DNA from: an uncultured Gemmatimonadaceae bacterium | Lineage (GTDB): Bacteria > Gemmatimonadota > Gemmatimonadetes > Gemmatimonadales > Gemmatimonadaceae | Assembly: GCA_963790305.1 (NCBI GenBank) | Contig: CAWBOC010000003.1 | Coordinates: 122,479-186,478, forward strand | Length of the DNA: 64,000 bases | Direction: 5' to 3' | Notes under the pieces: model-generated | The model's database searches: none | Seen by the model: only the letters and a program-made list of their open reading frames with translations | Told to the model about the DNA's origin: nothing | Translations under genes and position numbers: made by a program | In this document: positions 1 to 64,000 of the stretch, piece by piece | Layout: each line of letters begins with the position of its first letter | Position numbering within the stretch: the stretch's first letter is position 1

Positions 1-57
1 GGTGAAGAAGCTCACCGCGGCCAGGGCGAGGACGTTTCGACCGAGCGCGGGCCTCAC
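1..57 (-). CDS. N-terminal fragment of an unidentified exported protein (partial, continues beyond window start)
   Basis: Minus-strand GTG at about 55-57 followed by signal-peptide-like VRPALGRNVLALAAVSFFT running off the window. Only 19 codons, so the product is not identifiable. Confidence 0.2.
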   Translation of the reverse strand, partial: MRPALGRNVLALAAVSFFT

Positions 58-71
58 ACGTCAAGGTGCGT

Positions 72-1659
72 TCACGCCAGCCCCATCCCCCACCGCGCCA
101 GGGGCGTCGGCAGCGCGCCGTACGACAGCAGCTCATCGTGGAAGGCGCGCAGGGAGAACATCGCGCCGCGCGCCTCGCGCGCGTCGTCGCGCAGGCGCAG
201 GATCTCACGACGGCCGACCGCGTAGCAGAGCTGATAGGTGGGAAACGCGCAGTAGCGAACGGCCTCCGCGCGTGCGGCGCCCTCCTCGAGGCCGAGCTCG
301 TCACGCAGGATCGCCGAGGCGGTGTCGACCGTCATGCCCTTCGTGTGCAGCGACACGTCGAGAATCACCCGCAGGGCGCGCCACAGCAGGTGGTGCACCT
401 GGAAGAAGCGGGCGGCGGGATCGCTGATGAAGCCCTGCTCGGCCATGAGGTTCTCGCAGTACAGCGCCCAGCCCTCCTGCGACGCCGGACTCGCCAGGAC
501 GCGTCGCACCGGCCGCGGCAGCGTACACGCCGTCACGATCTGGAGATGGTGGCCGGGAATACCCTCGTGCAGCGCCGTGCTGGGCAGCTCGGCGCGGCAG
601 TGCAGCCGCCATGGCTCGTTAGGCTGCGGCAGGGTGACGAAGAAGGTACCACGCGCATCGCCGTCGAAGGCGGCCGGTCCCTGGTAGGCGGCGAACGGGA
701 TGAGGGCGCGAAGGAAGTCGGGCGTCGGCGCGACGACGAGCTCTCCCTCGGGGACGGTGACCAGCCCACGCTCGGCGGTGAAGTCGAGCGCCGCCCGCAT
801 CGCGCTTCGATACTCGTCCACGGCCGTGTCACGGGTCGGCGTGTCCTCGCGCAGGACGCGCACGACGTCGCGCCACGGCGTATTCGGGACGAAGCTCGGC
901 CGCGAGACGCTCGAGCTCGGCAATCGCTTCGGCGCGCAATCGCTCGCCGAAGCGCAGGAGCTCGTCGGCGTTCTCACGGATCATGTGCGCGGTGTGGAGC
1001 TTGAGGTCGAACAGCTCACGCCCCAACCCGAAGTTCCCTTCCTCGGTCGGCTCCAGGAGCGCAAGCGCATCTCCAAAACGGTGAAGCGCATCCACCGCCG
1101 TGTCGCGCGCTTCGGCGAGCGCAATTGGATCGACGGGAAGATTGACCTTCCCGAGCCCATCGCGAAGCAGCGAGACCCCGCCCGCGATCATGGCTCGCGC
1201 CGTATCGAGAAACACGGTCAGCGGCTCGGTCAGCGCCGCGGCGGCCTCGTCGAGAAAACGCGGCATGGCCTGCACCCGCGCCAGGAGCGCCGCCCCGCGA
1301 CGCGCCGGATCGCCAGACTGCCGCGCGAGGAGCAGATGGATGCCGTTCAGTGCATAGAGGAGCGCATGCGTCGGATTGCGTGCGTGCGGCCTCTCGCGCT
1401 CGAGGATCAGCAGGTCATGACGCGCCGCGTGCAGCGTCGCGGTCCGGTCGATCTCGTCGTCGAGGGAGGCGGCCTCGACCTCCTCGAGACTCGCCGTGTA
1501 CGACCGCAGCGCAGCGGCGTACTCGCGCAGCGATGCGGGGTCGAAGCGCGGGAGCTCGGGGTCGAATTCCTGCCGGCCGACGTACGTGCCCTCGACCGGG
1601 TTGATACGCCAACGGAGATCGAGGTACCCCTCGAGAACGTCGGCGAGTGGCTCGCTCAC
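72..1659 (-). pseudogene. DUF885-family protein, one frame break as assembled
   Basis: ORFs 829..1659(-) and 72..977(-) are the N- and C-terminal parts of one DUF885-type protein (the C-part carries HEGIPGHH). They overlap in different frames at 829-977. Confidence 0.75.
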
Positions 1660-2906
1660 GCCCGCGCGGGCTGCCGTTTTTGTTCGCCGATCATCGCGTG
1701 CAGCTCGTCATCGCGGATCACGCGATTCATCCGCTTGGCCGCATCGAAGAGCAGTTGGCAGAGGGCATCGTCGGCGGGATCGTAGCCGTGCTCTTCGAGC
1801 CAGCACTTCACGTTCGAGAGCCCCGAGACGGGCGAGATCTCGATGCGCTGCGCAAGGCCGAAATCCCCGGCGGGCACTCCGGAGTAAATGCGATCAGCGA
1901 GCCAGGCGTGCCCTTTCTTTCGTGCCTTGATGATCGCGGCGGCGTGCACCCCAGTTCCGGTGCGAAAGGCGTCGTCGCCGAGCACGGGGTAGCTGGGCGG
2001 AATCGGGACGCCGCAAGCGCTCGACGCGAGATGCGAGTACTCGGGGAGCTTGCTGAGGTCGTGCCGGTGCGCGCCGAGCAGCTTGAGATTGATCAGCAGG
2101 AGATCCATCTCGGCATTGCCGACACGCTCGCCGATGCCTAACGCGGTCCCATGCACGCGGTCGACCCCCTCCTCGATCGCCGCCAGACAGTTGGCGAGCC
2201 CGAGTCCGCGGTCGCGGTGGCCGTGCCAGTCGAGCTTCACGTCCTCGCCGCTGGGGTCGATGATCTCATCGCGTACGAACCGGACGAGTCGACGCACGCC
2301 ATCGGGCGTCGCGTGCCCAACCGTATCGGCGAGACAGAGCCGCCGGGCGCCCCACCGAATCGCGTTGCCGTAGAGCGCCTTCAGCGTGTCGGGCGCGGCG
2401 CGCGTCGTATCCTCGGTGACGAACATGACCGGCAGCCCCTCACCCACGGCGAACGTCACCGCCTCCTCGCTCACGCGCAACATCTTCTCCAGCGTCCAGT
2501 CCTCGGCGTACTGGCGAATCGGCGAGGAGCCGATGAAGGTCGCCGCCTCGATGGGAATGCCGGCCTCCTGCGAGATGCGCGCAACCGGCTCGACGTCGGA
2601 GATGACCGTTCGGGCCGCACAGTTCGCCTCGAGGTCGAGGCCGGCGGCGGCGATCTCCTTGGCGAGCGCCAGCGTATCGGCGCGGGCGCGTGGTCCGGCG
2701 CCGGGGAGACCGATGTCAGCGGACGCGATCCCGAGGTCGACCATCAGGTGGAGCAGGCGCTTCTTGTCGTCGATGACCGGGTCGGTCACCGACGGGCATT
2801 GCAGCCCGTCTCGCAGCGTCTCGTCGTTGAGCTCGACGTGGCAAGCTCCCCAGTCGAACGGGGCGCCCTGCTGGTTCCAATCGTGGATCAGGTCCTGTTC
2901 GCGCAT
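1656..2906 (-). CDS. 2-isopropylmalate synthase / homocitrate synthase family protein (HMGL-like, short form)
   Basis: Intact 416-aa ORF with LNDETLRDGLQ, HGHRDRGLG and HGTALGIGERVGNAEMD motifs typical of LeuA/NifV-type enzymes. Confidence 0.8.
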   Translation of the reverse strand: MREQDLIHDWNQQGAPFDWGACHVELNDETLRDGLQCPSVTDPVIDDKKRLLHLMVDLGIASADIGLPGAGPRARADTLALAKEIAAAGLDLEANCAARTVISDVEPVARISQEAGIPIEAATFIGSSPIRQYAEDWTLEKMLRVSEEAVTFAVGEGLPVMFVTEDTTRAAPDTLKALYGNAIRWGARRLCLADTVGHATPDGVRRLVRFVRDEIIDPSGEDVKLDWHGHRDRGLGLANCLAAIEEGVDRVHGTALGIGERVGNAEMDLLLINLKLLGAHRHDLSKLPEYSHLASSACGVPIPPSYPVLGDDAFRTGTGVHAAAIIKARKKGHAWLADRIYSGVPAGDFGLAQRIEISPVSGLSNVKCWLEEHGYDPADDALCQLLFDAAKRMNRVIRDDELHAMIGEQKRQPARA

Positions 2907-2911
2907 GGAGA

Positions 2912-3039
2912 GAATCTAGAAGGCGGGCGCTAGAGGCGCTAAGGGCGCTAGAGGGCGCTAGAGGCGCTGCGTCAGGCTTGCAGCGCCCTAGCGCCCCTAG
3001 CGCCTCTAGCGCCTCTAGCGCCCCTAGCGCCTAGATTCA
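2912..3039. repeat. Long palindrome with arms of tandem 9-nt units (TAGAGGCGC family)
   Basis: GAATCTAGAAGG-(GCGCTAGAGG-like units x4)-GCTGCGTCAGGCTTGCAGC-(inverted units x5)-CCTAGATTC. It fills almost the whole 137-nt gap between divergent start codons at 2906 and 3044. Confidence 0.9.
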
Positions 3040-3043
3040 CTCC

Positions 3044-4233
3044 ATGCTCCGGCAGCTCTGGCACCACCCCGCCCTTCGGCAGGCGCGGCTACAGCTCGCG
3101 TCACGCGACCAGGACATCGTGCTCGAGCAGATCGCGGTGTCGGAAATCGCCGCGCCCACGGGCGAAGAAAATGAGCGGGCGCAGTGGGTGGCCCAGCGGT
3201 TCGAAGCGCTGAAGCTGAGCGACGTACGCATCGACCAAGCGGGCAATGTGATCGGACGACGGCGCGGGAGGACGGATGGCCCCGCGGTGCTCGTATGCGC
3301 ACATCTCGACACTGTCTTCCCGCGTCAGACGCGCGTCAGCGTGGCGCGACTCGGGAACCGCCTCGCTGGACCCGGCATCGGCGACAATGGGCGCGGCGTG
3401 GCGGCAATGCTGGCCCTCGCTACCGCGCTCGACGGCGCGACATTGGTCGACCGAGCGTCCCGTCGATTTCATTGGCACGACCGGTGAGGAAGGCGCCGGC
3501 GATCTCCGCGGCGCGAAGCACCTGTTCGCGCACGAGGGACGCGATGCGGCGGCGGCGGTCATCCTCGACGGCGCGGGGGACGAGCGCATCGTTCATCGTG
3601 CTCTCGCGTCTCGCCGCTACCGACTGACCTTCGAGGGACCGGGCGGGCACAGCTGGACGGCGTTCGGAGTGCCTAACGCCGTGCACGCCGCGGCGGTCGC
3701 GACGGCGCGGCTCGCGCGACTCGTCCTTCCGACGACGCCGCGCACGACGCTGTCGGTCGGACGCATCGGAGGCGGCATCTCCGTGAACTCCATCCCCGAC
3801 CGCGCGTGGCTCGAGGTGGACGCGCGGTCAGCGTCAGCCGGCGATGATCTCGCGCCTCGATCGCGACGTGCGTGAAGCCGCCGCAGCGGGCGCCATGGAG
3901 GAAAACGCGCGGCGGGCCGTGGGCGCGATACCGTTGACGTACACCGTGGAGGTAATCGGCGAGCGACCGGGTGGCGAAACGCCGGTCGATCACCCGCTCG
4001 TGCTCGCCGCCATGGAGGCGACGCGCCTCATCGGTCGGAACCCCGAGCTCGCGATCGCCTCGACCGACGCCAACATCCCGATCAGCCTCGGCATCCCCGC
4101 CGTAGCGATCGGTGCGGGCGGACGTGGCGGGGATGCGCACACGCCCGGGGAGTGGTTCGAGAACACCGAGGGCACTCTTGGGTTGAGTCGGGCGCTGGGT
4201 GTGGTGGTGAATGCGGCAGGGCTGGTCGTGTAG
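3044..4233 (+). pseudogene. M20-family metallopeptidase (peptidase T / deacetylase-like), two frame breaks as assembled
   Basis: ORFs 3044..3487, 3276..3875 and 3844..4233 (+) concatenate into one M20 protein (CAHLDTV, GIGDNGRG, TTGEEGAGDLRGA, GGGISVNSIPD, GGDAHTPGEW). Confidence 0.8.
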
Positions 4234-4237
4234 GGGC

Positions 4238-4350
4238 GCAAGAGCATAACCACAGAGGCACAGAGGACACAGAGGAAAACCCGCACTGCAAAGCGCTTTG
4301 CAGTGCGGGTCTTCCTCTGTGTCCTCTGTGCCTCTGTGGTTACGCTCTTT
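4238..4350. repeat. Long palindrome with arms of tandem 8-9-nt units (CACAGAGG family)
   Basis: AACCACAGAGGCACAGAGGACACAGAGGAAAACCCGCACTGCAAAGCGC / TTTGCAGTGCGGGTCTTCCTCTGTGTCCTCTGTGCCTCTGTGGTT. It lies between convergent gene ends and covers the stop codon of the minus-strand gene (4340-4342). Confidence 0.9.
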
Positions 4351-5336
4351 GGGCCCCGCGCACCTCGGAGTGATCCCCGACGGTGACCTCACCTTGCACA
4401 CCCTCGACGTGCACCTCGTCGCCGACCAGCGAATTCCGCAGCACGGAACGGATGATCTTCGACTTCTGTCCAACGAGTGTGTCGCTTGAGCTCCGAGTCC
4501 TCGACGACGGAGCCCGCGCCTAACGTGACATTGGGCCCGATCTTCGACCGTCGGAGCGTGACACCCTCCTCGATGTAGACGGGATCGACGATCGTACACC
4601 CGTCGGTCGCATCCGGACGCTGCGCCCTTCCCTTCTCCAGCATCGCGCGGTTCGTCTCGAGCAGCGTGTCGATCTTGCCGGCGTCGTACCAGCCCTCGAC
4701 GTCGATCACCCGGATCTTCGCGCCCTTGTCGATCATGTACTGGAACGCATCGGTGAGATAGTACTCGCCCTTGTTCTTGGGCTGCTTGAGCACCCACTCG
4801 ATGCCTTCGTAGAGCAGCTTCCAGTTCTTGATGTAGTACAGCCCGATGTTGGCGCGCTTCGAGATCGGCGTCGTCGGCTTCTCGACGATCTTCGTCATGT
4901 TGCCTTGCGTGTCGGTGACGACGACGCCGAAGCGCTGGTAGTCCTCGACCTCCTTCACCCAGATGATGCCGTCGGCGTCGGTCGTCTTGATGACCGAGAG
5001 GTCGGCGTCGAAGATCGTGTCGACGAAGATGATCGAGCACCGGCTGGTCGACGTGGCCGCGCGCGAGCGCGACGGCGCCGGCGGTGCCATCCTGCACCTT
5101 CTGCTCGATGAATACGGCGGGGAAGTCGAACTCCGCGCGCGACGTACTCCTCGACCTTCTCCTTGAGATGGCCGGTGATGTAGATGATCTGCTCGACGTT
5201 GCCGAGCTTCTCGAGATCGTCGAGGATGTACGCCATCACCGGCTTGCCGGCGACCTTGAGCATCGGCTTCGGCGTGATGTGCGTGTGCGGGCCGAAGGCG
5301 CGTGCCCTTCCCCGCCAGCGGAATGATCACTTTCAT
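4340..5336 (-). pseudogene. Sugar-phosphate nucleotidyltransferase (NTP_transferase domain plus left-handed beta-helix C-terminus), about three frame breaks as assembled
   Basis: MKVIIPLAGKGTRLRP (frame of ORF 4389..5735), MLKVAGKPVMAYILDDLEKLGNVEQIIYITGH (ORF 4955..5263), then IIFVDTIFDADL...YYLTDAFQYMIDKGAKIRVIDVEGWYDAGK...GPNVTLGAGSVVEDSEL. The C-terminal 45 codons are in a third frame and end at TAA 4340-4342. Confidence 0.75.
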
Positions 5337-5735
5337 GGCGCGCTCGTCCCCTCGCGTCCGTAGCGGTCCTGGAGTCGCACGACGTCGTCGAGCTCGGGCG
5401 TCGACGCCTCGAGGATGTCGCAGTCGGTGATCGCTTCCATGTAGTGCACGGTGCCGGGTGTGATGCGGAACGCGTCGCCCTCGCGCAAGCGAACATCCTC
5501 GAGCTCGTCGCCGGAGCTTGACCCAGTAGTTCATCTCGCCCTTGAGCAGGTAGACGGTTTCGTCCTTCTGGTTGTGATACTGCACCGAGAGCGCATGCCC
5601 GGCCTTGATGTGGAGCACCTTGCCGACGTAGCGGTCGGTGTGCGCCCAGATGATCTCGTAACCCCAAGGCTTCAAGACGCGCTTCACCGGGGATGTGCCG
5701 CTCAAATCTGAACTCCTCTTGGCGGGCGAGATCAA
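5333..5735 (-). pseudogene. Cupin-domain protein (mannose-6-phosphate isomerase type II C-terminal-like), one frame break as assembled
   Basis: The head of ORF 4389..5735 reads KPWGYEIIWAHTDRYVGKVLHIKAGHALSVQYHNQKDETVYLLKGEM. After a shift near 5510 it reads GDELEDVRLREGDAFRITPGTVHYMEAI...GREGTSAP, with a TGA overlapping the downstream ATG (ATGA). The true start may be the internal GTG near 5687. Confidence 0.65.
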
Positions 5736-5835
5736 CGTCCGCCGACGTCAGGATCAGACGTCAGGGTATTGCGCGATCGAAGTTTCTGACCACTGACCCC
5801 TGACGTCTGATCCCTGACGTCTGCGGACGTTGATC
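5730..5835. repeat. Long palindrome with periodic arms (GACGTCAGG/GATCAG units)
   Basis: GATCAACGTCCGCCGACGTCAGGATCAGACGTCAGGG ... CCCTGACGTCTGATCCCTGACGTCTGCGGACGTTGATC. It sits in the gap between divergent genes (cupin and UbiB-like). Confidence 0.85.
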
Positions 5836-5932
5836 TTCTGCTTCTGACGTCTGCAGTTGGCGCGGTGCTCGGGAATATCACGGGGCTCAGCATGCAGGCG
5901 CAACCGGAACGAAATATGCTTTCCCCGCCGTC

Positions 5933-7736
5933 ATGCTCCTGTCCCCCCGCTATCTACCGCGCCTCGCCGCGACGGTCGGCCTGTTCACGCGCTACGGCCT
6001 GAAAGACTTCGCCAAACGACAAGGGATCGAAGGGCTTGCGGCGGAGGAAGCCGAGGCAGCAGCCGTCGGGGAATGGTGACGGCGTCATCGAGCGTGCTCG
6101 CGCATTCCGCAAGCGCCTCGTCGAGCTCGGTCCGGCGTACATCAAGCTCGGACAGGTGCTGTCCACCCGCCCCGACCTTCTCCCCGAACCGTACATCCGG
6201 GAGCTCGAGCACCTTCAGGACGATGTCGATCCGCTCCCCTTTTCGGTGGTCGAGGAGACCGTCGAGAAGGAGCTCGGCGCCCGCATCAGCAAGCTGTTCG
6301 GTGAGTTCAACCCCGAGCCGCTGGGGAGCGCCAGCCTCGGTCAGGTGCACGAAGCAACGCTGCGAGACGGGCGGGCCGTCGTCGTCAAGTCGCAGCGTCC
6401 TGGCATTCGCGAGTCGCTCGCCGACGACATCGAGTTTTTCCGTGAGTTCGCGCGCTTCCTCGCCGATCACACGCGCGCTGGCCAGCGCATCGACCTCGTC
6501 GGCATCATTCAGCAGCTCGAGATGGCGCTTCTCGACGAGCTCGATTACCGGGTCGAGGCACGGAACGCGGCGGCATTTCGCCGGGAGCTCGCCGGGTATC
6601 CCGCGGCTGCTCATCCCGCGAGTCATCGAAGCGTACACCTCGGAGAAGGTGCTCACGATGGAGCGCATTCGTGGCATCAAGATCGACGACATTCCGAAGC
6701 TGTCGCGCGTCGAGCACGACTTCGGCGCGCTGGCCGAAGAGTTCGCCAAGGGCTACCTGAAGCAGATCACCATCGACGGCCACTTCCACGCCGACCCGCA
6801 TCCCGGGAACGTCTTCGTCGTAATGCCGGGCAGCGACAACCCGTGGACACCGGCCGAGGTGGTTGCCGGCGAACCGGCGCGCCGAGCCGCGTCCAGCTGT
6901 CACGCCGCTCTCGAAGATGGAGCAGGAGGCGCGTAAGGAGGCGAAGGACGAGGCGCCGGCAATCCCGTCACCCGACGAGCCGAAGCTCGCCATGATCGAC
7001 TTCGGCATGACCGCGCGCCTGTCGACGACGATGCGCGACCAGATCGTCCGGCTGCTGCTCGACATCGCCGAGAACAAGGGAGACGACGCCGCCGAGACGC
7101 TGATCGAGATCGGGCACGTGAGCGAGCGCTTCGACCGTCAGGAGTTCGTGCGCGGCAGTCGCATCGCTCGTCGGCCGGAACTACGATCTCGACATCGGCG
7201 AGATCGAGGCCGGCACGCTGCTGTACGAGATGCTCAACATCTCCTTCGCGCACGGCCTCATGCTGCCCGCCGAGCTCACGCTGCTCGCCAAGGCGCTGTT
7301 CAACCTCGACGCGGTCACGCGCTCGCTCGACCCCACGTTCTCGCCGATCTCGACGATCCGCGAGTTCTCGTCACGCATCGCGAACGAGCGGGCGAAGCGG
7401 GAGATGTCGCTCAGTCGAGTCTTTCAGGTCGCAACGCAGACGTCAGACTTGATCAGCGCGCTCCCCCATCGTCTCGACCTGCTGACGCAGAAGCTCGCGG
7501 CCAACGAGTTCGCCATCAAGCTGGAGTCCCCGCAGGTTCATCTCCTGCTGCGCGGGATGCAGAAGATCGCCAACCGCGTGTTCTCGGGCCTCGTCCTGGG
7601 CGGCGTCGTCGTCGCGAGCGCGATGCTGCTTCCCCATCGCAGAACTTTGGGGACCATGGGGTTCATCATCGCTGCCCTAATCGGGCTGTATATGGTCGTC
7701 GCGATCCTCGTGCAGGATCGAGCGGAGCGACGATAA
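5933..7736 (+). pseudogene. ABC1/UbiB-family atypical kinase with C-terminal TM segments, about four frame breaks as assembled
   Basis: Pieces lie in frames of ORFs 6036..6995 (LGPAYIKLGQVLSTRPDLLPEPYIRELEHLQDDV, GSASLGQVHEA), 5857..6936 (TMERIRGIKIDD, DGHFHADPHPGNVFV), 6863..8056 (MIDFGMTARL) and 7230..7736 (C-terminal TM part). The ATG at 5933 is in yet another frame. Confidence 0.8.
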
Positions 7737-7737
7737 T

Positions 7738-7797
7738 CGAATGCAGAATGCGGGATGCGGATACGTCATCCTTCCGCATTCCGAATTCCGCATTCGG
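7738..7797. repeat. Hairpin with heptamer-repeat arms (GAATGCG family)
   Basis: CGAATGCAGAATGCGGGATGCGGA-tacgtcatcc-TTCCGCATTCCGAATTCCGCATTCGG. It exactly fills the gap between convergent stops (7736 and 7798). Confidence 0.9.
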
Positions 7798-8340
7798 TCA
7801 GGTTCCCGCCATCATCTTCTGCCGCAGCCTCCGCAGCTTCCGCCTCACCGACCCGTCCATCACGGTGTCCCCAATGCGGATGATCGTGCCGCCGAGGATG
7901 CTCTCGTCGACGCTGAAATGCGGCACGACGGATTTGCCGAGGACTTTCGACAGCCGGTCGATCACGGTCTTCTCGAGCTTGGCGTTGGGCTCGCGCGAAA
8001 CCGTGACCTGCGCGTGCACGCGGCCCTCGATCTCATCCACCAGCGCGTGGTACTGAATCGCAATCTCGGGAATGAGCGCCTGACGGCGATGGCGAATCAC
8101 CGACTGCAGGAAGCGCACGAAGAGACGTGGCATCCGATCCTGGAACGCCTTGGCGATGACGTCGTTCTTCTGATCGACGGAGACGCGCGGGGACTCCAGG
8201 AAGAGACGCAGCCGATCGTCGCGCGTGATCGCGTCGGCGACGTCGGAGATCATCGTCCCCCACCCCGTCAGATCCTTGGCTTTGGTGGCCAGGGACAGCA
8301 GCGCTTCGCCGTAGCTGCGCGCGATCGTCGAGTCGCGCAT
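7798..8340 (-). CDS. atpH: F-type ATP synthase subunit delta (OSCP)
   Basis: Intact 180-aa ORF with an OSCP-like sequence (ARSYGEALLSLA...GGTIIRIGDTVMDGSVRRKL). It lies last in the atp F0 gene string. Confidence 0.9.
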   Translation of the reverse strand: MRDSTIARSYGEALLSLATKAKDLTGWGTMISDVADAITRDDRLRLFLESPRVSVDQKNDVIAKAFQDRMPRLFVRFLQSVIRHRRQALIPEIAIQYHALVDEIEGRVHAQVTVSREPNAKLEKTVIDRLSKVLGKSVVPHFSVDESILGGTIIRIGDTVMDGSVRRKLRRLRQKMMAGT

Positions 8341-8930
8341 CAGCGCTCCGACTTCTGAAGGTCGCCGAGGAACTGCTCGACGATCTTGCGGTTGGTCTCG
8401 TCGTCGAGGTTGCGCTCGATGACCTTGCTCGCGCCCCTGATCGCCAGATCCACAGCCTCACGACGCAGCTCCGCGATCGCGCGATCCCGCTCGGCGCCGA
8501 TCTCCTGGCGGGCGCGGTCGAGGATCTCCTGCTGCTGGTGGCGCGCTTCCTCGACCATCTCGGTGCGGATCTTCTCGCCCGCCTTCGCCCCCTCGGCGAT
8601 GAGCCGCTGGGCGTCGGCGCGGGCGGCGTCGATCTGACGGCGGTGCTCCTCGAGTAACTTCGCCGCTTCCTCACGGTCGCGCTTCGCCGACGCGATCGCC
8701 TCCTCGAGCGCTTTCTCGCGCGCCTCGACCGCGGCGAAGATCGCCGGGAAGGCGTACTTCCGCAGCAGCAGCCAGAGGGCGACGAAGATGAGCAGCGTCC
8801 AGAACATCAGCCCGGCGTGCGGGTCGAGCAGCCCGCGCGGCTTCTCCTGTGCCGCTTCCTGCGCAGCGGCGGGAAGCGCGGCGAACGTCAGCGTCAGGAT
8901 CGAGAACAACCGCAGCATGACAGTACCCAT
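8340..8930 (-). CDS. atpF: F-type ATP synthase subunit b
   Basis: Within ORF 8340..9209(-), from MGTVMLRLF: an N-terminal TM segment followed by a long charged helix (EAREKALEEAIASAKRDREEAAKLLEEHRRQ...). A 1-nt overlap with the atpH start is typical operon packing. Confidence 0.85.
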   Translation of the reverse strand: MGTVMLRLFSILTLTFAALPAAAQEAAQEKPRGLLDPHAGLMFWTLLIFVALWLLLRKYAFPAIFAAVEAREKALEEAIASAKRDREEAAKLLEEHRRQIDAARADAQRLIAEGAKAGEKIRTEMVEEARHQQQEILDRARQEIGAERDRAIAELRREAVDLAIRGASKVIERNLDDETNRKIVEQFLGDLQKSER

Positions 8931-8980
8931 GAGAGTAGGGAGAGCACCGGCGCGGCCCGGGCCGCGTCGGCGCCTGTGCC

Positions 8981-9268
8981 TTACGAGCCGAAAACGAACT
9001 TGCCCTGAATCAGGAATGCGACGACGATCGCGAAGAGCGTCGCGCCTTCGATGAGCGCCGCGAGAATCAGCGCGGCCGTCTGGATGCGACCGGCCATCTC
9101 GGGCTGACGCGCCATGCCCTCGGTGGCCGAGCCGCCAATGCGGCCGATACCGATGCCCGCGCCGATGACGGCGAGTCCCGCCCCGACGGCGGCGCCGAAC
9201 ATCGCCCACGCGCCGCTGTACTCGACCGAGTACGTGGTCGCGGCCTGCAACATTGCGAAGACTTGCAT
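8981..9268 (-). CDS. atpE: F-type ATP synthase subunit c
   Basis: Intact 95-aa ORF with the GAGIGIGRIGGSATEGMARQPE loop and a second TM helix containing Glu (ALIEGATLFAIVVAF). Confidence 0.92.
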   Translation of the reverse strand: MQVFAMLQAATTYSVEYSGAWAMFGAAVGAGLAVIGAGIGIGRIGGSATEGMARQPEMAGRIQTAALILAALIEGATLFAIVVAFLIQGKFVFGS

Positions 9269-9437
9269 CTCGTGCTCCGGGAAAACTCGTTATGTGTCAG
9301 CGCTCCGCGCCGATCCCACCAGCGCTGCCCGTCAGCGAGACCCGGGTCTCAACGGGCTTCCGCGACCGTTCGGCCGCGTACACGACGCGAGGGGTGGAGC
9401 GTGCGTCCCTCGTGCTGTTCATTCAAGCTCTACCCGC

Positions 9438-9615
9438 CAGGGGTTATGGAACCGCAGATGGCCGCAGAAGGCCGCAAATGGCCCCGGGCGTACGAACCTG
9501 ATTTTCGCGTAGGTGTAACCAAAGAACTTCGGGAACTTTACCTCGCATGGACCTGTCCCGGGCGCAGCGAAGCATTTGCGGCTTTCTGCGGCTATCTGCG
9601 GTTCCATAACCCTGG
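9438..9615. repeat. Large stem-loop with 10-nt periodic arms (GCCGCAGAAG-type units) inside the atp operon
   Basis: CCAGGGGTTATGGAACCGCAGATGGCCGCAGAAGGCCGCAAATG ... about 90 nt ... CATTTGCGGCTTTCTGCGGCTATCTGCGGTTCCATAACCCTGG. It lies between the atpB stop (9627) and the atpE start (9268). Confidence 0.85.
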
Positions 9616-9626
9616 CGAAACCCAAC

Positions 9627-10649
9627 TCAATGCGCCCCTTCGCGGATCTGTCCAATGAACACGCTCGTCAGCACGGCGAAAATGAACGCCTGCAAGAATG
9701 CCACGAACAGCTCGAGCATCATGATCGCGAGCGCCATCACGAACGGGCCGCCTGCGACCCACCAGCTACCGAAGGTGAAAATGAGGCCCACCAGCGCAAG
9801 CACGACCACGTGACCCGCGGTCATGTTCGCGAAGAGACGAATCGCCAGCGCAAAGGGCTTGGTGAACTTTCCGATGATCTCGACCGGGGTCATGATCAGC
9901 GTCATCGGCAGCTTCATTCCCAGCGGCATGTCGTGCGGCCAGTAGACGATCGTGTTGATGTACCCCCTGCCTAACGTCCGGATGCCTGCCCACTCGACCA
10001 TCAAGAACGAGAGGATGGCGAGCGTCGCCGTCACCGAGATGTTGCCCGTCGCCGTCGAGCCGTACGGGACGAGGCCGAGCATGTTGGCGAACAGGATGAA
10101 GTAGAAGAGCGTCAGGATGAACGGGACATACCGCTCGCCGTGGTGGCCGACGTTCGGCATGATCACCTCGTTCCGCATGTAGAGCGACACGGCCTCGATC
10201 GCGTTCGGAAAACCCTTCGGCGCCCGGCCCGCTGCCTGGTACCGACGTGCACCGCGACCGGCGAAGAAAAGGGCCACGAAGGTGAGGATCGCGGCGAGCC
10301 AGAGCATGACGACGTGCTTGGTCGGCGAGAGGTCGAGCGTCGAAGCTCGCCAATGTGGATCGGCTCCCACTCCGGCAGGTGGCACTCGCGCGCCTGCCAG
10401 ATCTTCCACGACGCCGGGCACTCCATGTGGTGCGAGTCGCTGATGTGCGGCGTGATGATGTCGACGTTATGCGACGCCTCCGACTCGCCTGCGTGCTGCT
10501 CCTCGGGCGCGTGCCCCTGAATCTCCTGGGCGACCTTGGCCGAGACCATCGAATCGACGTCCGGCCGCGCCTGAGCTTCGTGCTCCTGCGCGAGCAGTGA
10601 GCGAGGCGCTCAGGAGGAGCGCGGCGGCCAGGGAGAGTCCGAATCTCAT
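9627..10649 (-). pseudogene. atpB: F-type ATP synthase subunit a with a long N-terminal extension, two frame breaks as assembled
   Basis: ORF 9627..10421 is the canonical a-subunit core (LAIRLFANMTAGH). ORF 10163..10549 supplies DIITPHISDSHHMECP...LPEWEPIHIG upstream. ORF 10467..10649 supplies a signal-like MRFGLSLAAALLLSAS, with its ATG overlapping the upstream stop (ATGA). Confidence 0.85.
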
Positions 10650-10993
10650 CGAGCGAGCAGGAGGGGTTCTACGAGCGTCGAGAGGAAGAAGAACATCGCC
10701 AGACTGACGAGCGCCGCTGTCGCCGGAAGGCCGAGCGGGCCCACGAACACGAGCGCGTAGAGCGAGAGGGTCACGAGCCGCATGAGGGCGCCGAGTCCCC
10801 AGCCGACCATCACCTGGTCGCGCCTGACGAGGGTCGCGACGCCGAACGCGAGCATCTGCACGACGAAGGCAATGGCGGCGCTGAGCCAGATCGCGCGCTC
10901 CTCAGCCGGCGTCGACCAGACGATGGTCATGATCGCGGCGGTGCTGGCAGTGAGGGCGGCGGCGAGGGCCGCAAAGGCGAGCACACGTTTCAT
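10646..10993 (-). CDS. ATP synthase protein I-like small membrane protein
   Basis: Intact 115-aa ORF that is all hydrophobic helices. It sits between the AtpZ-like gene and atpB with overlapping stop/start codons. Confidence 0.6.
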   Translation of the reverse strand: MKRVLAFAALAAALTASTAAIMTIVWSTPAEERAIWLSAAIAFVVQMLAFGVATLVRRDQVMVGWGLGALMRLVTLSLYALVFVGPLGLPATAALVSLAMFFFLSTLVEPLLLAR

Positions 10994-11259
10994 TGGCGTT
11001 TGCGGGCTTCGTCTTCCCGCTTCTGGTCAGCCATGAGTCGTCGATAAATGCTGTAGAAGCTGGCGCCGGCGCCGAGGAAGACACCGGCCATGAGGAGCCA
11101 CGGGGTGGTGCCGAACCGCTCGTCGAGCCACTTGCCCAGGAACAGGAAGAGGAGGATCGCGACGACGAACTGCATCCCGAGCCCGGCCACGGCGGCGCCG
11201 GAGGTGCCGCCGTGAGGCGGCGAGCGCTTGGGGTCGTGGTGCTCGCGCTCCTCGTTCAT
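10990..11259 (-). CDS. AtpZ/AtpR-like F0F1 ATPase-associated membrane protein
   Basis: From MNEEREHH within ORF 10990..11361(-): GLGMQFVVAILLFLFLGKWLDERFGTTPWLLMAGVFLGAGASFYSIYR matches the AtpZ (ATPase_gene1) pattern. It is the first gene of the atp string. Confidence 0.7.
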   Translation of the reverse strand: MNEEREHHDPKRSPPHGGTSGAAVAGLGMQFVVAILLFLFLGKWLDERFGTTPWLLMAGVFLGAGASFYSIYRRLMADQKREDEARKRQ

Positions 11260-11485
11260 GGCGAGAAAGCTAGTGCTTGTGAAATTTTTCGCAAGCTCAT
11301 TAGAAATCCAAACCGAACAGACACCGCAGATTTGTGACCTCTCACCAAGTTTCGGTGACATTTACACTTACGCGTTACCCCAGGGTTGAAGTATCGTCCT
11401 GGTGTTGATAAGTTTGCCGGCTCTTCCGCCACCGACGCGACCGGTGGCCACCGACCCGGCCCTCTTCTGTCCCCGTCCGTTGACA

Positions 11486-11944
11486 ATGCGTTCCCGCCTT
11501 CTCGTCCTGCTGCTTTGCGCCGGCGCCCTCGTCCTGGCCTGCGGCCCTCGCGCCCACTCGAACGAAACCTCTGCTACTACGTCGCACGCGTCGGACAACA
11601 CCGGGAAGGTGCTCGCGACATCGCTCAACGTGTCGGTCGAGCGCGGCGTTCAATTCGCGTTCCACGTCACGAACAACAGCGAGAAAGGGATCGAGCTGCG
11701 CTTTCCGAGCTCGCAGACGCACGACTTCGTCGTGATCGATTCGACCGGACGCGAAGTGTGGCGCTGGGCCGGCGAGCGGATGTTCACGTCGGCGATGCAA
11801 ACGAAGATGCTCGGCGCGCGCGAGACGATGAAGGTGGAAGAAGATTGGGATCCGGCCGGCAAGAAGGGAAAGTTCACCGTCGTCGCGAAGCTGACGAGCC
11901 GGAGCCACCCGCTGGAAGAGAAAGCCGAGTTCGCGCTGCCCTGA
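11486..11944 (+). CDS. Lipoprotein, BsuPI-like proteinase-inhibitor fold
   Basis: From MRSRLLVLLLCAGALVLAC (lipobox) within ORF 11402..11944. VQFAFHVTNNSEKGIELRFPSSQTHDFVVIDSTGREVWRW fits the BsuPI family pattern. Confidence 0.65.
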   Translation: MRSRLLVLLLCAGALVLACGPRAHSNETSATTSHASDNTGKVLATSLNVSVERGVQFAFHVTNNSEKGIELRFPSSQTHDFVVIDSTGREVWRWAGERMFTSAMQTKMLGARETMKVEEDWDPAGKKGKFTVVAKLTSRSHPLEEKAEFALP

Positions 11945-12073
11945 CGCGCGTAAGGCGATTGAAAGAATGAAGGCCGCCCAGTGAGAGGCGGCCTTCGTCG
12001 TCTTCCCCCCGCGCGATCGCGGCGGTAACGTGGTCGCCGTCGTGCAGCGCAAACCTCCTCCGGGACCGACGAC

Positions 12074-13306
12074 ATGACGACTCCCCCCGCCGTTGCGTCG
12101 GGCAGCGCCGCATTCAACGCCGACGTATCACCGCGTTCAACGAGTGCTCGCGCCACCGAACGGATCGCGTCGGTCGACGTGCTTCGTGGAATCGCCGTCG
12201 TCCTCATGGCGATCGATCACGTGCGCGTGTACGCCGGGGTCCCTGCTGGCGGTCCCACGCCCGGTCTCTTCTTCACCCGATGGATCACGCATTTCGTCGC
12301 ACCGGTATTCGTCTTTCTCGCCGGTACGGCGGCCTTTCTGCACGGCCGGAAGCTGGGAAGCAAGCCAGCGTTGGCAAAATTCCTCCTCGCGCGCGGCGTG
12401 TTCCTCATCGCGCTCGAGCTCACCGTCATTCGGTTCGCCTGGACGTTCAACTTCGACTTCGCGAACTACATCCTGCTGGGTGTGATCTGGGTGATCGGAT
12501 GGAGCATGATCGCGCTCGCGGCGCTCGTGTTCCTGCCGACGGTGGTCGTCGGTGCGTTCGGCCTCGTTATGATCTTCGGACACAACCTGGCCGACTCTTT
12601 CATCCGTCCGAACCTCGAGTCGCTTCAGGGAAGCATACCGTGGGCGATTGGCTACTTCGCGTTCGAGATCGGCGACACCGGCCCGCTGGCAGTCCTCTAC
12701 TCGCTCGTTCCCTGGATTGGTGTCATGGCGGCGGGTTACGCGTTCGGCGCCGTGCTCGCGCTCGATGCCGAGCGGCGCAGACGCGTCTGTCTCCAGATCG
12801 GCGCGGCGGCGATTGCGTCGTTCATAGTGCTGAGAGCGCTGAACGCGTACGGCGATCCTCGGCCGTGGGATGGCAATGCGGCCGAGGGGTGGTGGCCTGT
12901 GCTGCGGTCCTTTCTCAACACGTCGAAGTATCCCGCGTCGCTGCTCTTCCTTCTGATGACGTTGGGTCCCGCGATCGTGTTGCTGCCATTTCTCGACAGG
13001 CCGCGTAATCGCGTGACGCGTGCGCTCCAGACATTTGGCCGCGTGCCCATGTTCTACTACCTGCTCCACATCCCGCTGATTCACCTCCTCGCGATCGGCG
13101 TATCACTCGCGAGAACGGGCGCTGTGGAGCCGTGGCTTTTCGAGAATCATCCCATGTGGATGAGCCCGGCGCCCGCCGGATATCAGTGGAGCCTATGGCT
13201 GCTGTATCTGGTCACGGCGGTCGCGGTCGGCCTTCTGTACCTCGCCTGCCGCTGGTACGCACGCGTGAAGCGCGAGTCGCGCAACCCCCTGCTACGCTAC
13301 CTGTGA
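12074..13306 (+). CDS. DUF1624 / heparan-alpha-glucosaminide N-acetyltransferase-like polytopic membrane protein
   Basis: Intact 410-aa ORF with N-terminal SVDVLRGIAVVLMAIDHVRVY and multiple TM helices. Confidence 0.7.
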   Translation: MTTPPAVASGSAAFNADVSPRSTSARATERIASVDVLRGIAVVLMAIDHVRVYAGVPAGGPTPGLFFTRWITHFVAPVFVFLAGTAAFLHGRKLGSKPALAKFLLARGVFLIALELTVIRFAWTFNFDFANYILLGVIWVIGWSMIALAALVFLPTVVVGAFGLVMIFGHNLADSFIRPNLESLQGSIPWAIGYFAFEIGDTGPLAVLYSLVPWIGVMAAGYAFGAVLALDAERRRRVCLQIGAAAIASFIVLRALNAYGDPRPWDGNAAEGWWPVLRSFLNTSKYPASLLFLLMTLGPAIVLLPFLDRPRNRVTRALQTFGRVPMFYYLLHIPLIHLLAIGVSLARTGAVEPWLFENHPMWMSPAPAGYQWSLWLLYLVTAVAVGLLYLACRWYARVKRESRNPLLRYL

Positions 13307-13389
13307 CGTTCAGTTCGCAGTCGCTTCCAGTGACTTGACGAGCCGATAGGCGGGTCCAAATGTCAGCGACAGCCTCCTCGGAGATCCCC

Positions 13390-14172
13390 ATGCTCATGCG
13401 TCGTCGGCTCGCCCCCATCATCCTTGGCACGCTGGTCATCGCCTGCGGCGACGGCTCGACCGGCCCAGGCGCAGTCGACCTTCGACTCGCCGCAAGCAGC
13501 TTCAATGACCTCGGCCTTTCGCGAAGGCGCGCCGGTGACGGCAGCGGCGCGGGCGCATCGCAGGCGGCGGCGCTGGCGTTGCGAGCCGGAGTTCGGCCGG
13601 CGCGGGTGCGGATCGCCATCGACGGGGTAACGGAGGACTACTGGGCGCTCGAGATCGAACGCGGCTTTGCGGGCGGGATCAGAATGTTATCGACCGCGCC
13701 TGACCCTCTCGTCGGACGAACCCTGGTGGCCTGGCGCGGCGGACCGGTTGAGCGCGTCGTCTCGTTCACGATCATGAGCGACACCGGCACTTTCTCGCTC
13801 ATGCGGTACTACGGGCTGGGTGCGCTCCCCCCGGATCGTATTCTTTTCGATCCTGCCTTCGGTGTCATGTTCGAGCGGGGGGGACCGGCACATCTCTCGG
13901 TCGATGGTGGCGCACGCAGCACGCGCGAATCGCTCGGCTCGGAGTGCGAGGCGCCGCAGAGATCCATTCTGAACATGCTGTCGTCGTTCTATCTGCCCGA
14001 GACGTGTCAGCGCGCGGTCTTCTTCACCCGCTTCAACATGCGGGTGCAAGAATGGACGTCCGCCGGGCTGGACGCGGCGCGATCACGCGTCGTGGAGATG
14101 GCGGGTCACGAGGTCCCGGGCATTCGGCTCGAGTATCAACCGATCGAGCGGCCGTGTCCGGTGTGTGACTAG
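13390..14172 (+). CDS. Hypothetical lipoprotein with C-terminal CPVC
   Basis: ORF 13360..14172. MLMRRRLAPIILGTLVIAC is a lipobox. I recognise no family. Confidence 0.5.
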   Translation: MLMRRRLAPIILGTLVIACGDGSTGPGAVDLRLAASSFNDLGLSRRRAGDGSGAGASQAAALALRAGVRPARVRIAIDGVTEDYWALEIERGFAGGIRMLSTAPDPLVGRTLVAWRGGPVERVVSFTIMSDTGTFSLMRYYGLGALPPDRILFDPAFGVMFERGGPAHLSVDGGARSTRESLGSECEAPQRSILNMLSSFYLPETCQRAVFFTRFNMRVQEWTSAGLDAARSRVVEMAGHEVPGIRLEYQPIERPCPVCD

Positions 14173-14264
14173 AGGCGCTAGAGGCGCTAGAGGCGCTAGA
14201 GGCGCTAGAGGCGCTAGAGGCGGCTAGCCTCAGCGCCCTTAGCGCCTTTAGCGCCTCTAGCGCC
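14170..14264. repeat. Hairpin of tandem 9-nt units (TAGAGGCGC x6 then inverted GCGCCNNTA x3-4)
   Basis: Starts on the TAG stop codon of the upstream gene: (TAGAGGCGC)x6 GGCTAGCCTCA GCGCCCTTAGCGCCTTTAGCGCCTCTAGCGCC. Confidence 0.9.
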
Positions 14265-14345
14265 TTTCGACACTCTTACCGCCCCTCCCTTAACCTGGCG
14301 CGCCTCCCTCGGTAGAATTCGGGCGACCCAACCTACGGGACGCAC

Positions 14346-15359
14346 GTGGCGCAACCAGCACGGACGACGGCAGGGGCGGAATCGCGGGATGTCGAGCTGC
14401 TCCATCAATTGGCGCGCGCCCGGCGCGCGCTGCTGGATCAGATCGGCCGCCGCATCATCGGGCAGCACGAGGTGGTCGACAACCTCGTCGCCGCGCTCCT
14501 GAGCGGCGGGCATGCCCTGCTCGTCGGCGTGCCGGGCCTCGCGAAGACGCTGCTGGTGAAGACCGTGGCGGAGGCGCTCGATCTGGCCTTTTCACGCGTG
14601 CAGTTCACGCCTGACCTGATGCCGAGCGACATCACCGGGACGGAGCTGCTCGAGGAGGAGCACGCGACTGGGCGCCGCATCTTCAAATTTGTGCGCGGGC
14701 CGATTTTCGGGAACGTGATTCTCGCCGACGAGATCAATCGCGCCCCACCGAAGACGCAGGCGGCGCTTCTCCAGGCGATGCAGGAGCACGCGGTGACGGC
14801 GAGCGGCCAGACGTTCTCGCTGCCCGAGCCGTTCTTCGTGCTGGCAACGCAGAACCCGATCGAGCAGGAAGGGACGTACCCGCTCCCGGAGGCGCAGCTC
14901 GACCGGTTCATGTTCGAGCTCCGGGTGGGATACCCCTCGCGCGAGGAGGAGGAGCGCATCGTCACCACCACGACGGGCGACGTCGAGGCCACGGTGTCAC
15001 CCGTTCTGACGGCGGCGCAGCTCACCGAGCTGCAGCATCTCGTCAGGCGGCTCCCCGCTCCGCCGACGGTCGTGCAATATGCCGTGCGCGTGGCGCGCTC
15101 TACCCGCCCCGACGCGCCCGAGGCGACGCCCGACGTCAAGAAGTACGTGAGCTGGGGCGCGGGGCCCCGCGCGTCCCAATACCTCATCCTCGGCGCCAAG
15201 GCGAAGGCCGCAATGGATGGGCGGTCGGTGCCCGACATCGACGACGTGCGCGGCGTGGCACTGTCGGTGCTGCGCCACCGCGTCGTGGTGAACTTCCAGG
15301 CCGAGGCCGAGGGTATCGGCGTGGAGCGACTTCTCTCGCTCGAAGAAAAGGCCCGCTGA
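14346..15359 (+). CDS. MoxR-like AAA+ ATPase
   Basis: Intact 337-aa ORF with [14 protein letters not shown] (Walker A), [23 protein letters not shown] and [23 protein letters not shown]. Confidence 0.9.
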
Positions 15360-15915
15360 TTGGAGACCACGCTCGGTACCGCGTACCTGACGCATCTCCA
15401 ACGCACGTACCGGATGTACAAGGAGCTGGGCGAGCGCGCGATCGCGCAGGTGGAATCTGACGCGGATCTTCACCGCCAGCTCGATCCCGATTCCAACAGC
15501 ATCGCCATCATCGTCAAGCACCTCGCCGGCAACTTGCGGTCGCGCTTTCGCGACTTCCTCACGACGGATGGGGAGAAGCCGGACCGCGATCGCGACAGCG
15601 AGTTCGTCGAAGACGATCGCGTTTCGCGCGCCGAAGTCCTGGGCTGGTGGAACGACGGGTGGGACATGCTGCTGCGCGCGCTCGAGGCGCTGACCGCGGA
15701 CGACCTCGAGCGCACGGTCCACATTGGTGGCGAGAAATTTCTCGTGGTCGAAGCGCTCAATCGATCTGTGACGCACACCGCGTATCACGTAGGCCAAATC
15801 GTGTACGTCGCGCGGCATCTCGGCGTCCGGGCGGTGGACGTCGCTGAGCATCCCGAAGGCACGGGCGGTCGAGGCCGAAACGGCCACCCACGGCAGCCGA
15901 CTGCCCAGGAGTTAG
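15360..15915 (+). pseudogene. DinB-like DUF1572 protein, C-terminal frame break as assembled
   Basis: ORF 15360..15947 contains NSIAIIVKHLAGNLRSRFRDFLTTDGEKPDRDRDSEF and HTAYHVGQIVYVARHL. The tail is plausible in another frame (WTSLSIPKA...) ending at TAG near 15913-15915. Confidence 0.7.
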
Positions 15916-16049
15916 GCGTTCCCGCGGGGTCGGGCAAGACGACCTAACGCGTTACGAGGTTGCACGTCGAGACGTCGACAAGGTAGCGCCGGAGGGTGTT
16001 CCACACCGGCGTTCCTACCTACGGCCCCTTTTCTCGACGTGAGGCTCCC

Positions 16050-16751
16050 ATGTACGGTCGGCTCTCGATTATAGCGGCGTTCTCGCTGATCGCCGCGCTC
16101 CCCGCGCATGCGCAGCTTTGCGCCGGGACGGCGTCATATACCACCGGCAGAATGCAAGTCGGCGGTCAGTTCCTCTCGAACGACGACTACTCGGCGTACG
16201 GCGTCGGTCTGAACGTTGGCAATGCGCGCGGCGTGTACGGCGGCGTGCAGGTCGCCAACTACGACTACGATTTCATCAATGAATCGGGTCTGACGATCGG
16301 CGTCGGCGGTGGCTATCAGATGCGCCCCGCGAAGCAGGGCTTCCAGATCTGCCCGGTCGCGGCGCTTGGCATCGGCCTCGGCCCGGATAACATCGCCGGC
16401 AGCAACACCGACATGTCGACGTTCCAGTTCTCGGCCGGCGCGCTGATCGGTCTGGTCGCGCATCGCTCCGGGAACATGCAGATCATCCCGACGGGCGGTC
16501 TCTCGATCGTGAACTCGAAGTTCACGCTGTCCTCGCCGGGCGGCCAAAACGTCGAAGACAGCGAGACCTTCCTCGCCATTGATCTTGGCGCGGGGTTGGT
16601 CTTCAACTCGGTGTGGACGATTCGTCCGATGCTGAGCCTCCCGATGGGCGCCGATAACCGCGAGGAAAGCGTCTCGCTCGGCGTATCGTACAACTTCGGC
16701 AAGCGCGCGGCGTCGAAGCCAGCACGTCAGCCTGCTCGTCGTAGCCGCTAG
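16050..16751 (+). CDS. Outer-membrane beta-barrel protein (porin-family/OmpA-barrel-like)
   Basis: From MYGRLSIIAAFSLIAALPAHAQ (signal peptide) within ORF 15996..16751. It has alternating beta-strand patterning, a Gly/aromatic-rich composition, and a GAGG RBS before the ATG. Confidence 0.65.
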   Translation: MYGRLSIIAAFSLIAALPAHAQLCAGTASYTTGRMQVGGQFLSNDDYSAYGVGLNVGNARGVYGGVQVANYDYDFINESGLTIGVGGGYQMRPAKQGFQICPVAALGIGLGPDNIAGSNTDMSTFQFSAGALIGLVAHRSGNMQIIPTGGLSIVNSKFTLSSPGGQNVEDSETFLAIDLGAGLVFNSVWTIRPMLSLPMGADNREESVSLGVSYNFGKRAASKPARQPARRSR

Positions 16752-16814
16752 TCGCTCTGTTTCACGCGATGCCCCCGTCGGCCAGGCCGGCGGGGGCATC
16801 GTTTTTTTCATGAC

Positions 16815-18087
16815 CTAACGCGTGAGCGCCGCGAGCATCTTCGGATCGCTACGGATGGTCTCGTCCTCGAGCAGGTCGGGCCGCACCTCCGCGCCGGCGG
16901 CAACGAGCATCGCCACGACCTCATGGTAGCGTTCGGCGGGGAGCCATCGGCTCCTCGCTCCATGCGTGGAGTGCCCAGACCAGCGGCGGTGTGCCCCAGG
17001 TCTCATCCTTCACATTGACGGGCGCGCCATGGCGCAGCAGGAGCCTAACGAGCTCGACGTGGGCGCCGAACGCGGCGACGTGCAGCCCCGTGTGCCCGCG
17101 GCCGAACGCGTCGATGCGAACCTCGGGCTCGACGCCATTCGCCAGGAAGAATTCCACGACCGCGGCGCGGCCGTAGCCGCATGCCATCGAGAAGGCGGTG
17201 CTCACCTGTGCGCTCGTTGTGCCCGGCTTCGGATTGCCGTCGGCGTCGAAGAATGATCGGACCAGATCGAGCCGGCCAACGCCGGCGGCTTCCACGAGAT
17301 CGAGCCGTGCCACCCGGTCGGCGAGGTACGCGGCGGCCTCGGGTTGACCGTTGGCCAGGCACGCATTCACGGCTCCGGCGTCGAGACGAGCGCCGCGACG
17401 CAGGAGTATCTCCATGAGCTCCTGCTGGACGCCGGCTCGCTGCGGATGGACGCTCGTCGCGACGAGGCCGAGCGTCGTCGCCCCGCCGCCGTACATGTCG
17501 GCCTCTGCGTCGACCTCCGCGCCAGCATCGAGGAGCGTGGTCGCGACCGCGACCGCGTTGGTGGGGGTTCGCTGCCGGTAGTTCTCGACGCCATTGGCGC
17601 TAACGTAGTGCAGCAGCGTCGCCCGATGCTCGCGCGTAGACCGAGCGCGGATCAGGTCCGGGTCGTCGCGCAGCAGCCGGGCGAGCGTATCCAGATTGCC
17701 GGCGACGATAGCGTCCGCCGCGGCCTCATAGCTCGCGACCATCGAGCTCGTCGTCGCGAGCGCGTCGAGATGCTTCGCGAGCTTTGGCCAGCTCTCGAAC
17801 CCGTGGGCGCGCGCAATGATGAACTGCGCGTTCGCGAGCTGGCCACCCCGCGATAGCGTGTCGCGAGCGAACTGCTCGAGCTGGTCCGCATAACGAGCGA
17901 TCCCCCTGCGGCTCTCCGCCCACCCGTGGAGGCGGGCGATGGCTTCGATCCACTGCGCCGCCCAGGCGCGAAGCGCGCCCGAATCACCGGATTTGTGGGC
18001 TCGTACCAGGTCCTTCGCGCGCTTGCGGTACTGCTCGAGGCTGGGACGCGGCGGAAGGGGCAGGACATCCTGCGGGTTGGGATACAT
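16815..18087 (-). pseudogene. Ankyrin-repeat protein, one frame break as assembled
   Basis: ORF 16921..18087 has repeated ...TLLHYVSANG..., GHTGLHVAAFGAHVELVRLLLRHGAPVN. The last repeat continues in ORF 16815..17006 (YHEVVAMLVAAGAEV). Confidence 0.75.
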
Positions 18088-18290
18088 ACGAATCTCCTTT
18101 CAATGCGCGCCTGGAGTCCGCTGAGATCAGGCTGAAAGAAGGTTCGTTATGTTGGACGAGCTGTGGGTGGGCACTGCCCTTTCCGCGGACTGGATGCGCC
18201 CCTCGCGCTGCCGTCCAGTCTACAGGGCGCCGGTCCCGGCCGGAAGCACTATCTTTGCCCGAATCGGGCAGCGCACAGGACCCGTAGGGA

Positions 18291-18989
18291 ATGAGACCTT
18301 CATCAGGCGGAGACGAGCCCATGCTCGACGCGAGTCCACAGCGGCGAGGAAGACAGGAAGCCCCCACTCCCCCTGCTCCTCCTCAGGTGCCGGGAGACCA
18401 GCACGAGATTCACACCCTGGTGGGGCGGAGGCAGGAGATCGCGGCGCAGCTCGAGGCGCTGACGGAACGCCGCGAGGAAGTCGCCGACCAGCTTCACGGC
18501 GCCGAGGCGGCGGCTCGCCCTGGCCTCCTCGCGCGCCTGGGTGCGCTCGACGAGCGCATCGTCAAGCTCGAGCAGGAGATCCTGCAAGCGGACGATGCCA
18601 TCGCGGCAGCCGTCTCGGCTGGCGTCGTTGCCCCGCCCTCGCCGGACGTGCTGATCGAGACGTCCGAGCAGCCGTGGGACATGTCCACGTTCAGCGAGGA
18701 GGCGGTGGCGGTCATCGCGGGCGAGGCGATTCTGTTCGTGCTGCTCGGGATCATTCTCTACCAGATCGGATGGAGGCGCGCGAGGTCGAGGTTCTCGCGC
18801 GGCGGGCCTGAGTCTTCGGGGCGAATCGACCAGCTGCAGAATTCCGTCGATGCGATCGCCGTCGAGGTCGAGCGGATCTCCGAAGGGCAGAGGTACGTGT
18901 CGAAGCTGCTGAACGAGGGCACCCAGCCGGACGTCGTCGCGACAGGGGGGCAGGAAGAAGCTATTCCGGTGAGGCGCAAGGCGACCTGA
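18291..18989 (+). CDS. Hypothetical single-pass membrane protein with coiled-coil regions
   Basis: Intact 232-aa ORF with heptad-like EIAAQLEALTERREEVADQL and one TM (AVIAGEAILFVLLGIILYQIGW). No family recognised and the start is uncertain. Confidence 0.4.
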   Translation: MRPSSGGDEPMLDASPQRRGRQEAPTPPAPPQVPGDQHEIHTLVGRRQEIAAQLEALTERREEVADQLHGAEAAARPGLLARLGALDERIVKLEQEILQADDAIAAAVSAGVVAPPSPDVLIETSEQPWDMSTFSEEAVAVIAGEAILFVLLGIILYQIGWRRARSRFSRGGPESSGRIDQLQNSVDAIAVEVERISEGQRYVSKLLNEGTQPDVVATGGQEEAIPVRRKAT

Positions 18990-19064
18990 GCGCCGTCGGT
19001 TGATCGGTGTTCGAGTTTGGTAACGTCTCTTGCCTGCCCGCCTGACCAGGCGAGGATTGTCGGC

Positions 19065-19880
19065 ATGAGACCTCGCCTTCGTCTTCTCCCAGGCATAGGG
19101 GCGATTGCAGCGGCAATGTCTGCGTTCGCTCTGCCCGCGCAACGCGAGGGGGTTTCGATGACGTTCCTCGCCAACGAGGGCGTCATGCTCTCGGCTGGCG
19201 GCAAGAAAGTTCTCATCGATGCGCTCTTTCTGAAGTACGAGCGCGGCTACGCCGTTCCGGCTGACTCGACGCTCGCAGCGCTGCGGCGCGCGCGTCCCCC
19301 ATTCGATTCGGTGGACCTGGTGCTCGTGACGCACCGGCACGGGGACCACTTTCACCCGGCGCCGGTCGCGGCGCATCTGAACGCCAATCCTCGTGCGACG
19401 CTCGTCTCCTCGCAGCAAGTGATCGACAGTCTGCGCGGCTACGCTCCGGCCCGCGCCCTACCCGCCGAGCGACTCCTGGCGAGAACGATGAAAGCCGGCG
19501 CGAGGCGGCGCGATGTTTTGTCCGGAATCACCGTCGAGCTGCTCGGGCTTCCACACGGCGGCCATCCGCGCGTCGAGCACGTCGGCTACATTGTCGAGCT
19601 GGGAGGGCGACGCGTCCTCCACGTGGGGGACGCCGACATCAGCGAGCAGACGTTCGCTCCTTTCCGCCTCGATACCGCCCGCATCGACGTGGCACTCCTG
19701 CCATCCTGGGCTGTGCTGAGCCGAGACGATCGCCGCGTGATCGAGCGCTGGATCCGTCCGCGCCAGGTCGTAGCATTTCATCTGGGAGAACGCGACGGCG
19801 GGAGAACCGAGCGTGCGGTCCGAGCCGCAATGCCAGGCGCCATCACCCTCGTACGCTCCCTCGAAACGCGAACGTGGTAG
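19065..19880 (+). CDS. MBL-fold metallo-hydrolase, secreted
   Basis: From MRPRLRLLPGIGAIAAAMSAFALPAQ within ORF 19017..19880, with the VTHRHGDHFH metal motif. Confidence 0.75.
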   Translation: MRPRLRLLPGIGAIAAAMSAFALPAQREGVSMTFLANEGVMLSAGGKKVLIDALFLKYERGYAVPADSTLAALRRARPPFDSVDLVLVTHRHGDHFHPAPVAAHLNANPRATLVSSQQVIDSLRGYAPARALPAERLLARTMKAGARRRDVLSGITVELLGLPHGGHPRVEHVGYIVELGGRRVLHVGDADISEQTFAPFRLDTARIDVALLPSWAVLSRDDRRVIERWIRPRQVVAFHLGERDGGRTERAVRAAMPGAITLVRSLETRTW

Positions 19881-19913
19881 ATGCAAATATCTTCACGAAA
19901 GGAGACCGTCCTC

Positions 19914-20708
19914 ATGCAGCGTCCGTGGTATACGACATTCGTGCTCGTCGCGGTCGCGGCGTTTCCAGCGGCTGCGCAAACCGCGTCCCATGCCGACACC
20001 CTCCGGCTGGAGGTGGGCTCCCCGCAGGTGAATGGGACGATCTACGCCCCACACGCTGCGCGGGTGCGGGTCCGCGTCGGCGAGGGCGATGGCCACCTAA
20101 CGGCCGAGTGGACGAATGAGCTCACGCATGGCGATTCGGCGGGGCGCGCGGTGCATCGCTGGGTCACGAAAGGAACGCGGTTTCTGCCCAGTGGGGATAC
20201 GGTGAGGTGGGAGATTCTCCAGACGTATGACGCGCGCACGCTCGCGCCCCTCGCCTACACGGCGCGCTCGAGCGCAGGGACGTTCACGCGGCTGACGATG
20301 GATGGGCGTCGCGTGCGGGGGACGCGGAAGGTATCGCCCGACTCGGCGGAGCGTGCCGTCGATCTCGTCGTCGACCGGCCCGGCTTCATTGCCTCGGCGT
20401 CCGACCTCATCCCACTTGCCGCGGGCGTCAAGGAAGGCGCGGTGATGACGGCGCCCATGTGGGGGCCCAACATGGCCGCTTCAGAGCTTCGCGTCTTCAG
20501 CGTGCTCGGCAGAGTTCCGGTGGATGTCGAGGGAACGCGGGTGACGGCGTGGAAGATCAACGAGCACCGGCACGCCGATCGCAAGCTGCTCGCGACCTGG
20601 TATATGACCGAAGACTCCCCCTACATGGTCTACGGCGAGGTCGTACTGCCTAACGGGCAGCTCCAGCGGATGACGGAGGTCGCGATCCCAATGTCGGGAG
20701 CGCGCTAG
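19914..20708 (+). CDS. Hypothetical secreted protein
   Basis: From MQRPWYTTFVLVAVAAFPAAAQ (signal peptide) within ORF 19881..20708. No family recognised. Confidence 0.45.
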   Translation: MQRPWYTTFVLVAVAAFPAAAQTASHADTLRLEVGSPQVNGTIYAPHAARVRVRVGEGDGHLTAEWTNELTHGDSAGRAVHRWVTKGTRFLPSGDTVRWEILQTYDARTLAPLAYTARSSAGTFTRLTMDGRRVRGTRKVSPDSAERAVDLVVDRPGFIASASDLIPLAAGVKEGAVMTAPMWGPNMAASELRVFSVLGRVPVDVEGTRVTAWKINEHRHADRKLLATWYMTEDSPYMVYGEVVLPNGQLQRMTEVAIPMSGAR

Positions 20709-20735
20709 GGCCACCAGAAGCTCGCGTTCCGCGTA

Positions 20736-20782
20736 ATACCTTGACATCCGACAACACAATTCATATTGTCGGATGACAAGGT
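20736..20782 (+). promoter_or_regulatory. Sigma70-type promoter embedded in an 18-bp inverted repeat (likely PadR operator)
   Basis: TACCTTGACATCCGACAA-N11-TTGTCGGATGACAAGGTA (17/18 complementary). It contains TTGACA-N17-TATTGT and ends about 20 nt upstream of the PadR-family gene ATG. Confidence 0.65.
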
Positions 20783-20800
20783 ATCCACCGGAGCGTATTC

Positions 20801-21130
20801 ATGCCCAGCCGTGCCGACCTCCTCCAGGGAACCCTGGACCTCCTGATCCTCAAGGCGCTCGTCCTCGGCCCGCTCCACGGCTGGGGGATCTCGAAGCGCC
20901 TTCGTCAGATCTCGGGCAATGTGCTCGAGGTCGGCCAGGGTTCGCTCTACCCGGCTTTGTACCGACTCGAAGATCGGGGCTGGGTGACCGCGGAGTGGGG
21001 AACGAGCGACGAAGGACGCCGCGCGAAGGTGTATACCCTCACCCCCAATGGACGGCGCCAGCTCGCTGTCGAGCGGTCGTACTGGCGCCGCTTCTCCGCC
21101 GCCGTCGACGAAGTTCTGGCGGCAACGTAG
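20801..21130 (+). CDS. PadR-family transcriptional regulator
   Basis: Intact 109-aa ORF with LLILKALVLGPLHGWGISKRL...GSLYPALYRLEDRGWV. Confidence 0.92.
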   Translation: MPSRADLLQGTLDLLILKALVLGPLHGWGISKRLRQISGNVLEVGQGSLYPALYRLEDRGWVTAEWGTSDEGRRAKVYTLTPNGRRQLAVERSYWRRFSAAVDEVLAAT

Positions 21131-21136
21131 GCGGCG

Positions 21137-23737
21137 ATGAACTGGACGCGGCGCCTGGGGCGCCGACTCGACGCGTTGACGCGGGGCGACGACATCGACC
21201 GGGACGTCGACGAGGAGATGCGCCTCCACGTGGAGATGGAAGCCGCGGAGATCGCGCGGCTCGAGGGCGTGTCGCCGGACGAGGCGCGCCGGCGCGCCCT
21301 CGTCGCCTTCGGGGGCCTGACGCGGTACCAGGAAGAACACCGCAATGCCCGCGGAGTCGGGTTTGTCGAGCACACGGTCAGAGAGCTGCGGCAGGCCGTG
21401 CGCGGCCTCGCGCGCAGCCCCGCATTCACGCTCGCGGCGGTTGGCGTGCTGGCGCTGGGTATCGGGTCGACGACGGCGGTGTTCAGCGCCGTGAATGCCG
21501 TGCTCCGCAATCCCAATCACGACGACCTCACCATCATCTTCTACCGCGGATTTCCCTCACTGTCCACGGTCGACTACCGCGCAATCGAGGAACAGCAGCG
21601 AAGCTTCTCCGCCGTCGGCGCGATGCGACGCGGTGAGGCCGCCTTCCGTGCTCGCGGCGATCCGGAGCGCGTCCAGGTCGGCCGAGTGACGGCCGGGTTT
21701 TTCCGCGCGGTTGGCGTGCGCCCCGCCGCGGGTCGCCTGATCGAGGCGCGTGATGAGCCCGTGGGTGCCGACCGCGTCGCCGTGGTGAGCCACGCTCTCG
21801 CCGAGCGCGCGCTTGGCAACGCGGCGGCCGCGATCGGGCAGCAGGTCAGCCTCGACGGGTTCGCCCACACGGTCATTGGAGTGCTGCCGCCGAGTGACGA
21901 GCTCCTCCTACGGGCGGACATCTTCCCCGCCCTTCAGCTCGCGACGCCGGCGCGTCGCGGGCCATTCGGCATGTTGGTCGTCGCCCGCCTAACGCCTGGC
22001 ACGACCTTCGAGTCCTCGACGCGCGACGTCAGCGCGATCAGCGACCGCGTCTTCCCACTGTGGTCGCCCGCGGGGGACCGGATGGCGCGCTACGAGGCCG
22101 TCCCCATCCGCACCGCCGCGCTCGCCACGCAGTCGCGCATGCTTCGCATCTTTGGCGCGGCAGTCGCGCTGGTGCTGCTCATCGGCGTCGCGAACGTCGC
22201 GAGCCTCATGCTGGTGCGAGCCATCGGGCGCTCGCGCGAGGTGTCGCTGCGAGCAGTGCTCGGCGCCAGCCCCCTCCAGCTCGTGCGAATGTTCGTGACG
22301 GAGAGCGCCCTGCTCTGCCTGGCTGGTGCCGTCGTCGGCATCGCCGTGGGGTACTTCGCCCTTCGCGCGCTGGTCGAGGTCGGGCCGGCAATGCCGGGCC
22401 TCGCAGCGTCGAGCCTCGACGCCCGCGCCATGCTCTTCGCCGCGGCGGTCGCCGTCCTGGCGGGCATCGTGGTCGGTACCTACCCCGCGATCATGCTGCT
22501 GAGAAAGGGACATATCGGGCTGTCCGTCGGAGACCGCGCGATCGGAGGCGGGCGCGGCACGCGTATGCTTCGCAGCGGATTCGTCGTCGCCCAGTTCGCC
22601 CTGGCCCTGCCGCTTCTCGCCATTTCGGGACTGCTGCTCTTGAGCTTCGTCCGGATGCAGCGGGTCGATCCCGGATTTGATCCCGGCAATCTCCTCACGG
22701 TCCGCGTCTCCCTTCCCACCGGGCAGTACGGCGACAGTACGGCCATCGCGGGGTACTGGGCGCGCGCATTGCCACGCGTCCGCGTGCTGGGGGGCGTCCG
22801 CGCGGTGGGGCTCGGCTCATCGACGCCACCCGACGATTTCGGATCCAGCAACGACAACTTCAATCTCATCGACCGGCCAGCGGCGCCGGGCACGGCCGAG
22901 CCTAACGGCCCCTGGCCATTCGCCGACGCCGGGTACTTCGCGACCCTCGGCGTGCGGCTGCTCGAGGGCCGCATGTTCGCGCCGGGCGATACCGGCGTGG
23001 CGCCGGTGGCGCTGGTCAGCCGGTCGTGGGTTCGCAAGTACTACCCGCGCGAATCCGCGCTCGGGAAGACAATGGTGCGAGGCGGATGCACCGAGTGTCC
23101 GCTGACCACGGTCGTGGGCGTGGTCGATGACGTGCGCTACTCCGGACCCGCCGGACCGCTGGACGCAATGTACTCGCCCGTCTCGGAGAACGCACCGCGC
23201 ACGCTCTTTCTGTACGTGAGGACGGCAACGGCGCCTGACGAGCTCATCGGGCCGGTGCGGGAGGCATTGCGGTCGGTCGACCCCTCCGTGCCGCTGGATG
23301 ATGCGATGTCGATGGACGACCGCCTCTACGCGTACGTGGCCCAGCCACGGCAGTGGGCGACCCTGCTCGGCACGTTCGCGGCGGCAGCGTTAGGTCTCGC
23401 CGCGGTGGGGGTATTCGGAATGCTCTCGTACATGGTGAGCACGCGGCGGCGCGAGATCGGCGTGCGAATGGCGATCGGCGCCGACCCTCGCCGGATCGTG
23501 CGCCTGGTCGTGAGCAGCGGGCTCGCGCACGCCGTCATCGGCTCGGCACTGGGGCTGGCGGCGGCGCTCATCGGCACCCGTGCCCTAACGAGCGTCCTGT
23601 ACGATGTCAGCCCGGGTGATCCGTTCACAATGGGGCTGGCGACGCTCGCCCTGCTGGTCGTTGCCCTCTTTGCCTGCTGGCTGCCGGCGCGGCGCGCGGC
23701 CGCTATCGACCCGCTCGAGGCGATTCGGCACGAATAG
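21137..23737 (+). CDS. Duplicated FtsX/MacB-type ABC transporter permease (ADOP family)
   Basis: Intact 866-aa ORF with two FtsX-like 4-TM modules separated by a large periplasmic domain. It is immediately downstream of the PadR-family gene, a common pairing. Confidence 0.85.
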   Translation: MNWTRRLGRRLDALTRGDDIDRDVDEEMRLHVEMEAAEIARLEGVSPDEARRRALVAFGGLTRYQEEHRNARGVGFVEHTVRELRQAVRGLARSPAFTLAAVGVLALGIGSTTAVFSAVNAVLRNPNHDDLTIIFYRGFPSLSTVDYRAIEEQQRSFSAVGAMRRGEAAFRARGDPERVQVGRVTAGFFRAVGVRPAAGRLIEARDEPVGADRVAVVSHALAERALGNAAAAIGQQVSLDGFAHTVIGVLPPSDELLLRADIFPALQLATPARRGPFGMLVVARLTPGTTFESSTRDVSAISDRVFPLWSPAGDRMARYEAVPIRTAALATQSRMLRIFGAAVALVLLIGVANVASLMLVRAIGRSREVSLRAVLGASPLQLVRMFVTESALLCLAGAVVGIAVGYFALRALVEVGPAMPGLAASSLDARAMLFAAAVAVLAGIVVGTYPAIMLLRKGHIGLSVGDRAIGGGRGTRMLRSGFVVAQFALALPLLAISGLLLLSFVRMQRVDPGFDPGNLLTVRVSLPTGQYGDSTAIAGYWARALPRVRVLGGVRAVGLGSSTPPDDFGSSNDNFNLIDRPAAPGTAEPNGPWPFADAGYFATLGVRLLEGRMFAPGDTGVAPVALVSRSWVRKYYPRESALGKTMVRGGCTECPLTTVVGVVDDVRYSGPAGPLDAMYSPVSENAPRTLFLYVRTATAPDELIGPVREALRSVDPSVPLDDAMSMDDRLYAYVAQPRQWATLLGTFAAAALGLAAVGVFGMLSYMVSTRRREIGVRMAIGADPRRIVRLVVSSGLAHAVIGSALGLAAALIGTRALTSVLYDVSPGDPFTMGLATLALLVVALFACWLPARRAAAIDPLEAIRHE

Positions 23738-23835
23738 GCCGCTCCACGGCTCGGCGTGGCGCCCGCGGGTGCAAGGGGTCAGCTTTACGTTCGGCTACTC
23801 CGTCAGCCCACGCTCACCGGCAGGAGAGATCCCGC

Positions 23836-25296
23836 ATGCGGGAGCACTTCCCCGCTCACATTATCGGCGTCATGTGCGTCGCCACCGCGCTCGCATTCCC
23901 CGAGCGCGCGGGCGCGCAGACGCGCGACCTCGTCGACTACGTGGGGACGTACGAGTACCACGGAAGGACCACGCTCGAGGTTGTGGCGGCGCCAACCGCG
24001 ACGGGCTCGCGGCTCGTCGCGGTGATCAAGGAAGCGAAGTATCCGCTCCAATTCCTGGGCGACGACCGGTTTCTCAATGGGGTGGGCGACACGATTCCCT
24101 TCGAGCGCGACGCGGAGGGATGGGTGCTCGCCTTTCGCGAGCGCGGGATCCGCTTCAGCCGGCTCGAGGACACGGTCACCAGATTCACGGCGGCGTCAGT
24201 CGTTCCGCGCCTGCCCGGGCGCGATGGGCGCGTCCCGCCGTATGCATACCGTCGGCCGGCCGACATGAGCGATGGGCTCGCTGTTGGCGACATTGCCGAC
24301 GCAGGACTCACTCGTGCGCTGGCCGAGTCGCTGGGCGCGCGCATTCTCGACGGGAGGTACCCCGACGTCGACGCAGTGCTCGTGTATCGACGTGGGCGCC
24401 TGGTGCTCGAGGAATACTTCTACGGCTACGACCACACGCGCCCACACCAGATGCGGTCGGCCACGAAGAGCGTCGTTTCCGCGCTCGTCGGGATCACGGT
24501 GGACCAGAAGAAGCTCGCGGGCGCGCGCGAGCGCGTGCTGCCGAGGCTGCCGTACGGCCCCGTGGCGGCCTACGCGCATCCCGATCCGCGGAAGGGAACG
24601 CTCACGTTAGGCGATCTCCTCACGATGCGCTCGGGGCTCGCGTGCGACGACTGGGACGGAGGCTCGCCGGGCAACGAGAGCCGCGTGATCGAGCACGCAG
24701 ACTGGGTGAAGGCCGTGATGGACCTGCCCATGGCGGCCGAGCCGGGCAGCGTCGCGCGGTACTGCTCGGGTGGGGTCTTCGTGGCTGGGAGGATGGTCGA
24801 ACGCGCAGTTAGTCAGCCGCTCCCGGTCTTCGCGCAACGATACCTCTTCGGCCCGCTCGGCATCCGCTCCACGGACGTGCGCTGGCCGTTCGTGCTCGAC
24901 TCGTCGAACGTGGGGACATTCGCTCAACTGTCCATGCGGCCGCGCGACATGCTGAAGCTCGGCGTGCTCTTCCGCGATGGAGGGCGGTGGAAGGGCAAGC
25001 AAATCGTCTCACGCGACTGGGTGCAGCGATCCACCGCGGCGGCGACGCGAATGGGGAGCCGTGGGTACGGGTATTTCTGGTGGCGTCAGCCGTTCGATGT
25101 CGCGACATCCACGGGCACCCGGCGCATCGACGCGCTCAACGCGAGCGGGAACGGGGGGCAGAAGATCTACATCCTGCCTGAGCTGGACGCGGTGATCGTA
25201 TTCACCGGCAGCGCGTACAACAACGAGCACACGCCGCCCAACACGATCATGGAAGAATTGCTGTTGCCGGCACTCGTCAGGGGCCGTAACGAGTAG
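23836..25296 (+). CDS. Serine hydrolase, beta-lactamase/PBP4* family
   Basis: Intact 486-aa ORF with an N-terminal signal peptide, the S-x-x-K motif in MRSATKSVVS, and a beta-lactamase-fold context (YCSGGVF, GNGGQKIYI). Confidence 0.8.
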   Translation: MREHFPAHIIGVMCVATALAFPERAGAQTRDLVDYVGTYEYHGRTTLEVVAAPTATGSRLVAVIKEAKYPLQFLGDDRFLNGVGDTIPFERDAEGWVLAFRERGIRFSRLEDTVTRFTAASVVPRLPGRDGRVPPYAYRRPADMSDGLAVGDIADAGLTRALAESLGARILDGRYPDVDAVLVYRRGRLVLEEYFYGYDHTRPHQMRSATKSVVSALVGITVDQKKLAGARERVLPRLPYGPVAAYAHPDPRKGTLTLGDLLTMRSGLACDDWDGGSPGNESRVIEHADWVKAVMDLPMAAEPGSVARYCSGGVFVAGRMVERAVSQPLPVFAQRYLFGPLGIRSTDVRWPFVLDSSNVGTFAQLSMRPRDMLKLGVLFRDGGRWKGKQIVSRDWVQRSTAAATRMGSRGYGYFWWRQPFDVATSTGTRRIDALNASGNGGQKIYILPELDAVIVFTGSAYNNEHTPPNTIMEELLLPALVRGRNE

Positions 25297-25327
25297 GTGC
25301 TTCTCCTTCTGCCGCGATCGTCACCGA

Positions 25328-25807
25328 TCAGGCGGTCCGCCCTAACGATTGGAACGGCGCGACAGTCAGTCGCGCGCGCCGCCTGATGATCGGCGCGCCG
25401 ATCGCGAACACGGCCAGCGATGCGAGGGCCACCGTCCACCAGAAATTGATTCCGGGAACGCGGGTGGTGACCTCGGCGACGGCGGCGGCGATGAGGCCGA
25501 GGTACGAGTACGTCATCCACCAGTAGTGGCGTTCGACCCAGGTGGTGGCGGGCCGGCGCCTAACGGCCGGGATGACGCCGGCGGTGACGCTGGCAAGGCT
25601 CAGGATCGCGGCGATGTGGAAGGGTCCGAAGCTGCCGGTGAGCCGGTAGATCGCGAGCGCCGTCACGTTGAGCAGCACCATGCCGACGAAGTACGCCCAG
25701 CCGAGCTGGCGGTGGCTGCGTGTGCCCTTGGCGCGAAGGAGGATGGCGGCGCCAAGCGCGAGTGAGGCGACGGCGGCCACGGTGTGAACCCAGCCCAGAG
25801 TGTTCAT
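25328..25807 (-). CDS. Small polytopic membrane protein (DUF2306-like)
   Basis: From MNTLGWVHTVAAV within ORF 25328..25858(-). It has 4-5 TM helices. The family assignment is tentative. Confidence 0.4.
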   Translation of the reverse strand: MNTLGWVHTVAAVASLALGAAILLRAKGTRSHRQLGWAYFVGMVLLNVTALAIYRLTGSFGPFHIAAILSLASVTAGVIPAVRRRPATTWVERHYWWMTYSYLGLIAAAVAEVTTRVPGINFWWTVALASLAVFAIGAPIIRRRARLTVAPFQSLGRTA

Positions 25808-25890
25808 GGGTAACAATACGATGCTGACGCCCGAGAAGGGAAAGCGGCCTTCAGGCAAAGCGACAATTCTGGAGCTTCGAGCGTGACCCG

Positions 25891-26136
25891 TTAGGCCGGG
25901 ATCGCGAGATGGCCGTTCAGCCGTTCCTCGCAGCTCCGATCGACGCGATCGTGGCGTGCGTGCTTCGCTTCGATTTCGGCGAAGCGCCCTTGCATCGAGG
26001 CCATGTCGGCAGCGAGCGTGTTGAGGTCGTCGTCTCCCATGTGCCGGCAGACGGGGCGAAGACGGCTCGCGATGTCGGCGGCGCGTGATTCTATCGATCT
26101 GCCGTGCGGGCTGGCGCGGCGGTCGGTGCGGGACAT
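25891..26136 (-). CDS. Hypothetical small helical protein
   Basis: From MSRTDRR within ORF 25891..26295(-). It is on the same strand as the small-protein paralog P1 and downstream of it. No family recognised. Confidence 0.3.
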   Translation of the reverse strand: MSRTDRRASPHGRSIESRAADIASRLRPVCRHMGDDDLNTLAADMASMQGRFAEIEAKHARHDRVDRSCEERLNGHLAIPA

Positions 26137-26257
26137 TGGTAACGGCGTGAGCGACGGTTGGACAGCGGTTCGACAGCTCGCGGATGCGCAGGGTCCATGC
26201 CTCAGGCCACCCCTATCGTCACTTAACCTCGTTGCGTACAAGGCGTTCGCTTTTCCG

Positions 26258-26521
26258 CTATCCCGGGAAGCGAGGCCACATGCCACTCTCTCCACGCTCG
26301 CGGACGAACAGCGCCTGTCGACAGAGCTTGTGCAGTGCCTCGGCGGGGAGCTCCAGCCAATCTGGAGGGATGGGCGCGAGACGCCGTTTCTCCCAGGATG
26401 ACTCGAACGCCAACCAGCCCTCAGCGAGCTCCGGCAGGACGGGACGCGTTCCGACTCGCGGATACACCTCCCACACCGCCCACCGTCGGCCCTGCAGATC
26501 GGTGAATTCCCTGTGCGCCAC
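26258..26521 (-). CDS. Small conserved protein, paralog P1 of an unassigned family (W-x-V-W ... GWL-x-FE ... EKRRLAP-x-P)
   Basis: Within ORF 26258..26593(-). A GTG preceded by GAGGAG gives (M)AHREFTDLQGRRWAVWEVYPR...LPELAEGWLAFESSWEKRRLAPIPPDWLELPAEALHKLCRQA, which aligns along its length with the proteins at 26664 and 37687. Confidence 0.6.
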   Translation of the reverse strand: MAHREFTDLQGRRWAVWEVYPRVGTRPVLPELAEGWLAFESSWEKRRLAPIPPDWLELPAEALHKLCRQALFVRERGESGMWPRFPG

Positions 26522-26574
26522 GGCCTGGGCTCCTCGTGAGATCACCGAGCGAGGAAAACTGCACAATGGGTGCC

Positions 26575-26596
26575 TATATGTGATGTAGATCACATT
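26575..26596. promoter_or_regulatory. Near-consensus CRP/cAMP-receptor-type palindrome (TGTGA-N6-TCACA) in a divergent promoter region
   Basis: ATATGTGATGTAGATCACATTT compared with the textbook ideal AAATGTGATCTAGATCACATTT. It is centred about 65 nt upstream of the P1 start and about 78 nt upstream of the P2 start. Confidence 0.6.
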
Positions 26597-26663
26597 TTGG
26601 CCGTGAGGGATAGGACGCGATTCGAGTGATGAGGCGCGTCGCTTGCGGACCCAGCGGCCCCCT

Positions 26664-26942
26664 ATGGCCTATGCGGAGTTCACGGATCGAGTGGGAAAAC
26701 AGTGGCGAGTGTGGCACACGCGCCCGCTGTCCGCGGCGCTCACGACCCTTCCGGAGGCCTGGAAGGAGGGCTGGCTCACCTTCGAGTCGGGGGACGAAAA
26801 ACGACGGCTCGCGCCCGTTCCCGCGGGATGGGAACACCTGACTCCAGAGCAACTCGAGATGCTATGCCAGGTGGCGGAGCCGACCGCCCTCTCTCCGCGC
26901 GCGCACGATCCGCTGCGGCGCGACGAGCGGAGCGCGGAATAG
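26664..26942 (+). CDS. Small conserved protein, paralog P2 of the same unassigned family
   Basis: From MAYAEF within ORF 26643..26942: MAYAEFTDRVGKQWRVWHTRP...LPEAWKEGWLTFESGDEKRRLAPVPAGWEHLTPEQLEMLCQVAEP. Confidence 0.65.
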   Translation: MAYAEFTDRVGKQWRVWHTRPLSAALTTLPEAWKEGWLTFESGDEKRRLAPVPAGWEHLTPEQLEMLCQVAEPTALSPRAHDPLRRDERSAE

Positions 26943-27260
26943 ATGCGCGAGCACGAGAAGCCGGATCGGAGGAACTCTCCGCTCATTCTCATCTTCGAGC
27001 ACCGCGTCTACTTCCGGGATCACGCGGGCGAGCACTGGCGCGTGTACGACATCTTCGTCGCGCCTGACGAGCGCGGCCGTGAGCGGCGCTTCCCCGTGAT
27101 GCCGCCGGACAAGCGCGCGGTGCATCGCGAGTTCATCGCGCGGTCGGGAGAGCGACGCGAGTACACGTTCCTCGCTGACTCCCTGCGGGGGATGCCGCTC
27201 TTCGTTCACCAGCTTGCTCGCCAACTGGGCCTCGCGAAGATCGTCCACGAGAAGAAATAG
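26943..27260 (+). CDS. Small hypothetical protein, possibly a distant relative of the P family
   Basis: Intact 105-aa ORF starting immediately after the P2 stop codon (no gap), reading VYFRDHAGEHWRVYDIF...ERRFPVMPP...LFVHQLARQL. This echoes the F-x-D-x-x-G-x-x-WRV(W/Y) and RR(L/F)-x-P motifs of P1-P3. Confidence 0.5.
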   Translation: MREHEKPDRRNSPLILIFEHRVYFRDHAGEHWRVYDIFVAPDERGRERRFPVMPPDKRAVHREFIARSGERREYTFLADSLRGMPLFVHQLARQLGLAKIVHEKK

Positions 27261-27336
27261 CGTCGGACTTAGCGGGACCACGCATCTCGAGTCGCGGTCG
27301 TCCAGCGCGCGTATCCAGCGCGTTTCAAGGGCCAGT

Positions 27337-27732
27337 CTAGTCTATTCCCACCTCGCGCTGCGCCCATCGCACGTAGGCGATGATCTTTCGCAGGGCGGCG
27401 GAGTCGACCTGCGGCTGCGGCGGCATGTCGCCGAACCGCCAGTGGTGCGCGGCGACGCCCCGCTGCGCGGCAAGGACGAACGACGCGTCAGAGTGGTGGC
27501 TCGGCTCGTAGATGATGTGAAGGAGCGGCGGGCCCAGATCAGAGCCCCGCGCCGATTGGCCGTGGCAGCTGGCGCAGTTGGCGGTGAACAGTGAGTCGCC
27601 TGCGCGGTGTTCGGCGGGGGTCGGCGGCAGCTCGATCCGGGCGAGCACTTCCCGCTCTCGCTCGCCACCGCGGCACGCCACGGTGATTACCGCGAGGGAT
27701 ACCGTTAGGCAACGCGCTCGGTTCGGCCTCAT
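27337..27732 (-). CDS. Mono-haem c-type cytochrome, lipoprotein/secreted
   Basis: Intact 131-aa ORF with a signal/lipobox (LAVITVAC) and the CASCH haem motif. Confidence 0.8.
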   Translation of the reverse strand: MRPNRARCLTVSLAVITVACRGGEREREVLARIELPPTPAEHRAGDSLFTANCASCHGQSARGSDLGPPLLHIIYEPSHHSDASFVLAAQRGVAAHHWRFGDMPPQPQVDSAALRKIIAYVRWAQREVGID

Positions 27733-28232
27733 GCGTCATCCCCCGAGACGATCTTCGCCGTCGTGATGGCCTGGCCGACGTGGCGGGTAGTGTGCTCGGC
27801 GGCGTGGAAGAGGAGGCCGAGGACGGTTGACGGAAGTGCTTTGCGCCCGACAGCGCGCGGTTCGAGGAGCTCCTCCCGGCGTGTGGCGCGGATCTGGGCG
27901 AGCGCAGCATCAATCGCGCTGCGTGCCTGGTCGACCAGCTTGGAGATGTCGTCTGGCGGGTTGCCCGGTTCTGCTTCGATCTTCAGCGCGGCCTGTTGCC
28001 GATCGTCGAGCTGCGCGCCACGTGCGTACGTCAGCAACCGGTCGAGGCTCCCGGCCAGATGCCGCAAGTGATAGCCGAGACTCGCGGCACCGCTCGGTCG
28101 CACCCACAGTTGGTCGCGCAACACGCTCGCCGCCACGGCGATGTCCTCTCTGGCCTGCACGAGCGCGTGTGCCGCAGGCTGCAGGTACGCGTCGACCCCG
28201 TCTATTGGGCCACGAAGCCAGGCTTCGGGCAT
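27729..28232 (-). CDS. DinB-family protein
   Basis: Intact 167-aa ORF with the His triad pattern (HLRHLAGSLDRL ... HAAEHTTRHVGQ). A 4-nt overlap with the downstream cytochrome gene start is seen. Confidence 0.75.
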   Translation of the reverse strand: MPEAWLRGPIDGVDAYLQPAAHALVQAREDIAVAASVLRDQLWVRPSGAASLGYHLRHLAGSLDRLLTYARGAQLDDRQQAALKIEAEPGNPPDDISKLVDQARSAIDAALAQIRATRREELLEPRAVGRKALPSTVLGLLFHAAEHTTRHVGQAITTAKIVSGDDA

Positions 28233-28373
28233 GTCTAGCCTCCACGGCTGGTTGCCCCTACTCTAGGAGGCGCGCCTGCGACGCCGCAAGCGCCCTCCGA
28301 CACCTGCGCTGACGCTTCGCTGACGCGACCGATGCTTCATGCGCGGCATGACGCCCCACCGGAGCATGGCGCG

Positions 28374-31300
28374 ATGATACGCGTGCGAACGTTGGGTCAC
28401 AGCGTGATCCAGATCGACTCGACGCCGGTCGGTCCTGACGCCGAGATCGTCTTCGCCGCACTCCTGCTGCTGACCGTCGAGCCGGGCAAGCGCCTCGGAC
28501 GCGGCGAGCTGTTAGGCATCCTGTGGCCGGAGGCGACGGGATCCCGCGCTGCCCATTGTCTCCGCCAGACGATCTACCGGTTGCGCACGCTCGGCGTGCC
28601 GCTGGAGGTGAGTCGCACCCATCTCAGCGTCTCGTCGGAGGTAGTGGATTGCGATGTCGATGCGATCCTTCGACATTCGACGGGTGGAGGATGTCGAACG
28701 CATTGCTGACGACATCGATGGACCGTTTCTCCCTGGCTACTGGCCGAGTTTCTCGGAGCGACTTCAAGAATGGGTGGAGCGTCATCGCGACCTCGTCACG
28801 GCGAGCGCGCGACGCGTGTTGGTCAGCGCGATCGCGACCCGCAAGGCTCGCGCGGAATGGAGTGAGGTCGAGCGCCTGGCGCATCGCTGCCTCGCCATCG
28901 ATCCATTGAACGAGGACGCCACCCTGGCGCTGGCGGAGGCGGCGGCGCTTCACGGGGGGAAGGTCGAAGCGATTGGCATCCTCGATCGATATCTGCACGA
29001 GATGGGGCCGACGGCGCGTGAGCTGCGCCTCCCTGCGATGGCGCTCCGCCGGCGGATCGCCGAGCCCGAGCTGGAGTTCCCGCTCGCTCCGCCGCTCCAT
29101 GTGCCGTTCGTGGGTCGCAGCGCCGAGATGGGCATACTGACCGGCGCGCTTCGCAGCGCGCGGGGGGGCGCCGGGAGCGTCCACTTCATTCACGGGGAGC
29201 CTGGGATCGGCAAGACCAGACTCCTCACCGAGTTCTCGCGTGCGGCGTCGCTCGAGGGTGCGCGCATTGCTGCCGCGCTATGTCAGTCCAGCGACGCGCG
29301 ACGCCCGCTGTCCGCGTTCGTCGATCTGGTGCCGAGGCTCATGACGATGCCGGGCGCGCTAGGGTGTAGTCCGCAATCGCACAGGTATCTCCGGCGCTTC
29401 ATCGAACACCATTCCGGTGGCTCGCCTCCCACGCCGGATGTGCCGAAGCTGCCTTTCTCTATACGAACGTGCGCGGTCGCTCTTCGATCTGTTCGATGCA
29501 ATCGCTTCCGAAACTGTTCTGGTCGTGTCGATTGAAGATGTTCAGTGGCTCGACGCGGCATCGTGGGAGATAATCGGTGAAACCGGCTCTTGGCTCCAGA
29601 CGCGGCGCACTCTCCTCCTGCTAACATCGCGTGAACGAGAACCACAGGCATCGGAATCACGGGCCTTCTGCAGTCGCAACGTCTCTTCCCTATGGCTCGC
29701 ACCGTTCGCTCGGCCAGAAAGTGAGCGTCTCTTCGCAGCAACCCTAGGCGAAGAGACGCAGAAAGTCTCCGCTTCCTTCCGCGATTGGTGCGTCACTATG
29801 AGCGGCGGGAATCCTTACTACCTCTCGGAGCTCGCCCTGCACAGCCCCAAGCGCCGAGGTGAGTTTGTGGTCCCTCCAGTTTGTCGGCTTTAGTGGCAGA
29901 AAGGGTAGCGCGTCTTCGACCGGTATCATGTCGAGTTCTACAGGCGTGTGCGATACTCGGTAGAGATGCCACAGTTGATCGAGTCGAAAGCATGCTCGCG
30001 CAACGACGCATTGACCTACTTGACGCACTTGATGAGCTTGACGAACACGCACTTATCGCCTGGAACGGGTCCCAGATCGTTAGTCGCCATGACCTCCTTT
30101 CCCAAGCTGCGATCGCTCGACTCTCTCCGCTATCCCGAAAATTGCTGCACCAGCATGCCGCATTGGTCCTCGAAGGCGAAGTATCGTCGGGTAGCACACC
30201 CGCCGTGGTTTGGTCTTCTGCTGAGCACTGGGCGGAGGCCGGTCTCCCTGAGCGAGGGATTGCGCTGGTGTGCAAGTGCGCGCGTCAGGCTATTGAGCTT
30301 GGCCAGCCCCAAGAAGCTGTTGAGCTACTCCGCCGCACAAAGGACCTACCGTTAGCTGATCGGGAACGCCTCAGCGTTCTTACAGAGTTGATTTACGCAT
30401 ACAGGGCGGCTGACCGGTGGCAGGACGCCACGAGGGAGTTTGCTGACCTTCGCTCCCTGCGTCGTCGTGTTTGTGCAGGAGAATCCGGTGTTCACGACGA
30501 CATCGAATTGATTGGGATCGAATCTCAGTGGCTCGGAGGGTTCAGCCCTGAAACGATCATCGCTCAGTTACTCCAATGTTGTCGGTCAAGTGAGACGACA
30601 TTCGAGCCACCGAATAGCCGCCGCCAAACTTTGTCTTATTATCTCAGACAACGTGCGTGATTGCGCAACTGCGATAGAGGCATTCGAACTTGTAAGGCAC
30701 GATCTGCAAATTGAAGCTATCCCGACAGTGGAAGGCATCGAGGCCCGTCTGATCTTTGAGACCTCGTTTGGGGATCGTGCGGCAGCGAAGAGCACCGTCG
30801 ACAGGCTTCTGCAGGCCGATTGGCAGTCGTCTCGAAGACAGGCCTTTAGCCTAATCCTCGCGGCACACGCATGCGAGCGATTAGGAATGCCGGGGCGCGT
30901 GACACAGGTCGCGACCGAAGCATATCGACTTGGAGTTGAGTCCTCCTGCGCGACCGCCGCAGCCGCTGCCGCACGAAAACTCGCGTGGGCTTATTTGGAC
31001 GAGGGAGACCAAGAGCAGGCTGAGCATTGGTATAAACTTGCCCTGGGTTGGGTACAAAAGGGGCAACTCTCCAGCTTTACCGCAGATTTGCTTGGGCTTC
31101 ACGCAGAACTACTGATTGGCCGTGAAGACTACGCCGGCGCCAGCGAAGCGTTAGAGAAGTCGCAAGAGGCTTGGCACCGAACCGTTCACGCCAGGTGGAA
31201 ACTGAGCGTTCTTTCGGCGCGTTCCGCGATTTGGCTCGCCACCGGCGCGCGAAGCAGCTGTGAAGTCGCGGCGAGTGAGTACGGAGAGTTACTGAGCCGA

Positions 31301-31555
31301 CTGCATCACGAGGAGGGGAACGACCTATTTGCGGCGCGATACTTCCTGCTACTCGCCGGCATTGGTCGACGCTATGAAGCAGAGGTGGAAATGCGGAAAT
31401 ACCTCGCGTCACGGACTAAATCGCCCGTTCAGTACAGCCCGACTCTGAAGGCGGTCATACGACAGTTTTCGCCGAGCGGCACGGAGGATCCTGCGACTAG
31501 CGGCTACCTACTTTCCGAAGTCGACCTGACGTCGCCATCACCACCCGTGAGCTGA
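28374..31555 (+). pseudogene. SARP/BTAD - AAA(P-loop) - TPR STAND-type transcriptional regulator (about 1060 aa), about four frame breaks as assembled
   Basis: ORFs 28332..28709 (winged-helix: ELLGILWPEATGSRAAHCLRQTIYRLR), 28654..29535 (BTAD helices; VGRSAEMGILT...FIHGEPGIGKTRLL), 29417..29893 (VLVVSIEDVQWLD; GGNPYYLSELA), 29881..30660 and 30512..31555 (TPR-like helical repeats) read through as one protein. Confidence 0.7.
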
Positions 31556-33006
31556 TGGGCGTCGGTTCCCTCTGTTCTGGCACAAAGAGGAGTGACCAGA
31601 GTGGGCTCGCCAATAACCGATCGCAAATCATGGGATCAAACTGGCGGGCCCGTTGCCGAATGAACTCGGACCGCACCTCCGGCTCGCCTCTGGCTTGACG
31701 GTATGGTCGATCCGTTGTCATCGCGTCTATAGTATCCGCGAACATGATGATTCGAGACTCAAGCGGTATATCCTCTCCCGCCAGACCGTCCGGGTAGCCC
31801 GATACCGTCCCAATTCTCGTGATGGTGGCGCAACGGAGCGACCAAGTCGCGCAGATTGCTCACGGTCGCCACGAACTCCGCACTCCGAATGGGATGGGTC
31901 TGCATGATGGCCCATTCGTCAGGCGTAAGCTTATCCGGCTTGCTCAGAATCGGCGCGTACATTTCGTGAATCTTGCCGACATCGTGCAGTAGAGCAGCCG
32001 TTCCAACGCGCTCGATCCGTCGTGTCGTAAGCCCGATGGCGCGCGCAATAATCTTCGAGTAGTGCGCGACCCGCATCGAGTGACCGGAGGTGTACGGATC
32101 CCGCGCCTCGATTGCCTTAACCATCAATTGCAGCAGTTCTTGGTTCACCTGTTCAAGTTTTGCTGTCGTACTGTAAAGCTGTCGGACGCCTAATAGCGGG
32201 ATCGCTAGGCAGACTGCTCCGAGCGGGCCAGTGCGAGCAAAAGCCCAGGCAAGCAGCAGAACCACAGGCGCTGCTAGGACGTCGTAGACAAGGGAGTGAA
32301 GAGTATTCTTGCGCCAGACACGCAGAATGCGACTTGCCTTCACTTACTGCGATCGCGCCGCTTACCGACAACGTATTCACAGCAAAGAAGACGACCGTGA
32401 GCAGGAGGAACGGAATCCCGAATCCCGACGCATCGTACGCAAGCTCTTCTAAGGGCGCTCGCAGAATCGATTCACCACCGAATGCCAAATAGCACAGTGT
32501 ACCAAGGGCGGTCGCCAAGGACATTTGCGCAACGTTGAAGACGCGCCTTGAGCAAGGGGCGCTGGCTGAGTACCTCGGCGATGACGTACGCGAGGGCCAC
32601 CGATACGGCGCTCGTCCAGTGGGGAGCGACGAGAACCAAGCGCCAAGAAAGGAATAAATGCGATCGTCCCTCCCGCGCCCTGCGGAAGGGAGAAGAGCAT
32701 CATTTGCGCCAGAATTCCCAGCCCGGATAGCCAAAGCGCGGCGCCGACGTGCGCAAACGACATTCCGGCCGATACGCGTAGAGCGCAACGACCGCGAGCG
32801 ACTGCCAGCAGACAATTGATACCGACGTACTGCTGTATTCTGATCGCATAGAAGCTGGGACCCCCGTCCCCGACTGCTAGATCCACATCTGCGAGCCACC
32901 GGAAAACACAAACTTCATCAAACCACTCACGAGCCCGGCCAAGAACTCCATGGTGCGTCACCTCCCTCAGGATAAGTCGCACCGGCATCCGCCGAATGCG
33001 CTCCAA
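31497..33006 (-). pseudogene. Membrane-anchored HD-GYP-domain phosphodiesterase, at least three frame breaks as assembled
   Basis: ORFs 32449..33006 and 32153..32911 give the TM helices. ORF 31759..32343 gives DPYTSGHSMRVAHYS...ALLHDVGKI...HHENWDGIG. Removing one G from a GGG run near 31798-31800 gives GIGYPDGLAGEDIPLESRIIMFADTIDAMTTDRPYR, continuous with ORF 31497..31745. Confidence 0.75.
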
Positions 33007-33302
33007 AAGGTTGGCTCCGCTCGTACTACCTGGCCTGCCCGCTCAGCTTCGCTCAGCCGAGGAACGGGGGTTTTTGTGGGTTCCTAGTTGGTTGGTCCTT
33101 GGGTTCGACTACCTCCGAGAACACCAGCGCTCCCGGGTTCCGCCTCCCCGGGCGACATCGCCCGGCCATCTCACCCGCGCTGCCCTCCCACCACGGACGG
33201 CGTGCTACGCAACCTGAAGAAAGAACACTGCGAAGAAAAAACTGCGAGGATTCACACGCCACGATCGGCGCGCGGAATGGCCTGCCGAGCTACCTCACAC
33301 GC

Positions 33303-34028
33303 CTAACGGGCGTGCCCGATCCACCGATTCGTCGCATCCAGCACCGCCAGCACGCTCGCCGTCTCGGGACTGTCCTTGATCTCGCACGTGCCGCTCAAGA
33401 AGGCGCTCTCGCGCCCCCATCGCGCCGTGAGACCCACGATCACGAACTCCCGGTCGAACGCATCGATGAGCTTGCAGCCATCCAGCGCCAGCTGGCGCGA
33501 CTCGCCTTCCGCCTGGCCGATGGCGAGAACCGCCGCACGCGCCGCCAGTTCCGCGCGCGAACGCTCGGTCTCCGCTCCCTCGGCCTCTCCTATGTACGAC
33601 GCATCACCTTTTCTGAGCGTCACCCGGCACGTCACGCCCTTCGTGCGCGAGCGCCGCACCTCCACATCCTCGAAATAGACGCGGCGTTTGTTCGCTGCCT
33701 CCTCGAGAATCGCGGCCTCCGCCGCACGCACTTCGGGCGCCGGCTTCGGCGTCTCGACGGTCGTCGCCACCGAAATCTTTCGATGATCCACGCGCATGCT
33801 CAGGTGCGCGATCAGCGCGCTCTCGATGTTGCGCACCGTCTGCTTCGGCGGCACCTCCGCCGTCGTCAGCACATGGATCTCATCCACCGCACCGTTGTCG
33901 CTCGCGACGATGCGCACCGACACCACGCCCGGCAGCGTCGCGAGCAACTCCTCCGCGCGCTTGATGGGGAGCACGCTGCCAGCGATTGGGCTGGCAATCG
34001 TCGGATGCGGGGCAGGAGTCGCGGCCAT
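33303..34028 (-). CDS. Hypothetical 241-aa protein, co-transcribed with the sigma54 activator
   Basis: Intact ORF 27 nt downstream of the activator stop. It has two modules (LPGVVSVRIVASDNGAVDEIHVLT...KQTVRNIESALIAHLSMRVDHRKISV and VTCRVTLRKGDASYIGEAEGAETERSRAELAARAAVLAI). No family recognised. Confidence 0.5.
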   Translation of the reverse strand: MAATPAPHPTIASPIAGSVLPIKRAEELLATLPGVVSVRIVASDNGAVDEIHVLTTAEVPPKQTVRNIESALIAHLSMRVDHRKISVATTVETPKPAPEVRAAEAAILEEAANKRRVYFEDVEVRRSRTKGVTCRVTLRKGDASYIGEAEGAETERSRAELAARAAVLAIGQAEGESRQLALDGCKLIDAFDREFVIVGLTARWGRESAFLSGTCEIKDSPETASVLAVLDATNRWIGHAR

Positions 34029-34055
34029 TGCGGCTTCGAAGTGAGACTGCGCGGA

Positions 34056-35725
34056 CTACAGGAGGGACGACAAGGCGGGAGCGGCGCGAAGCCGCCGAGT
34101 CAGCAGAACCGGTTCACGCTCGGGACGACGGGCGTTTTCGGCACGGGCCAATATGAGATACAAGGCTCGCGAAATCAAGGAACTACGTTCCTCCGGCACA
34201 TTATACTCTCTCAACTTTCTGTAGAGCGTGCGCTCGCCGATCGCCAGCATCTCTGCGGCCTTTCTTCGGTTTCCACGCGCACGCCGCCAGCGCCTGCCTG
34301 ATCGCGGCACTGCTCGATCTCTTCCATCGTCATCCCCGGCGCGATCTGGATGACGTCCGAGGGCTGCTCGCGGTGCCTCGATGGCGTGCTGAGCTGCCGA
34401 GCTGCGAACTGCGGAGCTTTGTACGTCACCGATCCACTGCACCGTCCGGTTGGCGCACCTCGTCCAACCTTCTCCGCAGCTCCTCCACCTGGAGCTTCAG
34501 CTCCACCATGCTGCGGACGATGAACTCCAGCTCGCGCCCGGCTACGCCCTCGGTCGCGCGCAGCACCGGACCCACGTGCACCGGCAACAGACGCGGGGCT
34601 CCGCCGTCGCGGATCTCGCGCGGGATGTCCTCGGCCCCGATCTCGCGGCCGGGCGACAGCACCACCATGCTCTCCACCAGGTTGCGCAGCTCGCGCACGT
34701 TCCCCGGCCACGGAGTAGCTCGACAGGATCTGCATCGCCTCGGCCGAGATGCCCTTGAACTCCCGGCCGTGCGCCTGGGAGAACTCGCGGACGAACTTCC
34801 GCACCAGGAGCGGGATGTCCTCCGGCCGCTGGCGCAGCGGCGGCAGGTAGATGTGGAGAACGTTGAGCCGGTAGTAGAGGTCGGGACGGAAGCTTCCCTC
34901 CTCCACGTGCTCGCGCAGCGGACGGTTCGTCGCCGCCACCACCCGCACGTCCACGCGAATCGGTGAGACGCCGCCGAGGCGCATGATCTCGCGCTCCTCG
35001 AGCGCGCGGAGGAGCTTCACCTGCGTCGGTGGCGGCGCCTCGCCGATCTCGTCGAGAAAGAGCGTCCCCGTGTGCGCCAGCTCGAACCGCCCGAGCCGTC
35101 CGCTCGGCGGCTCCGGTAAACGCGCCCTTCTCGTGGCCGAACAGCTCGCTCTCGAGCAGCGTCTCGGGGAGCGCGCCGATGTTCACCGGGATGAACGGCT
35201 TCGCGCGGCGCGGGCTCAGCTGGTGGATGGCGCGCGCGACGAGCTCCTTGCCCGTCCCGCTCTCCCCCTCGATGAGCACGGTGCTCGACACCGGCGCCAT
35301 CTGCTCGATCTTGACCAGCACTTCGCGGATCGCGTCGCTCTCCCCGATCAGCCCGGTGATCTCGGCGAGACGCGCGCCGCTCGAGGATGCGCTGGATGCC
35401 GTCGAACACCTCGTTCACGTCCACCGGCTTCGTCCAGATCTCGACGTAGCCGAGCGCGCGGAGGCGATCGCGAAGCGTGGGATCGTCGAGGTCGGAGAGG
35501 CCGACGACGGCCGTCCCCTCCCACAGCTGCCGCTTCACGAGCTGCACGTTCGGCTGGTCGACGAGACCGCCGGTGAGCACGATGACGTCGGGCTTCTGCT
35601 TCTCGACGGCGGTGCGCAGGTCGTCGTACGGCGACACGACCTCGGTCTCGACGCCGGCGCGCTCGAAGCAGATTCTTGAGGCGGACCGCCGGCTCGACGT
35701 CGGTGAGGGTGATCAGGACCTTCAT
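34056..35725 (-). pseudogene. Sigma54-dependent transcriptional activator (NtrC family) with an atypical receiver domain, about five frame breaks as assembled
   Basis: MKVLITLTDVEP (tail of ORF 35348..36601), then ORF 35017..35637 (receiver-like, ...IWTKPVD), 34542..35321 (GESGTGKE Walker [11 protein letters not shown]), 34211..35020 (LFLDEIG, RVVAATN, LYYRLNV), 34426..34698 (VRELRNLVE) and 34056..34442 (Fis-type HTH: GNRRKAAEMLAIGERTLYRKLREY). Confidence 0.8.
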
Positions 35726-35779
35726 CGATTGCGCGCTGCCCGGAGGGCGCGCGGATTGCGGATTGCGCATCAGCCTCAT

Positions 35780-36274
35780 CGCGCGGTCCCCGTTTCGTGA
35801 TCGGTTGCGTTCGCCGCGCAGGATCTGGATCGCGTGGTCGATGATCGGCTCCAGCGCGGCGAGGCCGTCGCGCACGCCGCCGGGTGAGCCAGGAAGGTTG
35901 ACGATGAGCGTGCGCGCGCGTACTCCGGAAATCCCGCGCGACAGCGCCGCCCTCGGGAACGACGACATGCACGCCACGCGCAGCCGCTCGGCGATTCCCG
36001 GCGCGTCGCGCTCGATCACCGCCCGCGTCGCCTCCGGGGTGACGTCGCGCGGGGAAAGGCCGGTGCCGCCCGTCGTGAGAATGACGTCGGCCACGTCGTC
36101 GTCGGCCCACTTCGTCAGCGAGCGCACGATCGCGACGGTGTCGTCAGCCACGAGATCGCGCGCCACCACCTCGCTTCCGCGCGCCTTTGCCCAGGCGACG
36201 ATGGCGTCGCCCGAGGTGTCGGCCCGTTCGCCGCGAGAACCCGCATCGGAGGTCGTGAGGAGGGCGATTCTCAT
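35780..36274 (-). CDS. mogA: Molybdopterin adenylyltransferase MogA/MoaB family
   Basis: From MRIALLTTSDAGSRGERADTSGD within ORF 35348..36601(-), with ILTTGGTGLSPRDVTPEAT and LPGSPGG. No in-frame stop precedes the next gene, so the 3' end is approximate (probable indel near 35760-35800). Confidence 0.75.
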
Positions 36275-36275
36275 A

Positions 36276-36337
36276 GGTGATCGAGGGTGCTCCAGGGCGC
36301 CGAGGGCGATCGAGGTGACGTCGTTGCCTCGATCACC
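36276..36337. repeat. Hairpin with GATCGAGG-type units
   Basis: GGTGATCGAGG ... GATCGAGGTGACGTCGTTGCCTCGATCACC, in the gcvT-mogA junction. Confidence 0.6.
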
Positions 36338-36365
36338 GCGGCGTCCTCGACGACCTCGATCGCCT

Positions 36366-37482
36366 CTATTTATGCGCCCCTTCCTCTTGTAGAACGGCGT
36401 CTTCACCACCTCCGCCGGGACGCGCTTGCCGCGGATCTCGATCTCGATCGCCGTGCCTTCCTTCGCGGCGGCGGGCGGGAGATAGCAGGTGCCGATGGCG
36501 ATGCCTAACGTCGGGCTCACGGTCCCGCTGCGGACGAGGCCGTGCGGCTTGCCGTCGTGGAGCACCGGGTAGCCGTGGCGCGGGAAGGCCTTGTCGCGCA
36601 TGACGAAGCCCGACGAGCTTGCGCTCGAGGCCCTTCTCCTTCTGCCTGACGAGCGCCTCGCGTCCGACGAAGTCCCCCTTCTGCAGCTTCACCAGCCAGG
36701 CGAGGCCCGCCCTCGAGCGGCGTCGTCGTCGAATCGATGTCGTTGCCGTAGAGCGCGAATCCCATCTCGAGGCGCAGCGTGTCGCGCGCGCCGAGGCCGG
36801 CGGGCGTGACGTCGGTGTTCTCGGTGAGCGCGTCCCACATGCTCGCGGCGTACTCCGGGCGGAAGTAGAGCTCGAAGCCGTCTTCGCCGGTGTAGCCGGT
36901 GCGCGAGATGACGGTGGGCATCCCGGCCACCTCGCCTTCATCGAAGTGGTAGTAGGCGATGTCGCCGAGCTTCGTCTCGGTGAGCCGCGCCAGAATCTGC
37001 TCGGCCTTGGGACCCTGAAGCGCGAGGAGCGCGACGTCGTCGCTGAAATCCTCGAGCGTTACCTCGAAGCGCGACGCGTAGCGCGAGATATGCTCGAAGT
37101 CCTTTTCGCGGTTCGACGCGTTGACGACCATCATGATGCGGTCGGCGAAGCGATAGACGAGGCAGTCGTCCTCGATCGTGCCGCCCTCGTTGAGAATCGT
37201 GGAGTACTGCACCTGGCCGACCGCGAGGGCGGCGACGTCGTTCGAGGTCACGTAGTTGGTGAACGCCACCGCGTCCTTGCCCCGGACCATGAACTCGCCC
37301 ATGTGGCTCACGTCGAACAGCCCGCAGCTCTCGCGCACCGCCTTATGCTCGGCGGTAATCCCGGCCGGGTATTGCACGGGCATCTCGTAGCCGGCGAAGG
37401 GCACGAGCTTGGCGCCCAGCGCGGCGTGGATGTCGTGGAACGGGGTGTAGCGGAGGTTCTGGGAGGCAGCTGAGAGCGACAT
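36366..37482 (-). pseudogene. gcvT: Glycine cleavage system T protein (aminomethyltransferase), two frame breaks as assembled
   Basis: From MSLSAASQNLRYTPFHDIH... within ORF 36517..37740 (GLFDVSHMGEF, ISRTGYTGEDGFE, GLGARDTLRLEMG). It continues in ORF 36366..36941 (LAWLVKLQKGDFVGREAL) and the head of ORF 35348..36601 (GKPHGLVRSGTVSPTLGIAIGT...VVKTPFYKRK). The 3' end is approximate. Confidence 0.85.
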
Positions 37483-37610
37483 AGGAGCTCCGGAGCTCGG
37501 GATCGGTCGGCGGAATATGCCCGAATTGCAGGAGCACTGCCAGAAGAACCGTTCGGCGGCGGGATTCCCCCTTCTCTCGGCCTTGACCAAACGGCGTGCC
37601 CATTGGCGCT

Positions 37611-37640
37611 GATCACATTTGTGATTGGGCCTATATCGCG
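37611..37640. promoter_or_regulatory. Motif cluster shared with the P1/P2 control region (GATCACATTT, GTGAT, GCCTATAT), and a possible promoter of P3
   Basis: GATCACATTTGTGATTGGGCCTATATCGCG. The same three words occur at 26571-26597 in a different order. TGATCA-N16-TATATC is a plausible -35/-10 pair about 50 nt upstream of the P3 ATG. Confidence 0.4.
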
Positions 37641-37686
37641 GTGTGGATAAGGTCGGGCGCACCCTTTGCGCATTGGGGACGGGAGT

Positions 37687-37968
37687 ATGGCCTACGCCGA
37701 GTTCCCCGATCGAGAAGGCAGGTCCTGGCGAGTGTGGCACACTCGCCCCCGGCTCGCGGACGTTCTCTCCCGGCTGCCTCTGGACTGGAAGGGCGGGTGG
37801 CTGACCTTCGAGTGCGAGGGCGAGAAGCGGCGGCTCGCACCCGTTCCGCCCGGATGGGAAGACTTTTCGCCGGCACGCCTCGATCTGCTACGACGTATGG
37901 CGGAGCCGACGACCACGGGGGCGATCGCCAGAGACGTTCTCCGCCGCGAGGAGCAGCAGCGGCGATAG
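37687..37968 (+). CDS. Small conserved protein, paralog P3 of the unassigned family
   Basis: From MAYAEF (GGGAG RBS) within ORF 37666..37968: MAYAEFPDREGRSWRVWHTRP...LPLDWKGGWLTFECEGEKRRLAPVPPGWEDFSPARLDLLRRMAEP. Confidence 0.65.
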   Translation: MAYAEFPDREGRSWRVWHTRPRLADVLSRLPLDWKGGWLTFECEGEKRRLAPVPPGWEDFSPARLDLLRRMAEPTTTGAIARDVLRREEQQRR

Positions 37969-37985
37969 CTCCGCGCCGCCAATCG

Positions 37986-38201
37986 TTAGGCTGAGCGGCG
38001 CTCGGCGCGCGAGGCGATCGCGTCCCCGCAATGTCCCGCGCTCACGGTCACGGCGATGCCCTGCCTCTCGAGCAGCGACAGGACGCGAGCCGCGTCCTCG
38101 CCGCTCGCCATCTTCGCCGATAGGAGCACTTCGTAGGCGGAAGTGAGCCGGCCATCGCCGAGCGCCGCTTCGAGCGCGGCGAGGGAGGAATACTGGGGCA
38201 T
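37986..38201 (-). CDS. Small protein resembling sigma-70 region 1.1
   Basis: From MPQYSS (GGAGGG RBS) within ORF 37986..38354(-). LEAALGDGRLTSAYEVLLSAKMASGEDAARVLSLLERQGIAVTV follows the G-x-LT-x-x-EV...GI-x-V pattern of RpoD N-termini. The assignment is tentative. Confidence 0.35.
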   Translation of the reverse strand: MPQYSSLAALEAALGDGRLTSAYEVLLSAKMASGEDAARVLSLLERQGIAVTVSAGHCGDAIASRAERRSA

Positions 38202-38379
38202 GGGAGGCCCTCCGACGAGGAAGCCGAGAGCACGCTGCATCGCGCATGCCCGCCGGGAGGATCGGCGAGAGAAACCATCGGGTAGGTTGGTCCACACGCG
38301 GGTTGGGGCATGAAGCCTGCCCCGCACACTCCCCCGCCATTGCCCTGGAAACAATGACCGAATCAGCCCTGGAAGCCCG

Positions 38380-38712
38380 GTGAGAGACTCGCCTCAGCCA
38401 TCGTCAGAAGCGGACGCCACCAATGGCGTCCCGCGGTGCGAGCCTCAGATCGAGGATGAAATGGTCATCCTCGAGGAGGTGAACGCATTCGTCAAATCAG
38501 CGGGTGCCGATTTGCAGGCGTTGCACGCGGCCGTCACCCGCTTCGTCGTGCATTGTCGGGATCGCGGCGAGCAGATCGAGCGCATCATCACCACGCTCAA
38601 GACGATCATCGCCGGAGCCGTGCGAGGGGATGCCGACGTCCGAGCCGTGAACGCGATCAATCAGCACCTGCTCGGCTGGGTGCTCGACGCCTTTTACACT
38701 CGAGAGCGCTGA
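38380..38712 (+). CDS. Hypothetical small helical protein
   Basis: 110-aa ORF. A better start may be the ATG at 38461 (GAGGA RBS). No family recognised. Confidence 0.35.
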   Translation: MRDSPQPSSEADATNGVPRCEPQIEDEMVILEEVNAFVKSAGADLQALHAAVTRFVVHCRDRGEQIERIITTLKTIIAGAVRGDADVRAVNAINQHLLGWVLDAFYTRER

Positions 38713-39245
38713 CCTATTCGCTTGCCCGTGATGGCAACGCTTGTCAGCGCCAACAGGGCGGCAGCGCCGGCGATCAGCAGGGGCAGCCGCGACGAGCCGT
38801 CCCCCTCGGCATGAATCTCGGTCGCTGACGCGGGGCGATCGGAATCCTCCGGGCCCGCCCACTCAATGCGCTCGCCACTGGCGTACGTCTGATCCACCGG
38901 CCAAACGAGGCGAGTGTCACGCTCCGGGTTCACGGCCATGAATGGGAATTCCACGAACCTGCCCGGAGGGAGGGAGCCGGTCCACACCGCGGCGGTGACG
39001 CGGTTCGCCGAATCCCGCACCATCTGGAGCTGCCACCCCGCAACCTCGGCGAAGGAAATGACCCGGACGTCGGCCGGGAAGCGAATCTCCACCCGCGTCG
39101 TCGGCACGTCGAGCTCGTTAGGTACACGCAGCAGATAGCGCTGGTAGGCCCGCGGCGTCGAGCGCGCGGGCTCGACGACGGCGTGCGCGCGCGCGACGGC
39201 GGGCAGGAGCGCGCCGATGAGGCACAGCGTGGCGATGCGGATCAT
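38694..39245 (-). CDS. YcnI-family (DUF1775) periplasmic copper-binding protein with C-terminal TM anchor
   Basis: From MIRIATLCLIGALLPAVARAHAVVEP within ORF 38694..39482(-), with YQRYLLRVPNELDVPTTRVEIRFP...GW. Its ATG overlaps the TonB receptor stop (ATGA). Confidence 0.75.
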   Translation of the reverse strand: MIRIATLCLIGALLPAVARAHAVVEPARSTPRAYQRYLLRVPNELDVPTTRVEIRFPADVRVISFAEVAGWQLQMVRDSANRVTAAVWTGSLPPGRFVEFPFMAVNPERDTRLVWPVDQTYASGERIEWAGPEDSDRPASATEIHAEGDGSSRLPLLIAGAAALLALTSVAITGKRIGQRSRV

Positions 39246-41527
39246 CGTGACCACCGGAGTCCAGCATAGATCGCGCGGCGGTCGGCCGGCTCGAAGAAGC
39301 GGCCGGCGGCGTTGTCCACCTGTACTGACGCCGAGTAGCGGCGGTCGAGCAGGTTGCGCCCCTCGACGAACGCGGTGAACCCCGCGCGTGCGCTGCTCCA
39401 CTCTGTGCGAAGGCCCAGCGTCACCCAGCCGTCGTTTTTCATCGTGTTTTCGCTGTTCATGTCGTAGGCCGAAGGAACCCACTCGACCTGCGGCACGATC
39501 GACAGGCCCGTCGCCGGCTCGAGCTTCAGCTCGCCCGCGAGGTGATGCGCCGGAGCGCCCGGGATGTCGTTGCCTCCGAACGTCGAGTCATCGACATACG
39601 TGAACTTCGCGAACGTGTAAGCGATTCGGGTGCGGACTCCGCCGGTGAGCTGGTAGCCGAATCCCGCCTCGAGCCCGCTGTGGCGCGTCCGCGCCGCGTT
39701 GCGATACGAAGGCACCGTGAACGTGGCGCCTGGAAATGGCCTCACGTTGATGTTGAGGATCTCGTCGCGCAGCTCAATGTCGAAGAGCGAAAGCTCCCAG
39801 GTGAGCGCAGAGCTCCGGCCGCGAGCGCCGAGCTCGAGCTGCCAGGCATCCTGCGCGTCGAGATCGATGAAGCCGCCGGGGTTACCGAAGCTCGCCAGCT
39901 CGAGGAGCAATGGCGGCTCGACGGTGCGGCTCACGTTGGCGAACACGCTCCCGCGCAGTGAGGGAACGTCGTACAACACCCCGACCCGTGGCGCGACCGG
40001 TGTGAAGACGCGACGGTCGGATTGATCGCCATTGCCGAGGAATCGGTCGGCGACGGTGCGCCGCGAATAGTCGAATCGCGCTCCGAGAACCGCCGTGAGA
40101 CGATCGGTGATTCCGATCGCGTCCTCGAGGTAGATGCCGAGATTGGCGACTTTGTCCTTCTCGTCGCGTGTCGGAGCGCCGTGCTCTCCGCGCACGTTCT
40201 GAAACTGCCGGTTGTCCATGTCCTGCCACGCCGGCTGCACGCCGAGCGTGAGGCGGTGCTCACGTCCAGCAATCGGGGTCATGTTCTCGTAGCGAAGCTC
40301 GACGCCAACATCGCGACTCAGCTGCGCGATCACCTCGAAAATGGGATGATCGATGTCGCGATACTGGAGGTACGGACTCACCTCGAGCCGCTGCGTCGGC
40401 GTAAGCTGTGCTCGCAGCTGTGCGCCTAAGTGGTGCAGGTCGTAGTCGCGACCCCAGCGGTTGGTCACGTTGTTGGCGACCGCCTGCTCGGGACGCGCGT
40501 CGAGCTCGGCGCGTGTCAGCGCGCCGGGCAAATGCTCTCGAACGCGCGCAAAGAAGTAGAACGCTCGCGCGTCGAGGGTATTGGTGAGACGGTGCCCCGC
40601 ATGCACGTTCACGCGGTCGCGCCGCTGATCCGACCAGTCGCGGTAGCCGTCGAGCTCCGTGCGTGCGTAGCTCGCGTAGTAGTTGAAGTCGCCGAGGACC
40701 GCGCCCGACGAGAGCTGCGCCTTGTAGAAGCCGAATGCCCCGCCCTGCGCAAACAACGAGAACGGCCGGGAGGTATGGCCGGTCTTGGTGTTGATGCTGA
40801 TGGCGCCGCCGAGCGTGGACCCGCCGTAGCGGAGCGCGTTGGCTCCCTTGTAGACCTCGATCGCTTCGGCGGTGAGGAGCTCGAGGGACTCGAAGTCGGT
40901 GAAGCCGTCAGCGTTGCGATACGGCATGCCGTTCACGAGCAGGTTGATGCCGCGCGCGTGGAAGTTGTTGCGCAAACCGGAGCCGCGCACGGAGATCTGA
41001 CTCTCGTCGGCGGCGCCGAAGCGCGGCTGTACGTACACTCCGGGTGTGAAGCTCAACACATCCTTGAGGTTCGCCTGTCGCGTCGAGCGAATCTCCTCCG
41101 GAGGCACGAGCGAGACCGCACCGGGTACGCGAGCCATTCGCGCCCGAGTGTCGGCGATGTCGGAGCGGCTGCCAATGACGGTCACGGCGGCCAGGGTGGC
41201 GACGTCGGGTGCGAGTACGATGTCGACGGTGGTGACGACATCGCTGGCGACGTCAATGGTGCGACTGGAGGCGACGTACCCGACGCGAAGCGCCTGGATC
41301 GCATGCACGCCCGGCGGAACGTTCTCGATGCGGAACGCGCCGGCGGTATCGGTTTGGGCGACGGGGCTCGCCCCGTCGATCGAGATGAATGCGCCGACGA
41401 TGGGAGTCGCCGAATCCGCGGACAGCACGCGACCAGCGATCGCGGTCGCTGCCTGGGCCGGCAGCGACGAGGCGAAGGCGAGCGTCATACACCCCATGAC
41501 GCCCAGGAACACACAATGGACGGACAT
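39242..41527 (-). CDS. TonB-dependent receptor with N-terminal CarboxypepD_reg domain (possibly copper-related)
   Basis: Intact 761-aa ORF with a signal peptide, a carboxypeptidase-regulatory-like domain (GRVLSADSATPIVGAFISIDG...FRIENVPPGVHAI), a plug (IEVYKGANALRYGGSTLGGAI) and a C-terminal barrel ending ...YAGLRWSR. Confidence 0.9.
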   Translation of the reverse strand: MSVHCVFLGVMGCMTLAFASSLPAQAATAIAGRVLSADSATPIVGAFISIDGASPVAQTDTAGAFRIENVPPGVHAIQALRVGYVASSRTIDVASDVVTTVDIVLAPDVATLAAVTVIGSRSDIADTRARMARVPGAVSLVPPEEIRSTRQANLKDVLSFTPGVYVQPRFGAADESQISVRGSGLRNNFHARGINLLVNGMPYRNADGFTDFESLELLTAEAIEVYKGANALRYGGSTLGGAISINTKTGHTSRPFSLFAQGGAFGFYKAQLSSGAVLGDFNYYASYARTELDGYRDWSDQRRDRVNVHAGHRLTNTLDARAFYFFARVREHLPGALTRAELDARPEQAVANNVTNRWGRDYDLHHLGAQLRAQLTPTQRLEVSPYLQYRDIDHPIFEVIAQLSRDVGVELRYENMTPIAGREHRLTLGVQPAWQDMDNRQFQNVRGEHGAPTRDEKDKVANLGIYLEDAIGITDRLTAVLGARFDYSRRTVADRFLGNGDQSDRRVFTPVAPRVGVLYDVPSLRGSVFANVSRTVEPPLLLELASFGNPGGFIDLDAQDAWQLELGARGRSSALTWELSLFDIELRDEILNINVRPFPGATFTVPSYRNAARTRHSGLEAGFGYQLTGGVRTRIAYTFAKFTYVDDSTFGGNDIPGAPAHHLAGELKLEPATGLSIVPQVEWVPSAYDMNSENTMKNDGWVTLGLRTEWSSARAGFTAFVEGRNLLDRRYSASVQVDNAAGRFFEPADRRAIYAGLRWSR

Positions 41528-41591
41528 ACCCCTCCCGGGATGGACGTTGTGCGCCCGCCCGGTGAGACCGATGGGTTGTTAGGCGGGCGAG

Positions 41592-41963
41592 CTACGCGAG
41601 ACTGCGGAGCTCGGGAGGTCCGTTCGCATACGGGAGGAAGAAGGCCGGTGCCGGGATGCGTGGCAGCTCGACCTCGAGACCCGGCCCATCGCTGGTCCGG
41701 GGAGGCGCGGCGGTGAACCGCTGCTCGGCGCTCGAGAGCGCCACGGAAAAACCACCCGCGCTACAGTCGCCGACGCAGGTACACGCGGCCTGCTCGCCGT
41801 TCGGGCTCGGCTGCTGGTGGGCGTGCGCGCCCGCGTGGCCCTCGGTGGACACGGGCGCAGCGTGGACAGGACAGAGATGCAGCGCCGCCGGTTCGGTCGT
41901 GACGACGACGAACCAGGTCAGCACGAGGGCTCGGAAGGCGCGCTTCAACCAGTGGCGAGGCAT
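41592..41963 (-). CDS. Cys/His-rich membrane-anchored protein (DUF2946-like)
   Basis: From MPRHWLKRAFRALVLTWFVVV within ORF 41592..42008(-), with LHLCPVHA...HAGAHAHQQ...ACTCVGDC. It is the first gene upstream of the TonB receptor. The family call is tentative. Confidence 0.4.
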   Translation of the reverse strand: MPRHWLKRAFRALVLTWFVVVTTEPAALHLCPVHAAPVSTEGHAGAHAHQQPSPNGEQAACTCVGDCSAGGFSVALSSAEQRFTAAPPRTSDGPGLEVELPRIPAPAFFLPYANGPPELRSLA

Positions 41964-42246
41964 TGGGCTCTGTGGACCCCAATTTATGCGGCCGCTCGCG
42001 TTCCCCAAAGGGAGCGCGGCCAGGGTCTACGGAACTACGGTCAAGCTGGCGTAGAGTCAGGCGACGTCGAACCTAACCGGGCCAATGTCATAGTACCGGT
42101 TATCGAGGAAGCGTCCCGCATCACGGAGCGCGTTGGAATGGTCACAAACGCCACGGATCGTCGCGGGACGTGACGAGAGCGTCGCGCCGCCCGTCAAGCT
42201 CACGGTGATTCGCGCCAACCCACCGTCGCACGAGCGAGCTGCAGGG

Positions 42247-43026
42247 ATGGGAATCGTCGCCGCGCTGCTCTCAGAACGTCTGCGCCAAAACCGCTTGCGC
42301 ACTGCCCTGCGCGAGCGGCATCAGTTCGTGGTCGCGACCACCTGGACGGAGTTCCTCGAGCTCTGCGACTCGGCACCGGTTACCGCGGCGGTGATCGACC
42401 TCAAGGACTATGCGCAGCCGACGTTCGATGAGCTCCGCAAGTTCCGGCTGCGTCACGGATCCACCGCACTCGTCCTCTACATCTCCGTCCCGCCGGTCTC
42501 GGTGCAGGACGTGTTCGAGGCGGGGCGTTTTGGCTTCGACGCGATGGTCGTCGCCGACGAGCAGGACGATCCGCAGGCTCTGCAGAGCGTCATCGAGCGG
42601 GCCATGGCACGCGGCGTCGGCGAGCTGCTGCGAAAGGGACTCGTGAACACCGCGCCGACCGCCCGCGACGCAGCACTCGCCTGCGTGGCACGTGCGCACG
42701 AGCGGCTGTCGCCGGAAAAGCTTTCACGACTGCTCGGAGTGAGGCGGCGCGCGCTCACCGATCGACTCGTTCGTGCGGGCTTCCCCGCCCCGCAACGCCT
42801 CATCGCCTGGGGGCGACTGATCGTCGCCGCCCGACTGCTCGAAGATCCGGACCGGAAGGTCGACGCGATCGCGATGACACTCGATTTTCCGTCGGGAAGC
42901 GCGTTCAGAAATACCTGCCAGCGCTACCTCGGCGCCACGCCGCAGGAAATGCGCGCTCGCGGAGGGGCCGGCTACGTCGTCGGAGCGTTTCTCGGGACGA
43001 TCGCGCGCGTCGGGGAGCCTGCCTAA
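42247..43026 (+). CDS. AraC-type HTH regulator with receiver-like N-terminal domain
   Basis: From MGIVAALL within ORF 42133..43026. The C-terminus DAIAMTLDFPSGSAFRNTCQRYLGATPQEMR is an AraC HTH. The N-terminal part resembles a CheY-like fold (AAVIDLKD...). Confidence 0.7.
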   Translation: MGIVAALLSERLRQNRLRTALRERHQFVVATTWTEFLELCDSAPVTAAVIDLKDYAQPTFDELRKFRLRHGSTALVLYISVPPVSVQDVFEAGRFGFDAMVVADEQDDPQALQSVIERAMARGVGELLRKGLVNTAPTARDAALACVARAHERLSPEKLSRLLGVRRRALTDRLVRAGFPAPQRLIAWGRLIVAARLLEDPDRKVDAIAMTLDFPSGSAFRNTCQRYLGATPQEMRARGGAGYVVGAFLGTIARVGEPA

Positions 43027-43033
43027 CTAGACC

Positions 43034-44134
43034 TCAGTACGACGCCCAGTTGTCCGCCCACGCGTTGTCGAGCGGAACGACGCCGGCGAAGGGCCGGAGC
43101 GCGCGCGCCATGAGACAGGAGTTGTAGCGGAAGATCTTGGTTCCGTTCGCGATGTCGCTCACCGGGACGGCTATCCCGATCTGCTTGTTGAGGCCGCTGA
43201 TGGCCGCGCCGCGGATGGTGGTGGATCCGTTCGAGGTCACTGTGCCCCCGACGAGCAGGATCCCATCCCAGGACTGGCCGCCGCCGATGGTGAAGTTGCC
43301 GGTGACGATCAGGATTCCGCGACCGCTGGCTGGGAGCGCGACATCCCCGGTGACCTTGATGATCGGCCAGAAGCTGGTATCCGCGAACGCCGCCGCGGTC
43401 GGAAAGGCCTGCGGCGGGACGGTGATCGTCGGAACGAGTGACGATCCGCTGAGCACGCCCGCCCAGTCCACGCGCGCCGAGTCGTTCGACGACGGCTGCG
43501 GGCCGAGGTCCTTGATCGGCGGGTTGCCGGCAGGAATCGACGTACCACCGCTCTGCGTGTAGCCTGGCGCCGTTGGCACGGCGACGCCGGCGACCGCGGG
43601 CAGCATGCCGCATTCGTCGACGCCGTTCATCGTTCCCGAGCCACCGTTCTTGTTGATGCCGGAGAGGCTCGTCCACGCGCCGGGGACGCTCAAATTTCCC
43701 GTTTCCCACTTGAAGATCTGACCGACGGTGCGCGTCGCGGCCGGCTGGCCGGGCATGCGAGGATTCGTACGCACGCCGGTCGAACGCAGCGCGTACAACC
43801 CGGGTCGCCCGCCAAACGACTGGCGAATGCGCGTGACGACGACGTCCGCATAGCCTCCGCCCTGTACGACGCGAAGCGATTCGGATGCCGCCGGCTCGCC
43901 GACGAATCCGAAGGACGCGCGATCGACCAGATACCGCTCGCGCCCCGATTCAGCGAGGGCGAACGCCTCGATTTGCTCCTGCTGGTTGTCGACTGCACGC
44001 GACTCATTCGAGTTGATCGTGAACGCCGCGGTGAGCGACAGCGCAAGGATTACCATCAACAGAATGACGACCGGCAGCGCCGCGCCACGCCTGCTGCGGC
44101 GCGCGAGCGGCCTAACGACCCGAAGCGGGCTCAT
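43034..44134 (-). CDS. PilX/GspK-like minor pseudopilin (large, no Glu5)
   Basis: Intact 366-aa ORF with N-terminus RRGAALPVVILLMVILALSLTAAF. The C-terminus has beta-helix-like GILIVTGNFTIGGGQSWDGILLVGGTVTSNG. It is the last gene of the pseudopilin operon. Confidence 0.65.
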   Translation of the reverse strand: MSPLRVVRPLARRSRRGAALPVVILLMVILALSLTAAFTINSNESRAVDNQQEQIEAFALAESGRERYLVDRASFGFVGEPAASESLRVVQGGGYADVVVTRIRQSFGGRPGLYALRSTGVRTNPRMPGQPAATRTVGQIFKWETGNLSVPGAWTSLSGINKNGGSGTMNGVDECGMLPAVAGVAVPTAPGYTQSGGTSIPAGNPPIKDLGPQPSSNDSARVDWAGVLSGSSLVPTITVPPQAFPTAAAFADTSFWPIIKVTGDVALPASGRGILIVTGNFTIGGGQSWDGILLVGGTVTSNGSTTIRGAAISGLNKQIGIAVPVSDIANGTKIFRYNSCLMARALRPFAGVVPLDNAWADNWASY

Positions 44135-44964
44135 AGTCTATTCCTGAAGAAGACCGACGTCGTGAGTGCCGAGCGCTGGTGCCCGCCGGTAAGACGCGGT
44201 GTGGACTCGCTGGCGCCCGTGAGGACGAGCTCGAAGCCACGAATCTCGTTCAGCGGCGGGACGGCATCCTGCGCGGTATTGGCATTCAGCTGGTAGAACC
44301 GGAAGCGCGAGGTCACATCGAACGGCGCCGCGAGCTCCTCGCGCGCGCCCGTCGCCTCGATCCGGCGCCAGAGCGCAACCCGGCCCGGGATGGCGGCCGA
44401 CCCCGCGAAGAAGTACGTCGTGCGCCGCGTCAGCATGACCACCGTTCCAAGGTCAACGCCCACGGGAAGTCCGGGCACGAGACCCATGCGGACACTTCCC
44501 GGTGGCGGCTGGAGCCCGGAGGCAACGCACTGGCCGGGGACGGGCGCGTTGAGCGCGGCCCCGCCTTCGACGTAGTTGTACGGACCCAGGCGGCCGCGCC
44601 ACGCGTAGCCGGTGAACCCCGGCTCGGCGAGCATCGCCGAGTCGGTGGGGAGAAGCGCGACGGTCGCGACGCCGCCGACCGTGCCGCAGTAGACGCCTAA
44701 CGTATACGGCACCCGGAGGGTAACCGAGTTCGACGTCGCGGCAATGACGCCCTGCGTCCCGTCCACCATGCGCATCTCGCTGAGCAGCACATTGACCGCC
44801 GCGCGTGAGACGGAGCGGGCGCTACGGCCCGCACCCTGATGCTCGTAGAAGCGCGCCTGCGAGGTGAGCATGCGCACGATGCCGCCGCCGACGATCCCGA
44901 GAACGATGACCGTGACGAGGAGCTCGATGATCGTGAGACCCGAGCGTCGGCGAAGGGTGATCAT
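44131..44964 (-). CDS. PilW/GspJ-like minor pseudopilin
   Basis: Intact 277-aa ORF with a prepilin-type N-terminus RRRSG/LTIIELLVTVIVLGIVGGG. Confidence 0.7.
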   Translation of the reverse strand: MITLRRRSGLTIIELLVTVIVLGIVGGGIVRMLTSQARFYEHQGAGRSARSVSRAAVNVLLSEMRMVDGTQGVIAATSNSVTLRVPYTLGVYCGTVGGVATVALLPTDSAMLAEPGFTGYAWRGRLGPYNYVEGGAALNAPVPGQCVASGLQPPPGSVRMGLVPGLPVGVDLGTVVMLTRRTTYFFAGSAAIPGRVALWRRIEATGAREELAAPFDVTSRFRFYQLNANTAQDAVPPLNEIRGFELVLTGASESTPRLTGGHQRSALTTSVFFRNRL

Positions 44965-44967
44965 GGC

Positions 44968-45396
44968 TTAGAAGAGGTTGAGCGGATGGTACTGCCTGGG
45001 CCGCGTCCGCTCGAGGATCACGGTATCGGGACGGAGCGCCGTGTTGTTCGGGCGGAGAATGAACGTGACGCGACGACGGCCGGCGACAATGTCCTGCACC
45101 GCGACGCACTCCGTGCGAGGCACCAGCCCCGTAGAAATGCTCGTGCACCCCACGCGGGTCGGGAGTGTGTCGTAGGGCAGTACTTCGAGGCGGTTGATCT
45201 GAGCGGCGAGCGCGCCCGCTCGAACTGATGCGAGACCGTTGATCCGAGAGCCTCGGGCGACCTGGGTCGTGAAGCCGGCGATCCCCGCCGTCACCATGGC
45301 GAAGATGGTCAGCGCCACAACGACCTCAATGAGCGTGATGCCGCGGCGAAGCGCGGCATTACCGGGACCCGTTCGGCGTCGAAGCTGGGTTCGCAT
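44968..45396 (-). CDS. PilV/GspI-like minor pseudopilin
   Basis: Intact 142-aa ORF with LRRG/ITLIEVVVALTIFAMV. Confidence 0.7.
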   Translation of the reverse strand: MRTQLRRRTGPGNAALRRGITLIEVVVALTIFAMVTAGIAGFTTQVARGSRINGLASVRAGALAAQINRLEVLPYDTLPTRVGCTSISTGLVPRTECVAVQDIVAGRRRVTFILRPNNTALRPDTVILERTRPRQYHPLNLF

Positions 45397-45401
45397 AGGT
45401 A

Positions 45402-45887
45402 TTAGGGGCTCAGACGCACGTGGCCGCCGCGGGTCATTGTGACGGTCCGCGAGTAGCCACCTGCCGATATAGTGACGATCGTGGAGGCCGTCGCGACACC
45501 GTGCGGGAGAAGATCCACCGTAGACGGCGCGCCGGCGACCGAATAAAGCTTGTATTCGCTGAGGGCACCCAGAGCGCGGCGCGAGATGAGCTGCCCGCTC
45601 GCGCGGTCGATCAGCCGGATCTCCTTCGCCGAGCCGTCGATGACGACGCGGACCGGCCGGCGCTGGCGTCCCGCAATGGAGAGGGCCTGCTCGAGGTCCC
45701 CGGCCACGACGCGGGCGGCGCTATTGACGCGGGAGTGCGAAATGTCCTTCGAGACGTTCGGCGCCACCATGCCGACCATGATTCCCAGCATGGAGACCGT
45801 CACCATCATCTCGATGAGCGAGAAGCCGGCGCGGAGGGCGCGAGTCGGGTGTGCGAGTCGGGTAATCATGGCCCCCTGTATAGGCAC
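45402..45887 (-). CDS. FimT/GspH-family pseudopilin (copy 2)
   Basis: Intact 161-aa ORF with LRAG/FSLIEMMVTVSMLGIMVGMVAPN and SHSRVNSAARVVAGDLEQALSIAGRQRRPVRV. It is a paralog of the 46071..46529 product. Confidence 0.75.
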   Translation of the reverse strand: MPIQGAMITRLAHPTRALRAGFSLIEMMVTVSMLGIMVGMVAPNVSKDISHSRVNSAARVVAGDLEQALSIAGRQRRPVRVVIDGSAKEIRLIDRASGQLISRRALGALSEYKLYSVAGAPSTVDLLPHGVATASTIVTISAGGYSRTVTMTRGGHVRLSP

Positions 45888-46070
45888 GGCGCATACCCGC
45901 TGGTGGCACTAAGTTAAGTCGTTATTTAGCAGCTACTTATAATCTTTTTCTAATCTTCTGGCGGGCGTAATGACCGGGCATCGTGCGAGAGGTGCGGCAT
46001 ATCGCGACATGCCAGGCAAAAACGGTCGTTTAGTACGAAAATGGGTTGTCCGCCTGTGAGTCGGTCCTGG

Positions 46071-46529
46071 CTACGGCTGAATCCTCACCAGTCCCGCCCG
46101 CGTCAGGGTCACCTGTCTCGAGTAGGAACCAATGCCCACCGTCAGCGTCGCCGCCGACGTCGCCATGCCCTGCGGAAGGAGGTCGACCGACGCCGGGGAT
46201 GAGCTCAACGTCTCGACCTTGAAGTCGGAGTTCGGTCCGTAGCTACGCCGCGTAATCACGGTTCCGGCCGCGCGGTCGGCGATGAGCACCGAGCGTTGCC
46301 CCGGATCCACCGTCACACGAACCGGAGAGCGTTGGCGGCCCGCCAAGGACAGCGCGCTCTCGAGATCGGCGGCCAGAATGTGCACGGCGTTGTTGACCCG
46401 CGAGTGGCTGATCTGCCGCGACACCACCGGCGTCAAAGCCCCCACGAGGATGCCGAGAATCACGATCGCGATGAGCGCCTCGATGAGCGTGAAGGCGGCG
46501 CGATACCGATTGAAAGGCGAAGCGTGCAT
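46071..46529 (-). CDS. FimT/GspH-family pseudopilin (copy 1)
   Basis: Intact 152-aa ORF with YRAA/FTLIEALIAIVILGILVGALTP and SHSRVNNAVHILAADLESALSLAGRQRSPVRV. Confidence 0.75.
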   Translation of the reverse strand: MHASPFNRYRAAFTLIEALIAIVILGILVGALTPVVSRQISHSRVNNAVHILAADLESALSLAGRQRSPVRVTVDPGQRSVLIADRAAGTVITRRSYGPNSDFKVETLSSSPASVDLLPQGMATSAATLTVGIGSYSRQVTLTRAGLVRIQP

Positions 46530-46559
46530 GTTGGCGTCTCCTCAAGGGAGACGACCGGG

Positions 46560-47484
46560 CTACGAGAGCGTCTCGCCACCCATGAGCACCGCCATGATCG
46601 CCTTCTGCACGTGAAGGCGATTCTCGGCCTCATCCCATACGCGGCTCTGTTTGCCCTCGATCACCTCCGCCGCCACCTCCTCGCCACGGTGTGCGGGCAG
46701 GCAATGCAGGAAGATCGCGTCAGAGGCCGCGCGCTTCATGAGCGCCGGGTCCACAATGAACCCGCGGAATGCTTTCGCACGCGTCGCCTGTTCCTCCTCC
46801 TGCCCCATCGACGCCCACACGTCGGTGTTGATGACGTGCGCGCCCTCAGCGGCTTCCTTCGGGTCGCGGACGACGCGTGACCTTCGCGTTGGTACGCGCT
46901 CGCTCGACCAGCTTGGGATCGGGGTCGTAGCCCTGGGGACAGGCGAGCACCAGCTCGAACCCCAGGCGATAGGCGGCATTGATCCACGAGTTCGCCATGT
47001 TGTTGCCGTCGCCAATCCAGGCAATCCGCTTCCCGTCCCACCCGCCGAGGTGCTGCCTAACGGTCAGCAGGTCGGCCAGCACCTGGCAGGGGTGGAGCCA
47101 GTCGGTGAGCCCGTTGATCACCGGGATGTCCGCGTACTTGGCGAGCTCCTCGATCTCGGCGTGGGCGAAGGTGCGGATCATGATCCCGTCGACATAGCGG
47201 GAGAGCACGCGCGCCGTGTCGGCGATCGGCTCCCCACGGCCGAGCTGTACATCGCGAGGAGAGAGAAAGAGGGCGTGCCCGCCGAGCTGCCAGGTGCCCA
47301 CCTCGAAGGAAACGCGTGTGCGCGTGGAAGACTTCATGAAGATCATCGCCAAGGATTTGCCGGCGAGCGGCTTCTTCATGTAGCGGCCCTGCGACATCGT
47401 GTCGGCAAGATCGAAGAGCCGGTGCAACTCCTCGGGAGAGAAATCGGGGATTGCCAGGAAGTCGCGATGCGGGCGGTCGGGCAT
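46560..47484 (-). pseudogene. argF: Ornithine carbamoyltransferase, one frame break as assembled
   Basis: ORF 46846..47484 (FMKSSTRTRVSFEVG, HPCQVLADL) plus ORF 46560..47024 (DVWASMGQEEE, FLHCLPAHRGEEV). Confidence 0.88.
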
Positions 47485-47486
47485 GG

Positions 47487-47512
47487 AGAACGCGATTGCG
47501 GATTGCGGATTG
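47487..47512. repeat. Direct heptamer tract (GATTGCG x3), no clear inverted partner
   Basis: GCGATTGCGGATTGCGGATTGCGGAG immediately upstream of the argF start. A shorter copy (GGATTGCGGATTGCG) lies at about 35747-35762. Confidence 0.7.
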
Positions 47513-47699
47513 CGGAGTTATTACGGCCATAGCCGCGGCGAATGCGGGGAAGTTAGCCAACTCGGGCGGTCGGTCGCGAGAGGGAAGGCGACGCTGTCCG
47601 GCGCGAAGGGAGTCCGACAGGCTCCGGCCCCGCACTTGCGTTAGGTGCAGTGCGCGCCACACGGGTGGCGGCACAAGGGCCATCGACTGCGGGGGACGT

Positions 47700-48263
47700 A
47701 TGAGGACAACGTTCACGATCGTCGGCGTACTGGCGCTCACGGTAGCGGCGCCGCACGCGCAATCGCAGACCGGATCGCGTGTGAAGCTTGGGGCGGCGTT
47801 CGGTCCCGGGTGGGAGACGCGAGGCGCGGGAGGTCCGTCGGGAACGCACTTCGCGCTCAGCGCGACGCTGCGCCCGGCTACGTCTCTCTTCAGCTATCGG
47901 CTCGAGACCATGCTCGACGCCACCGAGCAGCTGCGTCACCGTCCTGTCGCGGTGACCGACATTCGTCGCCACGCGACGTTCGCGCTGACCGTCAGCGCGG
48001 TTCGCCGGTTCTCGAAGAATCCGGTCGGCCTCTACGCGATCGGCGGCCTCGGGCTCTACCATCAGTGGAACGAGCAGATCCTCAACGATGACCAGCCCGA
48101 AACGGAATCGCAGCGGGGCGTGTGGTCGAATGCACGTGCCGGTCTGAACGCGGGACTCGGCTACTCATTCCATCTCAAGGGTCAGGAGATGTTCGTGGAG
48201 TCCAGGTACCACACGACGGGGTTCCAGTCGAGGATTCCGCTGTCCTTCGGGATTCGAATCTGA
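47700..48263 (+). CDS. Small outer-membrane beta-barrel protein
   Basis: From MRTTFTIVGVLALTVAAPHAQSQ within ORF 47451..48263. It has beta-strand periodicity and a C-terminal ...SFGIRI. It resembles the 16050..16751 product in type. Confidence 0.6.
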   Translation: MRTTFTIVGVLALTVAAPHAQSQTGSRVKLGAAFGPGWETRGAGGPSGTHFALSATLRPATSLFSYRLETMLDATEQLRHRPVAVTDIRRHATFALTVSAVRRFSKNPVGLYAIGGLGLYHQWNEQILNDDQPETESQRGVWSNARAGLNAGLGYSFHLKGQEMFVESRYHTTGFQSRIPLSFGIRI

Positions 48264-48287
48264 CGGGTTAGTCGAGGTCGTGACGGC

Positions 48288-48372
48288 GTTTACAGAGGCG
48301 ACAAGGGGCACAGACCTCGACCAACGCTCGACGGCCTCGACCACATCTGTGCACCCTGTGCCTCTGTGGTAA
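48288..48372. repeat. Imperfect palindrome of the CACAGAGG family
   Basis: TTACAGAGGCGACAAGGGGCACAGA ... TCTGTGCACCCTGTGCCTCTGTGGTAA, downstream of the OMP gene. Confidence 0.7.
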
Positions 48373-48511
48373 GGTTGCCCGGCCCTCAGCGACAGACCGG
48401 AACGGACTCCGGCTCGAGTCGTCGTAGATAAGGAATTCCTCACCCGACGACCCCTCCACCACAGCGGGCACCCCAGCCAATGCGCAGGACCTCACCGGCG
48501 AGCGCCGGTCG

Positions 48512-50227
48512 ATGAGCGCCATCGCGCCCTGGCGGGCCCGTATCGAGCGGCTCGGATTTCGAGAGAAGCTCGGGCTCATCCCCTCGGTCGCCGCGGTGGC
48601 GCTGACCGCCATCCTGCTGCTGAACGTCGGCACCGGACTGCTCACCGACCTGCGACAGCACACGATCGAGAACCAGTACTATCCCGCGGTGAGTGCCTCG
48701 CGCGACCTCCAGGCCGAGCTACGCAGCGTGCAGCGCGCGCTTCAGGATGCGGTCACCAGCGGCGACAGTGGCGCGCTGGGCGTGGCCGATTCCCTTCGCA
48801 CCATATTCGGCCGAACCGCCCACGCCGCTCGCGCGCTCCCAGTCGACAGTGCGCTGGCCATGTACTACGCGCGCGCGCGATCGGTGAGCGTGTACATGAT
48901 CCGCAACGGCAAGCGCGACGGCGAGCTGCGCTCGTTTCCCGATCTCACCGAGCGCTACGCAGCCATTCGCGGCGGGTTGGAGGCGACTCGCGCGCAGAAC
49001 GAGCAGGCTATCGCGAGCGCATTCCGCACCACGCGCTGGATTCGCCGAGGGGCGTGGGTCGGCAGCGCGGTCGTGATCGGCATATGCATCCTGCTGCTCG
49101 GTCACCTGTCGGGACTCGTGTCCGTCTCGATTACCGAGCCGGTGAAGGAGGCCGCGCGTGTCGCGGCACGACTCGCCGAGGGCGACGTGACCGTCCGCAT
49201 CGAGGTCACCTCCGAGGACGAGATCGGCGCGCTGCTCAAGTCGATGCAGCGAATGGTCACCTACCTCGAGGAGATGGCCGCCCACGCGGCGTCGCTCTCT
49301 CAGGGCGACGTGACCGTCGAGGTTCGACCGCGCGCGGCGCACGATGCGTTCGGCATCGCGTTCCAGCAGATGGTCCAGTATCTCGGCGACATGTCCCGCG
49401 TCGCCGATCGAATTGCCGAAGGGGACCTCACTGTCCGCGTTCAGCCGCGCACCGATCGCGACGCGTTCGGCCGCGCGTTCGTGTCGATGGTCGGTCGATT
49501 GTCGGAGGCAATGCACGCGGTGCGCGATGGCGCGGAGGCGATCACCACGGCATCGACGGAGGTCGCGGCGTCATCCCGCGATCTGTCGGAGAGCACGGCG
49601 CGCGACGCCGAGCGCATCGAGCGGACAGTCTCGACGCTCGACGACGTGCGTGCGTCGGCGGCTCGAAGCGCCGAGGACAGCGTCGTCATGGAGCAGGTGA
49701 CGCTGCACGCGGCTCGCGAGGCGGTGGAGGTTGGTGGCGCGGTGCGCGAGATGGCCGCAGCGCTCCAGACCATCATTCGTCGTACCGCCATCGTGGCCGA
49801 GCTCGCGTCGGAGACGAGCCTGCTGTCGCTCAACGCATCGATCGAGGCCGCGCGCGCGGCGGATCATGGCCGGGGCTTCGCCGTCATCGCGCAGGAGGTG
49901 CGCGAGCTGGCCGAGCGCAGCGAGCACGCCGCCCGCGAGATCGGTAAGGTTGCGGAATCGAGCGAGCAGATCGCCCAGCGTTCGGACGCACTCCTGTCGA
50001 CGCTGGCCCCGTCAATGCAGCAGTCGACATCGCTCGTGCAGCGAGTCGCCGCCGCGTCGACAGCGCAGGGGACGGAGATCGATCGCGTCACGGGATCCAT
50101 GAACGACGTCGACTCGACGGCGCAGCGGAATGCCGCCGCGGCGCAGCAGCTCGCGGCAACGGCGAGTGAAATGGCCGGCGCGGCGCAGCAGCTACAGGCT
50201 ATGTTGTCGAGGTTTCGGACTGCCTAA
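48512..50227 (+). CDS. Methyl-accepting chemotaxis protein with tandem HAMP units
   Basis: Intact 571-aa ORF with three HAMP-like repeats ([24 protein letters not shown]..., [25 protein letters not shown]..., [25 protein letters not shown]...) and the MCP signalling hairpin ([37 protein letters not shown]). Confidence 0.9.
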
Positions 50228-50360
50228 CTAGGGTTCAGGAGTCAGGAGTCAGGGATCAGGGGGTGTCAGGGTAAAGGTTCGAGGAGAAAGGCCGACGCGA
50301 CTCCTGAAACCTCCACCCTGACACCCCCTGATCCCTGACTCCTGATTCCTGACTCCTTAG
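50228..50360. repeat. About 130-nt palindrome with heptamer-repeat arms (GTCAGGA/GTCAGGG family), copy A
   Basis: CTAGGGTTCAGGAGTCAGGAGTCAGGGATCAGGGGGTGTCAGGGT ... ACCCTGACACCCCCTGATCCCTGACTCCTGATTCCTGACTCCTTAG. It spans from the MCP stop to the stop of the minus-strand lipoprotein gene. Confidence 0.9.
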
Positions 50361-51017
50361 TTGCCGTTGCTCCCGTGCGGCTGGTCGTAATGCGCCTGCA
50401 GGTTCCCGCGATCGAGATTGCTGAGCGGGACGTCGAGCACCATCGTGCCGCCGGCGTCGAAGATCTGGATGCTCGCCATGTCGGTCCGGCCTGGCTCGCC
50501 GTTGTCGATGAAGGTGAACATGACGACGGCTCCATCCACCCCATTGAGCTTGCCAGTCCCTAATCCAATGAAGGTGTCGAAGGGAGCACGGGGCGGAACC
50601 GGGTTGAACGCCGGGTCATCGATGCAAGTGGCGGCATCGAGCGGCTTGTCAATGTGCCATTTGTTTCCCGGCCAGTTGATCTCGAGGTTGTTCGAGAGCA
50701 CGATGTCGCAGTGGATCGTCAGCCCGCGCGACACGAAGACATCCCCGATGATGATCTGCCCCCCACCACCCGTCATCCTTCCTTCGATGAAGCTGCACTG
50801 CTCCGGCGGCGGCTCCTCGCCATTGGCGAGCGTCACCCCCAGTCGGCTGCCCGTTCGCGCGAATGACTGGGTGGGACACCCTCCATCTCCCAGGAACGCC
50901 GGTCCAGCAGGTTCCAGCGACGGCTCGGTTGGTGTCCGGATTCGCGGCGCACGCGACTGCTCCGACGAGGAGCAGACTGGTCGCGGCGGCGAACGCACGG
51001 CGTCGTGCTTGGCGCAT
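50357..51017 (-). pseudogene. Hypothetical lipoprotein, one frame break as assembled
   Basis: MRQARRRAFAAATSLLLVGAVAC (lipobox, frame of ORF 50649..51182) joins to ORF 50357..51130 (...GGGGQIIIGDVFVSRGLTIHCDIVLSNNLEINWPGNKWHIDKP...). No family recognised. Confidence 0.5.
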
Positions 51018-51181
51018 CGTGGCCTCTTGCGGTGAAGGACGAGCGCGCCGCACGCATTCTGCGTTCCATGCAACAGTCCAAAACCGATCGTGAAACGACA
51101 ACCACTTACGCTGTTCGCTCGGCGCCACATGTGGCGACGGCCGTGATAGAGCTCCGCTGCGCGATTGAGGTGCGGTTGCCA

Positions 51182-51316
51182 CTAGGGGTCAGGAGTCAGG
51201 AGTCAGGGATCAGGGGGTGTCAGGGAGTGGGTTGCAGGAGAAACTGCATGCAGTTCTCTCCTGCAACCCATTCCCTGACACCCCCTGATCCCTGACTCCT
51301 GACCCCTGACCCCTAG
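51182..51316. repeat. About 134-nt near-perfect palindrome, same GTCAGGA family, copy B
   Basis: CTAGGGGTCAGGAGTCAGGAGTCAGGGATCAGGGGGTGTCAGGGAGTGGGTTGCAGGAGAAACTGCA/TGCAGTTCTCTCCTGCAACCCATTCCCTGACACCCCCTGATCCCTGACTCCTGACCCCTGACCCCTAG. It shares an identical 38-nt arm segment with copy A and overlaps the hslU stop codon. Confidence 0.92.
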
Positions 51317-52779
51317 AGGATGTATTTCCGCAGATCCTCGTCCTCCACGATCGCCTTCAGGCGGTCGCGCACCGTCGCCTCGTCGATTACGATCGCCTTC
51401 GACCGCGCGGTCGGGCAGCTCGTACAGCACGTCCTCCAGCAGCGTCGTCATCACCGTGTGCAGCCGCCGGGCGCCGATGTTCTCCATGCGCTCGTTGACG
51501 GTGGCGGCGATGCGCGCGACTTCGCGGATCCCGTCCTCCTTGAACTCGAGTGTCGCCCCCTCCGCCTCGACGAGGGCCACGTACTGCTTGATGAGGGCGT
51601 TCTCGGGCTCGGTGAGGATGCGAACGAAGTCTGCCTCGGTGAGTGGCTTGAGCTCGACACGAATCGGGAAGCGACCCTGAAGCTCCGGGATCAGGTCGCT
51701 CGGCTTGGAGACGTGGAACGCGCCCGCGGCGACGAAGAGGACGTGATCGGTCTTCACCATCCCGTACTTCGTCTGCACGTTCGAGCCTTCGACGATCGGC
51801 AGGAGATCGCGCTGCACCCCTTCGCGCGACACGTCGGGGCCGTGCGACTGGCCGCGCTCCCCGGCGATCTTGTCGATCTCGTCGAGGAAGATGATGCCCA
51901 GCTTCTCCACGCGCTCGAGCGCGTCGGAGGTGACGTCTTCCTGATCGATGAGCTTGTCGAACTCCTGCTCGAGCAGAATGCGACGCGCCTCGGACACCTT
52001 CACCGTGCGCTTCTTCTTCCGCTTCGGCAGCATGTCCTGGATCATGTCGCTGAAGTTCTCCATCCCTTCAGCGGCACCCTGCGGGACCATCATGTCGAAC
52101 ATCGGGCCGGCCGACTGCGTGACCTCGATCTCGACCTCGCGCCCCTCGAGCTGCCCATCGAGGAGGAGCTGCTTCAGCTTCTCGCGCGTGCGACGGTAAC
52201 GCTCCTTGGCGCCGTCGTCCTGCTCCGTTTGCACCTCACCGGCGGCCGAGACGACGATAGAGCGTCGGTGATCCACCCGCCGCCGCGGCCGGCTCGGGCT
52301 TGGCGGCCGGCTGCTTGGCTTCCTGCGGCACCGGCAGCAGCAGATCGAGCAGGCGCTCCTCGACCTTCTCATGGGCGAGATCCTCGACTTCCGTCTCGCG
52401 CTCGGTGCGCACCATGTCGATCGCGCTGTCGACGAGGTCGCGCACCATCGACTCGACGTCGCGGCCAACGTAGCCCACCTCGGTGAACTTCGACGCCTCG
52501 ACCTTGATGAACGGCGCACCGGCGAACTTGGCGAGCCTGCGCGCGATCTCGGTCTTTCCCACCCCGGTTGGACCGATGAGGATGATGTTGTTCGGCGAGA
52601 TCTCGTCGCGAATCGAATCGGGCGCCTGCTGACGCCGCCACCGATTGCGCAGCGCAATGGCGACAGATTTCTTCGCATCGCCCTGCCCGACGATGTACCG
52701 GTCGAGCTCGGCGACGATCTGCTTCGGCGTGAGGTCGGCGAGGCGGGCGACAGCCGGCCTGAGTGCGCTTAGAGAGCAT
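51313..52779 (-). pseudogene. hslU: ATP-dependent protease ATPase subunit HslU, about three frame breaks as assembled
   Basis: The ATG at 52779 is followed, after a shift, by [34 protein letters not shown]...[15 protein letters not shown] (frame of ORF 52236..52562), then ORF 51203..52678 ([35 protein letters not shown]). The C-terminus ...DLRKYIL is in another frame and ends at TAG 51313. Confidence 0.88.
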
Positions 52780-52791
52780 TGTTAGGGAGCG

Positions 52792-52882
52792 CAATGCGGA
52801 ACGACGGAATGCGGAATGCGAGGAAGGCAGACGGGCCGATGCAAGGCGTACGCTGAATGCCGCTTCCGCATTCCGCTTTCCT
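52792..52882. repeat. Hairpin of the GAATGCG family between hslV and hslU
   Basis: GCAATGCGGAACGACGGAATGCGGAATGCGAGGAAGGC ... GCCGCTTCCGCATTCCGCTTTCC. Confidence 0.8.
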
Positions 52883-52887
52883 GCTGT

Positions 52888-53433
52888 TCACAGCTCAAGT
52901 ACCGTGATCTTGGTATTGGTGTAGATGCAGATGTCCCCCGCGATCTCCAGCGCCTTGCGCACGATGTCGGGCGCGGGACGAGCGAGGAATGGTCCTGTCA
53001 GCGCGCGCGCGGCGGCCAGGGCGAACGGGCCGCCGGAGCCGATGGCGAGAATGCCGTCGTCAGGCTCGATGACGTCACCGGTACCGGAGAGGACGAAGCT
53101 GTGCTGCCGGTCGACGACGGCGAGGAGCGCCTCGAGGCGGCGCAGCATGCGGTCGCTCCGCCAATCCTTGGCGAGCTCGACCGCGGCGCGCGGGAGGTTC
53201 TCGGGAAAGCGCTCGAGCTTCTCCTCGAAGCGCTCGAAAAGCGTGAACGCGTCGGCGGTCGAGCCGGCGAATCCGGCAAGCACCTTGCCGCCCTTGAGCG
53301 TTCGGACCTTGAGGGCGTTGGACTTCATCACTGTCTCGCCGATGCTCACCTGGCCGTCGCCGCCGAGCGCGACGCGGCCGTCGCGGCGCACGGCGAGGAT
53401 GGTCGTGGAGCGAATACGAGGAGCGGTCGACAT
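52888..53433 (-). CDS. hslV: ATP-dependent protease subunit HslV
   Basis: Intact 181-aa ORF with [22 protein letters not shown] (N-terminal Thr nucleophile context) and [14 protein letters not shown]. Confidence 0.92.
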
Positions 53434-53457
53434 GTGCGAGAAAGATACGTCCGACTA

Positions 53458-53497
53458 AAGGCGCCGGAGGCGCTGGAGGCGCTAGGGGCGCTAGCGG
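53458..53497. repeat. Direct 9-nt unit tract (GGAGGCGCT-like x4)
   Basis: AAGGCGCCGGAGGCGCTGGAGGCGCTAGGGGCGCTAGCGG, upstream of hslV. It is related to the TAGAGGCGC family but I see no inverted arm nearby. Confidence 0.6.
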
Positions 53498-53987
53498 ATG
53501 CGCAGCCGGCGGGTCTCGCCTGGAGGGACTGAGGTGCGCGGTGGCTCCGGCTCAATCTCGGAGCTGCCGCGACGAGGTCGCCAGCGACGGCCGGCGTAGG
53601 CACTTCGCGATCCAGCGGAACGCGTGAGCGGCGCTTCATCGGGCGTCGGCTCGTCCTCGAGACTGTCATCGCTGGCGACTCGGGGCCGAGCATGAACGCC
53701 TTCACGTAGCCCCAATTGAGCCAGACGCCGGTCGCGAAGGCGACGACGCCGAGGAGCACGGCTACGGTGCCATAGCGCCAGCCGTCGCGCCCGAACAGCG
53801 CAGCGGCGACGAACAGCGTTCCGACGCCGATGGCGACCTGGCCACCGCGATGGCGCGGCGCGCGCGACCGCTTTCGGCGGTCGGTCATCATCAGCGGCTG
53901 TTCGCGGAGGAGAGCATCGGCGATAAGAGCGACGCCCGCGACCACGAAGAGCAGCCCGAGGAACAGGGGGATGTGCTCGAGACGCAT
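53491..53987 (-). pseudogene. Small membrane protein (3 TM), one frame break as assembled
   Basis: ORF 53346..53987 opens MRLEHIPLFLGLLFVVAGVALIADALL... The C-terminal part is more plausible in the frame of ORF 53491..55098 (...DSLEDEPTPDEAP...). No family recognised. Confidence 0.4.
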
Positions 53988-54022
53988 TGTACCGGGTCTG
54001 GTAATGCAAAGATGGTTCCCCT

Positions 54023-54150
54023 GAAGCAGGGGTCAGAGGCGATAAAGGCGCCAGGGGCGCTAAGGGGCCGCTGAGCTTCGCGCCCGCGGCCCTCATGAGC
54101 GCGGCAGCTTCGCTGCCGCGCCTTCCTAGCCCTGCCTCCTGACTCTGACC
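54023..54150. repeat. Imperfect composite palindrome (GTCAGAGG/GGCGC units)
   Basis: CAGGGGTCAGAGGCGATAAAGGCGCCAGGGGCGCTAAGGGGCCGC ... GCGGCAGCTTCGCTGCCGC ... CCTGCCTCCTGACTCTGACCTC, between the xerC stop and the membrane-protein start. Confidence 0.6.
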
Positions 54151-54151
54151 T

Positions 54152-55098
54152 CTATGCTCTCGGGTGCGCCTTCCGGTACACCTCCCGCAGCCGCTCCACG
54201 CTGACGTGCGTGTAGATCTGGGTCGTCGAGACCGAGGCGTGCCCGAGCAGCTCCTGCACGGCGCGGAGGTCGGCGCCGGCATCGAGCAGGTGGGTCGCAA
54301 AGGTGTGCCGAAGGGAGTGCACCGAGAGGCCGGCGTCCTCGTCGAGCTCGTCGAGGAAGTGCGTGACGGCATTTTGAATCGCGCGCACCGAGATCCGCTT
54401 CCCGCGTCCGGCTCAGGAAGTAGGCGGTGCGATCGCCGCGGGCGCCTACCTGCCGAAGCAGCTCGTCGCGCTTCGCCTCGTAGTTCCTGAGCGCGAGCTG
54501 CGCGTGATCGCCGACGGGAACGATGCGCTCCTTCCTTCCCTTCCCGCGCACCTTTACCTGCTGCGACACGAGGTCGAGATCGACGCGGTTGATGCCCCGC
54601 AGCTCCGACAGGCGCAGGCCGGTCGAATAGAAGAGCTCGAGCATGGCGAGGTTGCGCACATCCGAGAAGCGGCCCTCCCACGCGCGCGTCTCCGCCATCT
54701 GAAAGAGCAAGCCGATCTGCGCGCGATCGAGATATCCCGGCAGGTGCTTCTCCAGCTTGGGCGACCCGACGCCGCGCGCCGGATTGGCCTCGACCGCCTC
54801 GGTGCGATGCAGGAACCGATAGAACGACCGCACGGCCGACAACGCGCGCGCGATCGAGCGCTTGGAGAGCCGCGCTCTCGTTAGGTGCGCCATGAATCCG
54901 CGAATGGCGAGGCGATCCACCCCGCCCCAGCGTCCATTCGCTGGTGCCGTAGTAGGTGGAGAGAAACGCCACGAATGCGCTCAGGTCGCGCGAGTACGCC
55001 TTGATCGTGTTCGGCGAGACGTCGCGCTCCTTCGCGAGATGGTCCAGGAAGTCGTCGAGCGGACCAGGCACCTGGCTCATCCGGTGCACGGCCGCCAT
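54152..55098 (-). pseudogene. xerC: Tyrosine recombinase XerC/CodV type, about two frame breaks as assembled
   Basis: The head of ORF 53491..55098 (LDDFLDHLAKERDVSPNTIKAYSRDLSAF), ORF 54126..54920 (LELFYSTGLRLSELRGI, VRGKGRKERIVPV) and ORF 54152..54388 ([39 protein letters not shown]). Confidence 0.85.
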
Positions 55099-56411
55099 CT
55101 GATCGAGCCAGGCGCCGAGGTCCGCGCAGCGCGCGGGCGGCCATGATCTCCCGCTTGAGCCGCTTGTCGCGCACCGGCTCCGGGAGCTCGTCCACGAGGC
55201 CGAAGTTCGCGTTCATCGGCTGGAAGTGCCGCGGGTCGGCTTCGCGAAGATAGCGATAGAGCGCGCCGAGCATCGTCGTGGGCGGCGGGAGCGTCGGCTC
55301 GTCGCCGGCGAGCATGCGCGCGAGGTTGATTCCCGCCAGCAATCCGGTCGCGCTGCTCTCCGTGTACCCTTCCACCCCGGTGAGCTGTCCCGCGAACAGC
55401 AGCTGCGGGTCGTCGCGCAACGAGAGATGCGGCGTGAGCGACGCCGGCGAGTTGACATACGAGTTCCGATGGATCGACCCGTATCGCAGGAACTCGGCGT
55501 CCGCCAAACCGGGGATCAGGCGGAAGACGCGCTGCTGCTCGGGAATCCGCATCCGCGTCTGGCAGCCGACGAGGTTCCACATCGCCCTGCGCGGTCCTCC
55601 ATCCGCAGCTGCACGACGGCATACGCGTTACGCCCCGTGCGCGGGTCGCGCAGCCCCACCGGCTTCATCGGCCCAAAGCGCAGCGTGTCGCGACCCGCGC
55701 CGCGCCATCTCCTCGATGGGCATGCACCCCTCGAAGTAGGGCACCGCATCGAACTCGTGCCCGTGATGCTGATCGGCCGTCGTCAGCGCCTCGATGAACG
55801 CGTCGTACTCCTCGCGAGTCATTGGGCAATTGACGTACGCGCCCTCCCCGGCGCCCGCCATCGTCTCGCGATCGTAGCGCGAGGCGCGCCAGACGATGGA
55901 GTCATCGATGGAGTCGGCCGACACGATCGGAGCGATCGCGTCGTAGAACGCAAGCGACTCTACGCCGAGCCGTGCGCGAATCGCGGCGGCGAGCGCATCG
56001 GAGGTGAGAGGGCCGGTCGCGATGATGCCAGGCGACGGCAACGCCAGCGATTTCCTCGCGCACGATCTGAATGCGCGGATGCGACGTCACGCGCTCATGG
56101 ACCGTCGCCGAGAACAGGTCGCGATCAACGGCCAGTGCGGTCCCGCCTGGAACGCGCGCCTCGTCAGCGGCCTGCAGGATCATCGACCCCAGCGCCCGCA
56201 TCTCGGCTTTGAGCAGCCCGTGCGCGTTGGTGACCTCGGTGCTCTTGAAGGTGTTCGAGCACACGAGCTCGGCGAGCCGATCGGTCTTGTGCGCCGGCGT
56301 CTCGCGCACCGGTCGCATCTCGTGCAGCACGACAGCGACGCCGCGCTCGGCGAGCTGGTAGGCGGCTTCGGAGCCGGCGAGGCCGCCGCCGACGACGTGG
56401 ACCACGGTCAT
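55095..56411 (-). pseudogene. trmFO: Methylenetetrahydrofolate-tRNA-(U54-C5)-methyltransferase TrmFO, about four frame breaks as assembled
   Basis: ORF 55902..56495 from [21 protein letters not shown], then 55628..56041 ([20 protein letters not shown]), 55516..55749 ([24 protein letters not shown]) and 54881..55582 (FLRYGSIHRNSY, FAGQLTGVEGYTESSATGLLAG). The 3' end is not resolvable. Confidence 0.85.
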
Positions 56412-56420
56412 GAGGGTGCG

Positions 56421-56553
56421 GCTTCGAATGCGGAATGCAGAATGCGGAAAGTCATGATGAAATAGTGGGTGGTGCGAGTTGATCGCGCCACCCACAATCC
56501 ATCACAACATTCCGCATTCCGCATTCCCCGATTCCGCATTCCGCATTCGGCTT
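56421..56553. repeat. Composite palindrome of the GAATGCG family with an inner GTGGGTGG/CCACCCAC hairpin
   Basis: CGAATGCGGAATGCAGAATGCGGAAAG ... GTGGGTGGTGCGAGTTGATCGCGCCACCCAC ... ACATTCCGCATTCCGCATTCCCCGATTCCGCATTCCGCATTCGG. It fills the topA-trmFO gap. Confidence 0.9.
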
Positions 56554-56554
56554 C

Positions 56555-59078
56555 TCAGACCGCCACCGCCTCCTCTTCGCGGGCAACCACGTCCCACTCG
56601 TTGCCGCACTTGAGACATTTGCGGAATTCACCGCGTGCCTTCGTGCTCTTCGACTCCGCGCCCTCGAAGCCGCACTCGGGGCACCGCTCGGCCACCGGGC
56701 GATTCCAGGAGACGAAGTCGCAGTTGGGGTAGTTCGCGCACCCGAAGAAGATCTTCCCGCGGCGGGAGCGGCGCTCGGTGAGATCGCCGCCATCCTTCGG
56801 GCATTTCACGCCAAGCGGGATCGGCCGGGTGTGCTTGCACTCGGGGTAGCGGCTGCAGGCCATGAAGCGACCGTACCGCCCATGCTTGATCAGCATCGGG
56901 GCACCGCACTCTCGACAGACTTCGTTCGTCGGCTCGTCAGGCTTCTTGTCGCCGGCGAGGCGACGGGTGTGCTTGCACTCCGGATAGTTCTCGCAGGCGA
57001 TGAACGGCCCGAAGCGGCCGCTTCGCGCGATGAGTCGGCCGCCATCCTCCGGACAGCGCTCGTTGACCAGATCGCCGAGGTCGTGCGCGTCAGCGATCAT
57101 TTTCTGCGGGTCGGCGGTCTTGAGCGCCGACTCGAAGGGCTTCCAGAACTCCTCGAGCACACGCTGCCAGCCGAGGCTGCCGTCCTCGACCTTGTCGAGC
57201 TCCTCCTCCATCTCCGACGTGAATTTCACGTTGAAGATGTCGGGGAACTGCTTGACCATCACCCGCTCGACCTTCTCACCGAGATCGCTCGGGAAGAAGC
57301 GGCGCTGCTCGAGGCGGGCGTACTGCTTCTCGGTGAGCGTCGAAATGATCGACGCGTAGGTCGACGGACGCCCAATGCCGAGCCGCTCGAGCTCCTTCAC
57401 GAGGCTCGCCTCGCTGAAGCGCGGCGGAGGCTCGGTGAAGTGCTGGTTAGGCACGATCTCGCGCACCGGGAATGCGCTCACCCGTCTCGAGCACCGGGAG
57501 GGGCTGCTCATCCTCGAGCGCTCGCCCCTCCCCTTCCTCGTGCGCTTCGCGATACAGCGCGAGGTAGCCGGAGAACTTGATGACGGAGCCGGTGGAGCGG
57601 AAGTGAAACGACTGCGAACCATCGGCTTCGAGATGGTACTCGACCGTGGTGGTGTCGAACACCGCCGGCGCCATCTGCGATGCCATGAAGCGCTGCCAGA
57701 TCAGCTGGTAGAGCTTGAACTGGTCGGCGTCGAGGTAGCGGCGGATGTGCTCGGGGTGCCGAGTGGGATCGGTGGGGCGCACGGCCTCGTGTGCGTCCTG
57801 TGTATTCGCCTGCTTCGCGTTCCCGTAGAGCCGCGGAGAGTCGGCGAGGAATTCCTTGCCGAACAACACGCGCAGATGATCGCGCGCCTGGCCCGCGGCA
57901 GTCGGAGACACGCGGGTGGAGTCGGTGCGCATGTACGTGATGAGACCGACCGTCTCGTCGCCGAGCTCGATGCCCTCGTAGAGATCCTGCGCCACGCGCA
58001 TCGTGCGCTTCGAGCCGAAGCCGAGCTTCTTCGCCGCTTCCTGCTGAAGGGTGCTGGTCGTGAACGGCGCGGAGGGGTTCTTTCGGCGCTCGCGGCGCTT
58101 TACGTCGGAGACCGGGAAAACGCCGACTGCGCGCTGCGTACTGCGTGCTGCGTGCTGCGAATTCATTTCCCGCTTCGCGATCGCGGTGACGGCATCGACG
58201 ATTCCCTTCGCCGTCTGCTCGTTAGGGATCTCGGGCTTCTTGCCATCGAGGTGGTGCAGCCGCGCGGTGAACTGCTGGCCTTCCTTCTCCAGCTGCGCCT
58301 CGATGCTCCAGTATTCGACGGCCTTGAAGGCCCGGATCTCGCGCTCGCGCTCGACGATCAGGCGGAGGGCCACCGTTTGAACGCGTCCCGCCGAGAGGCC
58401 GGTTTTCACCGTCTTCCACAGGAGGGGCGAGGCCTTGTACCCAACGAGCCGATCGAGCACGCGACGCGCCTGCTGCGCTTCGACCTTCTTCTCGTCGATG
58501 ACGCCTGCGTTGTCGATCGCGTGCTGCACCGCGTCCTTCGTGATCTCGTGGAAGAGCACGCGGCGAATGGGCGCGCCGCCACGGCGGCGAATCTGGTCGG
58601 CGACGTGCCACGCGATCGCTTCGCCTTCGCGATCGGGGTCGGTGGCGAGGAAGATCTCGCGCGCATCCTTGGCCGCGGTCTTGAGATCGGCGAGCGTCTT
58701 CTCCTTCCCCGCGATCGTCACGTACTCGGGGACGAAGCCCGAGTCGATGTCGATGCCAAGCTTCTTCTGCGGCAGGTCGCGGACGTGACCCACCGTGGCC
58801 TTCACTCGATAGGCGCGGCCGAGGTACTTCCCAATGGTCTTGGCTTTGGCGGGTGACTCGACGATGACGAGCGACGCGCCCGACCCCATCACCGAGGGCG
58901 TGTCGTCGACCGCCGGGGGCGTCTTCGCGGTCACAGTCGTCTTTCGACCCGAGCGGCGCGACACGACCTTCGTCGGCGCACCCACGAGGGGCTTCGCGCT
59001 CTTACGCGCCGTCTTCGCGACCTTGGGGGCTTTGGACGCTTTCGCTCGCTTGGGCGCCTTTGTCTTCTTCTCGGCCAT
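56555..59078 (-). pseudogene. topA: DNA topoisomerase I with C-terminal zinc ribbons, one frame break as assembled
   Basis: From MAEKKTKAPK within ORF 57447..59264 (LVIVESPAKAKTIGKYLG, TOPRIM; APFTTSTLQQEA) plus ORF 56555..57622 (FTEPPPRFSEASLVKELERLGIGRPSTYA; repeated CxxC zinc ribbons). The break near 57466 is one extra base in a C/G run. Confidence 0.92.
58127..58161. repeat. Five tandem heptamers (CTGCGNN) inside the topA coding sequence
   Basis: CTGCGCG CTGCGTA CTGCGTG CTGCGTG CTGCGAA on the plus strand. It is translated in frame on the minus strand as ...EMNSQHAARSTQRAVG... Confidence 0.85.
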
Positions 59079-59080
59079 GA

Positions 59081-59317
59081 TCAATGCACCCGATCGGCAC
59101 TGGGACCGTCGGTGTCGTCGATCACTCCCACACCCTCGAGGAGCAGACGAAGGTCGTCGAGGGCGATCCGCCCATCGATATGGGTAAGGGCGCGCTCGAT
59201 CACCTGCTCGAGCTCGGGAGCGCTGAGCGCCCCCGATCCCTTCAATTGCAGCAAACGTCCCCACGCCTCAGGTGCAAAACGGCCCTGCTCGTGAGGCCCC
59301 ATTACGCGGAAAGTCAT
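59081..59317 (-). CDS. Small protein resembling the C-terminal half of Smg (DUF494)
   Basis: Intact 78-aa ORF ending 3 nt before the topA start. RVMGPHEQGRFAPEAWGRLLQLKGSGALSAPELEQVIERAL...IALDDLRLLL resembles the Smg pattern, and smg-topA linkage is common. The assignment is tentative. Confidence 0.4.
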   Translation of the reverse strand: MTFRVMGPHEQGRFAPEAWGRLLQLKGSGALSAPELEQVIERALTHIDGRIALDDLRLLLEGVGVIDDTDGPSADRVH

Positions 59318-59473
59318 CCTGGAATTCGTGCCCTCGAGAAAAGCGGGGAAGGCCAGTCGCCTTCACCCTGGCGGCCGAGCCCGGCCGCTGCATCACCGAA
59401 ACGCCACGCGCGCCACCCTGAGCACGCATCTAATGATAAATGTAATACAGGTTCGGTGACGAAGGGTTTCAAC

Positions 59474-60043
59474 CTATGCCGCACCCCTTCTGGGGGCAAG
59501 CGCCACCACTTTCGCGATAACCTGTTGCGCGGTCATGCGTTCCGTATCGATGACCTCGTCAGCGCGATCGTATACCCCGCCGCGCTCGAGCAGCAGTCGG
59601 CGCAGCTCACCCAGCGGATCGGGATGGACGAGGATCGGTCGGCTGGTACGTGACGCTCCCATTCGCTTGAGCGCTGTCTCCGGCTTCACCTTGAGATAGA
59701 TCACCTTCGCCCGCGGGCGCAGGACAGCGAGGGCGTCCCCGTTCGTCATCCAGCCGCCGCCGGGCGACACGATGAGCCCGCCGATTTCGGCCAGCTCCGA
59801 GGTGACCGTCCGCTCGCATTCGCGAAAATAGGGCTCGCCCTTTTCGGCGAAGATGGTGGCGATGTCGGATCCTTCGCGCCGCTCGATCTCATGGTCGAGG
59901 TCGAGAAATGCGCGCCCGAGCTGTGCGGCCACACCCTGCCCGACCGTCGACTTCCCGCATCCGGGAAGACCGACGAGCACGATGTGCCGCTCAGTCCCCT
60001 TGCCGGCCCATTCGGGCGGCAACGTCCGAAACATATGAGTCAT
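59474..60043 (-). CDS. aroK: Shikimate kinase
   Basis: From MTHMFRTL within ORF 59474..60130(-), with IVLVGLPGCGKSTVG (Walker A), DLDHEIERREG and GEPYFRECE. Confidence 0.88.
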   Translation of the reverse strand: MTHMFRTLPPEWAGKGTERHIVLVGLPGCGKSTVGQGVAAQLGRAFLDLDHEIERREGSDIATIFAEKGEPYFRECERTVTSELAEIGGLIVSPGGGWMTNGDALAVLRPRAKVIYLKVKPETALKRMGASRTSRPILVHPDPLGELRRLLLERGGVYDRADEVIDTERMTAQQVIAKVVALAPRRGAA

Positions 60044-61190
60044 GGTTCCTCCGCAACTCGGCGAGCGAGTCGCCACCGAACTTTTCGAGGAACGCCTGCG
60101 CGACCACGAACGCCACCATCGCCTCTGCAATGACGCCCATCGCCGGAACGGCGGTCACATCACTCCGCTCGGCGACCGCCTCGGCCCGGGCGCCGGAATC
60201 CAGATCCACTGTACCTAAAGGACGCATCAGAGTGCTGATCGGCTTCATCGCGACCCTGACGACCAGGGGCTCGCCGGTGGTCATCCCACCCTCCAGCCCG
60301 CCGGCACGATTCGTCACCCGGCGCACATGACCGGTTCGGGGGCTGTCAGCCGCGGGGACGATCTCATCGTGCACGTCCGCCCCAGGGCGCCTGGCCGCTT
60401 CGAAGCCGAGGCCAATCTCCACGCCCTTCACCGCCGGGATGGACATGATCGCGGCGGCCAGCCGCCCGTCGAGCTTGCGGTCCCATGAGACATGAGAGCC
60501 GAGGCCGACAGGGAGTCCCTGGCACACCACCTCGCAGACACCGCCTAACGTGTTTCCTTCCCGCTTCGCCGTGTCAATGCGAGCGATCATCTCCCGCTCG
60601 GCATCCGGGTCCAGCGTGCGGAGCGGCGACGCATCCGCCGCCGCCGCGAGATCGGCGGGGAAATCGTCCGGCCGCCGGGCATCGATACCGCCCAGATGCA
60701 CGACATGGCTGCCGACGCGAACGCCGAATTCGTCGAGCAGTCGCTTGCACACCGCCGCCGCGGCTACGCGCGCGGTCGTCTCGCGGGCGGATGCGCGCTC
60801 GAGGATGTCGCGCGCATCGTCACGGGCATATTTGAGGAGGCCGGTGAGATCGGCGTGTCCTGGGCGCGGCCGCCTGACGGCTCGCCGCCGCAGCTCGGGA
60901 TCCGTTTCCTGCGGCGCTGGGTCCATGATCTCCCGCCACGTCGCCCAATCCCGATTCCGAATGAGCATCGCGACGGGAGAGCCAATGGTCTCGCCGGCGC
61001 GCACTCCGCCGAGGAACTCGACCGCGTCCTGCTCGATCTGCATGCGTCGCCCGCGCCCATATCCATGCTGCCGGCGCGCGAGCTCTGCATTCACGTGCTC
61101 TGCGAGCAGCGGCAGGCCGGCGGGAAGGCCCTCGAGGATGGAGATGAGCGCGGGCCCGTGGGATTCACCGGCAGTCGTGAAACGGAGCAT
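59991..61190 (-). CDS. aroC: Chorismate synthase
   Basis: Intact 399-aa ORF with MLRFTTAGESHGPAL, GRRPGHADL and RSDVTAVPAMGVIAEAM. The 3' end overlaps the aroK start by about 50 nt. Confidence 0.92.
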   Translation of the reverse strand: MLRFTTAGESHGPALISILEGLPAGLPLLAEHVNAELARRQHGYGRGRRMQIEQDAVEFLGGVRAGETIGSPVAMLIRNRDWATWREIMDPAPQETDPELRRRAVRRPRPGHADLTGLLKYARDDARDILERASARETTARVAAAAVCKRLLDEFGVRVGSHVVHLGGIDARRPDDFPADLAAAADASPLRTLDPDAEREMIARIDTAKREGNTLGGVCEVVCQGLPVGLGSHVSWDRKLDGRLAAAIMSIPAVKGVEIGLGFEAARRPGADVHDEIVPAADSPRTGHVRRVTNRAGGLEGGMTTGEPLVVRVAMKPISTLMRPLGTVDLDSGARAEAVAERSDVTAVPAMGVIAEAMVAFVVAQAFLEKFGGDSLAELRRNHDSYVSDVAARMGRQGD

Positions 61191-61205
61191 GCCGAGAACA
61201 TAAAG

Positions 61206-61264
61206 CAGAATGCGGAATGCGGAATGCGGATATGATCACCGCAGTTCCGCATTCCGCATTCCGA
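61206..61264. repeat. Hairpin of the GAATGCG family
   Basis: CAGAATGCGGAATGCGGAATGCGGA-tatgatcaccgcagt-TCCGCATTCCGCATTCCGAG, between the aroC start and the upstream gene's stop. Confidence 0.9.
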
Positions 61265-61295
61265 GTTCAGCTCAGCTCGGAGCGGCTGTAGGTAC

Positions 61296-63803
61296 TCAGG
61301 GCACCTGGCAGCTCGCCGTGAGTGCGTTGCTCAGCGCCACGATTATGACGCCGCGCGCCGTCGCGCCGACCAACACCACCTGGCCACCGCGCACTGACGC
61401 CTTGATCGGACCGATGATCGGGTCGCGAACCGGTACGCAACCGACGCGGCGGTATTCCCACGTGTCGTACACTTCGATCTCCGGCTGCAGCGACGCCGAG
61501 AAGGCGAGGCGCTCGGTCGGCAGCACCGAACCGGGAAGGCCCGGGTCACCACCACCATAGTTCAGTGGGTGGAAGTCGAAGCCCGCATTGGTGCCGGAGA
61601 CTTCGAGCAGACCCTGCAAGCGGAGCAGCGGATCTATCAGGTAGACCGAGTCGGCGCGAAGCGCGGCGATCTGGCCGTCGAAATTGATACTGACGCCGAG
61701 GACGCGGGCCGACGTGTTGGCCACGTAGTCGGTGACGTCCATGGCGCGTGAGATTCCGGAGTCCGCTACCGGCGTCGGCAGTACGTAGCCGGGGTGCGAG
61801 TAGTTGCTCCGCTTCATCCCAATGGTGGCGTCGTAACCGATCGCCCGTGCGTTGGTCCCGAGGTCCTGACCCAACACGCGGCCGCCTTCGCCCATGATCG
61901 CGCGGCGGAAGTTTCCTGAGTTCCGCACGAACGTGGTGTCGCGGAACGCGATGTCGTCGATCCGGAAGACGTTCGCGACGAGCGCGGTATCGCCTGTCGC
62001 ATCGGTACCGATTTGCAGGAAGGGCACGAGCAGCGAGTCCGCGTGACCGACAATGGTGCCACTGGCGTCCATCGAGCCAAAGCGCTCGATCTCGATGGTG
62101 TCAGCGCGCCGGTCGCCCTGGCCGCTCGCGTGCTGCCAGAAGAAATGGCTCTGACGGCGGGTGAGGTTCTCCCACCGCAGCGTCCCGTTCTTCTTGTCGA
62201 ACGGCACCGACTGTCCGAGCGTCGGCGACGTCGAGTAGACCACAGTCACCTCGTTGCATGGGGCTCCTGGAGTCGTAGCGCCATTGCAAACCGCCCCGAT
62301 CCACTGCGGGCGATCGCTGAAGTCGTAGCGCGTTCGGACCTGGAGCAGCTGCCCCGTCGTTTCGGACAGCTTGGCCGTGATCGAATAGACAATGATGTTC
62401 GGCAGCGGGTAGCGGTACATCTCCAGCCCGCTGTCATTCGGATCCGCGGGATTCACCCGCACGTAACTGATCGACGTTCCGCCGTTGTTGGCGACGAGAA
62501 TCGTGTCGCCCTGTCCATAGCGCGGCACCGTGACGTCGCCGCGGTCGCGCGGCCAGGCCGCGAGACCCCACGGACGCGAGCCGACGCGTACCGGTGCCTT
62601 GAACGTGGAGTCGCCGAGGTAGAACACCTCGAGCTGATTCCGCGCGATGTTCGAGAGGTAGAGCTTGTCGCTCGCCTGGTGATAGATCCCGTCAGCGACG
62701 AGGCCACCAACCGGCAGCGGTCGCGTGCTACCCGCCACGATTGTCACGGTGTCGACTCGCACCGGGCCCGTGGCTCCACCAACTCGCGCCGAGTCGGAGG
62801 TGCCGGCGGAATTCCGCGCCCAGGCCCTAACGATGACCCGGGTCGGGAACGTCGTGACGTTCAGTCGCATGGTGAACGTGTTGCGCAGCGACGTAATCTG
62901 ACCGTTGGACGTTATCGAGTCCTGCCCGACCGTCGTGCCATCGAGGAGGCGCACGTCGTAGCCGAGCATCGAGATGCCCGCCGGATCGGTCGCCGTCACG
63001 AAAATCGTGTCGCTGACCTCGATACGGTCGTTGAGGCCGAAGTCGACCAGCGGCCGCGTACCCGCGCCGGCAGCCGGGATCACTTGCAGCGTGACCGGTG
63101 AGCCGAGGAAGCGCTGGCGTCCGAGCGAGTCGACGAGGAATGGCTGTAATGTCAGCGGACCCGGAGTGGCGCCCGCGGGAATCGTGAGAGTGTCGATCGC
63201 AGTCCGATCGATGAGGAGCGGATTGCCATACACGATCGAGTCGACGCCGGTCACTGCGCCGGTTGCGATGTAGCCGAGCGAGCGAATCTTGAGCTCACTC
63301 GAGCCGGTGATCGTGATGAGGAGCTGGCGGCCCACGACCGCCGCATCGGCGGCCGTCGGGGAGACGATGCGAACCGTCGGGGGCGCGACGCCGCCCACGG
63401 TGAGCGTCAGCGTGTCGGGCGCCGAGACGTTGCGTGCGCCGTCCGTCGAGGTACCAATGAGGATGATCGCCGTACCCGGCTGAACCGTCGTCGGGATGGC
63501 GAGCGTGTACGGCACCGTAATGCGCGTCTGGTTGACCGTGAAGTTCGTGTCGATCACACCGGTGACGCCGCCGGAGATGAGAACCCGGATCGACTTGATA
63601 CCGAGATTGTCGACCGCGGTCGCCGTGAAGGCAATGGAGCTGTCGTTCGGGGCGTCCAGAGGAGCCAGGGTCAGGCCCGGCGAATCGAGATCACCGAGCG
63701 AGCCCGAGGGCTGCTGCTCGGCGCACGCCGCCATCCCGAGAAGGATGGCGAATGCGCCAAGGGCGACTCCGCGGGTGCGGAGCATGTTCGGCAAGGTCGT
63801 CAT
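61296..63803 (-). CDS. Large lipoprotein with Ig-like repeats and a beta-propeller-like C-terminal region, downstream of a secretin gene
   Basis: Intact 835-aa ORF with lipobox LLGMAAC, several Ig-like stretches of about 90 aa (...IKSIRVLISGG..., ...IRSLGYIATGA..., ...ISMLGYDVRLL...), then LYLSN/ILVANNGG-type blades. Confidence 0.6.
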   Translation of the reverse strand: MTTLPNMLRTRGVALGAFAILLGMAACAEQQPSGSLGDLDSPGLTLAPLDAPNDSSIAFTATAVDNLGIKSIRVLISGGVTGVIDTNFTVNQTRITVPYTLAIPTTVQPGTAIILIGTSTDGARNVSAPDTLTLTVGGVAPPTVRIVSPTAADAAVVGRQLLITITGSSELKIRSLGYIATGAVTGVDSIVYGNPLLIDRTAIDTLTIPAGATPGPLTLQPFLVDSLGRQRFLGSPVTLQVIPAAGAGTRPLVDFGLNDRIEVSDTIFVTATDPAGISMLGYDVRLLDGTTVGQDSITSNGQITSLRNTFTMRLNVTTFPTRVIVRAWARNSAGTSDSARVGGATGPVRVDTVTIVAGSTRPLPVGGLVADGIYHQASDKLYLSNIARNQLEVFYLGDSTFKAPVRVGSRPWGLAAWPRDRGDVTVPRYGQGDTILVANNGGTSISYVRVNPADPNDSGLEMYRYPLPNIIVYSITAKLSETTGQLLQVRTRYDFSDRPQWIGAVCNGATTPGAPCNEVTVVYSTSPTLGQSVPFDKKNGTLRWENLTRRQSHFFWQHASGQGDRRADTIEIERFGSMDASGTIVGHADSLLVPFLQIGTDATGDTALVANVFRIDDIAFRDTTFVRNSGNFRRAIMGEGGRVLGQDLGTNARAIGYDATIGMKRSNYSHPGYVLPTPVADSGISRAMDVTDYVANTSARVLGVSINFDGQIAALRADSVYLIDPLLRLQGLLEVSGTNAGFDFHPLNYGGGDPGLPGSVLPTERLAFSASLQPEIEVYDTWEYRRVGCVPVRDPIIGPIKASVRGGQVVLVGATARGVIIVALSNALTASCQVP

Positions 63804-63821
63804 GGCGTGATCAGGATAGCA

Positions 63822-64000
63822 TCAGCGGCCGTTAGGCGGCGCGATGCTCTCTCCTTCGTCGATGATGTGGGGCGTGACCAGAATCAGCAGGTCGCGCTTC
63901 TCTTCGCGAGTCGTGGTCTGACCGAAGAGCTTTCCAATGAGCGGCAGGTCCACGAGAATCGGGATGCCGACTTTCGAGACCGTCACTTCGGTCACGGTGA
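63822..64000 (-). CDS. Secretin (PilQ/GspD family), C-terminal fragment (partial, starts beyond window end)
   Basis: The minus-strand translation ...TEVTVSKVGIPILVDLPLIGKLFGQTTTREEKRDLLILVTPHIIDEGESIAPPNGR* is the conserved secretin C-terminal motif. Confidence 0.8.
   Translation of the reverse strand, partial: TVTEVTVSKVGIPILVDLPLIGKLFGQTTTREEKRDLLILVTPHIIDEGESIAPPNGR

Follow-up and report, generated by a model that had tools for sequence, protein, structure and literature searches.

An over-represented asymmetric octamer in Gemmatimonadaceae DNA as a possible self-recognition tag

The 64,000-nucleotide stretch of DNA analysed here (the window) belongs to an uncultured Gemmatimonadaceae bacterium and carries the word CCTAACG, or its complement CGTTAGG, so often that the question arises whether composition and coding can account for it or whether it is kept as a signal in its own right. 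An exact sequence search found 32 copies, 21 as CCTAACG and 11 as CGTTAGG on the plus strand, in agreement with the coordinates and orientations given by an earlier, sequence-only reading (Table 1). Dinucleotide shuffling of the window yields 3.3 copies (sd 2.1, maximum 8) and none of 100 shuffles reaches 32, so that the 5-10 copies estimated by hand in that reading were somewhat high. Within called ORFs, 25 copies are found versus 2.74 +/- 1.51 after within-gene synonymous-codon shuffling (never above 9 in 1000 shuffles) and 1.6 when codon order is shuffled. Codon- and dinucleotide-aware nulls had been set beforehand as a check on the claim, and with 2.7 coding and 3.3 total copies they leave the excess standing. 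It also extends beyond the window: at the rate of motif-free relatives (an empirical null of 667 kb of GC-matched sequence) about 1 copy is expected in the window, and the pooled carriers hold 129 copies versus 2.8 expected (46x). The word is the top-ranked 7-mer/8-mer of the window under an order-3 Markov model, and its enrichment is 10-46x across the nulls. The excess is real and not due to chance, as first observed. The density is 0.5 per kb in the window (one copy per about 2 kb) and 0.3-1.8 per kb in the other carriers (four genomic regions, at least five lineages), and the window copies appear randomly spaced (coefficient of variation about 0.9). The lower-GC gap between about 27.7 and 33.3 kb noted earlier is likewise borne out, GC falling to 0.60 in a segment with zero copies.

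Table 1. Copies and variants of the word in the window, with their gene context
Position	Strand	Context	Site conservation
617..623	-	DUF885 gene (- strand), sense CCT-AAC-GAG (Pro-Asn-Glu)	conserved in L162
2137..2143	+	LeuA-family gene (- strand), antisense, GCG-TTA-GGC (Ala-Leu-Gly)	conserved in L161
3672..3678	+	frame-split M28/M20 peptidase gene (+ strand), CCT-AAC-G (Pro-Asn) by orthology	conserved in L161, L162
4519..4525	+	nucleotidyl-transferase gene (- strand), antisense, ACG-TTA-GGC (Thr-Leu-Gly)	conserved in L161, L162
9970..9976	+	ATP synthase subunit a gene (- strand), antisense, ACG-TTA-GGC	
15943..15949	+	TAA is stop codon of DinB/DUF1572 gene (+ strand)	
16814..16820	+	intergenic, convergent genes either side	
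17044..17050	+	ankyrin-repeat gene (- strand), antisense, CTC-GTT-AGG (Leu-Val-Arg)	
20096..20102	+	ORF 19881-20708 (+ strand), sense CAC-CTA-ACG (His-Leu-Thr)	
20649..20655	+	ORF 19881-20708 (+ strand), sense CCT-AAC-GGG (Pro-Asn-Gly)	
21988..21994	+	866-aa permease gene (+ strand), sense CGC-CTA-ACG	
22901..22907	+	866-aa permease gene (+ strand), sense CCT-AAC-GGC	
23388..23394	-	866-aa permease gene (+ strand), antisense, GCG-TTA-GGT	
23584..23590	+	866-aa permease gene (+ strand), sense GCC-CTA-ACG	
24605..24611	-	beta-lactamase-family gene (+ strand), antisense, ACG-TTA-GGC	
25341..25347	+	DUF2306 gene (- strand), antisense, TCG-TTA-GGG, 13 nt from gene 3' end	
25559..25565	+	DUF2306 gene (- strand), antisense, GCC-GTT-AGG	
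25889..25895	-	sense GGC-CTA-ACG in long DUF2306 frame, or TAA stop of upstream 216-codon frame; boundary uncertain	
27703..27709	-	cytochrome c gene (- strand), sense TGC-CTA-ACG	
27710..33301	.	word-free segment, 5.6 kb; about 2.8 copies expected at window mean density	
33302..33308	+	complementary TAG is stop codon of ORF 33303-34055 (- strand)	
36504..36510	+	frame-split C-terminal part of gcvT (- strand), antisense, ACG-TTA-GGC	conserved in L081
37984..37990	-	TAA is stop codon of ORF 37986-38393 (- strand)	
39116..39122	-	weakly called ORF 38829-39269 (+ strand), just downstream of TonB-receptor gene	
43021..43028	+	variant GCCTAACT, TAA is stop codon of AraC-type regulator gene	
43034..46529	-	type IV pilus minor-pilin operon: two GspH/FimU-like, PilV-, PilW- and PilX-like genes (context only)	
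44111..44117	+	PilX-like minor pilin gene (- strand), antisense, GTC-GTT-AGG	
44696..44702	+	PilW-like prepilin gene (- strand), antisense, ACG-TTA-GGC	
47056..47062	+	carbamoyltransferase gene (- strand), antisense, ACC-GTT-AGG	
47639..47645	-	intergenic	
50223..50230	+	variant (G)CCTAACT, TAA ends 599-codon chemoreceptor (MCP) gene	
54879..54885	-	TAA is stop codon of GidA-family (TrmFO-like) gene (- strand)	conserved in L001
58220..58226	-	topA (- strand), sense CCT-AAC-GAG	conserved in L001
60544..60550	+	AroC gene (- strand), antisense, ACG-TTA-GGC at conserved Thr-Leu-Gly	
62826..62832	+	841-aa gene (- strand), antisense, ATC-GTT-AGG	conserved in L001
63830..63836	-	ORF 63822-63998 (- strand), sense CCT-AAC-GGC, 8 nt from 3' end	not conserved in L001

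The consensus has G, less often A or C and never T, before CCTAAC, which is followed by G; the full 8-mer is GCCTAACG. Among the window copies G precedes 21 of 32, the two-thirds noted earlier, and T none (0/32). The octamer is non-palindromic, its reverse complement being CGTTAGGC. One-off deviations cluster at the first and last positions and the inner CCTAAC is strict; the one-off variants are mildly enriched (1.5x), as expected of decay products, and for C-to-T variants the expected count is just 0.6-0.9. In 137 pooled copies, there is zero information outside positions -1 to +7 and AT-rich flanks are absent. There are no close inverted pairs among the 32 window coordinates, and none at terminators. 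The word is a bare 7-8-mer and not a repeat element. A mobile repeat of the REP/MITE type was rejected on the basis of the uninformative flanks, the lack of extended similarity or a hairpin beyond the core, and the location of 121 of 140 pooled copies (86%) in frame within genes.

As the sequence-only reading had it, the copies occupy every frame and both orientations. All four stop-free frames are used in the window, and the two stop-containing frames occur only where TAA or TAG is the gene's own stop codon (15943, 33302, 37984, 54879, and GCCTAACT variants at 43021 and 50223). Four of the stop contexts proposed earlier hold (33302, 37984, 43021, 50223), while 16814 is intergenic and the gene boundary at 25889 is uncertain. 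Of the 140 pooled copies, the stop-free frames take 50, 25, 24, and 22; 9 more sit at stop codons, and the 10 that are intergenic come close to the non-coding share. The pooled orientation relative to genes is 56:74 sense:antisense. The copies close to gene ends and in stop codons recall the bias towards gene termini described for Pasteurellaceae uptake sequences (PMC2346458).

The consequences for coding are substantial. In the window 8 of 23 TTA codons lie inside the word, which upholds the claim that rare codons are forced, and TTA usage is about tripled in carriers (1.69 versus 0.53 per 1000 codons in non-carriers). Of the tripeptides in carriers, the word accounts for 29% of [ATSP]-Leu-Gly and 52% of Pro-Asn-[VADEG], compared with 0.8-0.9% of either in non-carriers, where ordinary codons serve for the same peptides; PN[VADEG] is also twice as common in carriers. 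AroC has a universally conserved Thr-Leu-Gly at which 7 carrier genomes use TTA and none of 69 non-carriers does, and in AroC Asn and Arg replacements coincide with the word. The word forces rare codons, and it coincides with amino-acid changes.

In at least five Gemmatimonadaceae lineages, known as metagenome-assembled genomes of uncultured organisms, this word ranks first among the enriched 7-mers, and about 70 other species essentially lack it. In a poorly resolved aroC+topA+aroK tree, the carriers form at least four separate groups interspersed with non-carriers, and relatives with 85-86% LeuA protein identity have zero copies or one. Sister lineages have no comparable over-represented word at all. 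A possible second word, GGTGTTA, was seen in another lineage. Between sister genomes of 82-91% DNA identity, 23/30 and 6/9 sites, i.e., 29/39, are conserved, versus about 37% for all 7-mers. Each of the three outcomes that the sequence-only reading had named as refuting it (a null that reproduces the count, no enrichment elsewhere, no conservation in related genomes) was tested, and none was obtained. The results from the codon-aware nulls, the carrier-only AroC TTA codon, and the site conservation show that the word is upheld by a DNA-level drive or selection, independent of frame and against codon preference, which was the central proposal of the sequence-only reading.

It is hardly credible, then, that the word carries no functional signal and is a by-product of composition or protein motifs, a short mobile repeat, or an artefact of assembly. 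More copies lie in the [ATSP]-Leu-Gly frame than in any other (50 of 140 pooled), so that peptide frequency does shape the placement of the word, and the window carries many 1-nt indels and its assembly quality is therefore imperfect. Independent short-read assemblies produced in other studies, however, have the word at orthologous sites, its flanks are not conserved, and the 2.7 and 3.3 copies given by the nulls and the ordinary codons of non-carriers have no place in such an account. The by-product or artefact reading is refuted by these nulls together with the AroC and tripeptide contrasts and the sister-genome conservation.

As to polarity, the 21:11 split amounts to 66% of copies on one strand over 64 kb (66:34, p about 0.11), and the GC skew of the window is too weak to assign a replication direction. 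Orientations fall into 13 runs versus 15.4 expected, which is not significant in a runs test. Regardless of gene strand, 19 of 27 coding copies lie on the plus strand (likelihood-ratio p about 0.03, uncorrected), a hint of absolute-strand bias that would fit a polar signal. Orientation is heterogeneous between lineages, even for the same syntenic genes, and follows four-fold-site GC skew in most of them; at every locus examined the orientations are mixed. The strong, KOPS-like polarity suggested earlier was rejected, given the 21:11 split, the runs test, and the pooled 56:74 ratio. KOPS and other architecture-imparting octamers are likewise short asymmetric words dispersed along the chromosome, but they are >80-90% co-oriented with replication and much rarer than 0.5 per kb.

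Among known systems, the word appears most similar to the uptake sequences by which Neisseria and Haemophilus recognise their own DNA. The DUS of Neisseriaceae (GCCGTCTGAA and its dialects) and the USS of Pasteurellaceae (AAGTGCGGT) are likewise non-palindromic, occur about once per kb (0.8-0.9 per kb) on either strand, both between genes and, in several frames, within them, are common to related species and absent from others, and shape codon and peptide usage; USS have been reported to affect the proteome similarly. Some excess at gene ends is another feature in common (PMC2346458). The word differs in its length (7-8 versus 9-12 bp), in the absence of the AT-rich flanks of USS and of the inverted pairs that act as terminators in Neisseria, in its phylum (Gemmatimonadota), and in its patchy rather than family-wide occurrence. 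The sequence-specific receptor of Neisseria is ComP.

We tentatively propose that GCCTAACG could be a genome-wide self-tag of the DUS/USS type, i.e., an uptake or self-recognition signal, a reading which we hold to be the likeliest of those considered, though somewhat short of probable. Carrier cells would preferentially bind and import DNA fragments bearing the word, presumably by way of a type IV pilus-associated receptor, and the imported DNA would recombine into the chromosome. Word-bearing alleles would therefore be over-transmitted (molecular drive), and the word would build up, where protein function allows, until there was about one copy per 0.5-3 kb. A lineage that lost the receptor or competence would lose the word through ordinary mutation. 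Of the four candidate roles that the sequence-only reading listed with no choice among them, uptake-sequence-like behaviour fits best with the density, the symmetry (as far as the hints of strand bias allow), the lineage restriction, and the proteome effect; AT-rich flanks and inverted pairs are absent. The empty low-GC segment and the type IV minor-pilin operon count in its support. Of the pilus genes noted earlier this operon is real, and an uptake receptor would be carried by apparatus of this sort, but no secretin domain was found in the ORFs scanned, and no secretin, ComEA, ComEC or DprA within the 64-kb window. To our knowledge, natural transformation is undocumented in Gemmatimonadota, and the DUS and USS known to us are family-wide. 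Against an uptake tag, the patchy set of carriers fits a mobile driver gene, e.g., a methyltransferase, at least as well as a receptor; inverted-repeat terminator pairs and AT-rich flanks are lacking and the word is just 7-8 bp; and the hints of absolute-strand bias and the heterogeneity of orientation between lineages would fit a polar signal.

A mechanism resembling that of HIP1 (GCGATCGC) and the alternate HIPs of cyanobacteria is unlikely, though it meets several of the same observations. A methyltransferase, possibly orphan and horizontally mobile, would recognise the inner CCTAAC and tie the word to methylation or repair, with methylation-dependent biased repair, or selection for evenly available methylated sites, converting near-sites into complete copies of the word. 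Asymmetric 6-mers ending in AC, as CCTAAC is, are similar in kind to those recognised by MmeI-type, Type III, and BREX methyltransferases. Such a model was proposed by Elhai for cyanobacterial HIP1, the deviations of which show the same end-position pattern relative to the methyltransferase site (PMC4390886) as the ends of our word around its strict core. HIP1 is a hyper-abundant 8-mer with enrichment of 15-300x and sites conserved between genomes (PMC5861425), occurs about once per kb in all frames, and is lacking from some lineages, all of which is matched here, and a recent preprint links it to transformation efficiency (bioRxiv 2024.09.10.611283). The patchy phylogeny of an identical word is what a mobile methyltransferase gene would produce. 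All HIPs, however, are palindromes with cognate methyltransferases, and the GmC-directed model needs methylation that is readable on both strands, whereas the present word is asymmetric and has no known methyltransferase. Neither a methyltransferase nor a Vsr-like gene turned up in the window or the loci, and a literature search found no paper linking CCTAAC to a bacterial methyltransferase. The model further predicts that C-to-T variants be depleted, and chance alone would give 0.6-0.9 of them.

Recognition in the manner of Chi (e.g., GCTGGTGG of E. coli) seems rather doubtful. A RecBCD- or AddAB-type enzyme would read the word on single-stranded DNA and switch from degradation to RecA loading, and the word would therefore be selected throughout the core genome and mark self DNA. 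Chi sites are asymmetric 5-8-mers, over-represented in resident versus foreign DNA and possibly with a mild strand bias; the sharp specificity of our 7-8-mer, its first rank among window words, and its absence from the low-GC segment are consistent with this, and a moderate, Chi-like polarity may exist, given the weak plus-strand bias across genes of both orientations and its dependence on lineage and skew. Chi sites are few-fold enriched and ride on preferred codons, whereas the word is enriched an order of magnitude more (46x) on the rarest codons and with amino-acid changes; its polarity is not significant, and sister lineages lack a comparable word where a universal repair function should show one everywhere. 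There is small probability, in our view, that the word is the binding site of an abundant lineage-specific nucleoid-associated or chromosome-organising protein, selected at roughly constant density. The high, fairly uniform density in both orientations and the site conservation would suit such a protein, and for HIP1 a part in chromosome structure has been put forward (PMC5861425). The spacing in the window looks random, however, and no candidate protein was found. No nucleoid protein known to us holds a genome to a strict 7-8-mer when rare codons are the price.

Few hyper-abundant words in genomes have a known or suspected role (DUS, USS, Chi, KOPS, and HIP1), and every one of them has brought to light some mechanism by which DNA is exchanged or repaired or the chromosome organised. 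Such a word has not been described before in Gemmatimonadota. On balance we consider it probable, by a modest measure, that some soil Gemmatimonadaceae are subject to an unrecognised molecular drive acting on an asymmetric 8-mer at about 1 per kb, which would represent either the first sequence-specific uptake outside Proteobacteria or an asymmetric counterpart of HIP1 with a mobile driver gene. If so, the recurrence of one and the same word in at least five interspersed lineages, and the possible GGTGTTA in another, would mean that drivers have been gained and lost repeatedly in a single family. It would add a new case in an uncultured, globally abundant soil phylum, with an effect strong enough to alter codon use and the sequences of proteins, and close relatives with and without the word provide a natural on/off contrast, ideally suited to a comparative-genomic search for the gene responsible. 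A link to methylation would bear on the origin of HIP1. Should the word be an uptake signal, it would imply sequence-selective natural transformation in soil Gemmatimonadota and would provide a marker for native versus acquired DNA in their metagenome-assembled genomes.

An exact search of both strands of the window recovered exactly 32 copies of CCTAACG, of which 21 read CCTAACG and 11 CGTTAGG on the plus strand, and all of them lie at the positions listed in the sequence-only reading, with none extra. Dinucleotide-preserving shuffles of the window (n = 100) gave 3.3 +/- 2.1 copies (maximum 8), and under an order-3 Markov model CCTAACG and GCCTAAC rank as the top 7-mers and GCCTAACG as the top 8-mer. 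Genes were called as open frames with high GC3, many of them backed by Pfam scans, and the called ORFs contain 25 copies. Shuffling of synonymous codons within genes, which preserves all proteins and the codon usage of each gene, yielded 2.74 +/- 1.51 copies (maximum 9 in 1000), and 1.6 copies were expected from shuffling of codon order. Pooled carriers, i.e., lineages rich in the word, have 129 copies versus 2.8 expected (46x) from an empirical null of 667 kb of GC-matched non-carriers. The over-representation claimed earlier thus held under the dinucleotide, synonymous-codon and carrier/non-carrier nulls, which rule out a by-product of composition, codons or a protein motif.

The base preceding the word in the window is G in 21/32 copies, A in 7, C in 4 and T in none, and the other flanking positions are without information. 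Among 137 pooled copies, information is limited to positions -1 to +7, and the recognised unit is best given as [G>A>C, not T]CCTAAC[G]. Variants at one position are enriched only 1.5x overall against the non-carrier null; the clearly enriched ones are changes of the last G (7-21x), CATAACG, CCTAGCG, CCTGACG, and A or C at -1. C-to-T variants number 0 versus ~7 expected from a first-order Markov model, suggesting depletion, but the empirical non-carrier null expects <1, which leaves the VSP-type depletion test without power. A mobile repeat or REP element is ruled out by the lack of conservation in the flanks. No close inverted pairs occur, a single tandem pair occurs among all loci, and there is no even spacing, the gaps between copies looking exponential or random (coefficient of variation ~0.9).

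The 25 coding copies of the window occupy all four stop-free frames: xCG-TTA-GGx (8 copies), xxC-GTT-AGG (7), CCT-AAC-Gxx (5) and xxC-CTA-ACG (5). The two frames containing TAA or TAG are used only where that triplet is the real stop codon of the gene, and 8/23 TTA codons of the window lie inside the word. The 140 pooled copies divide into 121 read in frame within genes (50, 25, 24, 22), 9 at stop codons and 10 between genes, the last share being near that of non-coding DNA. ORF mapping and the codon-aware tests bear out the frame usage and rare codons described from sequence alone, except that the copy at 16814, assigned to a stop codon, is actually intergenic. Copy 36504 falls in the frame-split C-terminus of gcvT, and copy 3672 is inside a frame-split peptidase gene.

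The word has also left an imprint on the proteome. It encodes 29% of [ATSP]-Leu-Gly tripeptides in carriers versus 0.8% in non-carriers, and 52% versus 0.9% of Pro-Asn-[VADEG], a tripeptide present at 0.78 versus 0.37 per 1000 codons; TTA codons number 1.69 versus 0.53 per 1000. Seven carrier genomes (four lineages) and 0/69 non-carriers use TTA for the Leu of the universally conserved AroC Thr-Leu-Gly. Two AroC replacements coincide with the word, Pro-Asn-Asp at loci L003 and L006 (Pro-Ala/Asp/Glu-Asp in others) and Ala-Val-Arg in the window and L001 (Ala-Val-Thr in others); the L-numbers denote loci of relatives, most of them DNA around aroC in GTDB species representatives. Decayed copies also occur in aroC, e.g., CCT-TTA-GGT in the window versus CCG-TTA-GGC in L022, L044 and L073.

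As to maintenance between genomes, 23/30 word sites in alignments of sister genomes (83-91% DNA identity) are unchanged in the other genome, against a background in which only 32-51% of all 7-mers in the alignments match. The LeuA region (82-85% identity) keeps 6/9 sites intact, and non-carrier relatives have ordinary codons at the matching positions. The retention at orthologous sites proposed earlier as a check was therefore observed. Since word sites use disfavoured codons and yet persist, ongoing selection or drive is implied.

With AroC of the window as query, GTDB species representatives yielded 80 loci, each from a Gemmatimonadaceae or Gemmatimonadota metagenome-assembled genome, the closest being L001 (93% protein identity). 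De novo 7-mer ranking puts the word first in L003, L009, L010, L022, L024, L034 (in the form GCCTAAC), L044 and L073. Copy counts reach 27 in 20 kb in L022 and 16 in 9 kb in L073, with 6 in L001, while none of the other ~70 aroC loci exceeds 2 copies and most lack the word. Of the contigs encoding LeuA, the one at 97% identity (9.3 kb) has 4 copies and the one at 93% (21 kb) has 6; those at 85-86% identity have 0, 0 and 1, and one of these low-count contigs shares its assembly with the non-carrier locus L014. A GcvT metagenome query, which included a non-coding N-terminal extension, returned one short carrier contig, L081 (91% GcvT identity). Because these other genomic regions agree with the aroC loci, the trait is a lineage-restricted property of whole genomes.

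In two neighbour-joining trees (AroC; AroC+TopA+AroK), whose star-like deep branches were read without support values, carriers fall into four or more groups with non-carriers between them: the window with L001; L034; L003, L009 and L024; and L010, L022, L044 and L073. Neither tree settles carrier monophyly; the word may have arisen once and been lost many times, or been gained several times. The short loci L036 and L006, sisters of the strong carriers L022 and L003, have 1 copy each, and the AroC Thr-Leu-Gly sites use CTC in L036 versus TTA in L022. This comparison suggests that the trait has been gained or lost across roughly 20% AroC divergence.

The window encodes housekeeping functions (ATP synthase operon, leuA-family, gcvT, aroC, aroK, topA, hslUV), a PadR and 866-aa permease pair, a TonB receptor and a chemoreceptor. 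Of the pilus genes reported earlier, the pseudopilins were found as an operon of type IV minor pilins with two word copies (Table); the ORFs scanned in the window gave no secretin, nor any competence, methyltransferase or RecBCD/AddAB genes. The word is absent or present once in highly conserved genes (hslU, hslV, atp genes), and the density contrast with the accessory-type genes of the peak fits accumulation limited by protein constraint. The word-free, lower-GC segment may be recently acquired DNA, the gap alone being weak evidence because only ~2.8 copies are expected there.

Table. Coordinates of features in the window and in related loci
Feature	Position	Detail
Word at gene stop codons	window 15943, 33302, 37984, 54879	
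GCCTAACT variants at gene stop codons	window 43021, 50223	
Tandem word pair	L022 19532-19545	two abutting copies, CGTTAGGCGTTAGG
Density peak	window 19881-26212	13 copies in 6.3 kb (~2 per kb); ORF 19881-20708, PadR regulator, 866-aa duplicated permease, beta-lactamase-family protein, DUF2306
Word-free segment	window 27710-33301	GC 0.60 vs 0.66; AAA_16 ATPase (weak BrxC/BrxD-like match), TPR region, HD/HDOD-domain protein
AraC-type regulator	window 42094-43026	opposite strand to minor-pilin operon, adjoining it
Minor-pilin operon	window 43034-46529	two tandem GspH/FimU-like prepilins, then PilV-, PilW-, PilX-like; word at 44111, 44696
Tandem arrays	window 2920-3030, 14170-14270	unit CGCCTCTAG
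Tandem arrays	window 7772-7800, 52793-52875, 56427-56547, 61209-61262	unit AATGCGG
Tandem arrays	L016 860-990, 7090-7175, 10688-10780	unit AATCTCG
Tandem array	L077 2400-2530	unit CACGTAGAA
Frame-split genes	window 72-1707	DUF885
	window 3035-4233	M28 peptidase
	window about 28.3-31.6 kb	AAA_16/TPR
	window 35348-37887	gcvT/cinA-like
	window 54881-56501	GidA/TrmFO-like
	window 56555-59267	topA
GGTGTTA/TAACACC	L059 1942, 2199, 4499, 4832, 9076, 18066, 18103, 18174, 20535	

Other repeats were seen between genes, e.g., aroC and an 841-aa gene or trmFO and topA. These are tandem arrays of 7-9-bp units, which vary by Gemmatimonadaceae lineage; as each array precedes its own inverted copy, they could form long hairpins and may be terminator-like or REP-like elements; the dispersed word is a separate feature. 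Many window genes are split across reading frames, and in the alignment to L001 the coding regions contain many 1-nt indels, most of them away from homopolymers, which suggests indel errors in the assembly or pseudogenisation; the indels do not coincide with word copies, which gives no support to a nanopore methylation-error signature of the word. A different dispersed 7-mer, GGTGTTA, was seen in L059 (21 kb around aroC). Its 9 copies, where the family background is 0.27 (~30x, p ~5e-10), lie on either strand, within genes in two of the reading frames as well as between genes. This 7-mer has the TAAC/GTTA core in common with CCTAACG and may be a second hyper-abundant word, specific to its lineage.

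In some lineages a force acting on the DNA itself creates and maintains the word throughout the genome, and the nature of that force is inferred. The occurrence at ~1 per kb, in both orientations and all frames, with proteome imprint, site conservation and lineage specificity, is the hallmark of DNA uptake sequences such as DUS and USS, and the identical combination is found in HIP1 of cyanobacteria, whose function is not settled (PMC5861425, PMC4390886) and which a preprint has tied to transformation efficiency (bioRxiv 2024.09.10.611283). We tentatively favour an uptake or self-recognition signal, because the word is asymmetric like DUS/USS and the effect size calls for strong transmission bias. 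A HIP-like mechanism linked to a methyltransferase, with which the patchy distribution of carriers and the strict core and soft ends of the word agree, is a possible but unlikely source.

A Chi-like recombination signal would leave orientation bias. Pooled copies are sense and antisense to genes at 56:74, an imbalance mostly due to the popular [ATSP]-Leu-Gly frame, and 19/27 coding copies of the window lie on the plus strand in genes of both orientations (likelihood-ratio p ~0.03, uncorrected). The overall 21:11 orientation (p ~0.11) and a non-significant runs test exclude strong KOPS-type polarity, leaving room for a moderate Chi-type one. When the same syntenic genes are compared, copies in L009 and L024 are more often sense and those in L010, L022 and L073 more often antisense, a preference loosely following four-fold-site GC skew; the skew of the window is too weak as a proxy for replication direction. 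Since close relatives have no counterpart word and the enrichment is built on the rarest codons, the Chi-like reading is quite improbable, and on the same grounds a nucleoid-protein site is very unlikely. A literature search turned up no paper in which the word or CCTAAC appears as a bacterial motif. The hyper-abundance of the word in these Gemmatimonadaceae genomes is real and strong, and the word, one of the DUS/USS/HIP1 kind, has apparently not been described before.

Follow-up and report, generated by a model that had tools for sequence, protein, structure and literature searches.

What builds, spreads or keeps the long palindromes that occupy intergenic gaps in this DNA? The element at 2904..3046 spans the space between two divergent genes with arms made of tandem 9-nt units, and the window (the whole 64,000-nt stretch analysed here, from a contig of a soil-dwelling member of the Gemmatimonadaceae) holds further palindromes built on the same plan from other words. 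The initial annotation offered three origins: slippage with strand-switch duplication, a structure-specific mobile element, or selection for the structure itself. On balance, we favour the view that the elements belong to numerous families of dispersed repeats that are small, palindromic, non-coding and REP/MITE-like, with arms that are arrays of 7-nt (less often 8-11-nt) units.

In the window elements, both arms are tandem arrays of period 7-10, as called by Tandem Repeats Finder, and an inverted-repeat search pairs arms of 24-63 nt with 82-96% complementarity and a separation of 0-92 nt (Table 1). Hairpin strength is expressed as the RNAfold z score against 200 dinucleotide shuffles: 10 of the 14 palindromes listed are very strong, with z from -6 to -18, whereas four (36276, 48288, 52792 and 54023) are weak. 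The periodic arms, their complementarity and the long predicted hairpins described in the initial annotation are thus confirmed, in full strength for the ten, and its arm-only tracts are likewise real in Tandem Repeats Finder. A strict detector, which asks for a period 7-12 array with an inverted partner ≤220 nt away, recovers 8 elements from the window, whereas none turns up in any of 20 dinucleotide-preserving shuffles; the count of tandem arrays is 24 for the window and 2-10 for shuffled sequence. The 14 elements sum to 1506 nt, or 2.4% of the window, and the GAATGCG, CTAGAGGCG and GTCAGG families are present at 4, 3 and 2 sites in the 64 kb, respectively. On its own, an arm forms only weak structures (-1 to -11 kcal/mol); the CTAGAGGCG family, with GCGC and CTAG inside its unit, is the exception. 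An Rfam 15 scan of the whole window returns 0 matches at gathering score, and the contiguous 7-11-nt units in inverted arms differ from the 24-48-nt direct repeats with unique spacers that characterise CRISPR.

Table 1. Periodic-arm palindromes and solo arrays of the window; positions in brackets are those of the initial annotation where they differ
Feature	Position	Strand	Context and fold
Focal palindrome, CTAGAGGCG 9-nt family	2904..3046 (2912-3039)	.	leuA-like gene (minus, start at 2906) diverging from M28 peptidase gene (plus, start at 3044); dG -119.5, z -12.9
CACAGAGG(A)-family palindrome	4233..4356 (4238-4350)	.	separates convergent M28 peptidase and NTP-transferase genes; 62-nt arms, 4-nt apical loop; z -18.2
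GACGTCAGG/GATCAGA palindrome, TCAGRnn-form heptamers	5729..5836 (5730-5835)	.	separates divergent cupin and ubiB genes; z -11.4
GAATGCG-family hairpin	7738..7797	.	z -6.0
CCGCAGAWGG 10-nt palindrome	9438..9615	.	atpB-atpE spacer; 40-nt arms, 95% complementary, 92-nt loop
CTAGAGGCG-family palindrome	14165..14276 (14170-14264)	.	six perfect 5'-arm units; z -11.4
Weak GATCGAGG-type direct repeats	36276..36337	.	gcvT / cinA-like gene spacer; 11-12-bp outer stem only; z -2.7
Weak degenerate ACAGAGG-like hairpin, loosely periodic	48288..48372	.	upstream of chemoreceptor (MCP) gene; z -4.6
GTCAGG-family, CTAGGG...CCTTAG	50228..50360	.	MCP gene / ORF 50357-51130, convergent; z -15.1
GTCAGG-family, CTAGGGG...CCCCTAG	51179..51319 (51182-51316)	.	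downstream of hslU; z -17.6
Partial, weak GAATGCG-family hairpin	52792..52882	.	hslV-hslU spacer; z -3.5
Weak composite, mixed units (GGGGTCAGAGGCG...)	54023..54150	.	z -3.0
GAATGCG-family palindrome, nested inner hairpin	56421..56553	.	abuts topA stop (56555); z -9.8
GAATGCG-family hairpin	61204..61272 (61206-61264)	.	chorismate synthase start / ORF 61296-63803 end; z -10.2
Solo direct array GCGGATT x2.4	35747..35767 (35747-35762)	+	Tandem Repeats Finder
Solo direct array GATTGCG x3.3	47487..47516 (47487-47512)	+	Tandem Repeats Finder
Solo direct array, CTAGAGGCG-like 9-mers x4	53455..53497 (53458-53497)	+	Tandem Repeats Finder
Solo CTGCGTG x4.7 array	58127..58159	+	in frame within topA; Tandem Repeats Finder

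An artefact of long-read assembly or of chimeric reads is effectively refuted as the source of these palindromes. The window is error-rich, with most conserved genes frameshifted (the M28 peptidase is split over 3 frames, UbiB over 5); given this load, its source is probably an unpolished long-read assembly, and sequencing errors may account for some of the 1-nt irregularities in the units. A genuine fold-back artefact does occur at a palindrome, at the contig end of one relative (L006 1-70). The 60-180-nt elements, however, have syntenic genes on both sides, and equivalent or identical ones lie within short-read contigs of many independent samples, including MAGs of relatives and metagenome contigs.

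The class extends far beyond the window. A survey of 1.18 Mb from about 80 Gemmatimonadaceae species, together with the window, yields 55 elements with 43 different words, in line with the initial view of a recurrent class that is neither CRISPR nor a single REP/BIME sequence. The period is 7 in 42 of the 55, periods of 8-11 nt being seen as well, and within a heptamer four positions are conserved while three vary. The arms are polar: it is the 5' arm that is rich in purines in 52 of the 55 elements and at 151 of 153 metagenome loci, and G exceeds C in the 5' arm of 47 of the 55. Most words, e.g., GAATGCG, CAGAATT and CACAGAGG, lack the four G-runs of a quadruplex. An inverted partner lies near 88 of 265 arrays, and 168 heptamer arrays stand without one. 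A literature search found no description of such elements in Gemmatimonadota; they are widespread in Gemmatimonadaceae and apparently undescribed there.

Two observations stand beside the survey. Neither the polarity of the arms nor the predominance of period 7 figured in the initial annotation. At L031 1932-2443, inverted GATCGTG arrays flank a 450-nt interval that contains no convincing ORF.

The distribution of one word over unrelated loci is best followed in the GTCAGG family. The 20-mer GGGATCAGGGGGTGTCAGGG, taken from the 50228 and 51182 elements, matches 110 metagenome stretches, a set which, being gathered by exact match, is skewed to conserved copies. Of these, 69 are complete copies from soil metagenomes, and they fall into 48 clusters whose flanks are unrelated to one another. 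The copies have fixed termini (xAGGGGTCAGG...CCTGACCCCTx), a conserved inner arm segment and mostly four units per arm (range 3 to 8), and within its defined ends (AGGGGTCAGG...CCTGACCCCT) the element is an inverted repeat throughout. Another species has a member of this family too, at a non-orthologous position (L008 8352-8465). Each word is shown to be one dispersed repeat family, copied whole to many unrelated intergenic sites, and not, as the initial annotation had it, an independent realisation of one plan at each site. The flanks of the 69 copies contain neither a 2-9-nt direct repeat that would represent a target-site duplication nor a conserved target motif, so no known transposition chemistry is implicated; TA...TA flanks accompany only a minority of these copies.

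Two further ideas about this family were rejected. A viral origin finds no counterpart in IMG/VR, from which the 20-mer GGGATCAGGGGGTGTCAGGG is absent. Insertion at the centre of existing palindromes, as a general rule, is contradicted by flank complementarity that barely exceeds the permuted value (4.16 versus 3.58 ± 0.27 of 13 positions), with a complementary run of at least 6 in 3 of 37 copies.

Orthologous regions were compared, as the initial annotation had proposed. The closest relatives, at 89-90% identity, are too distant to give a clean pair of empty and filled sites; the occupancy of a given site is shown to change fast between related genomes. The convergent M28/NTP-transferase site holds five families across six genomes, with the window's element recurring in L006, and is empty in L001 and L003. 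The ubiB/atpH site variously holds GGAATGC, GGATTGC, GGAACGA, GGACCGA or a 560-nt CTGCGTA-armed element. The atpB-atpE element is kept in L005 and L006, give or take one unit (window and L005 differ by one). At the cupin/ubiB site, an orthologous element with drifted units is found in relatives, all of which keep CAGRnnn heptamers within a conserved outer stem while the variable positions drift; such elements look vertically inherited, and in-situ evolution fits this slow drift equally. Local remodelling is visible at the focal element, where the flank on the M28 side (CTAGATTCACTCCATG) repeats, in inverted form, the flank on the leuA side, the latter being ancestral (L001, L002). Within the outer stem here lie the two start codons (ATG), each with a TAGATT box 6 nt before it, an arrangement that may represent leaderless promoters.

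These patterns bear on generation in place, whereby a word would expand by slippage, a quasi-palindrome strand switch would make or keep the inverted arm, and words would drift by concerted evolution. The conversion of the focal right flank into an inverted copy of the left one fits such a process, as do the drift under a conserved outer stem at cupin/ubiB, the ubiB/atpH words that are only 1-2 substitutions apart, the variable unit number and the abundance of solo direct heptamer arrays. As the origin of the elements it is nevertheless unlikely, since it leaves unexplained the 48 unrelated loci with common termini, unit-variant order and inner arm segment, the occurrence of one family at non-orthologous sites of different species and that of unrelated families at one site. 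Nor do the arms covary within the GTCAGG copies, in which shared changes stand at chance (99 observed versus 99 ± 9 by permutation).

Placement relative to genes is tight, and the initial remark that several elements lie at stop codons or are bounded by CTAG holds for four examples in the window. The first TAG of the 14170 array is the stop of ORF 13360-14172; the 7738 hairpin is the entire gap from the ubiB stop (7736) to the atpH stop (7798); the 50228 element has a stop codon at each end, with TAA immediately 5' of CTAGGG; and the 51182 element, which has an inner arm segment in common with 50228, carries CTAG at both boundaries. Elements often provide the neighbouring stop (TAG/TAA) in both orientations. 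Orientation was counted for the GTCAGG family, with ubiB-centred loci of all families set aside for their repeated orthologous sites and crude gene calls: of 32 classifiable sites, 16 are convergent, 16 co-directional and 0 divergent. The facing stop codon begins 0-13 nt before the element terminus in most GTCAGG cases and is formed from T plus the element's own AG in 12 of 72. Two window elements (2912 and 5730) lie between divergent genes and others inside the atp and hslVU operons, so a simple 3'-end role cannot cover all of them.

Intrinsic termination was considered and rejected for these hairpins: no T-run follows the 3' arms, and a consensus scan misses the full element hairpins, its sole match inside any element being a 5-bp inner stem (4283-4296). 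A canonical terminator is present elsewhere in the window (16766-16802), and canonical hairpin-plus-T-tract terminators are no commoner than in shuffles.

That last count would suit elements that are selected RNA or DNA structures without mobility, recurring through selection as bidirectional terminators, RNase III processing or stabilising stem-loops, or cruciform insulators. So would the extreme predicted stability, the tight stop-codon adjacency with convergent-end enrichment in one family, the strict arm polarity and the way hairpins are retained at given sites from species to species though words change. This explanation appears quite unlikely: the stems lack T-tracts, a strong terminator would be harmful at the divergent starts (2912, 5730) and in the atpB-atpE and hslV-hslU spacers, the site in L001 and L003 is empty, and convergence cannot yield identical 130-nt sequences at 48 loci. 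Compensatory covariation is absent as well, and GTCAGG, the best-sampled family, gives no direct evidence of selection on arm pairing. Among the origins first proposed, a mobile element fits best (69 copies at 48 loci), slippage and inverted copying have left traces, and structure selection is without covariation support.

The elements, taken as dispersed repeats, would spread by a copy-and-paste process that leaves no target duplication, the candidate agent being either an enzyme specific for structures or for single strands, or template switching during replication from one repeat array to another. After arrival, units may be gained or lost by replication slippage, and intramolecular template switching may make the flanks symmetrical. 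If transcribed, the elements would fold into highly stable stem-loops with a role in marking or processing the 3' ends of transcripts and the spacers of operons, and would not be canonical terminators. Rho prefers C-rich, G-poor unstructured RNA; on this sole basis, a G-rich, C-poor arm that emerges first may avoid exposing a C-rich strand for Rho loading.

The search for a mobilising enzyme turned up no transposase, RAYT or IS200-like protein among about 35 window ORFs compared with Pfam and NCBIfam, the low-GC 28-34 kb included. A tblastn search of 1.66 Mb with IS200 TnpA gave no match, in what is a weak test, and no candidate parent insertion sequence with matching ends appeared in the sequence examined.

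PF05635, the "23S rRNA intervening sequence protein", is a four-helix bundle related to Avd, the accessory protein of diversity-generating retroelements; we know of no nucleic-acid enzyme activity in this family. All four PF05635 genes examined sit between long inverted tandem-repeat arrays (L195 and L198 represent the same locus), the bracketing words being (CTGCGTA)n in L005/L006, degenerate ACTGCGn in L021, and 45-nt modules with (TGCTGAT)2 in L195/L198. The gene-bearing element in L005/L006 takes the site of a short window palindrome, and its arm word is that of the 58127 array. PF05635 homologues lie mostly on ~1 kb contigs, as is expected of assembly-breaking repeats. It is highly improbable that the arrays are binding sites for a repeat-recognising protein, possibly PF05635, with the short palindromes as non-coding relatives of the gene-bearing ones. 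The bracketing of every examined gene by arrays of differing words, the shared site in L005/L006, the ~1 kb contigs and the four-plus-three make-up of the heptamers agree with this, but PF05635 genes are few (3 in 1.6 Mb versus ~200 short elements, with 0 in the window), their arm words are unlike the common short families, an enzyme activity on nucleic acids would be new to the family as we know it, and the gene could have landed in the loop of a pre-existing palindrome. Very unlikely, too, is the proposal that short and PF05635-bearing palindromes constitute one mobile system, with the Avd-like protein in place of a classical transposase: it would recognise hairpins made of heptamer arrays and promote their copying into hairpin-prone DNA beside stops. 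If true, this would assign a role to a protein family that is very widespread but uncharacterised, and would account for where 23S rRNA intervening sequences and the heptamer repeats of Xanthomonas and cyanobacteria come from.

Several questions become testable in Gemmatimonadaceae: the mode of spread, why seven nucleotides, and whether the elements are selfish DNA or transcript-end and processing signals. They also break short-read assemblies and create fold-back contig ends and spurious ORFs, which is relevant to annotators of soil MAGs.

Several known systems resemble these elements in part. The 23S rRNA intervening sequences have a PF05635 gene looped out between the arms of a long inverted repeat, as do the gene-bearing elements of the relatives; here, by contrast, the location is between protein-coding genes, the stems are tandem arrays, and the window is free of such a gene. 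Bacterial MITEs (Correia, Nezha, RUP) are similar in their 60-180 nt, long terminal inverted repeats, many unrelated loci and occasional supply of stops, whereas the present elements are GC-rich, have internally periodic inverted repeats, and show no target-site duplication, no target motif and, in the sequence examined, no parent IS. REP, BIME and REPIN sequences, mobilised by RAYT (PMC3116915, PMC2817692), are likewise short extragenic multi-copy hairpins after genes with several families per genome, and tandem clusters occur here too (L121). A REP, however, is a 20-40-nt imperfect palindrome and a REPIN two of them, while a lone arm here is a non-folding purine-rich array; the families here are also many more, and no RAYT was found in the ORFs scanned.

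Nearest to these elements come the inverted GGGAATC pairs of Xanthomonas and the STRR repeats of cyanobacteria, and the picture is thus not unprecedented. Bacteria have been known since 2007 to carry an excess of heptamers among long simple sequence repeats of 5-11 nt (Mrazek, 2007, as cited in PMC4679880), an excess still lacking a mechanism. In long simple sequence repeats, STRR and the TAACTGA repeats of Beggiatoaceae, for which slippage was the proposed generator, heptamers dominate, lie in intergenic DNA near starts and stops and have stop codons within the unit, as here. All of these are mainly direct arrays (1 inverted case among 170 sets for TAACTGA), in contrast to the 88 of 265 arrays with a near inverted partner in the present survey, in which entire palindromes disperse as units. 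Xanthomonas genomes contain 70-75 inverted ("convergent") GGGAATC pairs each, with essentially one word that has been studied only for possible G-quadruplex formation (Rehm et al., 2015, PMC4692102). As in the present elements, these are intergenic heptamer arrays on opposite strands with the G-rich array first and the potential to form a stem-loop or cruciform, conserved in position and type between related species and variable in length. Unlike them, the Gemmatimonadaceae elements belong to another phylum, use 43 words in 55 elements, most of them unable to form quadruplexes, include 8-11-nt periods and have defined termini with a conserved inner arm segment. Gemmatimonadaceae offer a much richer case, with dozens of word families, polarity, defined ends, stop-adjacent placement and fast turnover.

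The focal element, a nearly perfect 143-nt palindrome between leuA-like and M28 peptidase genes, consists of about five copies of GCGCTAGAG(G) as its 5' arm, a loop of about 7 nt and the inverted array as its 3' arm (Table). An inverted-repeat search pairs arms of 29-31 nt, 90% complementary, in several registers, and the RNA fold reaches -119.5 kcal/mol versus -64 +/- 4.3 for dinucleotide shuffles (z -12.9). The remaining listed elements were checked in the same way (TRF, inverted-repeat search, folding), which confirmed the recurrent periodic-arm palindromes claimed in the initial annotation: 10 of the 14 are very strong, four are present but weak or partial only, and the three claimed arm-only direct tracts are real. 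A strict detector (an array of period 7-12 with an inverted partner at most 220 nt away) finds 8 elements in the window versus 0 in 20 dinucleotide-preserving shuffles; the 14 listed elements sum to 1506 nt. Divergent, convergent and co-directional intergenic regions all contain elements, and the proposed coincidence with stop codons holds, many elements abutting them flush or including them. A segment of lower GC, possibly foreign DNA, is free of palindromic elements, and its ORFs lack Pfam matches except for an HD-domain protein.

Features of the window and of compared loci (L numbers, relatives or metagenome contigs; bare coordinates, window; elements named by start)
Feature	Position	Setting or content
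Element 2912 (focal), very strong	2904-3046	divergent, leuA/M28
Focal arrays (TRF)	2925-2968; 2982-3031	both period 9
TAGATT boxes, focal element	2904-2920; 3030-3046	
Element 5730, very strong		divergent, cupin/ubiB
Element 4238, very strong		convergent, M28/NTP-transferase
Element 7738, very strong		convergent, ubiB/atpH
Element 50228, very strong		convergent
Element 9438, very strong		co-directional, within conserved operon, atpB-atpE
Element 52792, weak or partial		co-directional, within conserved operon, hslV-hslU
Elements 14170, 51182, 56421, 61206, very strong		
Elements 48288, 54023, 36276, weak or partial		
Lower-GC segment	30000-34300	GC 0.58-0.62
Intrinsic terminator	16766-16802	17-bp stem, then TTTTTTT
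topA array	58127-58159	CTGCGTG x4.7, in-frame, 33 nt
Genes split over 2-5 frames versus orthologues		
M28 peptidase	3044-4233	3 frames
NTP-transferase/cupin	4355-5705	NTP-transferase, 4 frames
UbiB	5933-7733	5 frames
DUF885	75-1659	
atpB	9630-10600	
PF05635 genes bracketed by long inverted tandem arrays	L005 3414-3976; L006 3475-4083; L021 2500-3130; L195 1160-2065	
Nested or multi-word arrays	L030 3157-3345; L062 2947-3193	
Composite arrays	L030 3157-3345; L043 16268-16438	
Inverted GATCGTG arrays	L031 1932-2443	
GTCAGG tandem cluster	L121 459-830	
GTCAGG element, second species	L008 8352-8465	
Fold-back artefact	L006 1-70	
M28/NTP-transferase site	window, L006	CACAGAGG element
M28/NTP-transferase site	L008	GTCAGG family
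M28/NTP-transferase site	L007	GAGGAGT-type hairpin
M28/NTP-transferase site	L009	GAAGGTGT/GGGTGTCAAGG hairpin
M28/NTP-transferase site	L002	GGGGnnCGA-type hairpin
M28/NTP-transferase site	L001; L003	11-nt spacer; ordinary GC hairpin
ubiB/atpH site	window; L007	(GAATGCG)3; (GGATTGC)3
ubiB/atpH site	L008; L001	GGAACGA/GGAAGAA; (GGACCGA)3
ubiB/atpH site	L005, L006	560-nt element, (CTGCGTA)n arms around gene

The window has a GC content of about 66%. The leuA-family protein beside the focal element shares 97% identity with soil-metagenome proteins and 93% with one from a Gemmatimonadaceae MAG. Many frameshifts in conserved genes (Table) point to what is probably an unpolished long-read assembly, or else to massive pseudogenisation; given the probable lack of polishing, little weight should be placed on single-base irregularities within units. 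As for the palindromes, the concern that they are artefacts, attached to them at the outset, does not hold: equivalent, sometimes the same, elements lie inside contigs of relatives (short-read MAGs and metagenomes). A true fold-back artefact at one contig end (L006), where the contig start is a reverse-complement copy of the palindrome's far flank, is caused by the palindromic element.

Scanning one genome per species with UbiB gave 80 Gemmatimonadaceae loci, which together with loci L001-L003 and the window make up 1.18 Mb. In this set the detector reports 55 elements, with 43 distinct words (unit sequences) and a period of 7 in 42 elements and 8-11 in 13. Of the 55, 52 have a purine-rich 5' arm and 47 have more G than C in that arm (binomial p = 8e-8 for the latter). 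Since a palindrome reads alike on both strands, this polarity is intrinsic to the element and not a strand effect; it is true of divergent sites too. Solo direct heptamer arrays are also plentiful, and some loci hold nested or multi-word arrays. Composite arrays run through three to four heptamer words in succession (GGCTGGT, GGCGAGT, CCTAGCA, CCACCAG; GCGGGGC, GCGAGTA, CACGCAT x13). Directly 3' of one ubiB stop, inverted GATCGTG arrays stand 450 nt apart with no convincing ORF between them (L031).

The words are families of dispersed repeats, and the GTCAGG family illustrates the dispersal. Its window members, 50228 and 51182, have in common heptamers, variant order and a conserved inner arm segment (A1), a 20-mer from which matches 110 metagenome stretches. 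Complete copies, present in 69 of these (48 clusters, flanks unrelated), have constant ends, xAGGGGTCAGG...CCTGACCCCTx, and in most cases exactly four units per arm (range 3-8). The 69 copies show neither a target-site duplication nor a conserved target, and their flanks are not palindromic in general. The 32 classifiable copies occupy 16 convergent, 16 co-directional and 0 divergent sites; in most cases the facing gene's stop codon begins 0-13 nt ahead of the terminus, and in 12 of 72 it combines a T with the AG of the element itself. The family recurs in a second species (L008), at a site where the window holds another family. Whole elements also form a tandem cluster (L121), in which one full element is followed by two 113-nt tandem copies with a degenerate replacement 5' arm, a BIME-like arrangement.

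At the M28/NTP-transferase and ubiB/atpH sites the occupant varies between loci (Table). The cupin/ubiB and atpB-atpE elements look vertically inherited: in L002, L005, L006, L008 and L009 the former has retained its outer stem and CAGRnnn heptamers, with drift at three positions per unit, and the latter, common to the window, L005 and L006, differs by one unit more or fewer. The leuA/M28 site holds a different palindrome, of GGAGGAGCGCC units, in L002 and none in L001 and L003. The outer 16 nt of the focal element on the M28 side, CTAGATTCACTCCATG, repeat the leuA side, CATGGAGAGAATCTAG, in inverted form. The leuA-side flank is the ancestral state: L001 and L002 also have its GAATCTAG, and M28-side sequence in these loci reads CTCAATTYC...CATG. 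Such an inverted-copy flank would result from template switching within one molecule, the quasi-palindrome correction established in E. coli. Each divergent ATG has a -10-like TAGATT box 6 nt upstream, the one before leuA being conserved in L001 and L002. Neither start has a Shine-Dalgarno sequence, so that the leuA and M28 mRNAs may be leaderless, with promoters within the palindrome.

Some palindromes enclose genes. The 560-nt element of L005 and L006 codes for a 140-aa four-helix-bundle protein of PF05635, '23S rRNA intervening sequence protein' (E = 4e-11). A third PF05635 gene, in L021, has degenerate ACTGCGn inverted arms on its flanks, and a 60%-identical homologue on 0.5-3-Mb contigs (L195, L198) has inverted arrays of 45-nt modules containing (TGCTGAT)2 on either side. 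Contigs of about 1 kb carry most homologues, which would be expected if assemblies broke at flanking repeats. The array in the window's topA, which forms a loop insertion of about 12 residues (SQHAARSTQRAVG) compared with PDB homologue 6ozw, has the same CTGCGTG word as the arms of the L005/L006 elements.

Several established classes were rejected for these elements. The window has no Rfam family match; CRISPR and classical REP, both dismissed in the initial annotation, remain so, the latter because a single arm alone fails to fold. Classical MITEs are rejected because target-site duplication is absent, and canonical terminators likewise, the stems being without following T-tracts. A textbook intrinsic terminator elsewhere in the window indicates that the organism uses canonical terminators at some genes. 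A limited search (window ORFs by profile, one approximate-query tblastn) found no transposase.

The best-supported reading is that the elements are REP/MITE-like palindromic dispersed-repeat families with heptamer-array arms. They would spread by a process leaving no duplication, land beside stop codons and afterwards be reshaped by slippage and inverted copying. Pure in-situ generation is a rival. Pure selection for structure is another; within GTCAGG copies the arms show no covariation beyond permutation, and the palindrome is thus inherited from a master sequence, with compensatory change not visibly maintaining it. A third rival sees the elements as protein-binding arrays tied to the four-helix-bundle protein: the link between PF05635-gene palindromes and the short ones is suggestive only, and the window has no PF05635 gene. 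As RNA, the dispersed repeats would form very stable stem-loops fit for transcript-end protection or RNase III processing. Their strict purine-first polarity would fit a layout in which no C-rich stretch is left transiently single-stranded for Rho, which prefers such strands as loading sites.

No description of such elements was found in the literature for Gemmatimonadota. Among long simple repeats, those with a heptanucleotide unit are the most abundant in many bacteria (Mrazek et al., 2007, as summarised by MacGregor, 2015, PMC4679880), and the same summary relates a slippage hypothesis for long simple repeats. New relative to described heptamer repeats are the many families, defined ends, polarity, stop-codon docking and site turnover. 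Inverted heptamer arrays as such are known already in Xanthomonas, where, among the GGGAATC arrays, 70-75 per genome make up convergent inverted pairs whose position is conserved between species (Rehm et al., 2015, PMC4692102).

Follow-up and report, generated by a model that had tools for sequence, protein, structure and literature searches.

Sigma-54 regulons in which an enhancer-binding protein is accompanied by small feedback partners are known from PspF/PspA and HrpRS/HrpV. In the radiation/desiccation response regulon of Deinococcus, the genes for lineage-specific Ddr and Ppr proteins have a palindromic motif in common. Gemmatimonadota rank among the most abundant phyla in soil, and their genetics has, to our knowledge, barely been studied; a search of the literature returned nothing relevant on a CRP or sigma-54 regulon in this phylum, or on the palindrome TGTGA-N6-TCACA beside sigma-54 promoters. 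Here we describe three genes for small proteins, P1, P2 and P3, from a 64-kb window (the whole stretch of DNA that was analysed) and find them to encode genuine cytoplasmic proteins of a large unnamed domain family. Like PspF/PspA and HrpRS/HrpV, these genes combine -24/-12 elements of exact GG-N10-GC spacing with a nearby activator gene and an inverted repeat that precedes the promoter, and their products are small non-enzymatic proteins.

The protein family of P1, P2 and P3

26258..26521, minus strand: P1, 87 aa, P1 type; GTG start; C-terminal subgroup tail FVRERGESGmWPRFpG; family HMM score 87 bits
26664..26942, plus strand: P2, 92 aa, P2/P3 type; AlphaFold pLDDT 79.5; orthologs 61–78% identical
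37687..37968, plus strand: P3, 93 aa, P2/P3 type; 78% identical to its ortholog in locus L003

The paralogy of the three proteins, claimed in the earlier note, is borne out by tblastn within the window, which aligned P1 with P2 at 49% identity (71 aa, E 5e-16), P2 with P3 at 60% (90 aa, E 1e-30) and P1 with P3 at 45% (E 3.5e-12). A family HMM picked exactly P1, P2 and P3, at 87–99 bits, when run against the 840 ORFs (stop to stop, 45 aa or longer) of the 64-kb window, and the third copy was confirmed 11 kb away on the plus strand. P1 is in addition 67–69% identical to P1-type genes in loci L001 and L003. The signature initially read from the three copies, followed by a helix, agrees with the residues that are invariant or nearly invariant throughout the family (F6, D8, G11, W14, W17, G36-W37-L38, F40, R47-R48, P53 and W56). 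That these genes might be spurious ORFs, for which the high GC content of the DNA is the sole argument, has a negligible probability and is already refuted: homologs number in the thousands and share conserved residues, start codons and synteny are conserved, the GC content by codon position follows the pattern typical for real genes of this genome, and structure prediction is confident.

A set of three local copies, as originally proposed, proved too narrow a description, since the family extends across the phylum with 4038 or more clusters at 90% identity and 2315 or more representatives at 50%. All named members belong to Gemmatimonadota, no members were found in phage contigs, and the family is, so far as seen, restricted to soil bacteria of this phylum. 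Its genes stand alone, several per genome, in varied neighbourhoods; a single MAG carries at least five copies, on contigs L006, L009, L012 and L020. Tandem fusions of two domains account for 26 of 150 representatives (about 17%), and no significant match to a known domain was detected in the ten longer members that were scanned. The net charge of the core domain has a median of 0 and no consistent sign (-3 in P2), with a conserved K/R-R-R patch and, in some members, Arg-rich loops.

In the AlphaFold model of P2, strands at residues 3–7, 13–19, 37–42 and 45–49 make up two β-hairpins, followed by a helix at residues 61–70. The family domain, of about 75 residues, would consist of a β-hairpin, a variable loop, a second β-hairpin, a P-x-P-x-x-W turn and one helix, after which a disordered tail would bear short motifs specific to each subgroup. 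The profile searches and the structure comparison suggested in the earlier note, which had left the family unassigned, placed P1, P2 and P3 in no characterised family. P1, P2 and O3 (the ORF downstream of P2) had no hit in Pfam/NCBIfam at E up to 1, the sole match of P3 was HTH_20 at 13 bits (cutoff 27), no significant match to any of the four came from PADLOC or PHROGs, and the best E values of PDB sequence-profile searches with two alignments were 0.35 and 1.1. Foldseek searches with the P2 model did not reach the cut-off of E ≤0.001 in the PDB (best E 0.52, TM 0.13) or in BFVD (best E 0.11, TM 0.33, an unnamed protein), so that the predicted fold is without a known relative. The Trp-cage CULT domain of cereblon (TM about 0.2) and the N-terminal domain of a DNA ligase came up repeatedly as weak Foldseek matches, which were judged to be noise. 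Three further leads, the AbrB swapped-hairpin, AP2/ERF and Sso7d/chromo-like folds, are not claimed because none of them appears in the Foldseek and profile matches that were listed.

PilZ motifs, an HTH and a metal motif, which the first reading had already reported missing, are absent from P1, P2 and P3 alike. A small receptor for a nucleotide second messenger, similar to stand-alone PilZ proteins and using the invariant Trp and Arg residues as its pocket, would nevertheless suit a family of small β-rich proteins that occur alone in many copies and also in tandem versions. The invariant W14, W37, W56 and R47-R48 are in line with this possibility, as are the RRxxxR-like strings carried by many members that have a loop insertion and a PilZ-containing glycosyltransferase encoded near one member. 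However, these strings are confined to an optional loop insertion of other family members, the RxxxR loop is missing from P1, P2 and P3, the [D/N]xSxxG motif occurs in no member, the PilZ profile (PF07238) had no match in the Pfam search, and the Foldseek matches to the CULT domain are weak. We consider such a receptor quite unlikely.

Gene neighbourhoods and the P2-O3 pair

26943..27260, plus strand: O3, conserved, 105 aa; possibly a very divergent relative of the family, by its N-terminal hairpin motif only
37986..38201, minus strand: conserved 71-aa gene, convergent with P3, which accompanies the P1<>P3 locus (P1-type and P3-type genes in divergent orientation); no significant match in Pfam, NCBIfam, PADLOC or PHROGs
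38380..38712, plus strand: conserved gene of 110 aa (129 aa in L003), on the downstream side of the P3 locus; no significant match in Pfam, NCBIfam, PADLOC or PHROGs

The divergent P1/P2 pair emphasized in the earlier note is present in this genome but is a local variant, as relatives carry a P1-type gene opposite a P3-type gene beside gcvT. The gene order in L009, for example, is EBP-mogA-gcvT-P1<>P3, where EBP stands for a sigma-54 enhancer-binding protein, and further P1<>P3 pairs were recovered by an independent, DNA-only metagenome scan. Wherever a locus was long enough to tell, the P1-type gene had a P2/P3-type gene beside it. In this genome the P3 locus has no P1, and L040 carries P2-O3 without P1.

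The stop codon of P2 (TAG, 26940–26942) directly precedes the ATG of O3 at 26943, as had been observed. O3 is itself conserved (11 clusters, 70–100% identity), and the P2-O3 pair is kept in L006, L040, L041 and L042. No toxin, antitoxin or defence domain was detected in either protein with Pfam, PADLOC or PHROGs. Against the family HMM, O3 ranked fourth among the 840 ORFs of the window (13.2 bits, E 0.003, with the next ORF at 7.2 bits), and the match is limited to the N-terminal hairpin, Y-F-R-D-x-x-G-E-H-W-R-V. Profile-profile comparison by hhalign gave a probability of 38% over 18 columns, and the AlphaFold model of O3 (pLDDT 45) was unusable. The echo of the family signature that had been seen in O3 is thus borne out in part, for the N-terminal hairpin only, and these values do not establish the proposed module of two genes that derive from a single small fold. 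We also considered O3 as a split-off second domain of the tandem proteins. It scored 3–9 bits against the profile of the tandem second domain, below its score against the general family profile, and the idea was therefore dropped.

Control regions and candidate regulators

26561..26574, minus strand: -24/-12 element of P1, GGCACCCATTGTGC; putative start at about 26549, with the palindrome centre at about -37.5
26579..26594, no strand: perfect palindrome, TGTGATGTAGATCACA, common to the divergent P1 and P2 promoters; presumed site of a dimeric regulator
26633..26646, plus strand: -24/-12 element of P2-O3, GGCGCGTCGCTTGC; distance to the palindrome centre 46 bp; putative start at about 26658, with the palindrome at about -71.5
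37602..37617, no strand: decayed palindrome upstream of P3, ATTGGCGCTGATCACA; right half intact, left half lost
37656..37669, plus strand: -24/-12 element of P3, GGCGCACCCTTTGC; distance to the centre of the decayed palindrome 46 bp
34191..35725, minus strand: gene for a sigma-54 enhancer-binding protein, found by tblastn, with several broken frames in this assembly; candidate regulator

The sequence words shared by these control regions, to which the earlier note had drawn attention, are genuine and correspond to a palindrome and to -24/-12 elements, which together support the proposal of a regulated multi-copy set. The palindrome is a 16-bp site of the CRP/FNR type, TGTGA-N6-TCACA, that is perfect at 26579–26594, the sole perfect match in the 64-kb window, and recurs upstream of family genes; its core with flanks (ATATGTGATGTAGATCACATTT) is close to the E. 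coli CRP consensus. Allowing up to one mismatch, 26 matches were found in 383 kb of DNA (the window plus the loci), 23 of them upstream of a family gene, with a chance expectation of 0.66 per 64 kb. About half of the family genes (29/57) have such a match within 220 bp upstream. The half that has been lost at P3 lies on the side where relatives have the P1-type partner (compare L003, L009, L010 and L011).

The -24/-12 elements, searched for with the pattern GGC[AG][CT]-N5-[TCG]TGC (cassette form GGCNC-N5-TGC), occur upstream of 30 of the 57 family genes, where the background was measured at 0.034 per upstream region. They have GG at -24 and GC at -12 with exact spacing, as in the sigma-54 form TGGCAC-N5-TTGC, and always point into the gene, and we infer from the sequence that they are sigma-54 promoters. 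Their offset from the palindrome centre is fixed, at 46 bp for the P2/P3 type (11 of 12 genes) and at 12–13 bp for the P1 type, the latter also in L001, L003, L008–L011 and the "group B" genes; the start codon, by comparison, follows the element at a variable distance of 29–96 nt. In the P2/P3 type, the -24 element reads GGCGC, as opposed to the usual GGCAC, and the putative start sites would leave leaders of about 6 nt for P2 and P3. With its centre at about -37.5, the palindrome of P1-type genes is unusually near for a classical enhancer-binding protein. About 40% of the family genes in the loci have neither the palindrome nor the -24/-12 element.

The enhancer-binding AAA+ activator expected for sigma-54 promoters is encoded at 34191–35725 on the minus strand, over much of its length 95–99% identical to the activator protein of L009, an intact ortholog of 516 aa with Sigma54_activat, AAA_lid_14 and HTH_8 domains. 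Broken genes, which may reflect assembly indels or pseudogenes, occur in this assembly at 28.3–31.5 kb and 34.2–37.5 kb. The activator gene was found beside the pair only in the two loci long enough to test. In the metagenome loci, activator genes lay near the cassette in six cases, and nothing is claimed from this proximity because the number is about that expected by chance.

The resemblance of the palindrome to a CRP site had led the earlier note to hint at cAMP or carbon control. In a classical cAMP-CRP regulon, a CRP/FNR protein bound to the palindrome, centred near -41.5 or at -61.5 and beyond, would activate sigma-70 promoters in response to carbon or cAMP, and a 16-bp core that forms a perfect CRP-type box is what such a regulon would show. 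However, no sigma-70-like -35/-10 promoter was found in either control region, and sigma-54-type -24/-12 elements lie at fixed offsets instead. Neither the window nor the family loci examined contained a CRP homolog (one could lie elsewhere in the genome), whereas a sigma-54 activator is encoded in the window. The hint thus calls for correction, and a classical cAMP-CRP regulon appears unlikely.

The cassette of palindrome plus promoter is not exclusive to the family: the metagenome scan also recovered it in front of unrelated genes, in DNA whose base composition was quite different, and those loci yielded no family members. This observation bears on the possibility that the proteins themselves bind the palindrome and autoregulate, which would make them a new kind of small β-sheet domain that binds DNA at a dimeric operator. 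In favour of this, hardly any genes outside the family have the palindrome within Gemmatimonadaceae DNA, paired and tandem domains would suit a dimer on a palindrome, and the domain has the conserved K/R-R-R patch and, in some members, Arg-rich loops. Yet the cassette precedes unrelated genes where no family member was found, the core domains are not basic and no likeness to known DNA-binding folds was found, so that autoregulation by the family is decidedly improbable.

Proposed function and comparison with known systems

The explanation that we favour, and to which we give about an even chance, is that P1, P2 and P3 belong to a co-induced, sigma-54-type set of small domains that pair and serve as binding or adaptor modules, a role deduced from architecture only. 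The palindrome would bind a dimeric helix-turn-helix regulator, either the activator encoded at 34.2–35.7 kb or a protein of the CRP/FNR type; a CRP-type protein acting with sigma-54 is kept within this explanation. In the window, a single palindrome serves the divergent P1 and P2-O3 promoters, and the family members would be switched on together, because many of them share one rigid control cassette of putative sigma-54 promoters and a regulator site. Somewhat more weakly, the domain may be supposed to work in pairs, since about 17% of the representatives are tandem fusions, P1-type genes lie beside P2/P3-type genes, and translation of O3 is coupled to that of P2. The paired domains might then be small binding or adaptor modules, in which the globular core would be the scaffold and docking would take place through the tail motifs. 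Such modules could tune the activator or another common partner, or could be stress-induced effectors; roles as enzymes or DNA-binding proteins are disfavoured.

Two further readings are each unlikely. In one of them, the family would consist of co-induced stress effectors with no regulatory role, for example bulk protectants resembling the Ddr proteins of Deinococcus. A lineage-restricted family with many scattered paralogs behind one operator, and with no known domain in the longer members scanned, would fit this description; the strongly conserved specific surface residues and the tail motifs suggest specific partners, and nothing speaks directly against it. In the other, equally speculative, reading, a new fold that makes homo- or heterodimers would form the output and feedback arm of a sigma-54 circuit specific to Gemmatimonadota, with the activator at the near-promoter palindrome. 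One activator at TGTGA-N6-TCACA would turn on the whole set of small proteins, whose tail motifs would dock on the activator or on another common target and tune it. If true, this would represent a new class of small regulators together with short-range sigma-54 activation, which would be used beyond Gemmatimonadota, as the metagenome scan suggests.

Under the favoured explanation of a co-induced set of adaptor domains, the shared cassette offers an immediate experimental handle, as it comes with a single operator, a single type of promoter and a single candidate activator. The family likely marks a major lineage-specific physiological response of Gemmatimonadota, because it comprises thousands of clusters, has several copies per genome and a novel predicted fold, and shares one cassette. 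It deserves a profile entry of its own in place of "hypothetical protein", its only annotation. The palindrome beside a sigma-54-type promoter in front of unrelated genes of other bacteria hints at a more general, undescribed form of sigma-54 wiring.

Compared with the CRP/FNR operator, the site has an identical core palindrome and spacing, and it is common to divergent genes, as in some CRP-controlled divergent promoters; unlike that operator, its neighbouring promoters are not sigma-70-like and the window contains no CRP-family gene. The proteins share with stand-alone PilZ proteins a small size, β-rich composition, multiple paralogs, tandem versions and a C-terminal helix, but P1–P3 lack a PilZ profile match and the RxxxR / D-N-x-S-x-x-G motif pair, and the predicted sheet is four-stranded as opposed to the six-stranded PilZ barrel. 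With regard to PspF/PspA and HrpRS/HrpV, P1, P2 and P3 are unrelated to PspA or HrpV in sequence and fold, their feedback on an activator is a conjecture, and the palindrome (at about -37.5 and -71.5) lies much nearer the promoter than typical sigma-54 enhancer sites. The Deinococcus regulon, which uses a repressor with sigma-70, differs in operator sequence and type of regulator and shows no homology, but in both cases a single palindromic control element links novel small proteins that are restricted to one phylum and encoded at scattered sites of the genome.

The three genes and their family

The small paralogous proteins P1, P2 and P3, together with O3, an ORF that follows P2, are encoded in the window as follows, with P1 and P2 at the positions recorded in the earlier note:

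26258-26521, minus strand: P1
26664-26942, plus strand: P2
26943-27260, plus strand: O3, a 105-aa ORF starting right behind the P2 stop codon
37687-37968, plus strand: P3, the third copy of the family in the window

GC content is high all along the window (58-70%), and the codon-position GC of the P1, P2 and P3 ORFs follows the pattern of real genes. In tblastn comparisons, P1 and P2 share 49% identity (E = 5e-16), P2 and P3 60% (E = 1e-30), and P1 and P3 45% (E = 3.5e-12). When all 840 window ORFs of at least 45 aa were searched with the family HMM, only these three reached 87-99 bits, so that the three paralogous ORFs proposed earlier are borne out by position, pairwise similarity and profile score.

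A word-indexed search retrieved 52 relatives of P2, all from Gemmatimonadaceae and all unnamed or annotated as "hypothetical protein". Among 1.84 billion representatives, profile searching yielded 2315 proteins at E ≤ 0.001 (1534 at E ≤ 1e-10); a further search, for which a diverse alignment served as query, retrieved at least 4038 clusters (90% identity). All organism-named matches belong to Gemmatimonadota (Gemmatimonadaceae, Gemmatimonas, and Longimicrobium or Longimicrobiaceae); a scan of phage contigs found no members. At least five copies are present in one metagenome-assembled genome, spread over four contigs (L006, L009 with two genes, L012 and L020). The family is thus real, large and lineage-restricted, and consists of stand-alone genes present in several copies per genome.

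Searches of Pfam, NCBIfam, PADLOC and PHROGs gave no significant match, sequence-profile searches of the PDB gave none either, and no known domain was detected in 10 longer members scanned. The AlphaFold model of P2 (mean pLDDT 79.5, about 90 across most of residues 1-70) has predicted strands at residues 3-7, 13-19, 37-42 and 45-49, then a helix (61-70) and a disordered tail; Foldseek of this model against the PDB and BFVD returned no match with E < 0.1. In a 50-sequence alignment W14, W37, L38, F40, R48, P53 and W56 are invariant, and R4, F6, D8, G11, W17, P21, G36, R47, L64, L67 and A71 nearly so. Strands 2 and 3 are connected by a loop of variable length (about 0 to 50 residues) in which [E/D]RR repeats are frequent; in many members such an insertion often yields RRxxxR (loop and C-terminal observations are from alignments A1 and A3, proteins P0041-P0052 and P0064-P0213). 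P1-type proteins carry the C-terminal subgroup motif FVRERGESGxWPRFxG, P2/P3-type and tandem proteins have RREE or RRRED close to the C-terminus, and the C-terminal residues are R[LFIV][LIV]E in 36 of 238 members. Tandem two-domain proteins, in which the first domain is canonical and the second divergent, make up 26 of 150 representatives (~17%). Judged by its net charge (-5 to +6, median 0), the domain lacks a general nucleic-acid-binding character.

O3 is kept at 70-100% identity in 11 clusters and the P2-O3 pair recurs in loci L006, L040, L041 and L042, which together make O3 a conserved partner of P2. The earlier suggestion that both genes derive from one small fold is at most hinted at. 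With the family HMM, O3 ranks fourth among the 840 ORFs (13.2 bits, E = 0.003; next ORF 7.2 bits), the alignment being limited to the N-terminal hairpin F-R-D-x-x-G-E-H-W-R-V, which may be a common ancestral element. For this match hhalign gave a probability of 38% over 18 columns; the structure model of O3 (pLDDT 45) is too poor to use.

The upstream cassette

The upstream regions contain a TGTGA-N6-TCACA palindrome and -24/-12 elements, which we refer to together as the cassette:

26579-26594, P1/P2 spacer: perfect palindrome TGTGATGTAGATCACA
26574-26561, minus strand: P1 -24/-12 element, pattern match
26633-26646, plus strand: P2 -24/-12 element, pattern match
37656-37669, plus strand: P3 -24/-12 element, pattern match

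The perfect palindrome is the sole such match in the window. With up to one mismatch allowed, 383 kb (the window and 41 non-duplicate loci) contain 26 matches, of which 23 precede the start of a family gene by 48-181 bp. Counted by gene, 29 of the 57 genes of the family have a match of this kind within 220 bp upstream; about 0.66 per 64 kb would be expected by chance. Two one-mismatch palindromes distant from family genes (11278-11293 and 41045-41060) are within this expectation. Upstream of P3 the left half of the palindrome has decayed; a second inverted repeat with oppositely oriented half-sites, ATCACATTTGTGAT (37612-37625), overlaps the surviving right half.

Alignment of upstream regions anchored on the palindrome revealed conserved GGCAC-N5-nTGCA and GGCGC-N5-TTGCG blocks. 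Upstream of 30 of the 57 genes the pattern GGC[AG][CT]-N5-[TCG]TGC is present, always oriented into the family gene; the measured background frequency is 0.034 per region of 220 nt. GG-N10-GC is the geometry of sigma-54 promoters, and the family elements, as predicted from sequence, share it. Measured from the palindrome centre, the GG is 46 bp away in 11 of 12 genes of the P2/P3 type; P1-type and "group B" genes all have a spacing of 12-13 bp. Between element and start codon the distance ranges from 29 to 96 nt. The cassette is shared and rigid in spacing. If transcription starts about 12 nt past the GC, this would place the palindrome centre at about -37.5 for P1 and about -71.5 for P2 and P3. 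Just downstream of P1, an 80-aa ORF (25891-26133, minus strand; no Pfam match) is preceded at a distance of 68 nt by an extra -24/-12-like element, GGCATGGACCCTGC (26188-26201, minus strand), with no adjoining palindrome.

The five-base half-sites and flanks of the palindrome resemble a CRP site, as would be expected if a classical cAMP-CRP regulon controlled these genes. However, a simple scan found no sigma-70 promoter in the P1/P2 and P3 control regions, and neither the window nor the family loci searched encode a CRP homolog. The cAMP idea of the earlier note therefore probably assumed the wrong promoter logic, while its main reading, an unassigned paralogous family under common control, was right, given the absence of curated matches and the shared cassette. 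As the protein that binds the palindrome, promoter type and a nearby activator gene point to an enhancer-binding protein or else to a co-regulator of the CRP/FNR type acting at sigma-54 promoters.

Gene neighbourhoods and the candidate activator

The P3 locus includes three further genes:

34191-35725, minus strand: sigma-54 activator (enhancer-binding protein) gene, frame-broken in this assembly
37986-38201, minus strand: 71-aa gene, accompanying the divergent P1-P3 locus in five to seven relatives
38380-38712, plus strand: 110-aa gene, likewise in five to seven relatives; like the 71-aa gene, without a curated family match

In relatives L001, L003 and L008-L011, a P1-type gene is divergent to a P3-type gene, beyond which come a gene for 71 aa in convergent orientation and one for 110-129 aa; in L009, L010, L011, L085 and L100, gcvT is the neighbour of the pair. 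The full order in L009 is activator, mogA, gcvT, the divergent P1-P3 pair, 71-aa gene, 110-aa gene and an AraC-type regulator. The window has this order at 34.2-38.7 kb but without P1, which is placed opposite P2-O3 instead of P3 and shares 67-69% identity with its P1-type counterparts in L001 and L003. Locus L040 contains P2-O3 without P1 in the same beta-lactamase, cytochrome c, DinB and AAA_16 surroundings; despite the absent P1, a leftward -24/-12-like element persists next to the palindrome. P1-type genes adjoin P2/P3-type genes in all sufficiently long loci, including pairs from a DNA-only scan; subtype pairing is established, as are the tandem fusions.

The L009 activator ortholog is intact (516 aa), with Sigma54_activat, AAA_lid_14 and HTH_8 domains and an N-terminal 125 residues without domain assignment. 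Two further genes are split across frames in the window: gcvT (36383-37482, minus strand; intact, 370 aa, in L009) and a large AAA_16 regulator (28332 to ~31500, plus strand; intact, 1054 aa, in L040). These and the split activator reflect either assembly indel errors or pseudogenes. GC falls to 0.58 at 30001-32000, in or just past the broken AAA_16 regulator, from ~0.66 elsewhere. In one relative (L003 and L004), a pilin-like (N_methyl, GspH) cluster and an RHS-repeat protein lie ~4-8 kb from the divergent pair.

The cassette beyond the family and a possible mechanism

The composite element TGTGA-N6-TCACA, 4-5 bp, GGCAY-N6-TGC has at least 120 metagenome contig matches and, among the matches listed, is common outside Gemmatimonadota. 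Of 80 loci read (L046-L125), five have a family gene downstream, and many others form conserved groups with unrelated downstream genes:

~207-aa protein, ~15 loci
61-aa protein, 7 loci
response regulators, 6 loci
PilB/MshE-N-like proteins, 4 loci

The unrelated genes and the wide range of GC content among these loci indicate that the cassette is not family-specific, which counts against the family proteins being DNA-binding proteins acting on their own palindrome. We favour co-induction of the family genes, which would proceed through sigma-54 and a palindrome-binding dimer. The domain might then operate in pairs and serve as a small module for binding or adaptor functions; the tail motifs would perhaps be docking sites, and the proteins could feed back on the activator or be stress effectors. 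Alternatively, the domain could be a nucleotide receptor, or the proteins could be bulk stress proteins.

The family and its predicted fold have no known counterpart. Its control logic consists of known parts in an unusual geometry, and the occurrence of the composite element upstream of unrelated genes suggests a general, previously undescribed arrangement in which a regulator site abuts a sigma-54 promoter.

Follow-up and report, generated by a model that had tools for sequence, protein, structure and literature searches.

A CRP-type operator located between two divergent genes for small proteins, P1 and P2, in the genome of an uncultured Gemmatimonadaceae bacterium appears to be bound by a CRP homolog, Crp1, and to be shared by two promoters of the sigma-54 type. 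From the sequence evidence set out below, we estimate the probability of this reading at roughly 0.6. The operator, ATATGTGATGTAGATCACATTT, occupies positions 26576-26597 (unstranded) of the window, by which we mean the whole 64-kb stretch of DNA analysed (C3:122479-186478 of an assembly of 4.31 Mb in 13 contigs, 66% G+C). An earlier note on this DNA had placed it at 26575-26596, one base too far to the left, and had proposed that it is a CRP-type operator common to both genes. This proposal was supported in part. The genome encodes a candidate regulator and a cyclase, and the motif is over-represented and conserved. The perfect palindrome that the note had included does not hold: only 9 of the 11 position pairs of ATATGTGATGTAGATCACATTT are complementary, and the true arms are ATGTGAT and ATCACAT (7+7), flanking a non-palindromic GTAG.

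The core TGTGA-N6-TCACA lies at 26579-26594 and is centred at 26586.5. As had been stated earlier, the site agrees with the symmetric E. coli CRP consensus AAATGTGATCTAGATCACATTT at 20 of 22 positions, both half-sites are exact and the spacer between them is 6 nt long; it thus has the sequence expected of a CRP operator, TGTGA-N6-TCACA within a 22-bp site like AAATGTGATCTAGATCACATTT. From the centre there are 65.5 nt to the GTG of P1 (26521) and 77.5 nt to the ATG of P2 (26664), in agreement with the approximately 65 and 78 nt claimed. A chance origin, which the earlier note considered very unlikely, was so on every count: the genome-wide expectation for at least 20 of 22 consensus matches is 1.1e-5, none of 100 dinucleotide-shuffled versions of the window contained a match with up to three mismatches to the consensus, and the operator is the sole 22-mer in the whole 4.31-Mb genome with at least 17 of 22 matches. 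When the spacing of TGTGA and TCACA was varied from 0 to 12 nt, ten genomic pairs were found at 6 nt and zero to two at each other spacing. From this, the half-site pair at N6 spacing can be taken as a signal that is used in this genome.

The same divergent arrangement of P1 and P2 was present in six other genomes of the genus. In the alignment of the seven gaps, 25 columns were invariant, and 24 of these were confined to three blocks: TGC plus GGCA in the P1 promoter, GTGA plus TCACA in the operator, and GGCG plus TTGC in the P2 promoter. The operator spacer and flanks differed in every one of the seven genomes, with GTGA and TCACA fixed. Core positions 6 and 11 varied non-complementarily among the orthologs (for example TGTGAC...ATCACA), which points to protein half-sites and not to an RNA stem; as the half-sites are also kept as sequence, we rejected the reading of the palindrome as an RNA hairpin. 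Neither an Rfam RNA nor a terminator was detectable in the gap. Within its 142 bp, compared across the seven genomes, no conserved block besides the palindrome presented itself as an enhancer candidate for P1 or P2; enhancers usually lie 70-150 bp upstream. On these grounds, the operator is almost certainly a real, conserved and functional protein-binding site.

P1 (87 aa, GTG start, 26258-26521, minus strand) is a small protein of a family without assignment and has orthologs in other genomes of the genus. P2 (92 aa, ATG start, 26664-26942, plus strand) is its paralog (51% identity, E 2e-20). Directly after the P2 stop codon begins a 105-aa ORF (26943-27260, plus strand) with a positive codon-usage coding score, which is probably co-transcribed with P2. 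The P family comprises seven members in this genome, one of them at window position 37687, and members were found in 16 of 41 related genomes. Searches of Pfam and NCBIfam returned no match for P1, P2 or the 105-aa ORF. The AlphaFold model of P2 (pLDDT 82) consists of four strands and short helices, and a fold search with it found no PDB match at E<=0.001. A single-protein scan of named genomes with the P family gave one irrelevant match of 34 residues. The codon-usage gene caller employed here is crude and missed P1 and P2 themselves, so that the intergenic and coding labels of the regulon scan described below are approximate.

Both genes are probably served by sigma-54-type (-24/-12) promoters, as judged from their elements. 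The predicted promoter of P1, AGGCACCCATTGTGCA, lies at 26560-26575 on the minus strand (GG at 26574/26573, GC at 26562/26561), that of P2, AGGCGCGTCGCTTGCG, at 26632-26647 on the plus strand (GG at 26633/26634, GC at 26645/26646). Each has the GG-N10-GC layout and agrees with the sigma-54 consensus TGGCAC-N5-TTGC(A/T) at 9 of 12 positions; GGCA/TGC of the former and GGCG/TTGC of the latter are invariant in the seven genomes and their spacers vary. With transcription predicted to start at the usual 12 nt past the GC of the -12 element, the starts would fall at about 26549 for P1 and about 26658 for P2. The operator centre would then be at about -37.5 of P1, where the operator lies four bases upstream of the -24 GG, and at about -71.5 of P2. 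For P2, this prediction leaves a leader of no more than about 6 nt. P2 orthologs with 15-17 nt from GC to ATG (this genome, G004 and G008) have no Shine-Dalgarno sequence; among the four with 32-34 nt, GAGG or GGAG lies 3-6 nt ahead of the start codon in G001-G003, and G005 has just a weak GGGG. This pattern agrees with the predicted position of the P2 start.

No sigma-70-type promoter was detectable in the gap, and a placement of the operator typical of class I/II activation at such a promoter (-41.5, -61.5, -71.5 and so on) was accordingly not found; this placement is a trait of the usual CRP mechanism and not of the site class. The genome encodes rpoN (C6:195032-195508) and about 14 sigma-54 activators (enhancer-binding ATPases, PF00158). 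One activator gene lies in the window (about 34000-35700, minus strand); its AAA+ match is split over the frames C3:157560-157829 and 157328-157576, no single ORF spans it, and the split is a frameshift or an assembly error. The AAA+ match of a second activator (C5:664503-665007) is split likewise. Sigma-54-like words are frequent by chance at 66% G+C, one being present within 100 nt of 11.7% of random intergenic centres. Strong TGGCAC-N5-TTGC matches numbered 80 in the genome, as opposed to 291 in the reversed-genome control, and 39 of the 80 extended at least partly beyond the called genes; these genes account for about 86% of the sequence.

The layout seen at P1 recurs at another member of the family. 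Upstream of the C9:487150 paralog, and likewise of its six orthologs, four or five bases separate the palindrome from a following GGCA(C/T)-N5-NTGCA, and in every case 24-26 nt lie between the middle of the palindrome and the GC of the -12 element. In this genome, P1 and the C9 paralog were the sole places with such a tight composite of operator and sigma-54 element. Opposite the C9 paralog stands a strongly conserved divergent promoter, TGGCAG-N5-NTGCAA. The gene on that side (G000 C9:486414-486917) encodes a 167-aa protein of a family without assignment and has the best-conserved sigma-54-type promoter of the set, TGGCAGGCATCGTGCAA (predicted). Two other elements were observed at this locus. 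Between the divergent promoters there is a conserved word, CGTTAGG(C/T), which on the other strand reads as the over-represented GCCTAACG (seen at G000 C9:486950-487040 and in the orthologs L013, L014, L024-L026 and L028), and a TTCCGG-N3-CCGGAA palindrome is partly conserved.

At the third paralog (ATG at 37687), the control region (37611-37670, plus strand) retains one half-site, GATCACA at 37611-37617, and a sigma-54-like element, GGGCGCACCCTTTGCG, at 37655-37670 upstream of the gene. In G004, G008 and G005, its orthologous counterparts are the regions on the P2 side, and these keep the full palindrome. Between the degenerate palindrome and the sigma-54-like element lies a perfect DnaA-box word, TGTGGATAA (37642-37650); at the corresponding position, G004 and G008 have the identical word and G005 has TGTGGATAAC.

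We examined how the motif is used in the rest of the genome. The ten exact TGTGA-N6-TCACA sites fall into two classes, three of the Rex type and seven CRP-like. The Rex-type sites, TTGTGAA-N4-TTCACAA (G000 C6:446744, C9:603785 and C13:34326), correspond to the consensus of the Rex operator (PMC2883068). One of them precedes rex, which is divergent from an arginine-deiminase-like gene; another precedes an atpA-like gene, and the last, followed by a TATAAT box, precedes the gene for a multihaem cytochrome c. A Rex protein is encoded in the genome, its Put_DNA-bind_N plus CoA_binding architecture being confirmed. Any scan with a CRP matrix must exclude these three Rex operators. Among the CRP-like sites, six of seven have the form TGTGAY-N4-RTCACA (the one at C10:17515 has G at core position 6), as do all 16 sites associated with the P family.

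From these 16 sites, the operator being one of them, a matrix with the consensus AATTGTGATGTACATCACAATT was built. The matrix scan, a check proposed in the earlier note, found 15 genomic sites of at least 17 bits and none in the reversed genome; ten of the 15 were intergenic according to the crude gene calls. The operator ranked first with 31.7 bits, as a training site. Further targets included three OmpA-family genes, a BrkB/YihY membrane protein and small unassigned proteins, and several of the CRP-type sites were conserved within the genus. Across the 41 related genomes, TGTGAY-N4-RTCACA occurred about 75 times, compared with twice in the reversed control. The motif thus occurs in excess and at one specific spacing, lies mostly between genes and is kept at orthologous positions, as would be expected of a regulon. 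At a conserved unassigned gene for a 106-aa protein (MDRNDIVRALEERQ..., G000 C7:241721-242041), the CRP-type box TTGTGACGCACATCAC is centred 19 nt before the ATG, just past a TATGAT word; this position suggests repression.

The association of CRP-type boxes with sigma-54-like words was strong at first, such a word lying within 100 nt of 9 of the 14 sites in this genome against the background of 11.7%, and was reduced on checking. The sigma-54 'promoter' at C7:242050 proved false, overlapping the real ATG of the 106-aa gene, and the word before the OmpA-lipoprotein gene (C1:155312) is ambiguous because a TATAAT is conserved there and sigma-70 is equally likely. At an OmpA/Gly-zipper gene (C5:687539), a conserved TGGCACG-N4-CTGCC has upstream of it, at about -60, a conserved but degenerate box. 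In other genera, a sigma-54-like word was near 2 of 20 CRP-type sites, which is the background rate. Going by the sequences, the association is firm at two loci, P1/P2 and the C9 paralog together with the gene divergent from it; it also holds, with the degenerate box, at the OmpA/Gly-zipper gene. The sites away from sigma-54-like words in other genera fit a general regulator and not a dedicated enhancer protein, and the sequences suggest a regulator of general use, with sites that have become connected to sigma-54 promoters at certain loci in this genus.

This bears on the alternative that survives best, namely that the palindrome is the enhancer (UAS) of one of the approximately 14 sigma-54 activators, the Fis-type HTH dimer of which would read TGT(GA)-N6-(TC)ACA. 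P2 would then be activated from -71.5 and the gene divergent from the C9 paralog from about -102. Both flanking promoters look sigma-54-type and would need an activator, the gap offers no other conserved candidate for an enhancer, and 9 of 14 boxes in this genome lie within 100 nt of a sigma-54-like word, which likewise favours this reading. Three activators of the GAF-AAA+-HTH (NifA/FhlA-like) type and many of the NtrC type are encoded (their C-terminal HTH was read from ORF translations). TGT-N10-ACA is the word of NifA-type enhancers, and the palindrome fits this loose word, a trivial match. However, all five bases of each half-site are kept and not TGT/ACA alone, and the site is single where enhancers usually come in tandem. 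The distance of -37.5 at P1 and at the C9 paralog, kept within one base, is too close for looping, and that of -71.5 at P2 is borderline. Moreover, the motif is common in other genera away from sigma-54-like words and occurs within the genus also at promoters of sigma-70 appearance, and a well-suited, exceptionally conserved CRP with the helix RETVSR exists. We therefore consider the enhancer reading unlikely, and turn to this CRP.

No CRP/FNR-family gene is present in the window, as the earlier note had observed and a search of the 64-kb stretch bore out. The genome encodes four proteins with a CRP/FNR-type HTH, all outside the window. One of them, Crp1 (224 aa, G000 C9:186340-187011), is the candidate regulator; public gene calls contain the same 224-aa protein with cNMP_binding, HTH_Crp_2 and Crp domains, PF00027 being among the annotations. 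In the recognition helix of Crp1, SRETVSR lines up with SRETVGR of E. coli CRP, including the three base-contacting residues RE...R, and GE...RSA of its FGE...PRSA segment with the cAMP-binding cassette of the E. coli protein (the E. coli sequence used is consistent with the matches to CAP structures). Among proteins of solved structure, Crp1 is most closely related to M. tuberculosis CRP, C. glutamicum GlxR and Thermus CRP (E 1e-38 to 1e-31), and to E. coli CAP; the best NCBIfam model is CRP, with a score below the equivalog cut-off. Recognition helix and cyclic-nucleotide cassette are invariant in all 30 orthologs fetched across the order. Orthologs from the same genus are 98-100% identical to Crp1; in the remainder of the family and order, identity is 59-77%, with one divergent match at 46%. 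Since a protein with a CRP-like recognition helix is encoded, the reading does not fail for want of one, which the earlier note had named as a refutation. The search for cyclases that it had also called for found one class III enzyme (PF00211, C3:49570-50088).

Orthologs of Crp1 were found in 37 of the 41 genomes. Three of the four genomes without one have no exact site, and many genomes with Crp1 have none either; we dropped this comparison as a discriminator because the counts of exact sites are too small. Upstream of crp1 and of the cyclase gene there is no Crp1-type site of at least 8 bits. The neighbourhood of crp1 is conserved in L133-L136, metagenome contigs with an identical Crp1: rpmE-prfA lies divergently upstream, and downstream are genes for a Lactamase_B_2 protein and a GAF-HD protein, both possibly linked to cyclic nucleotides.

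The operator might instead be bound by another of the four CRP/FNR-type proteins, for instance the one encoded at C5:478990-479796, whose helix TRESISL keeps the Arg-Glu pair that reads GTG of the half-site. This protein lacks the third base-contacting Arg and the canonical nucleotide-binding cassette, however, and the remaining two read VRRAAVT and VRRASVT. Crp1 alone combines the full RE...R with CRP and GlxR as best structural relatives, which makes a different paralog an improbable binder. Still less probable is that the small proteins of the P family bind the palindrome themselves and autoregulate. The palindrome does recur before several family members across genomes, but the motif is likewise found upstream of unrelated genes and in genomes that have no family member. 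Furthermore, paralogs of 45-50% identity should differ in specificity, yet the half-sites are identical, and the AlphaFold model, as far as a prediction can tell, has no helix-turn-helix and matches no solved DNA-binding fold. That the operator is a site of Rex, the NADH/NAD+-sensing repressor, is hardly credible, even though Rex is encoded in the genome, its consensus contains TGTGA-N6-TCACA and 3 of the 10 exact sites belong to it: the operator reads TGTGAT...ATCACA, all 16 P-family sites have Y/R and never A/T at core positions 6/11 and lack the outer TT/AA, and the two site classes separate cleanly.

We infer from the above that Crp1 binds the operator, that sigma-54 uses the GG-N10-GC elements and that transcription starts where predicted, and propose the following model. 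A homodimer of Crp1 would bind the 22-bp operator in response to cAMP or another cyclic nucleotide, probably supplied by the single class III cyclase. One dimer would thereby sit between two divergent sigma-54-dependent promoters, that of P1 and that of the operon of P2 and the 105-aa ORF, and would most likely couple both to the cyclic-nucleotide signal. If both promoters are sigma-54-type, the dimer cannot use the textbook class I/II mechanism. Sigma-54 holoenzyme is unable to open DNA without an ATPase activator, and therefore Crp1 cannot be the sole activator; it would work with, or against, an enhancer-binding protein. By bending DNA and contacting the bound holoenzyme, Crp1 could have either of two effects: a) it might aid closed-complex formation and contact with the activator (co-activation, as at E. 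coli prpBCDE), or b) it might block the activator (as at E. coli glnAp2 and dctA).

The near-fixed spacing of 24-26 nt at two diverged paralog groups suggests stereospecific contact and not mere occlusion. In the literature, we found no characterised sigma-54 promoter with a CRP box in this position, centred at -37.5. A more far-reaching version of the model, which we regard as doubtful, holds that in this genus the CRP homolog has evolved into a partner that contacts sigma-54 RNA polymerase stereospecifically, with the position fixed at -37.5 directly next to the -24 element and one dimer serving two divergent promoters. Crp1 could in that case recruit or poise the holoenzyme; it might also replace the missing enhancer and IHF site, and the activator would then act from solution or over a very short range.

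Several known systems can be compared with the proposed Crp1-dependent arrangement. At the prp locus of E. coli and Salmonella, the promoters of divergent prpR and sigma-54-dependent prpBCDE are both CRP-dependent (Lee et al. 2005, summarised in PMC5566544). The CRP site likewise lies in the divergent intergenic region and the sigma-54 promoter needs CRP in addition to its activator, so that cyclic-nucleotide status is layered over an enhancer-dependent promoter, as it would be here. However, prp has only one promoter of the sigma-54 type, and its activator PrpR, the enhancer and the IHF site are known; at P1/P2, each of the two promoters has a sigma-54 appearance, and the box directly adjoins the -24 element on the P1 side (-37.5). 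At the E. coli sigma-54 promoters glnAp2, dctA and Pu, CRP-cAMP acts negatively, by DNA bending and contact with the alpha subunit; the CRP site of glnAp2 is centred at -51.5, and a bona fide box is present at -27.5 in Salmonella glnAp2 (PMC1865078, PMC3900584). These cases share with our model a CRP placed close upstream of the sigma-54 closed complex. Their CRP sites are weak or recruited and the main CRP regulon is sigma-70-type, whereas the operator described here is the best CRP box of its genome and conserved in position, and repression is one of two possible outcomes.

As for the protein, M. tuberculosis Rv3676, C. glutamicum GlxR and T. thermophilus CRP have the same domain order as Crp1, and the actinobacterial and Thermus homologs share the site type TGTGA-N6-TCACA. 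Crp1 differs from them in its E. coli-type third contact, RETVSR as against RETVNK. To our knowledge, the hosts of these homologs are mostly without sigma-54, and CRP acts there only at sigma-70-type promoters. The Rex operator has the same skeleton and is set apart by A/T at core positions 6/11 and the outer TT/AA, against Y/R and no such flanks here. CRP boxes, CRP homologs and the action of CRP at sigma-54 promoters are thus already known, and two divergent sigma-54 promoters sharing one consensus box are an unusual wiring, not an unprecedented one. What is new is the setting in an almost unstudied phylum, the shared consensus box, the conserved placement at -37.5 and the uncharacterised targets.

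Gemmatimonadota are a major soil phylum with few cultured members, and almost nothing is known about the control of transcription in them. The locus described here is compact, with about 100 bp, and offers an experimentally tractable test case. Were Crp1 not to bind it, a well-defined operator for another factor would remain. If Crp1 does bind, the CRP motif and a first regulon would be defined for the Gemmatimonadaceae, and co-regulation is the only functional handle on the small proteins of the P family. Should the proposed arrangement prove true, it would represent a natural integration of CRP into sigma-54 promoters at -37.5, a geometry unstudied in E. coli, and the action of Crp1 from this position would bear on how architectural proteins gate enhancer-dependent transcription. 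Finally, if Crp1 were indeed a stereospecific partner of the sigma-54 polymerase, the P family and at least one OmpA-type envelope gene would be under joint control of cyclic nucleotides and sigma-54.
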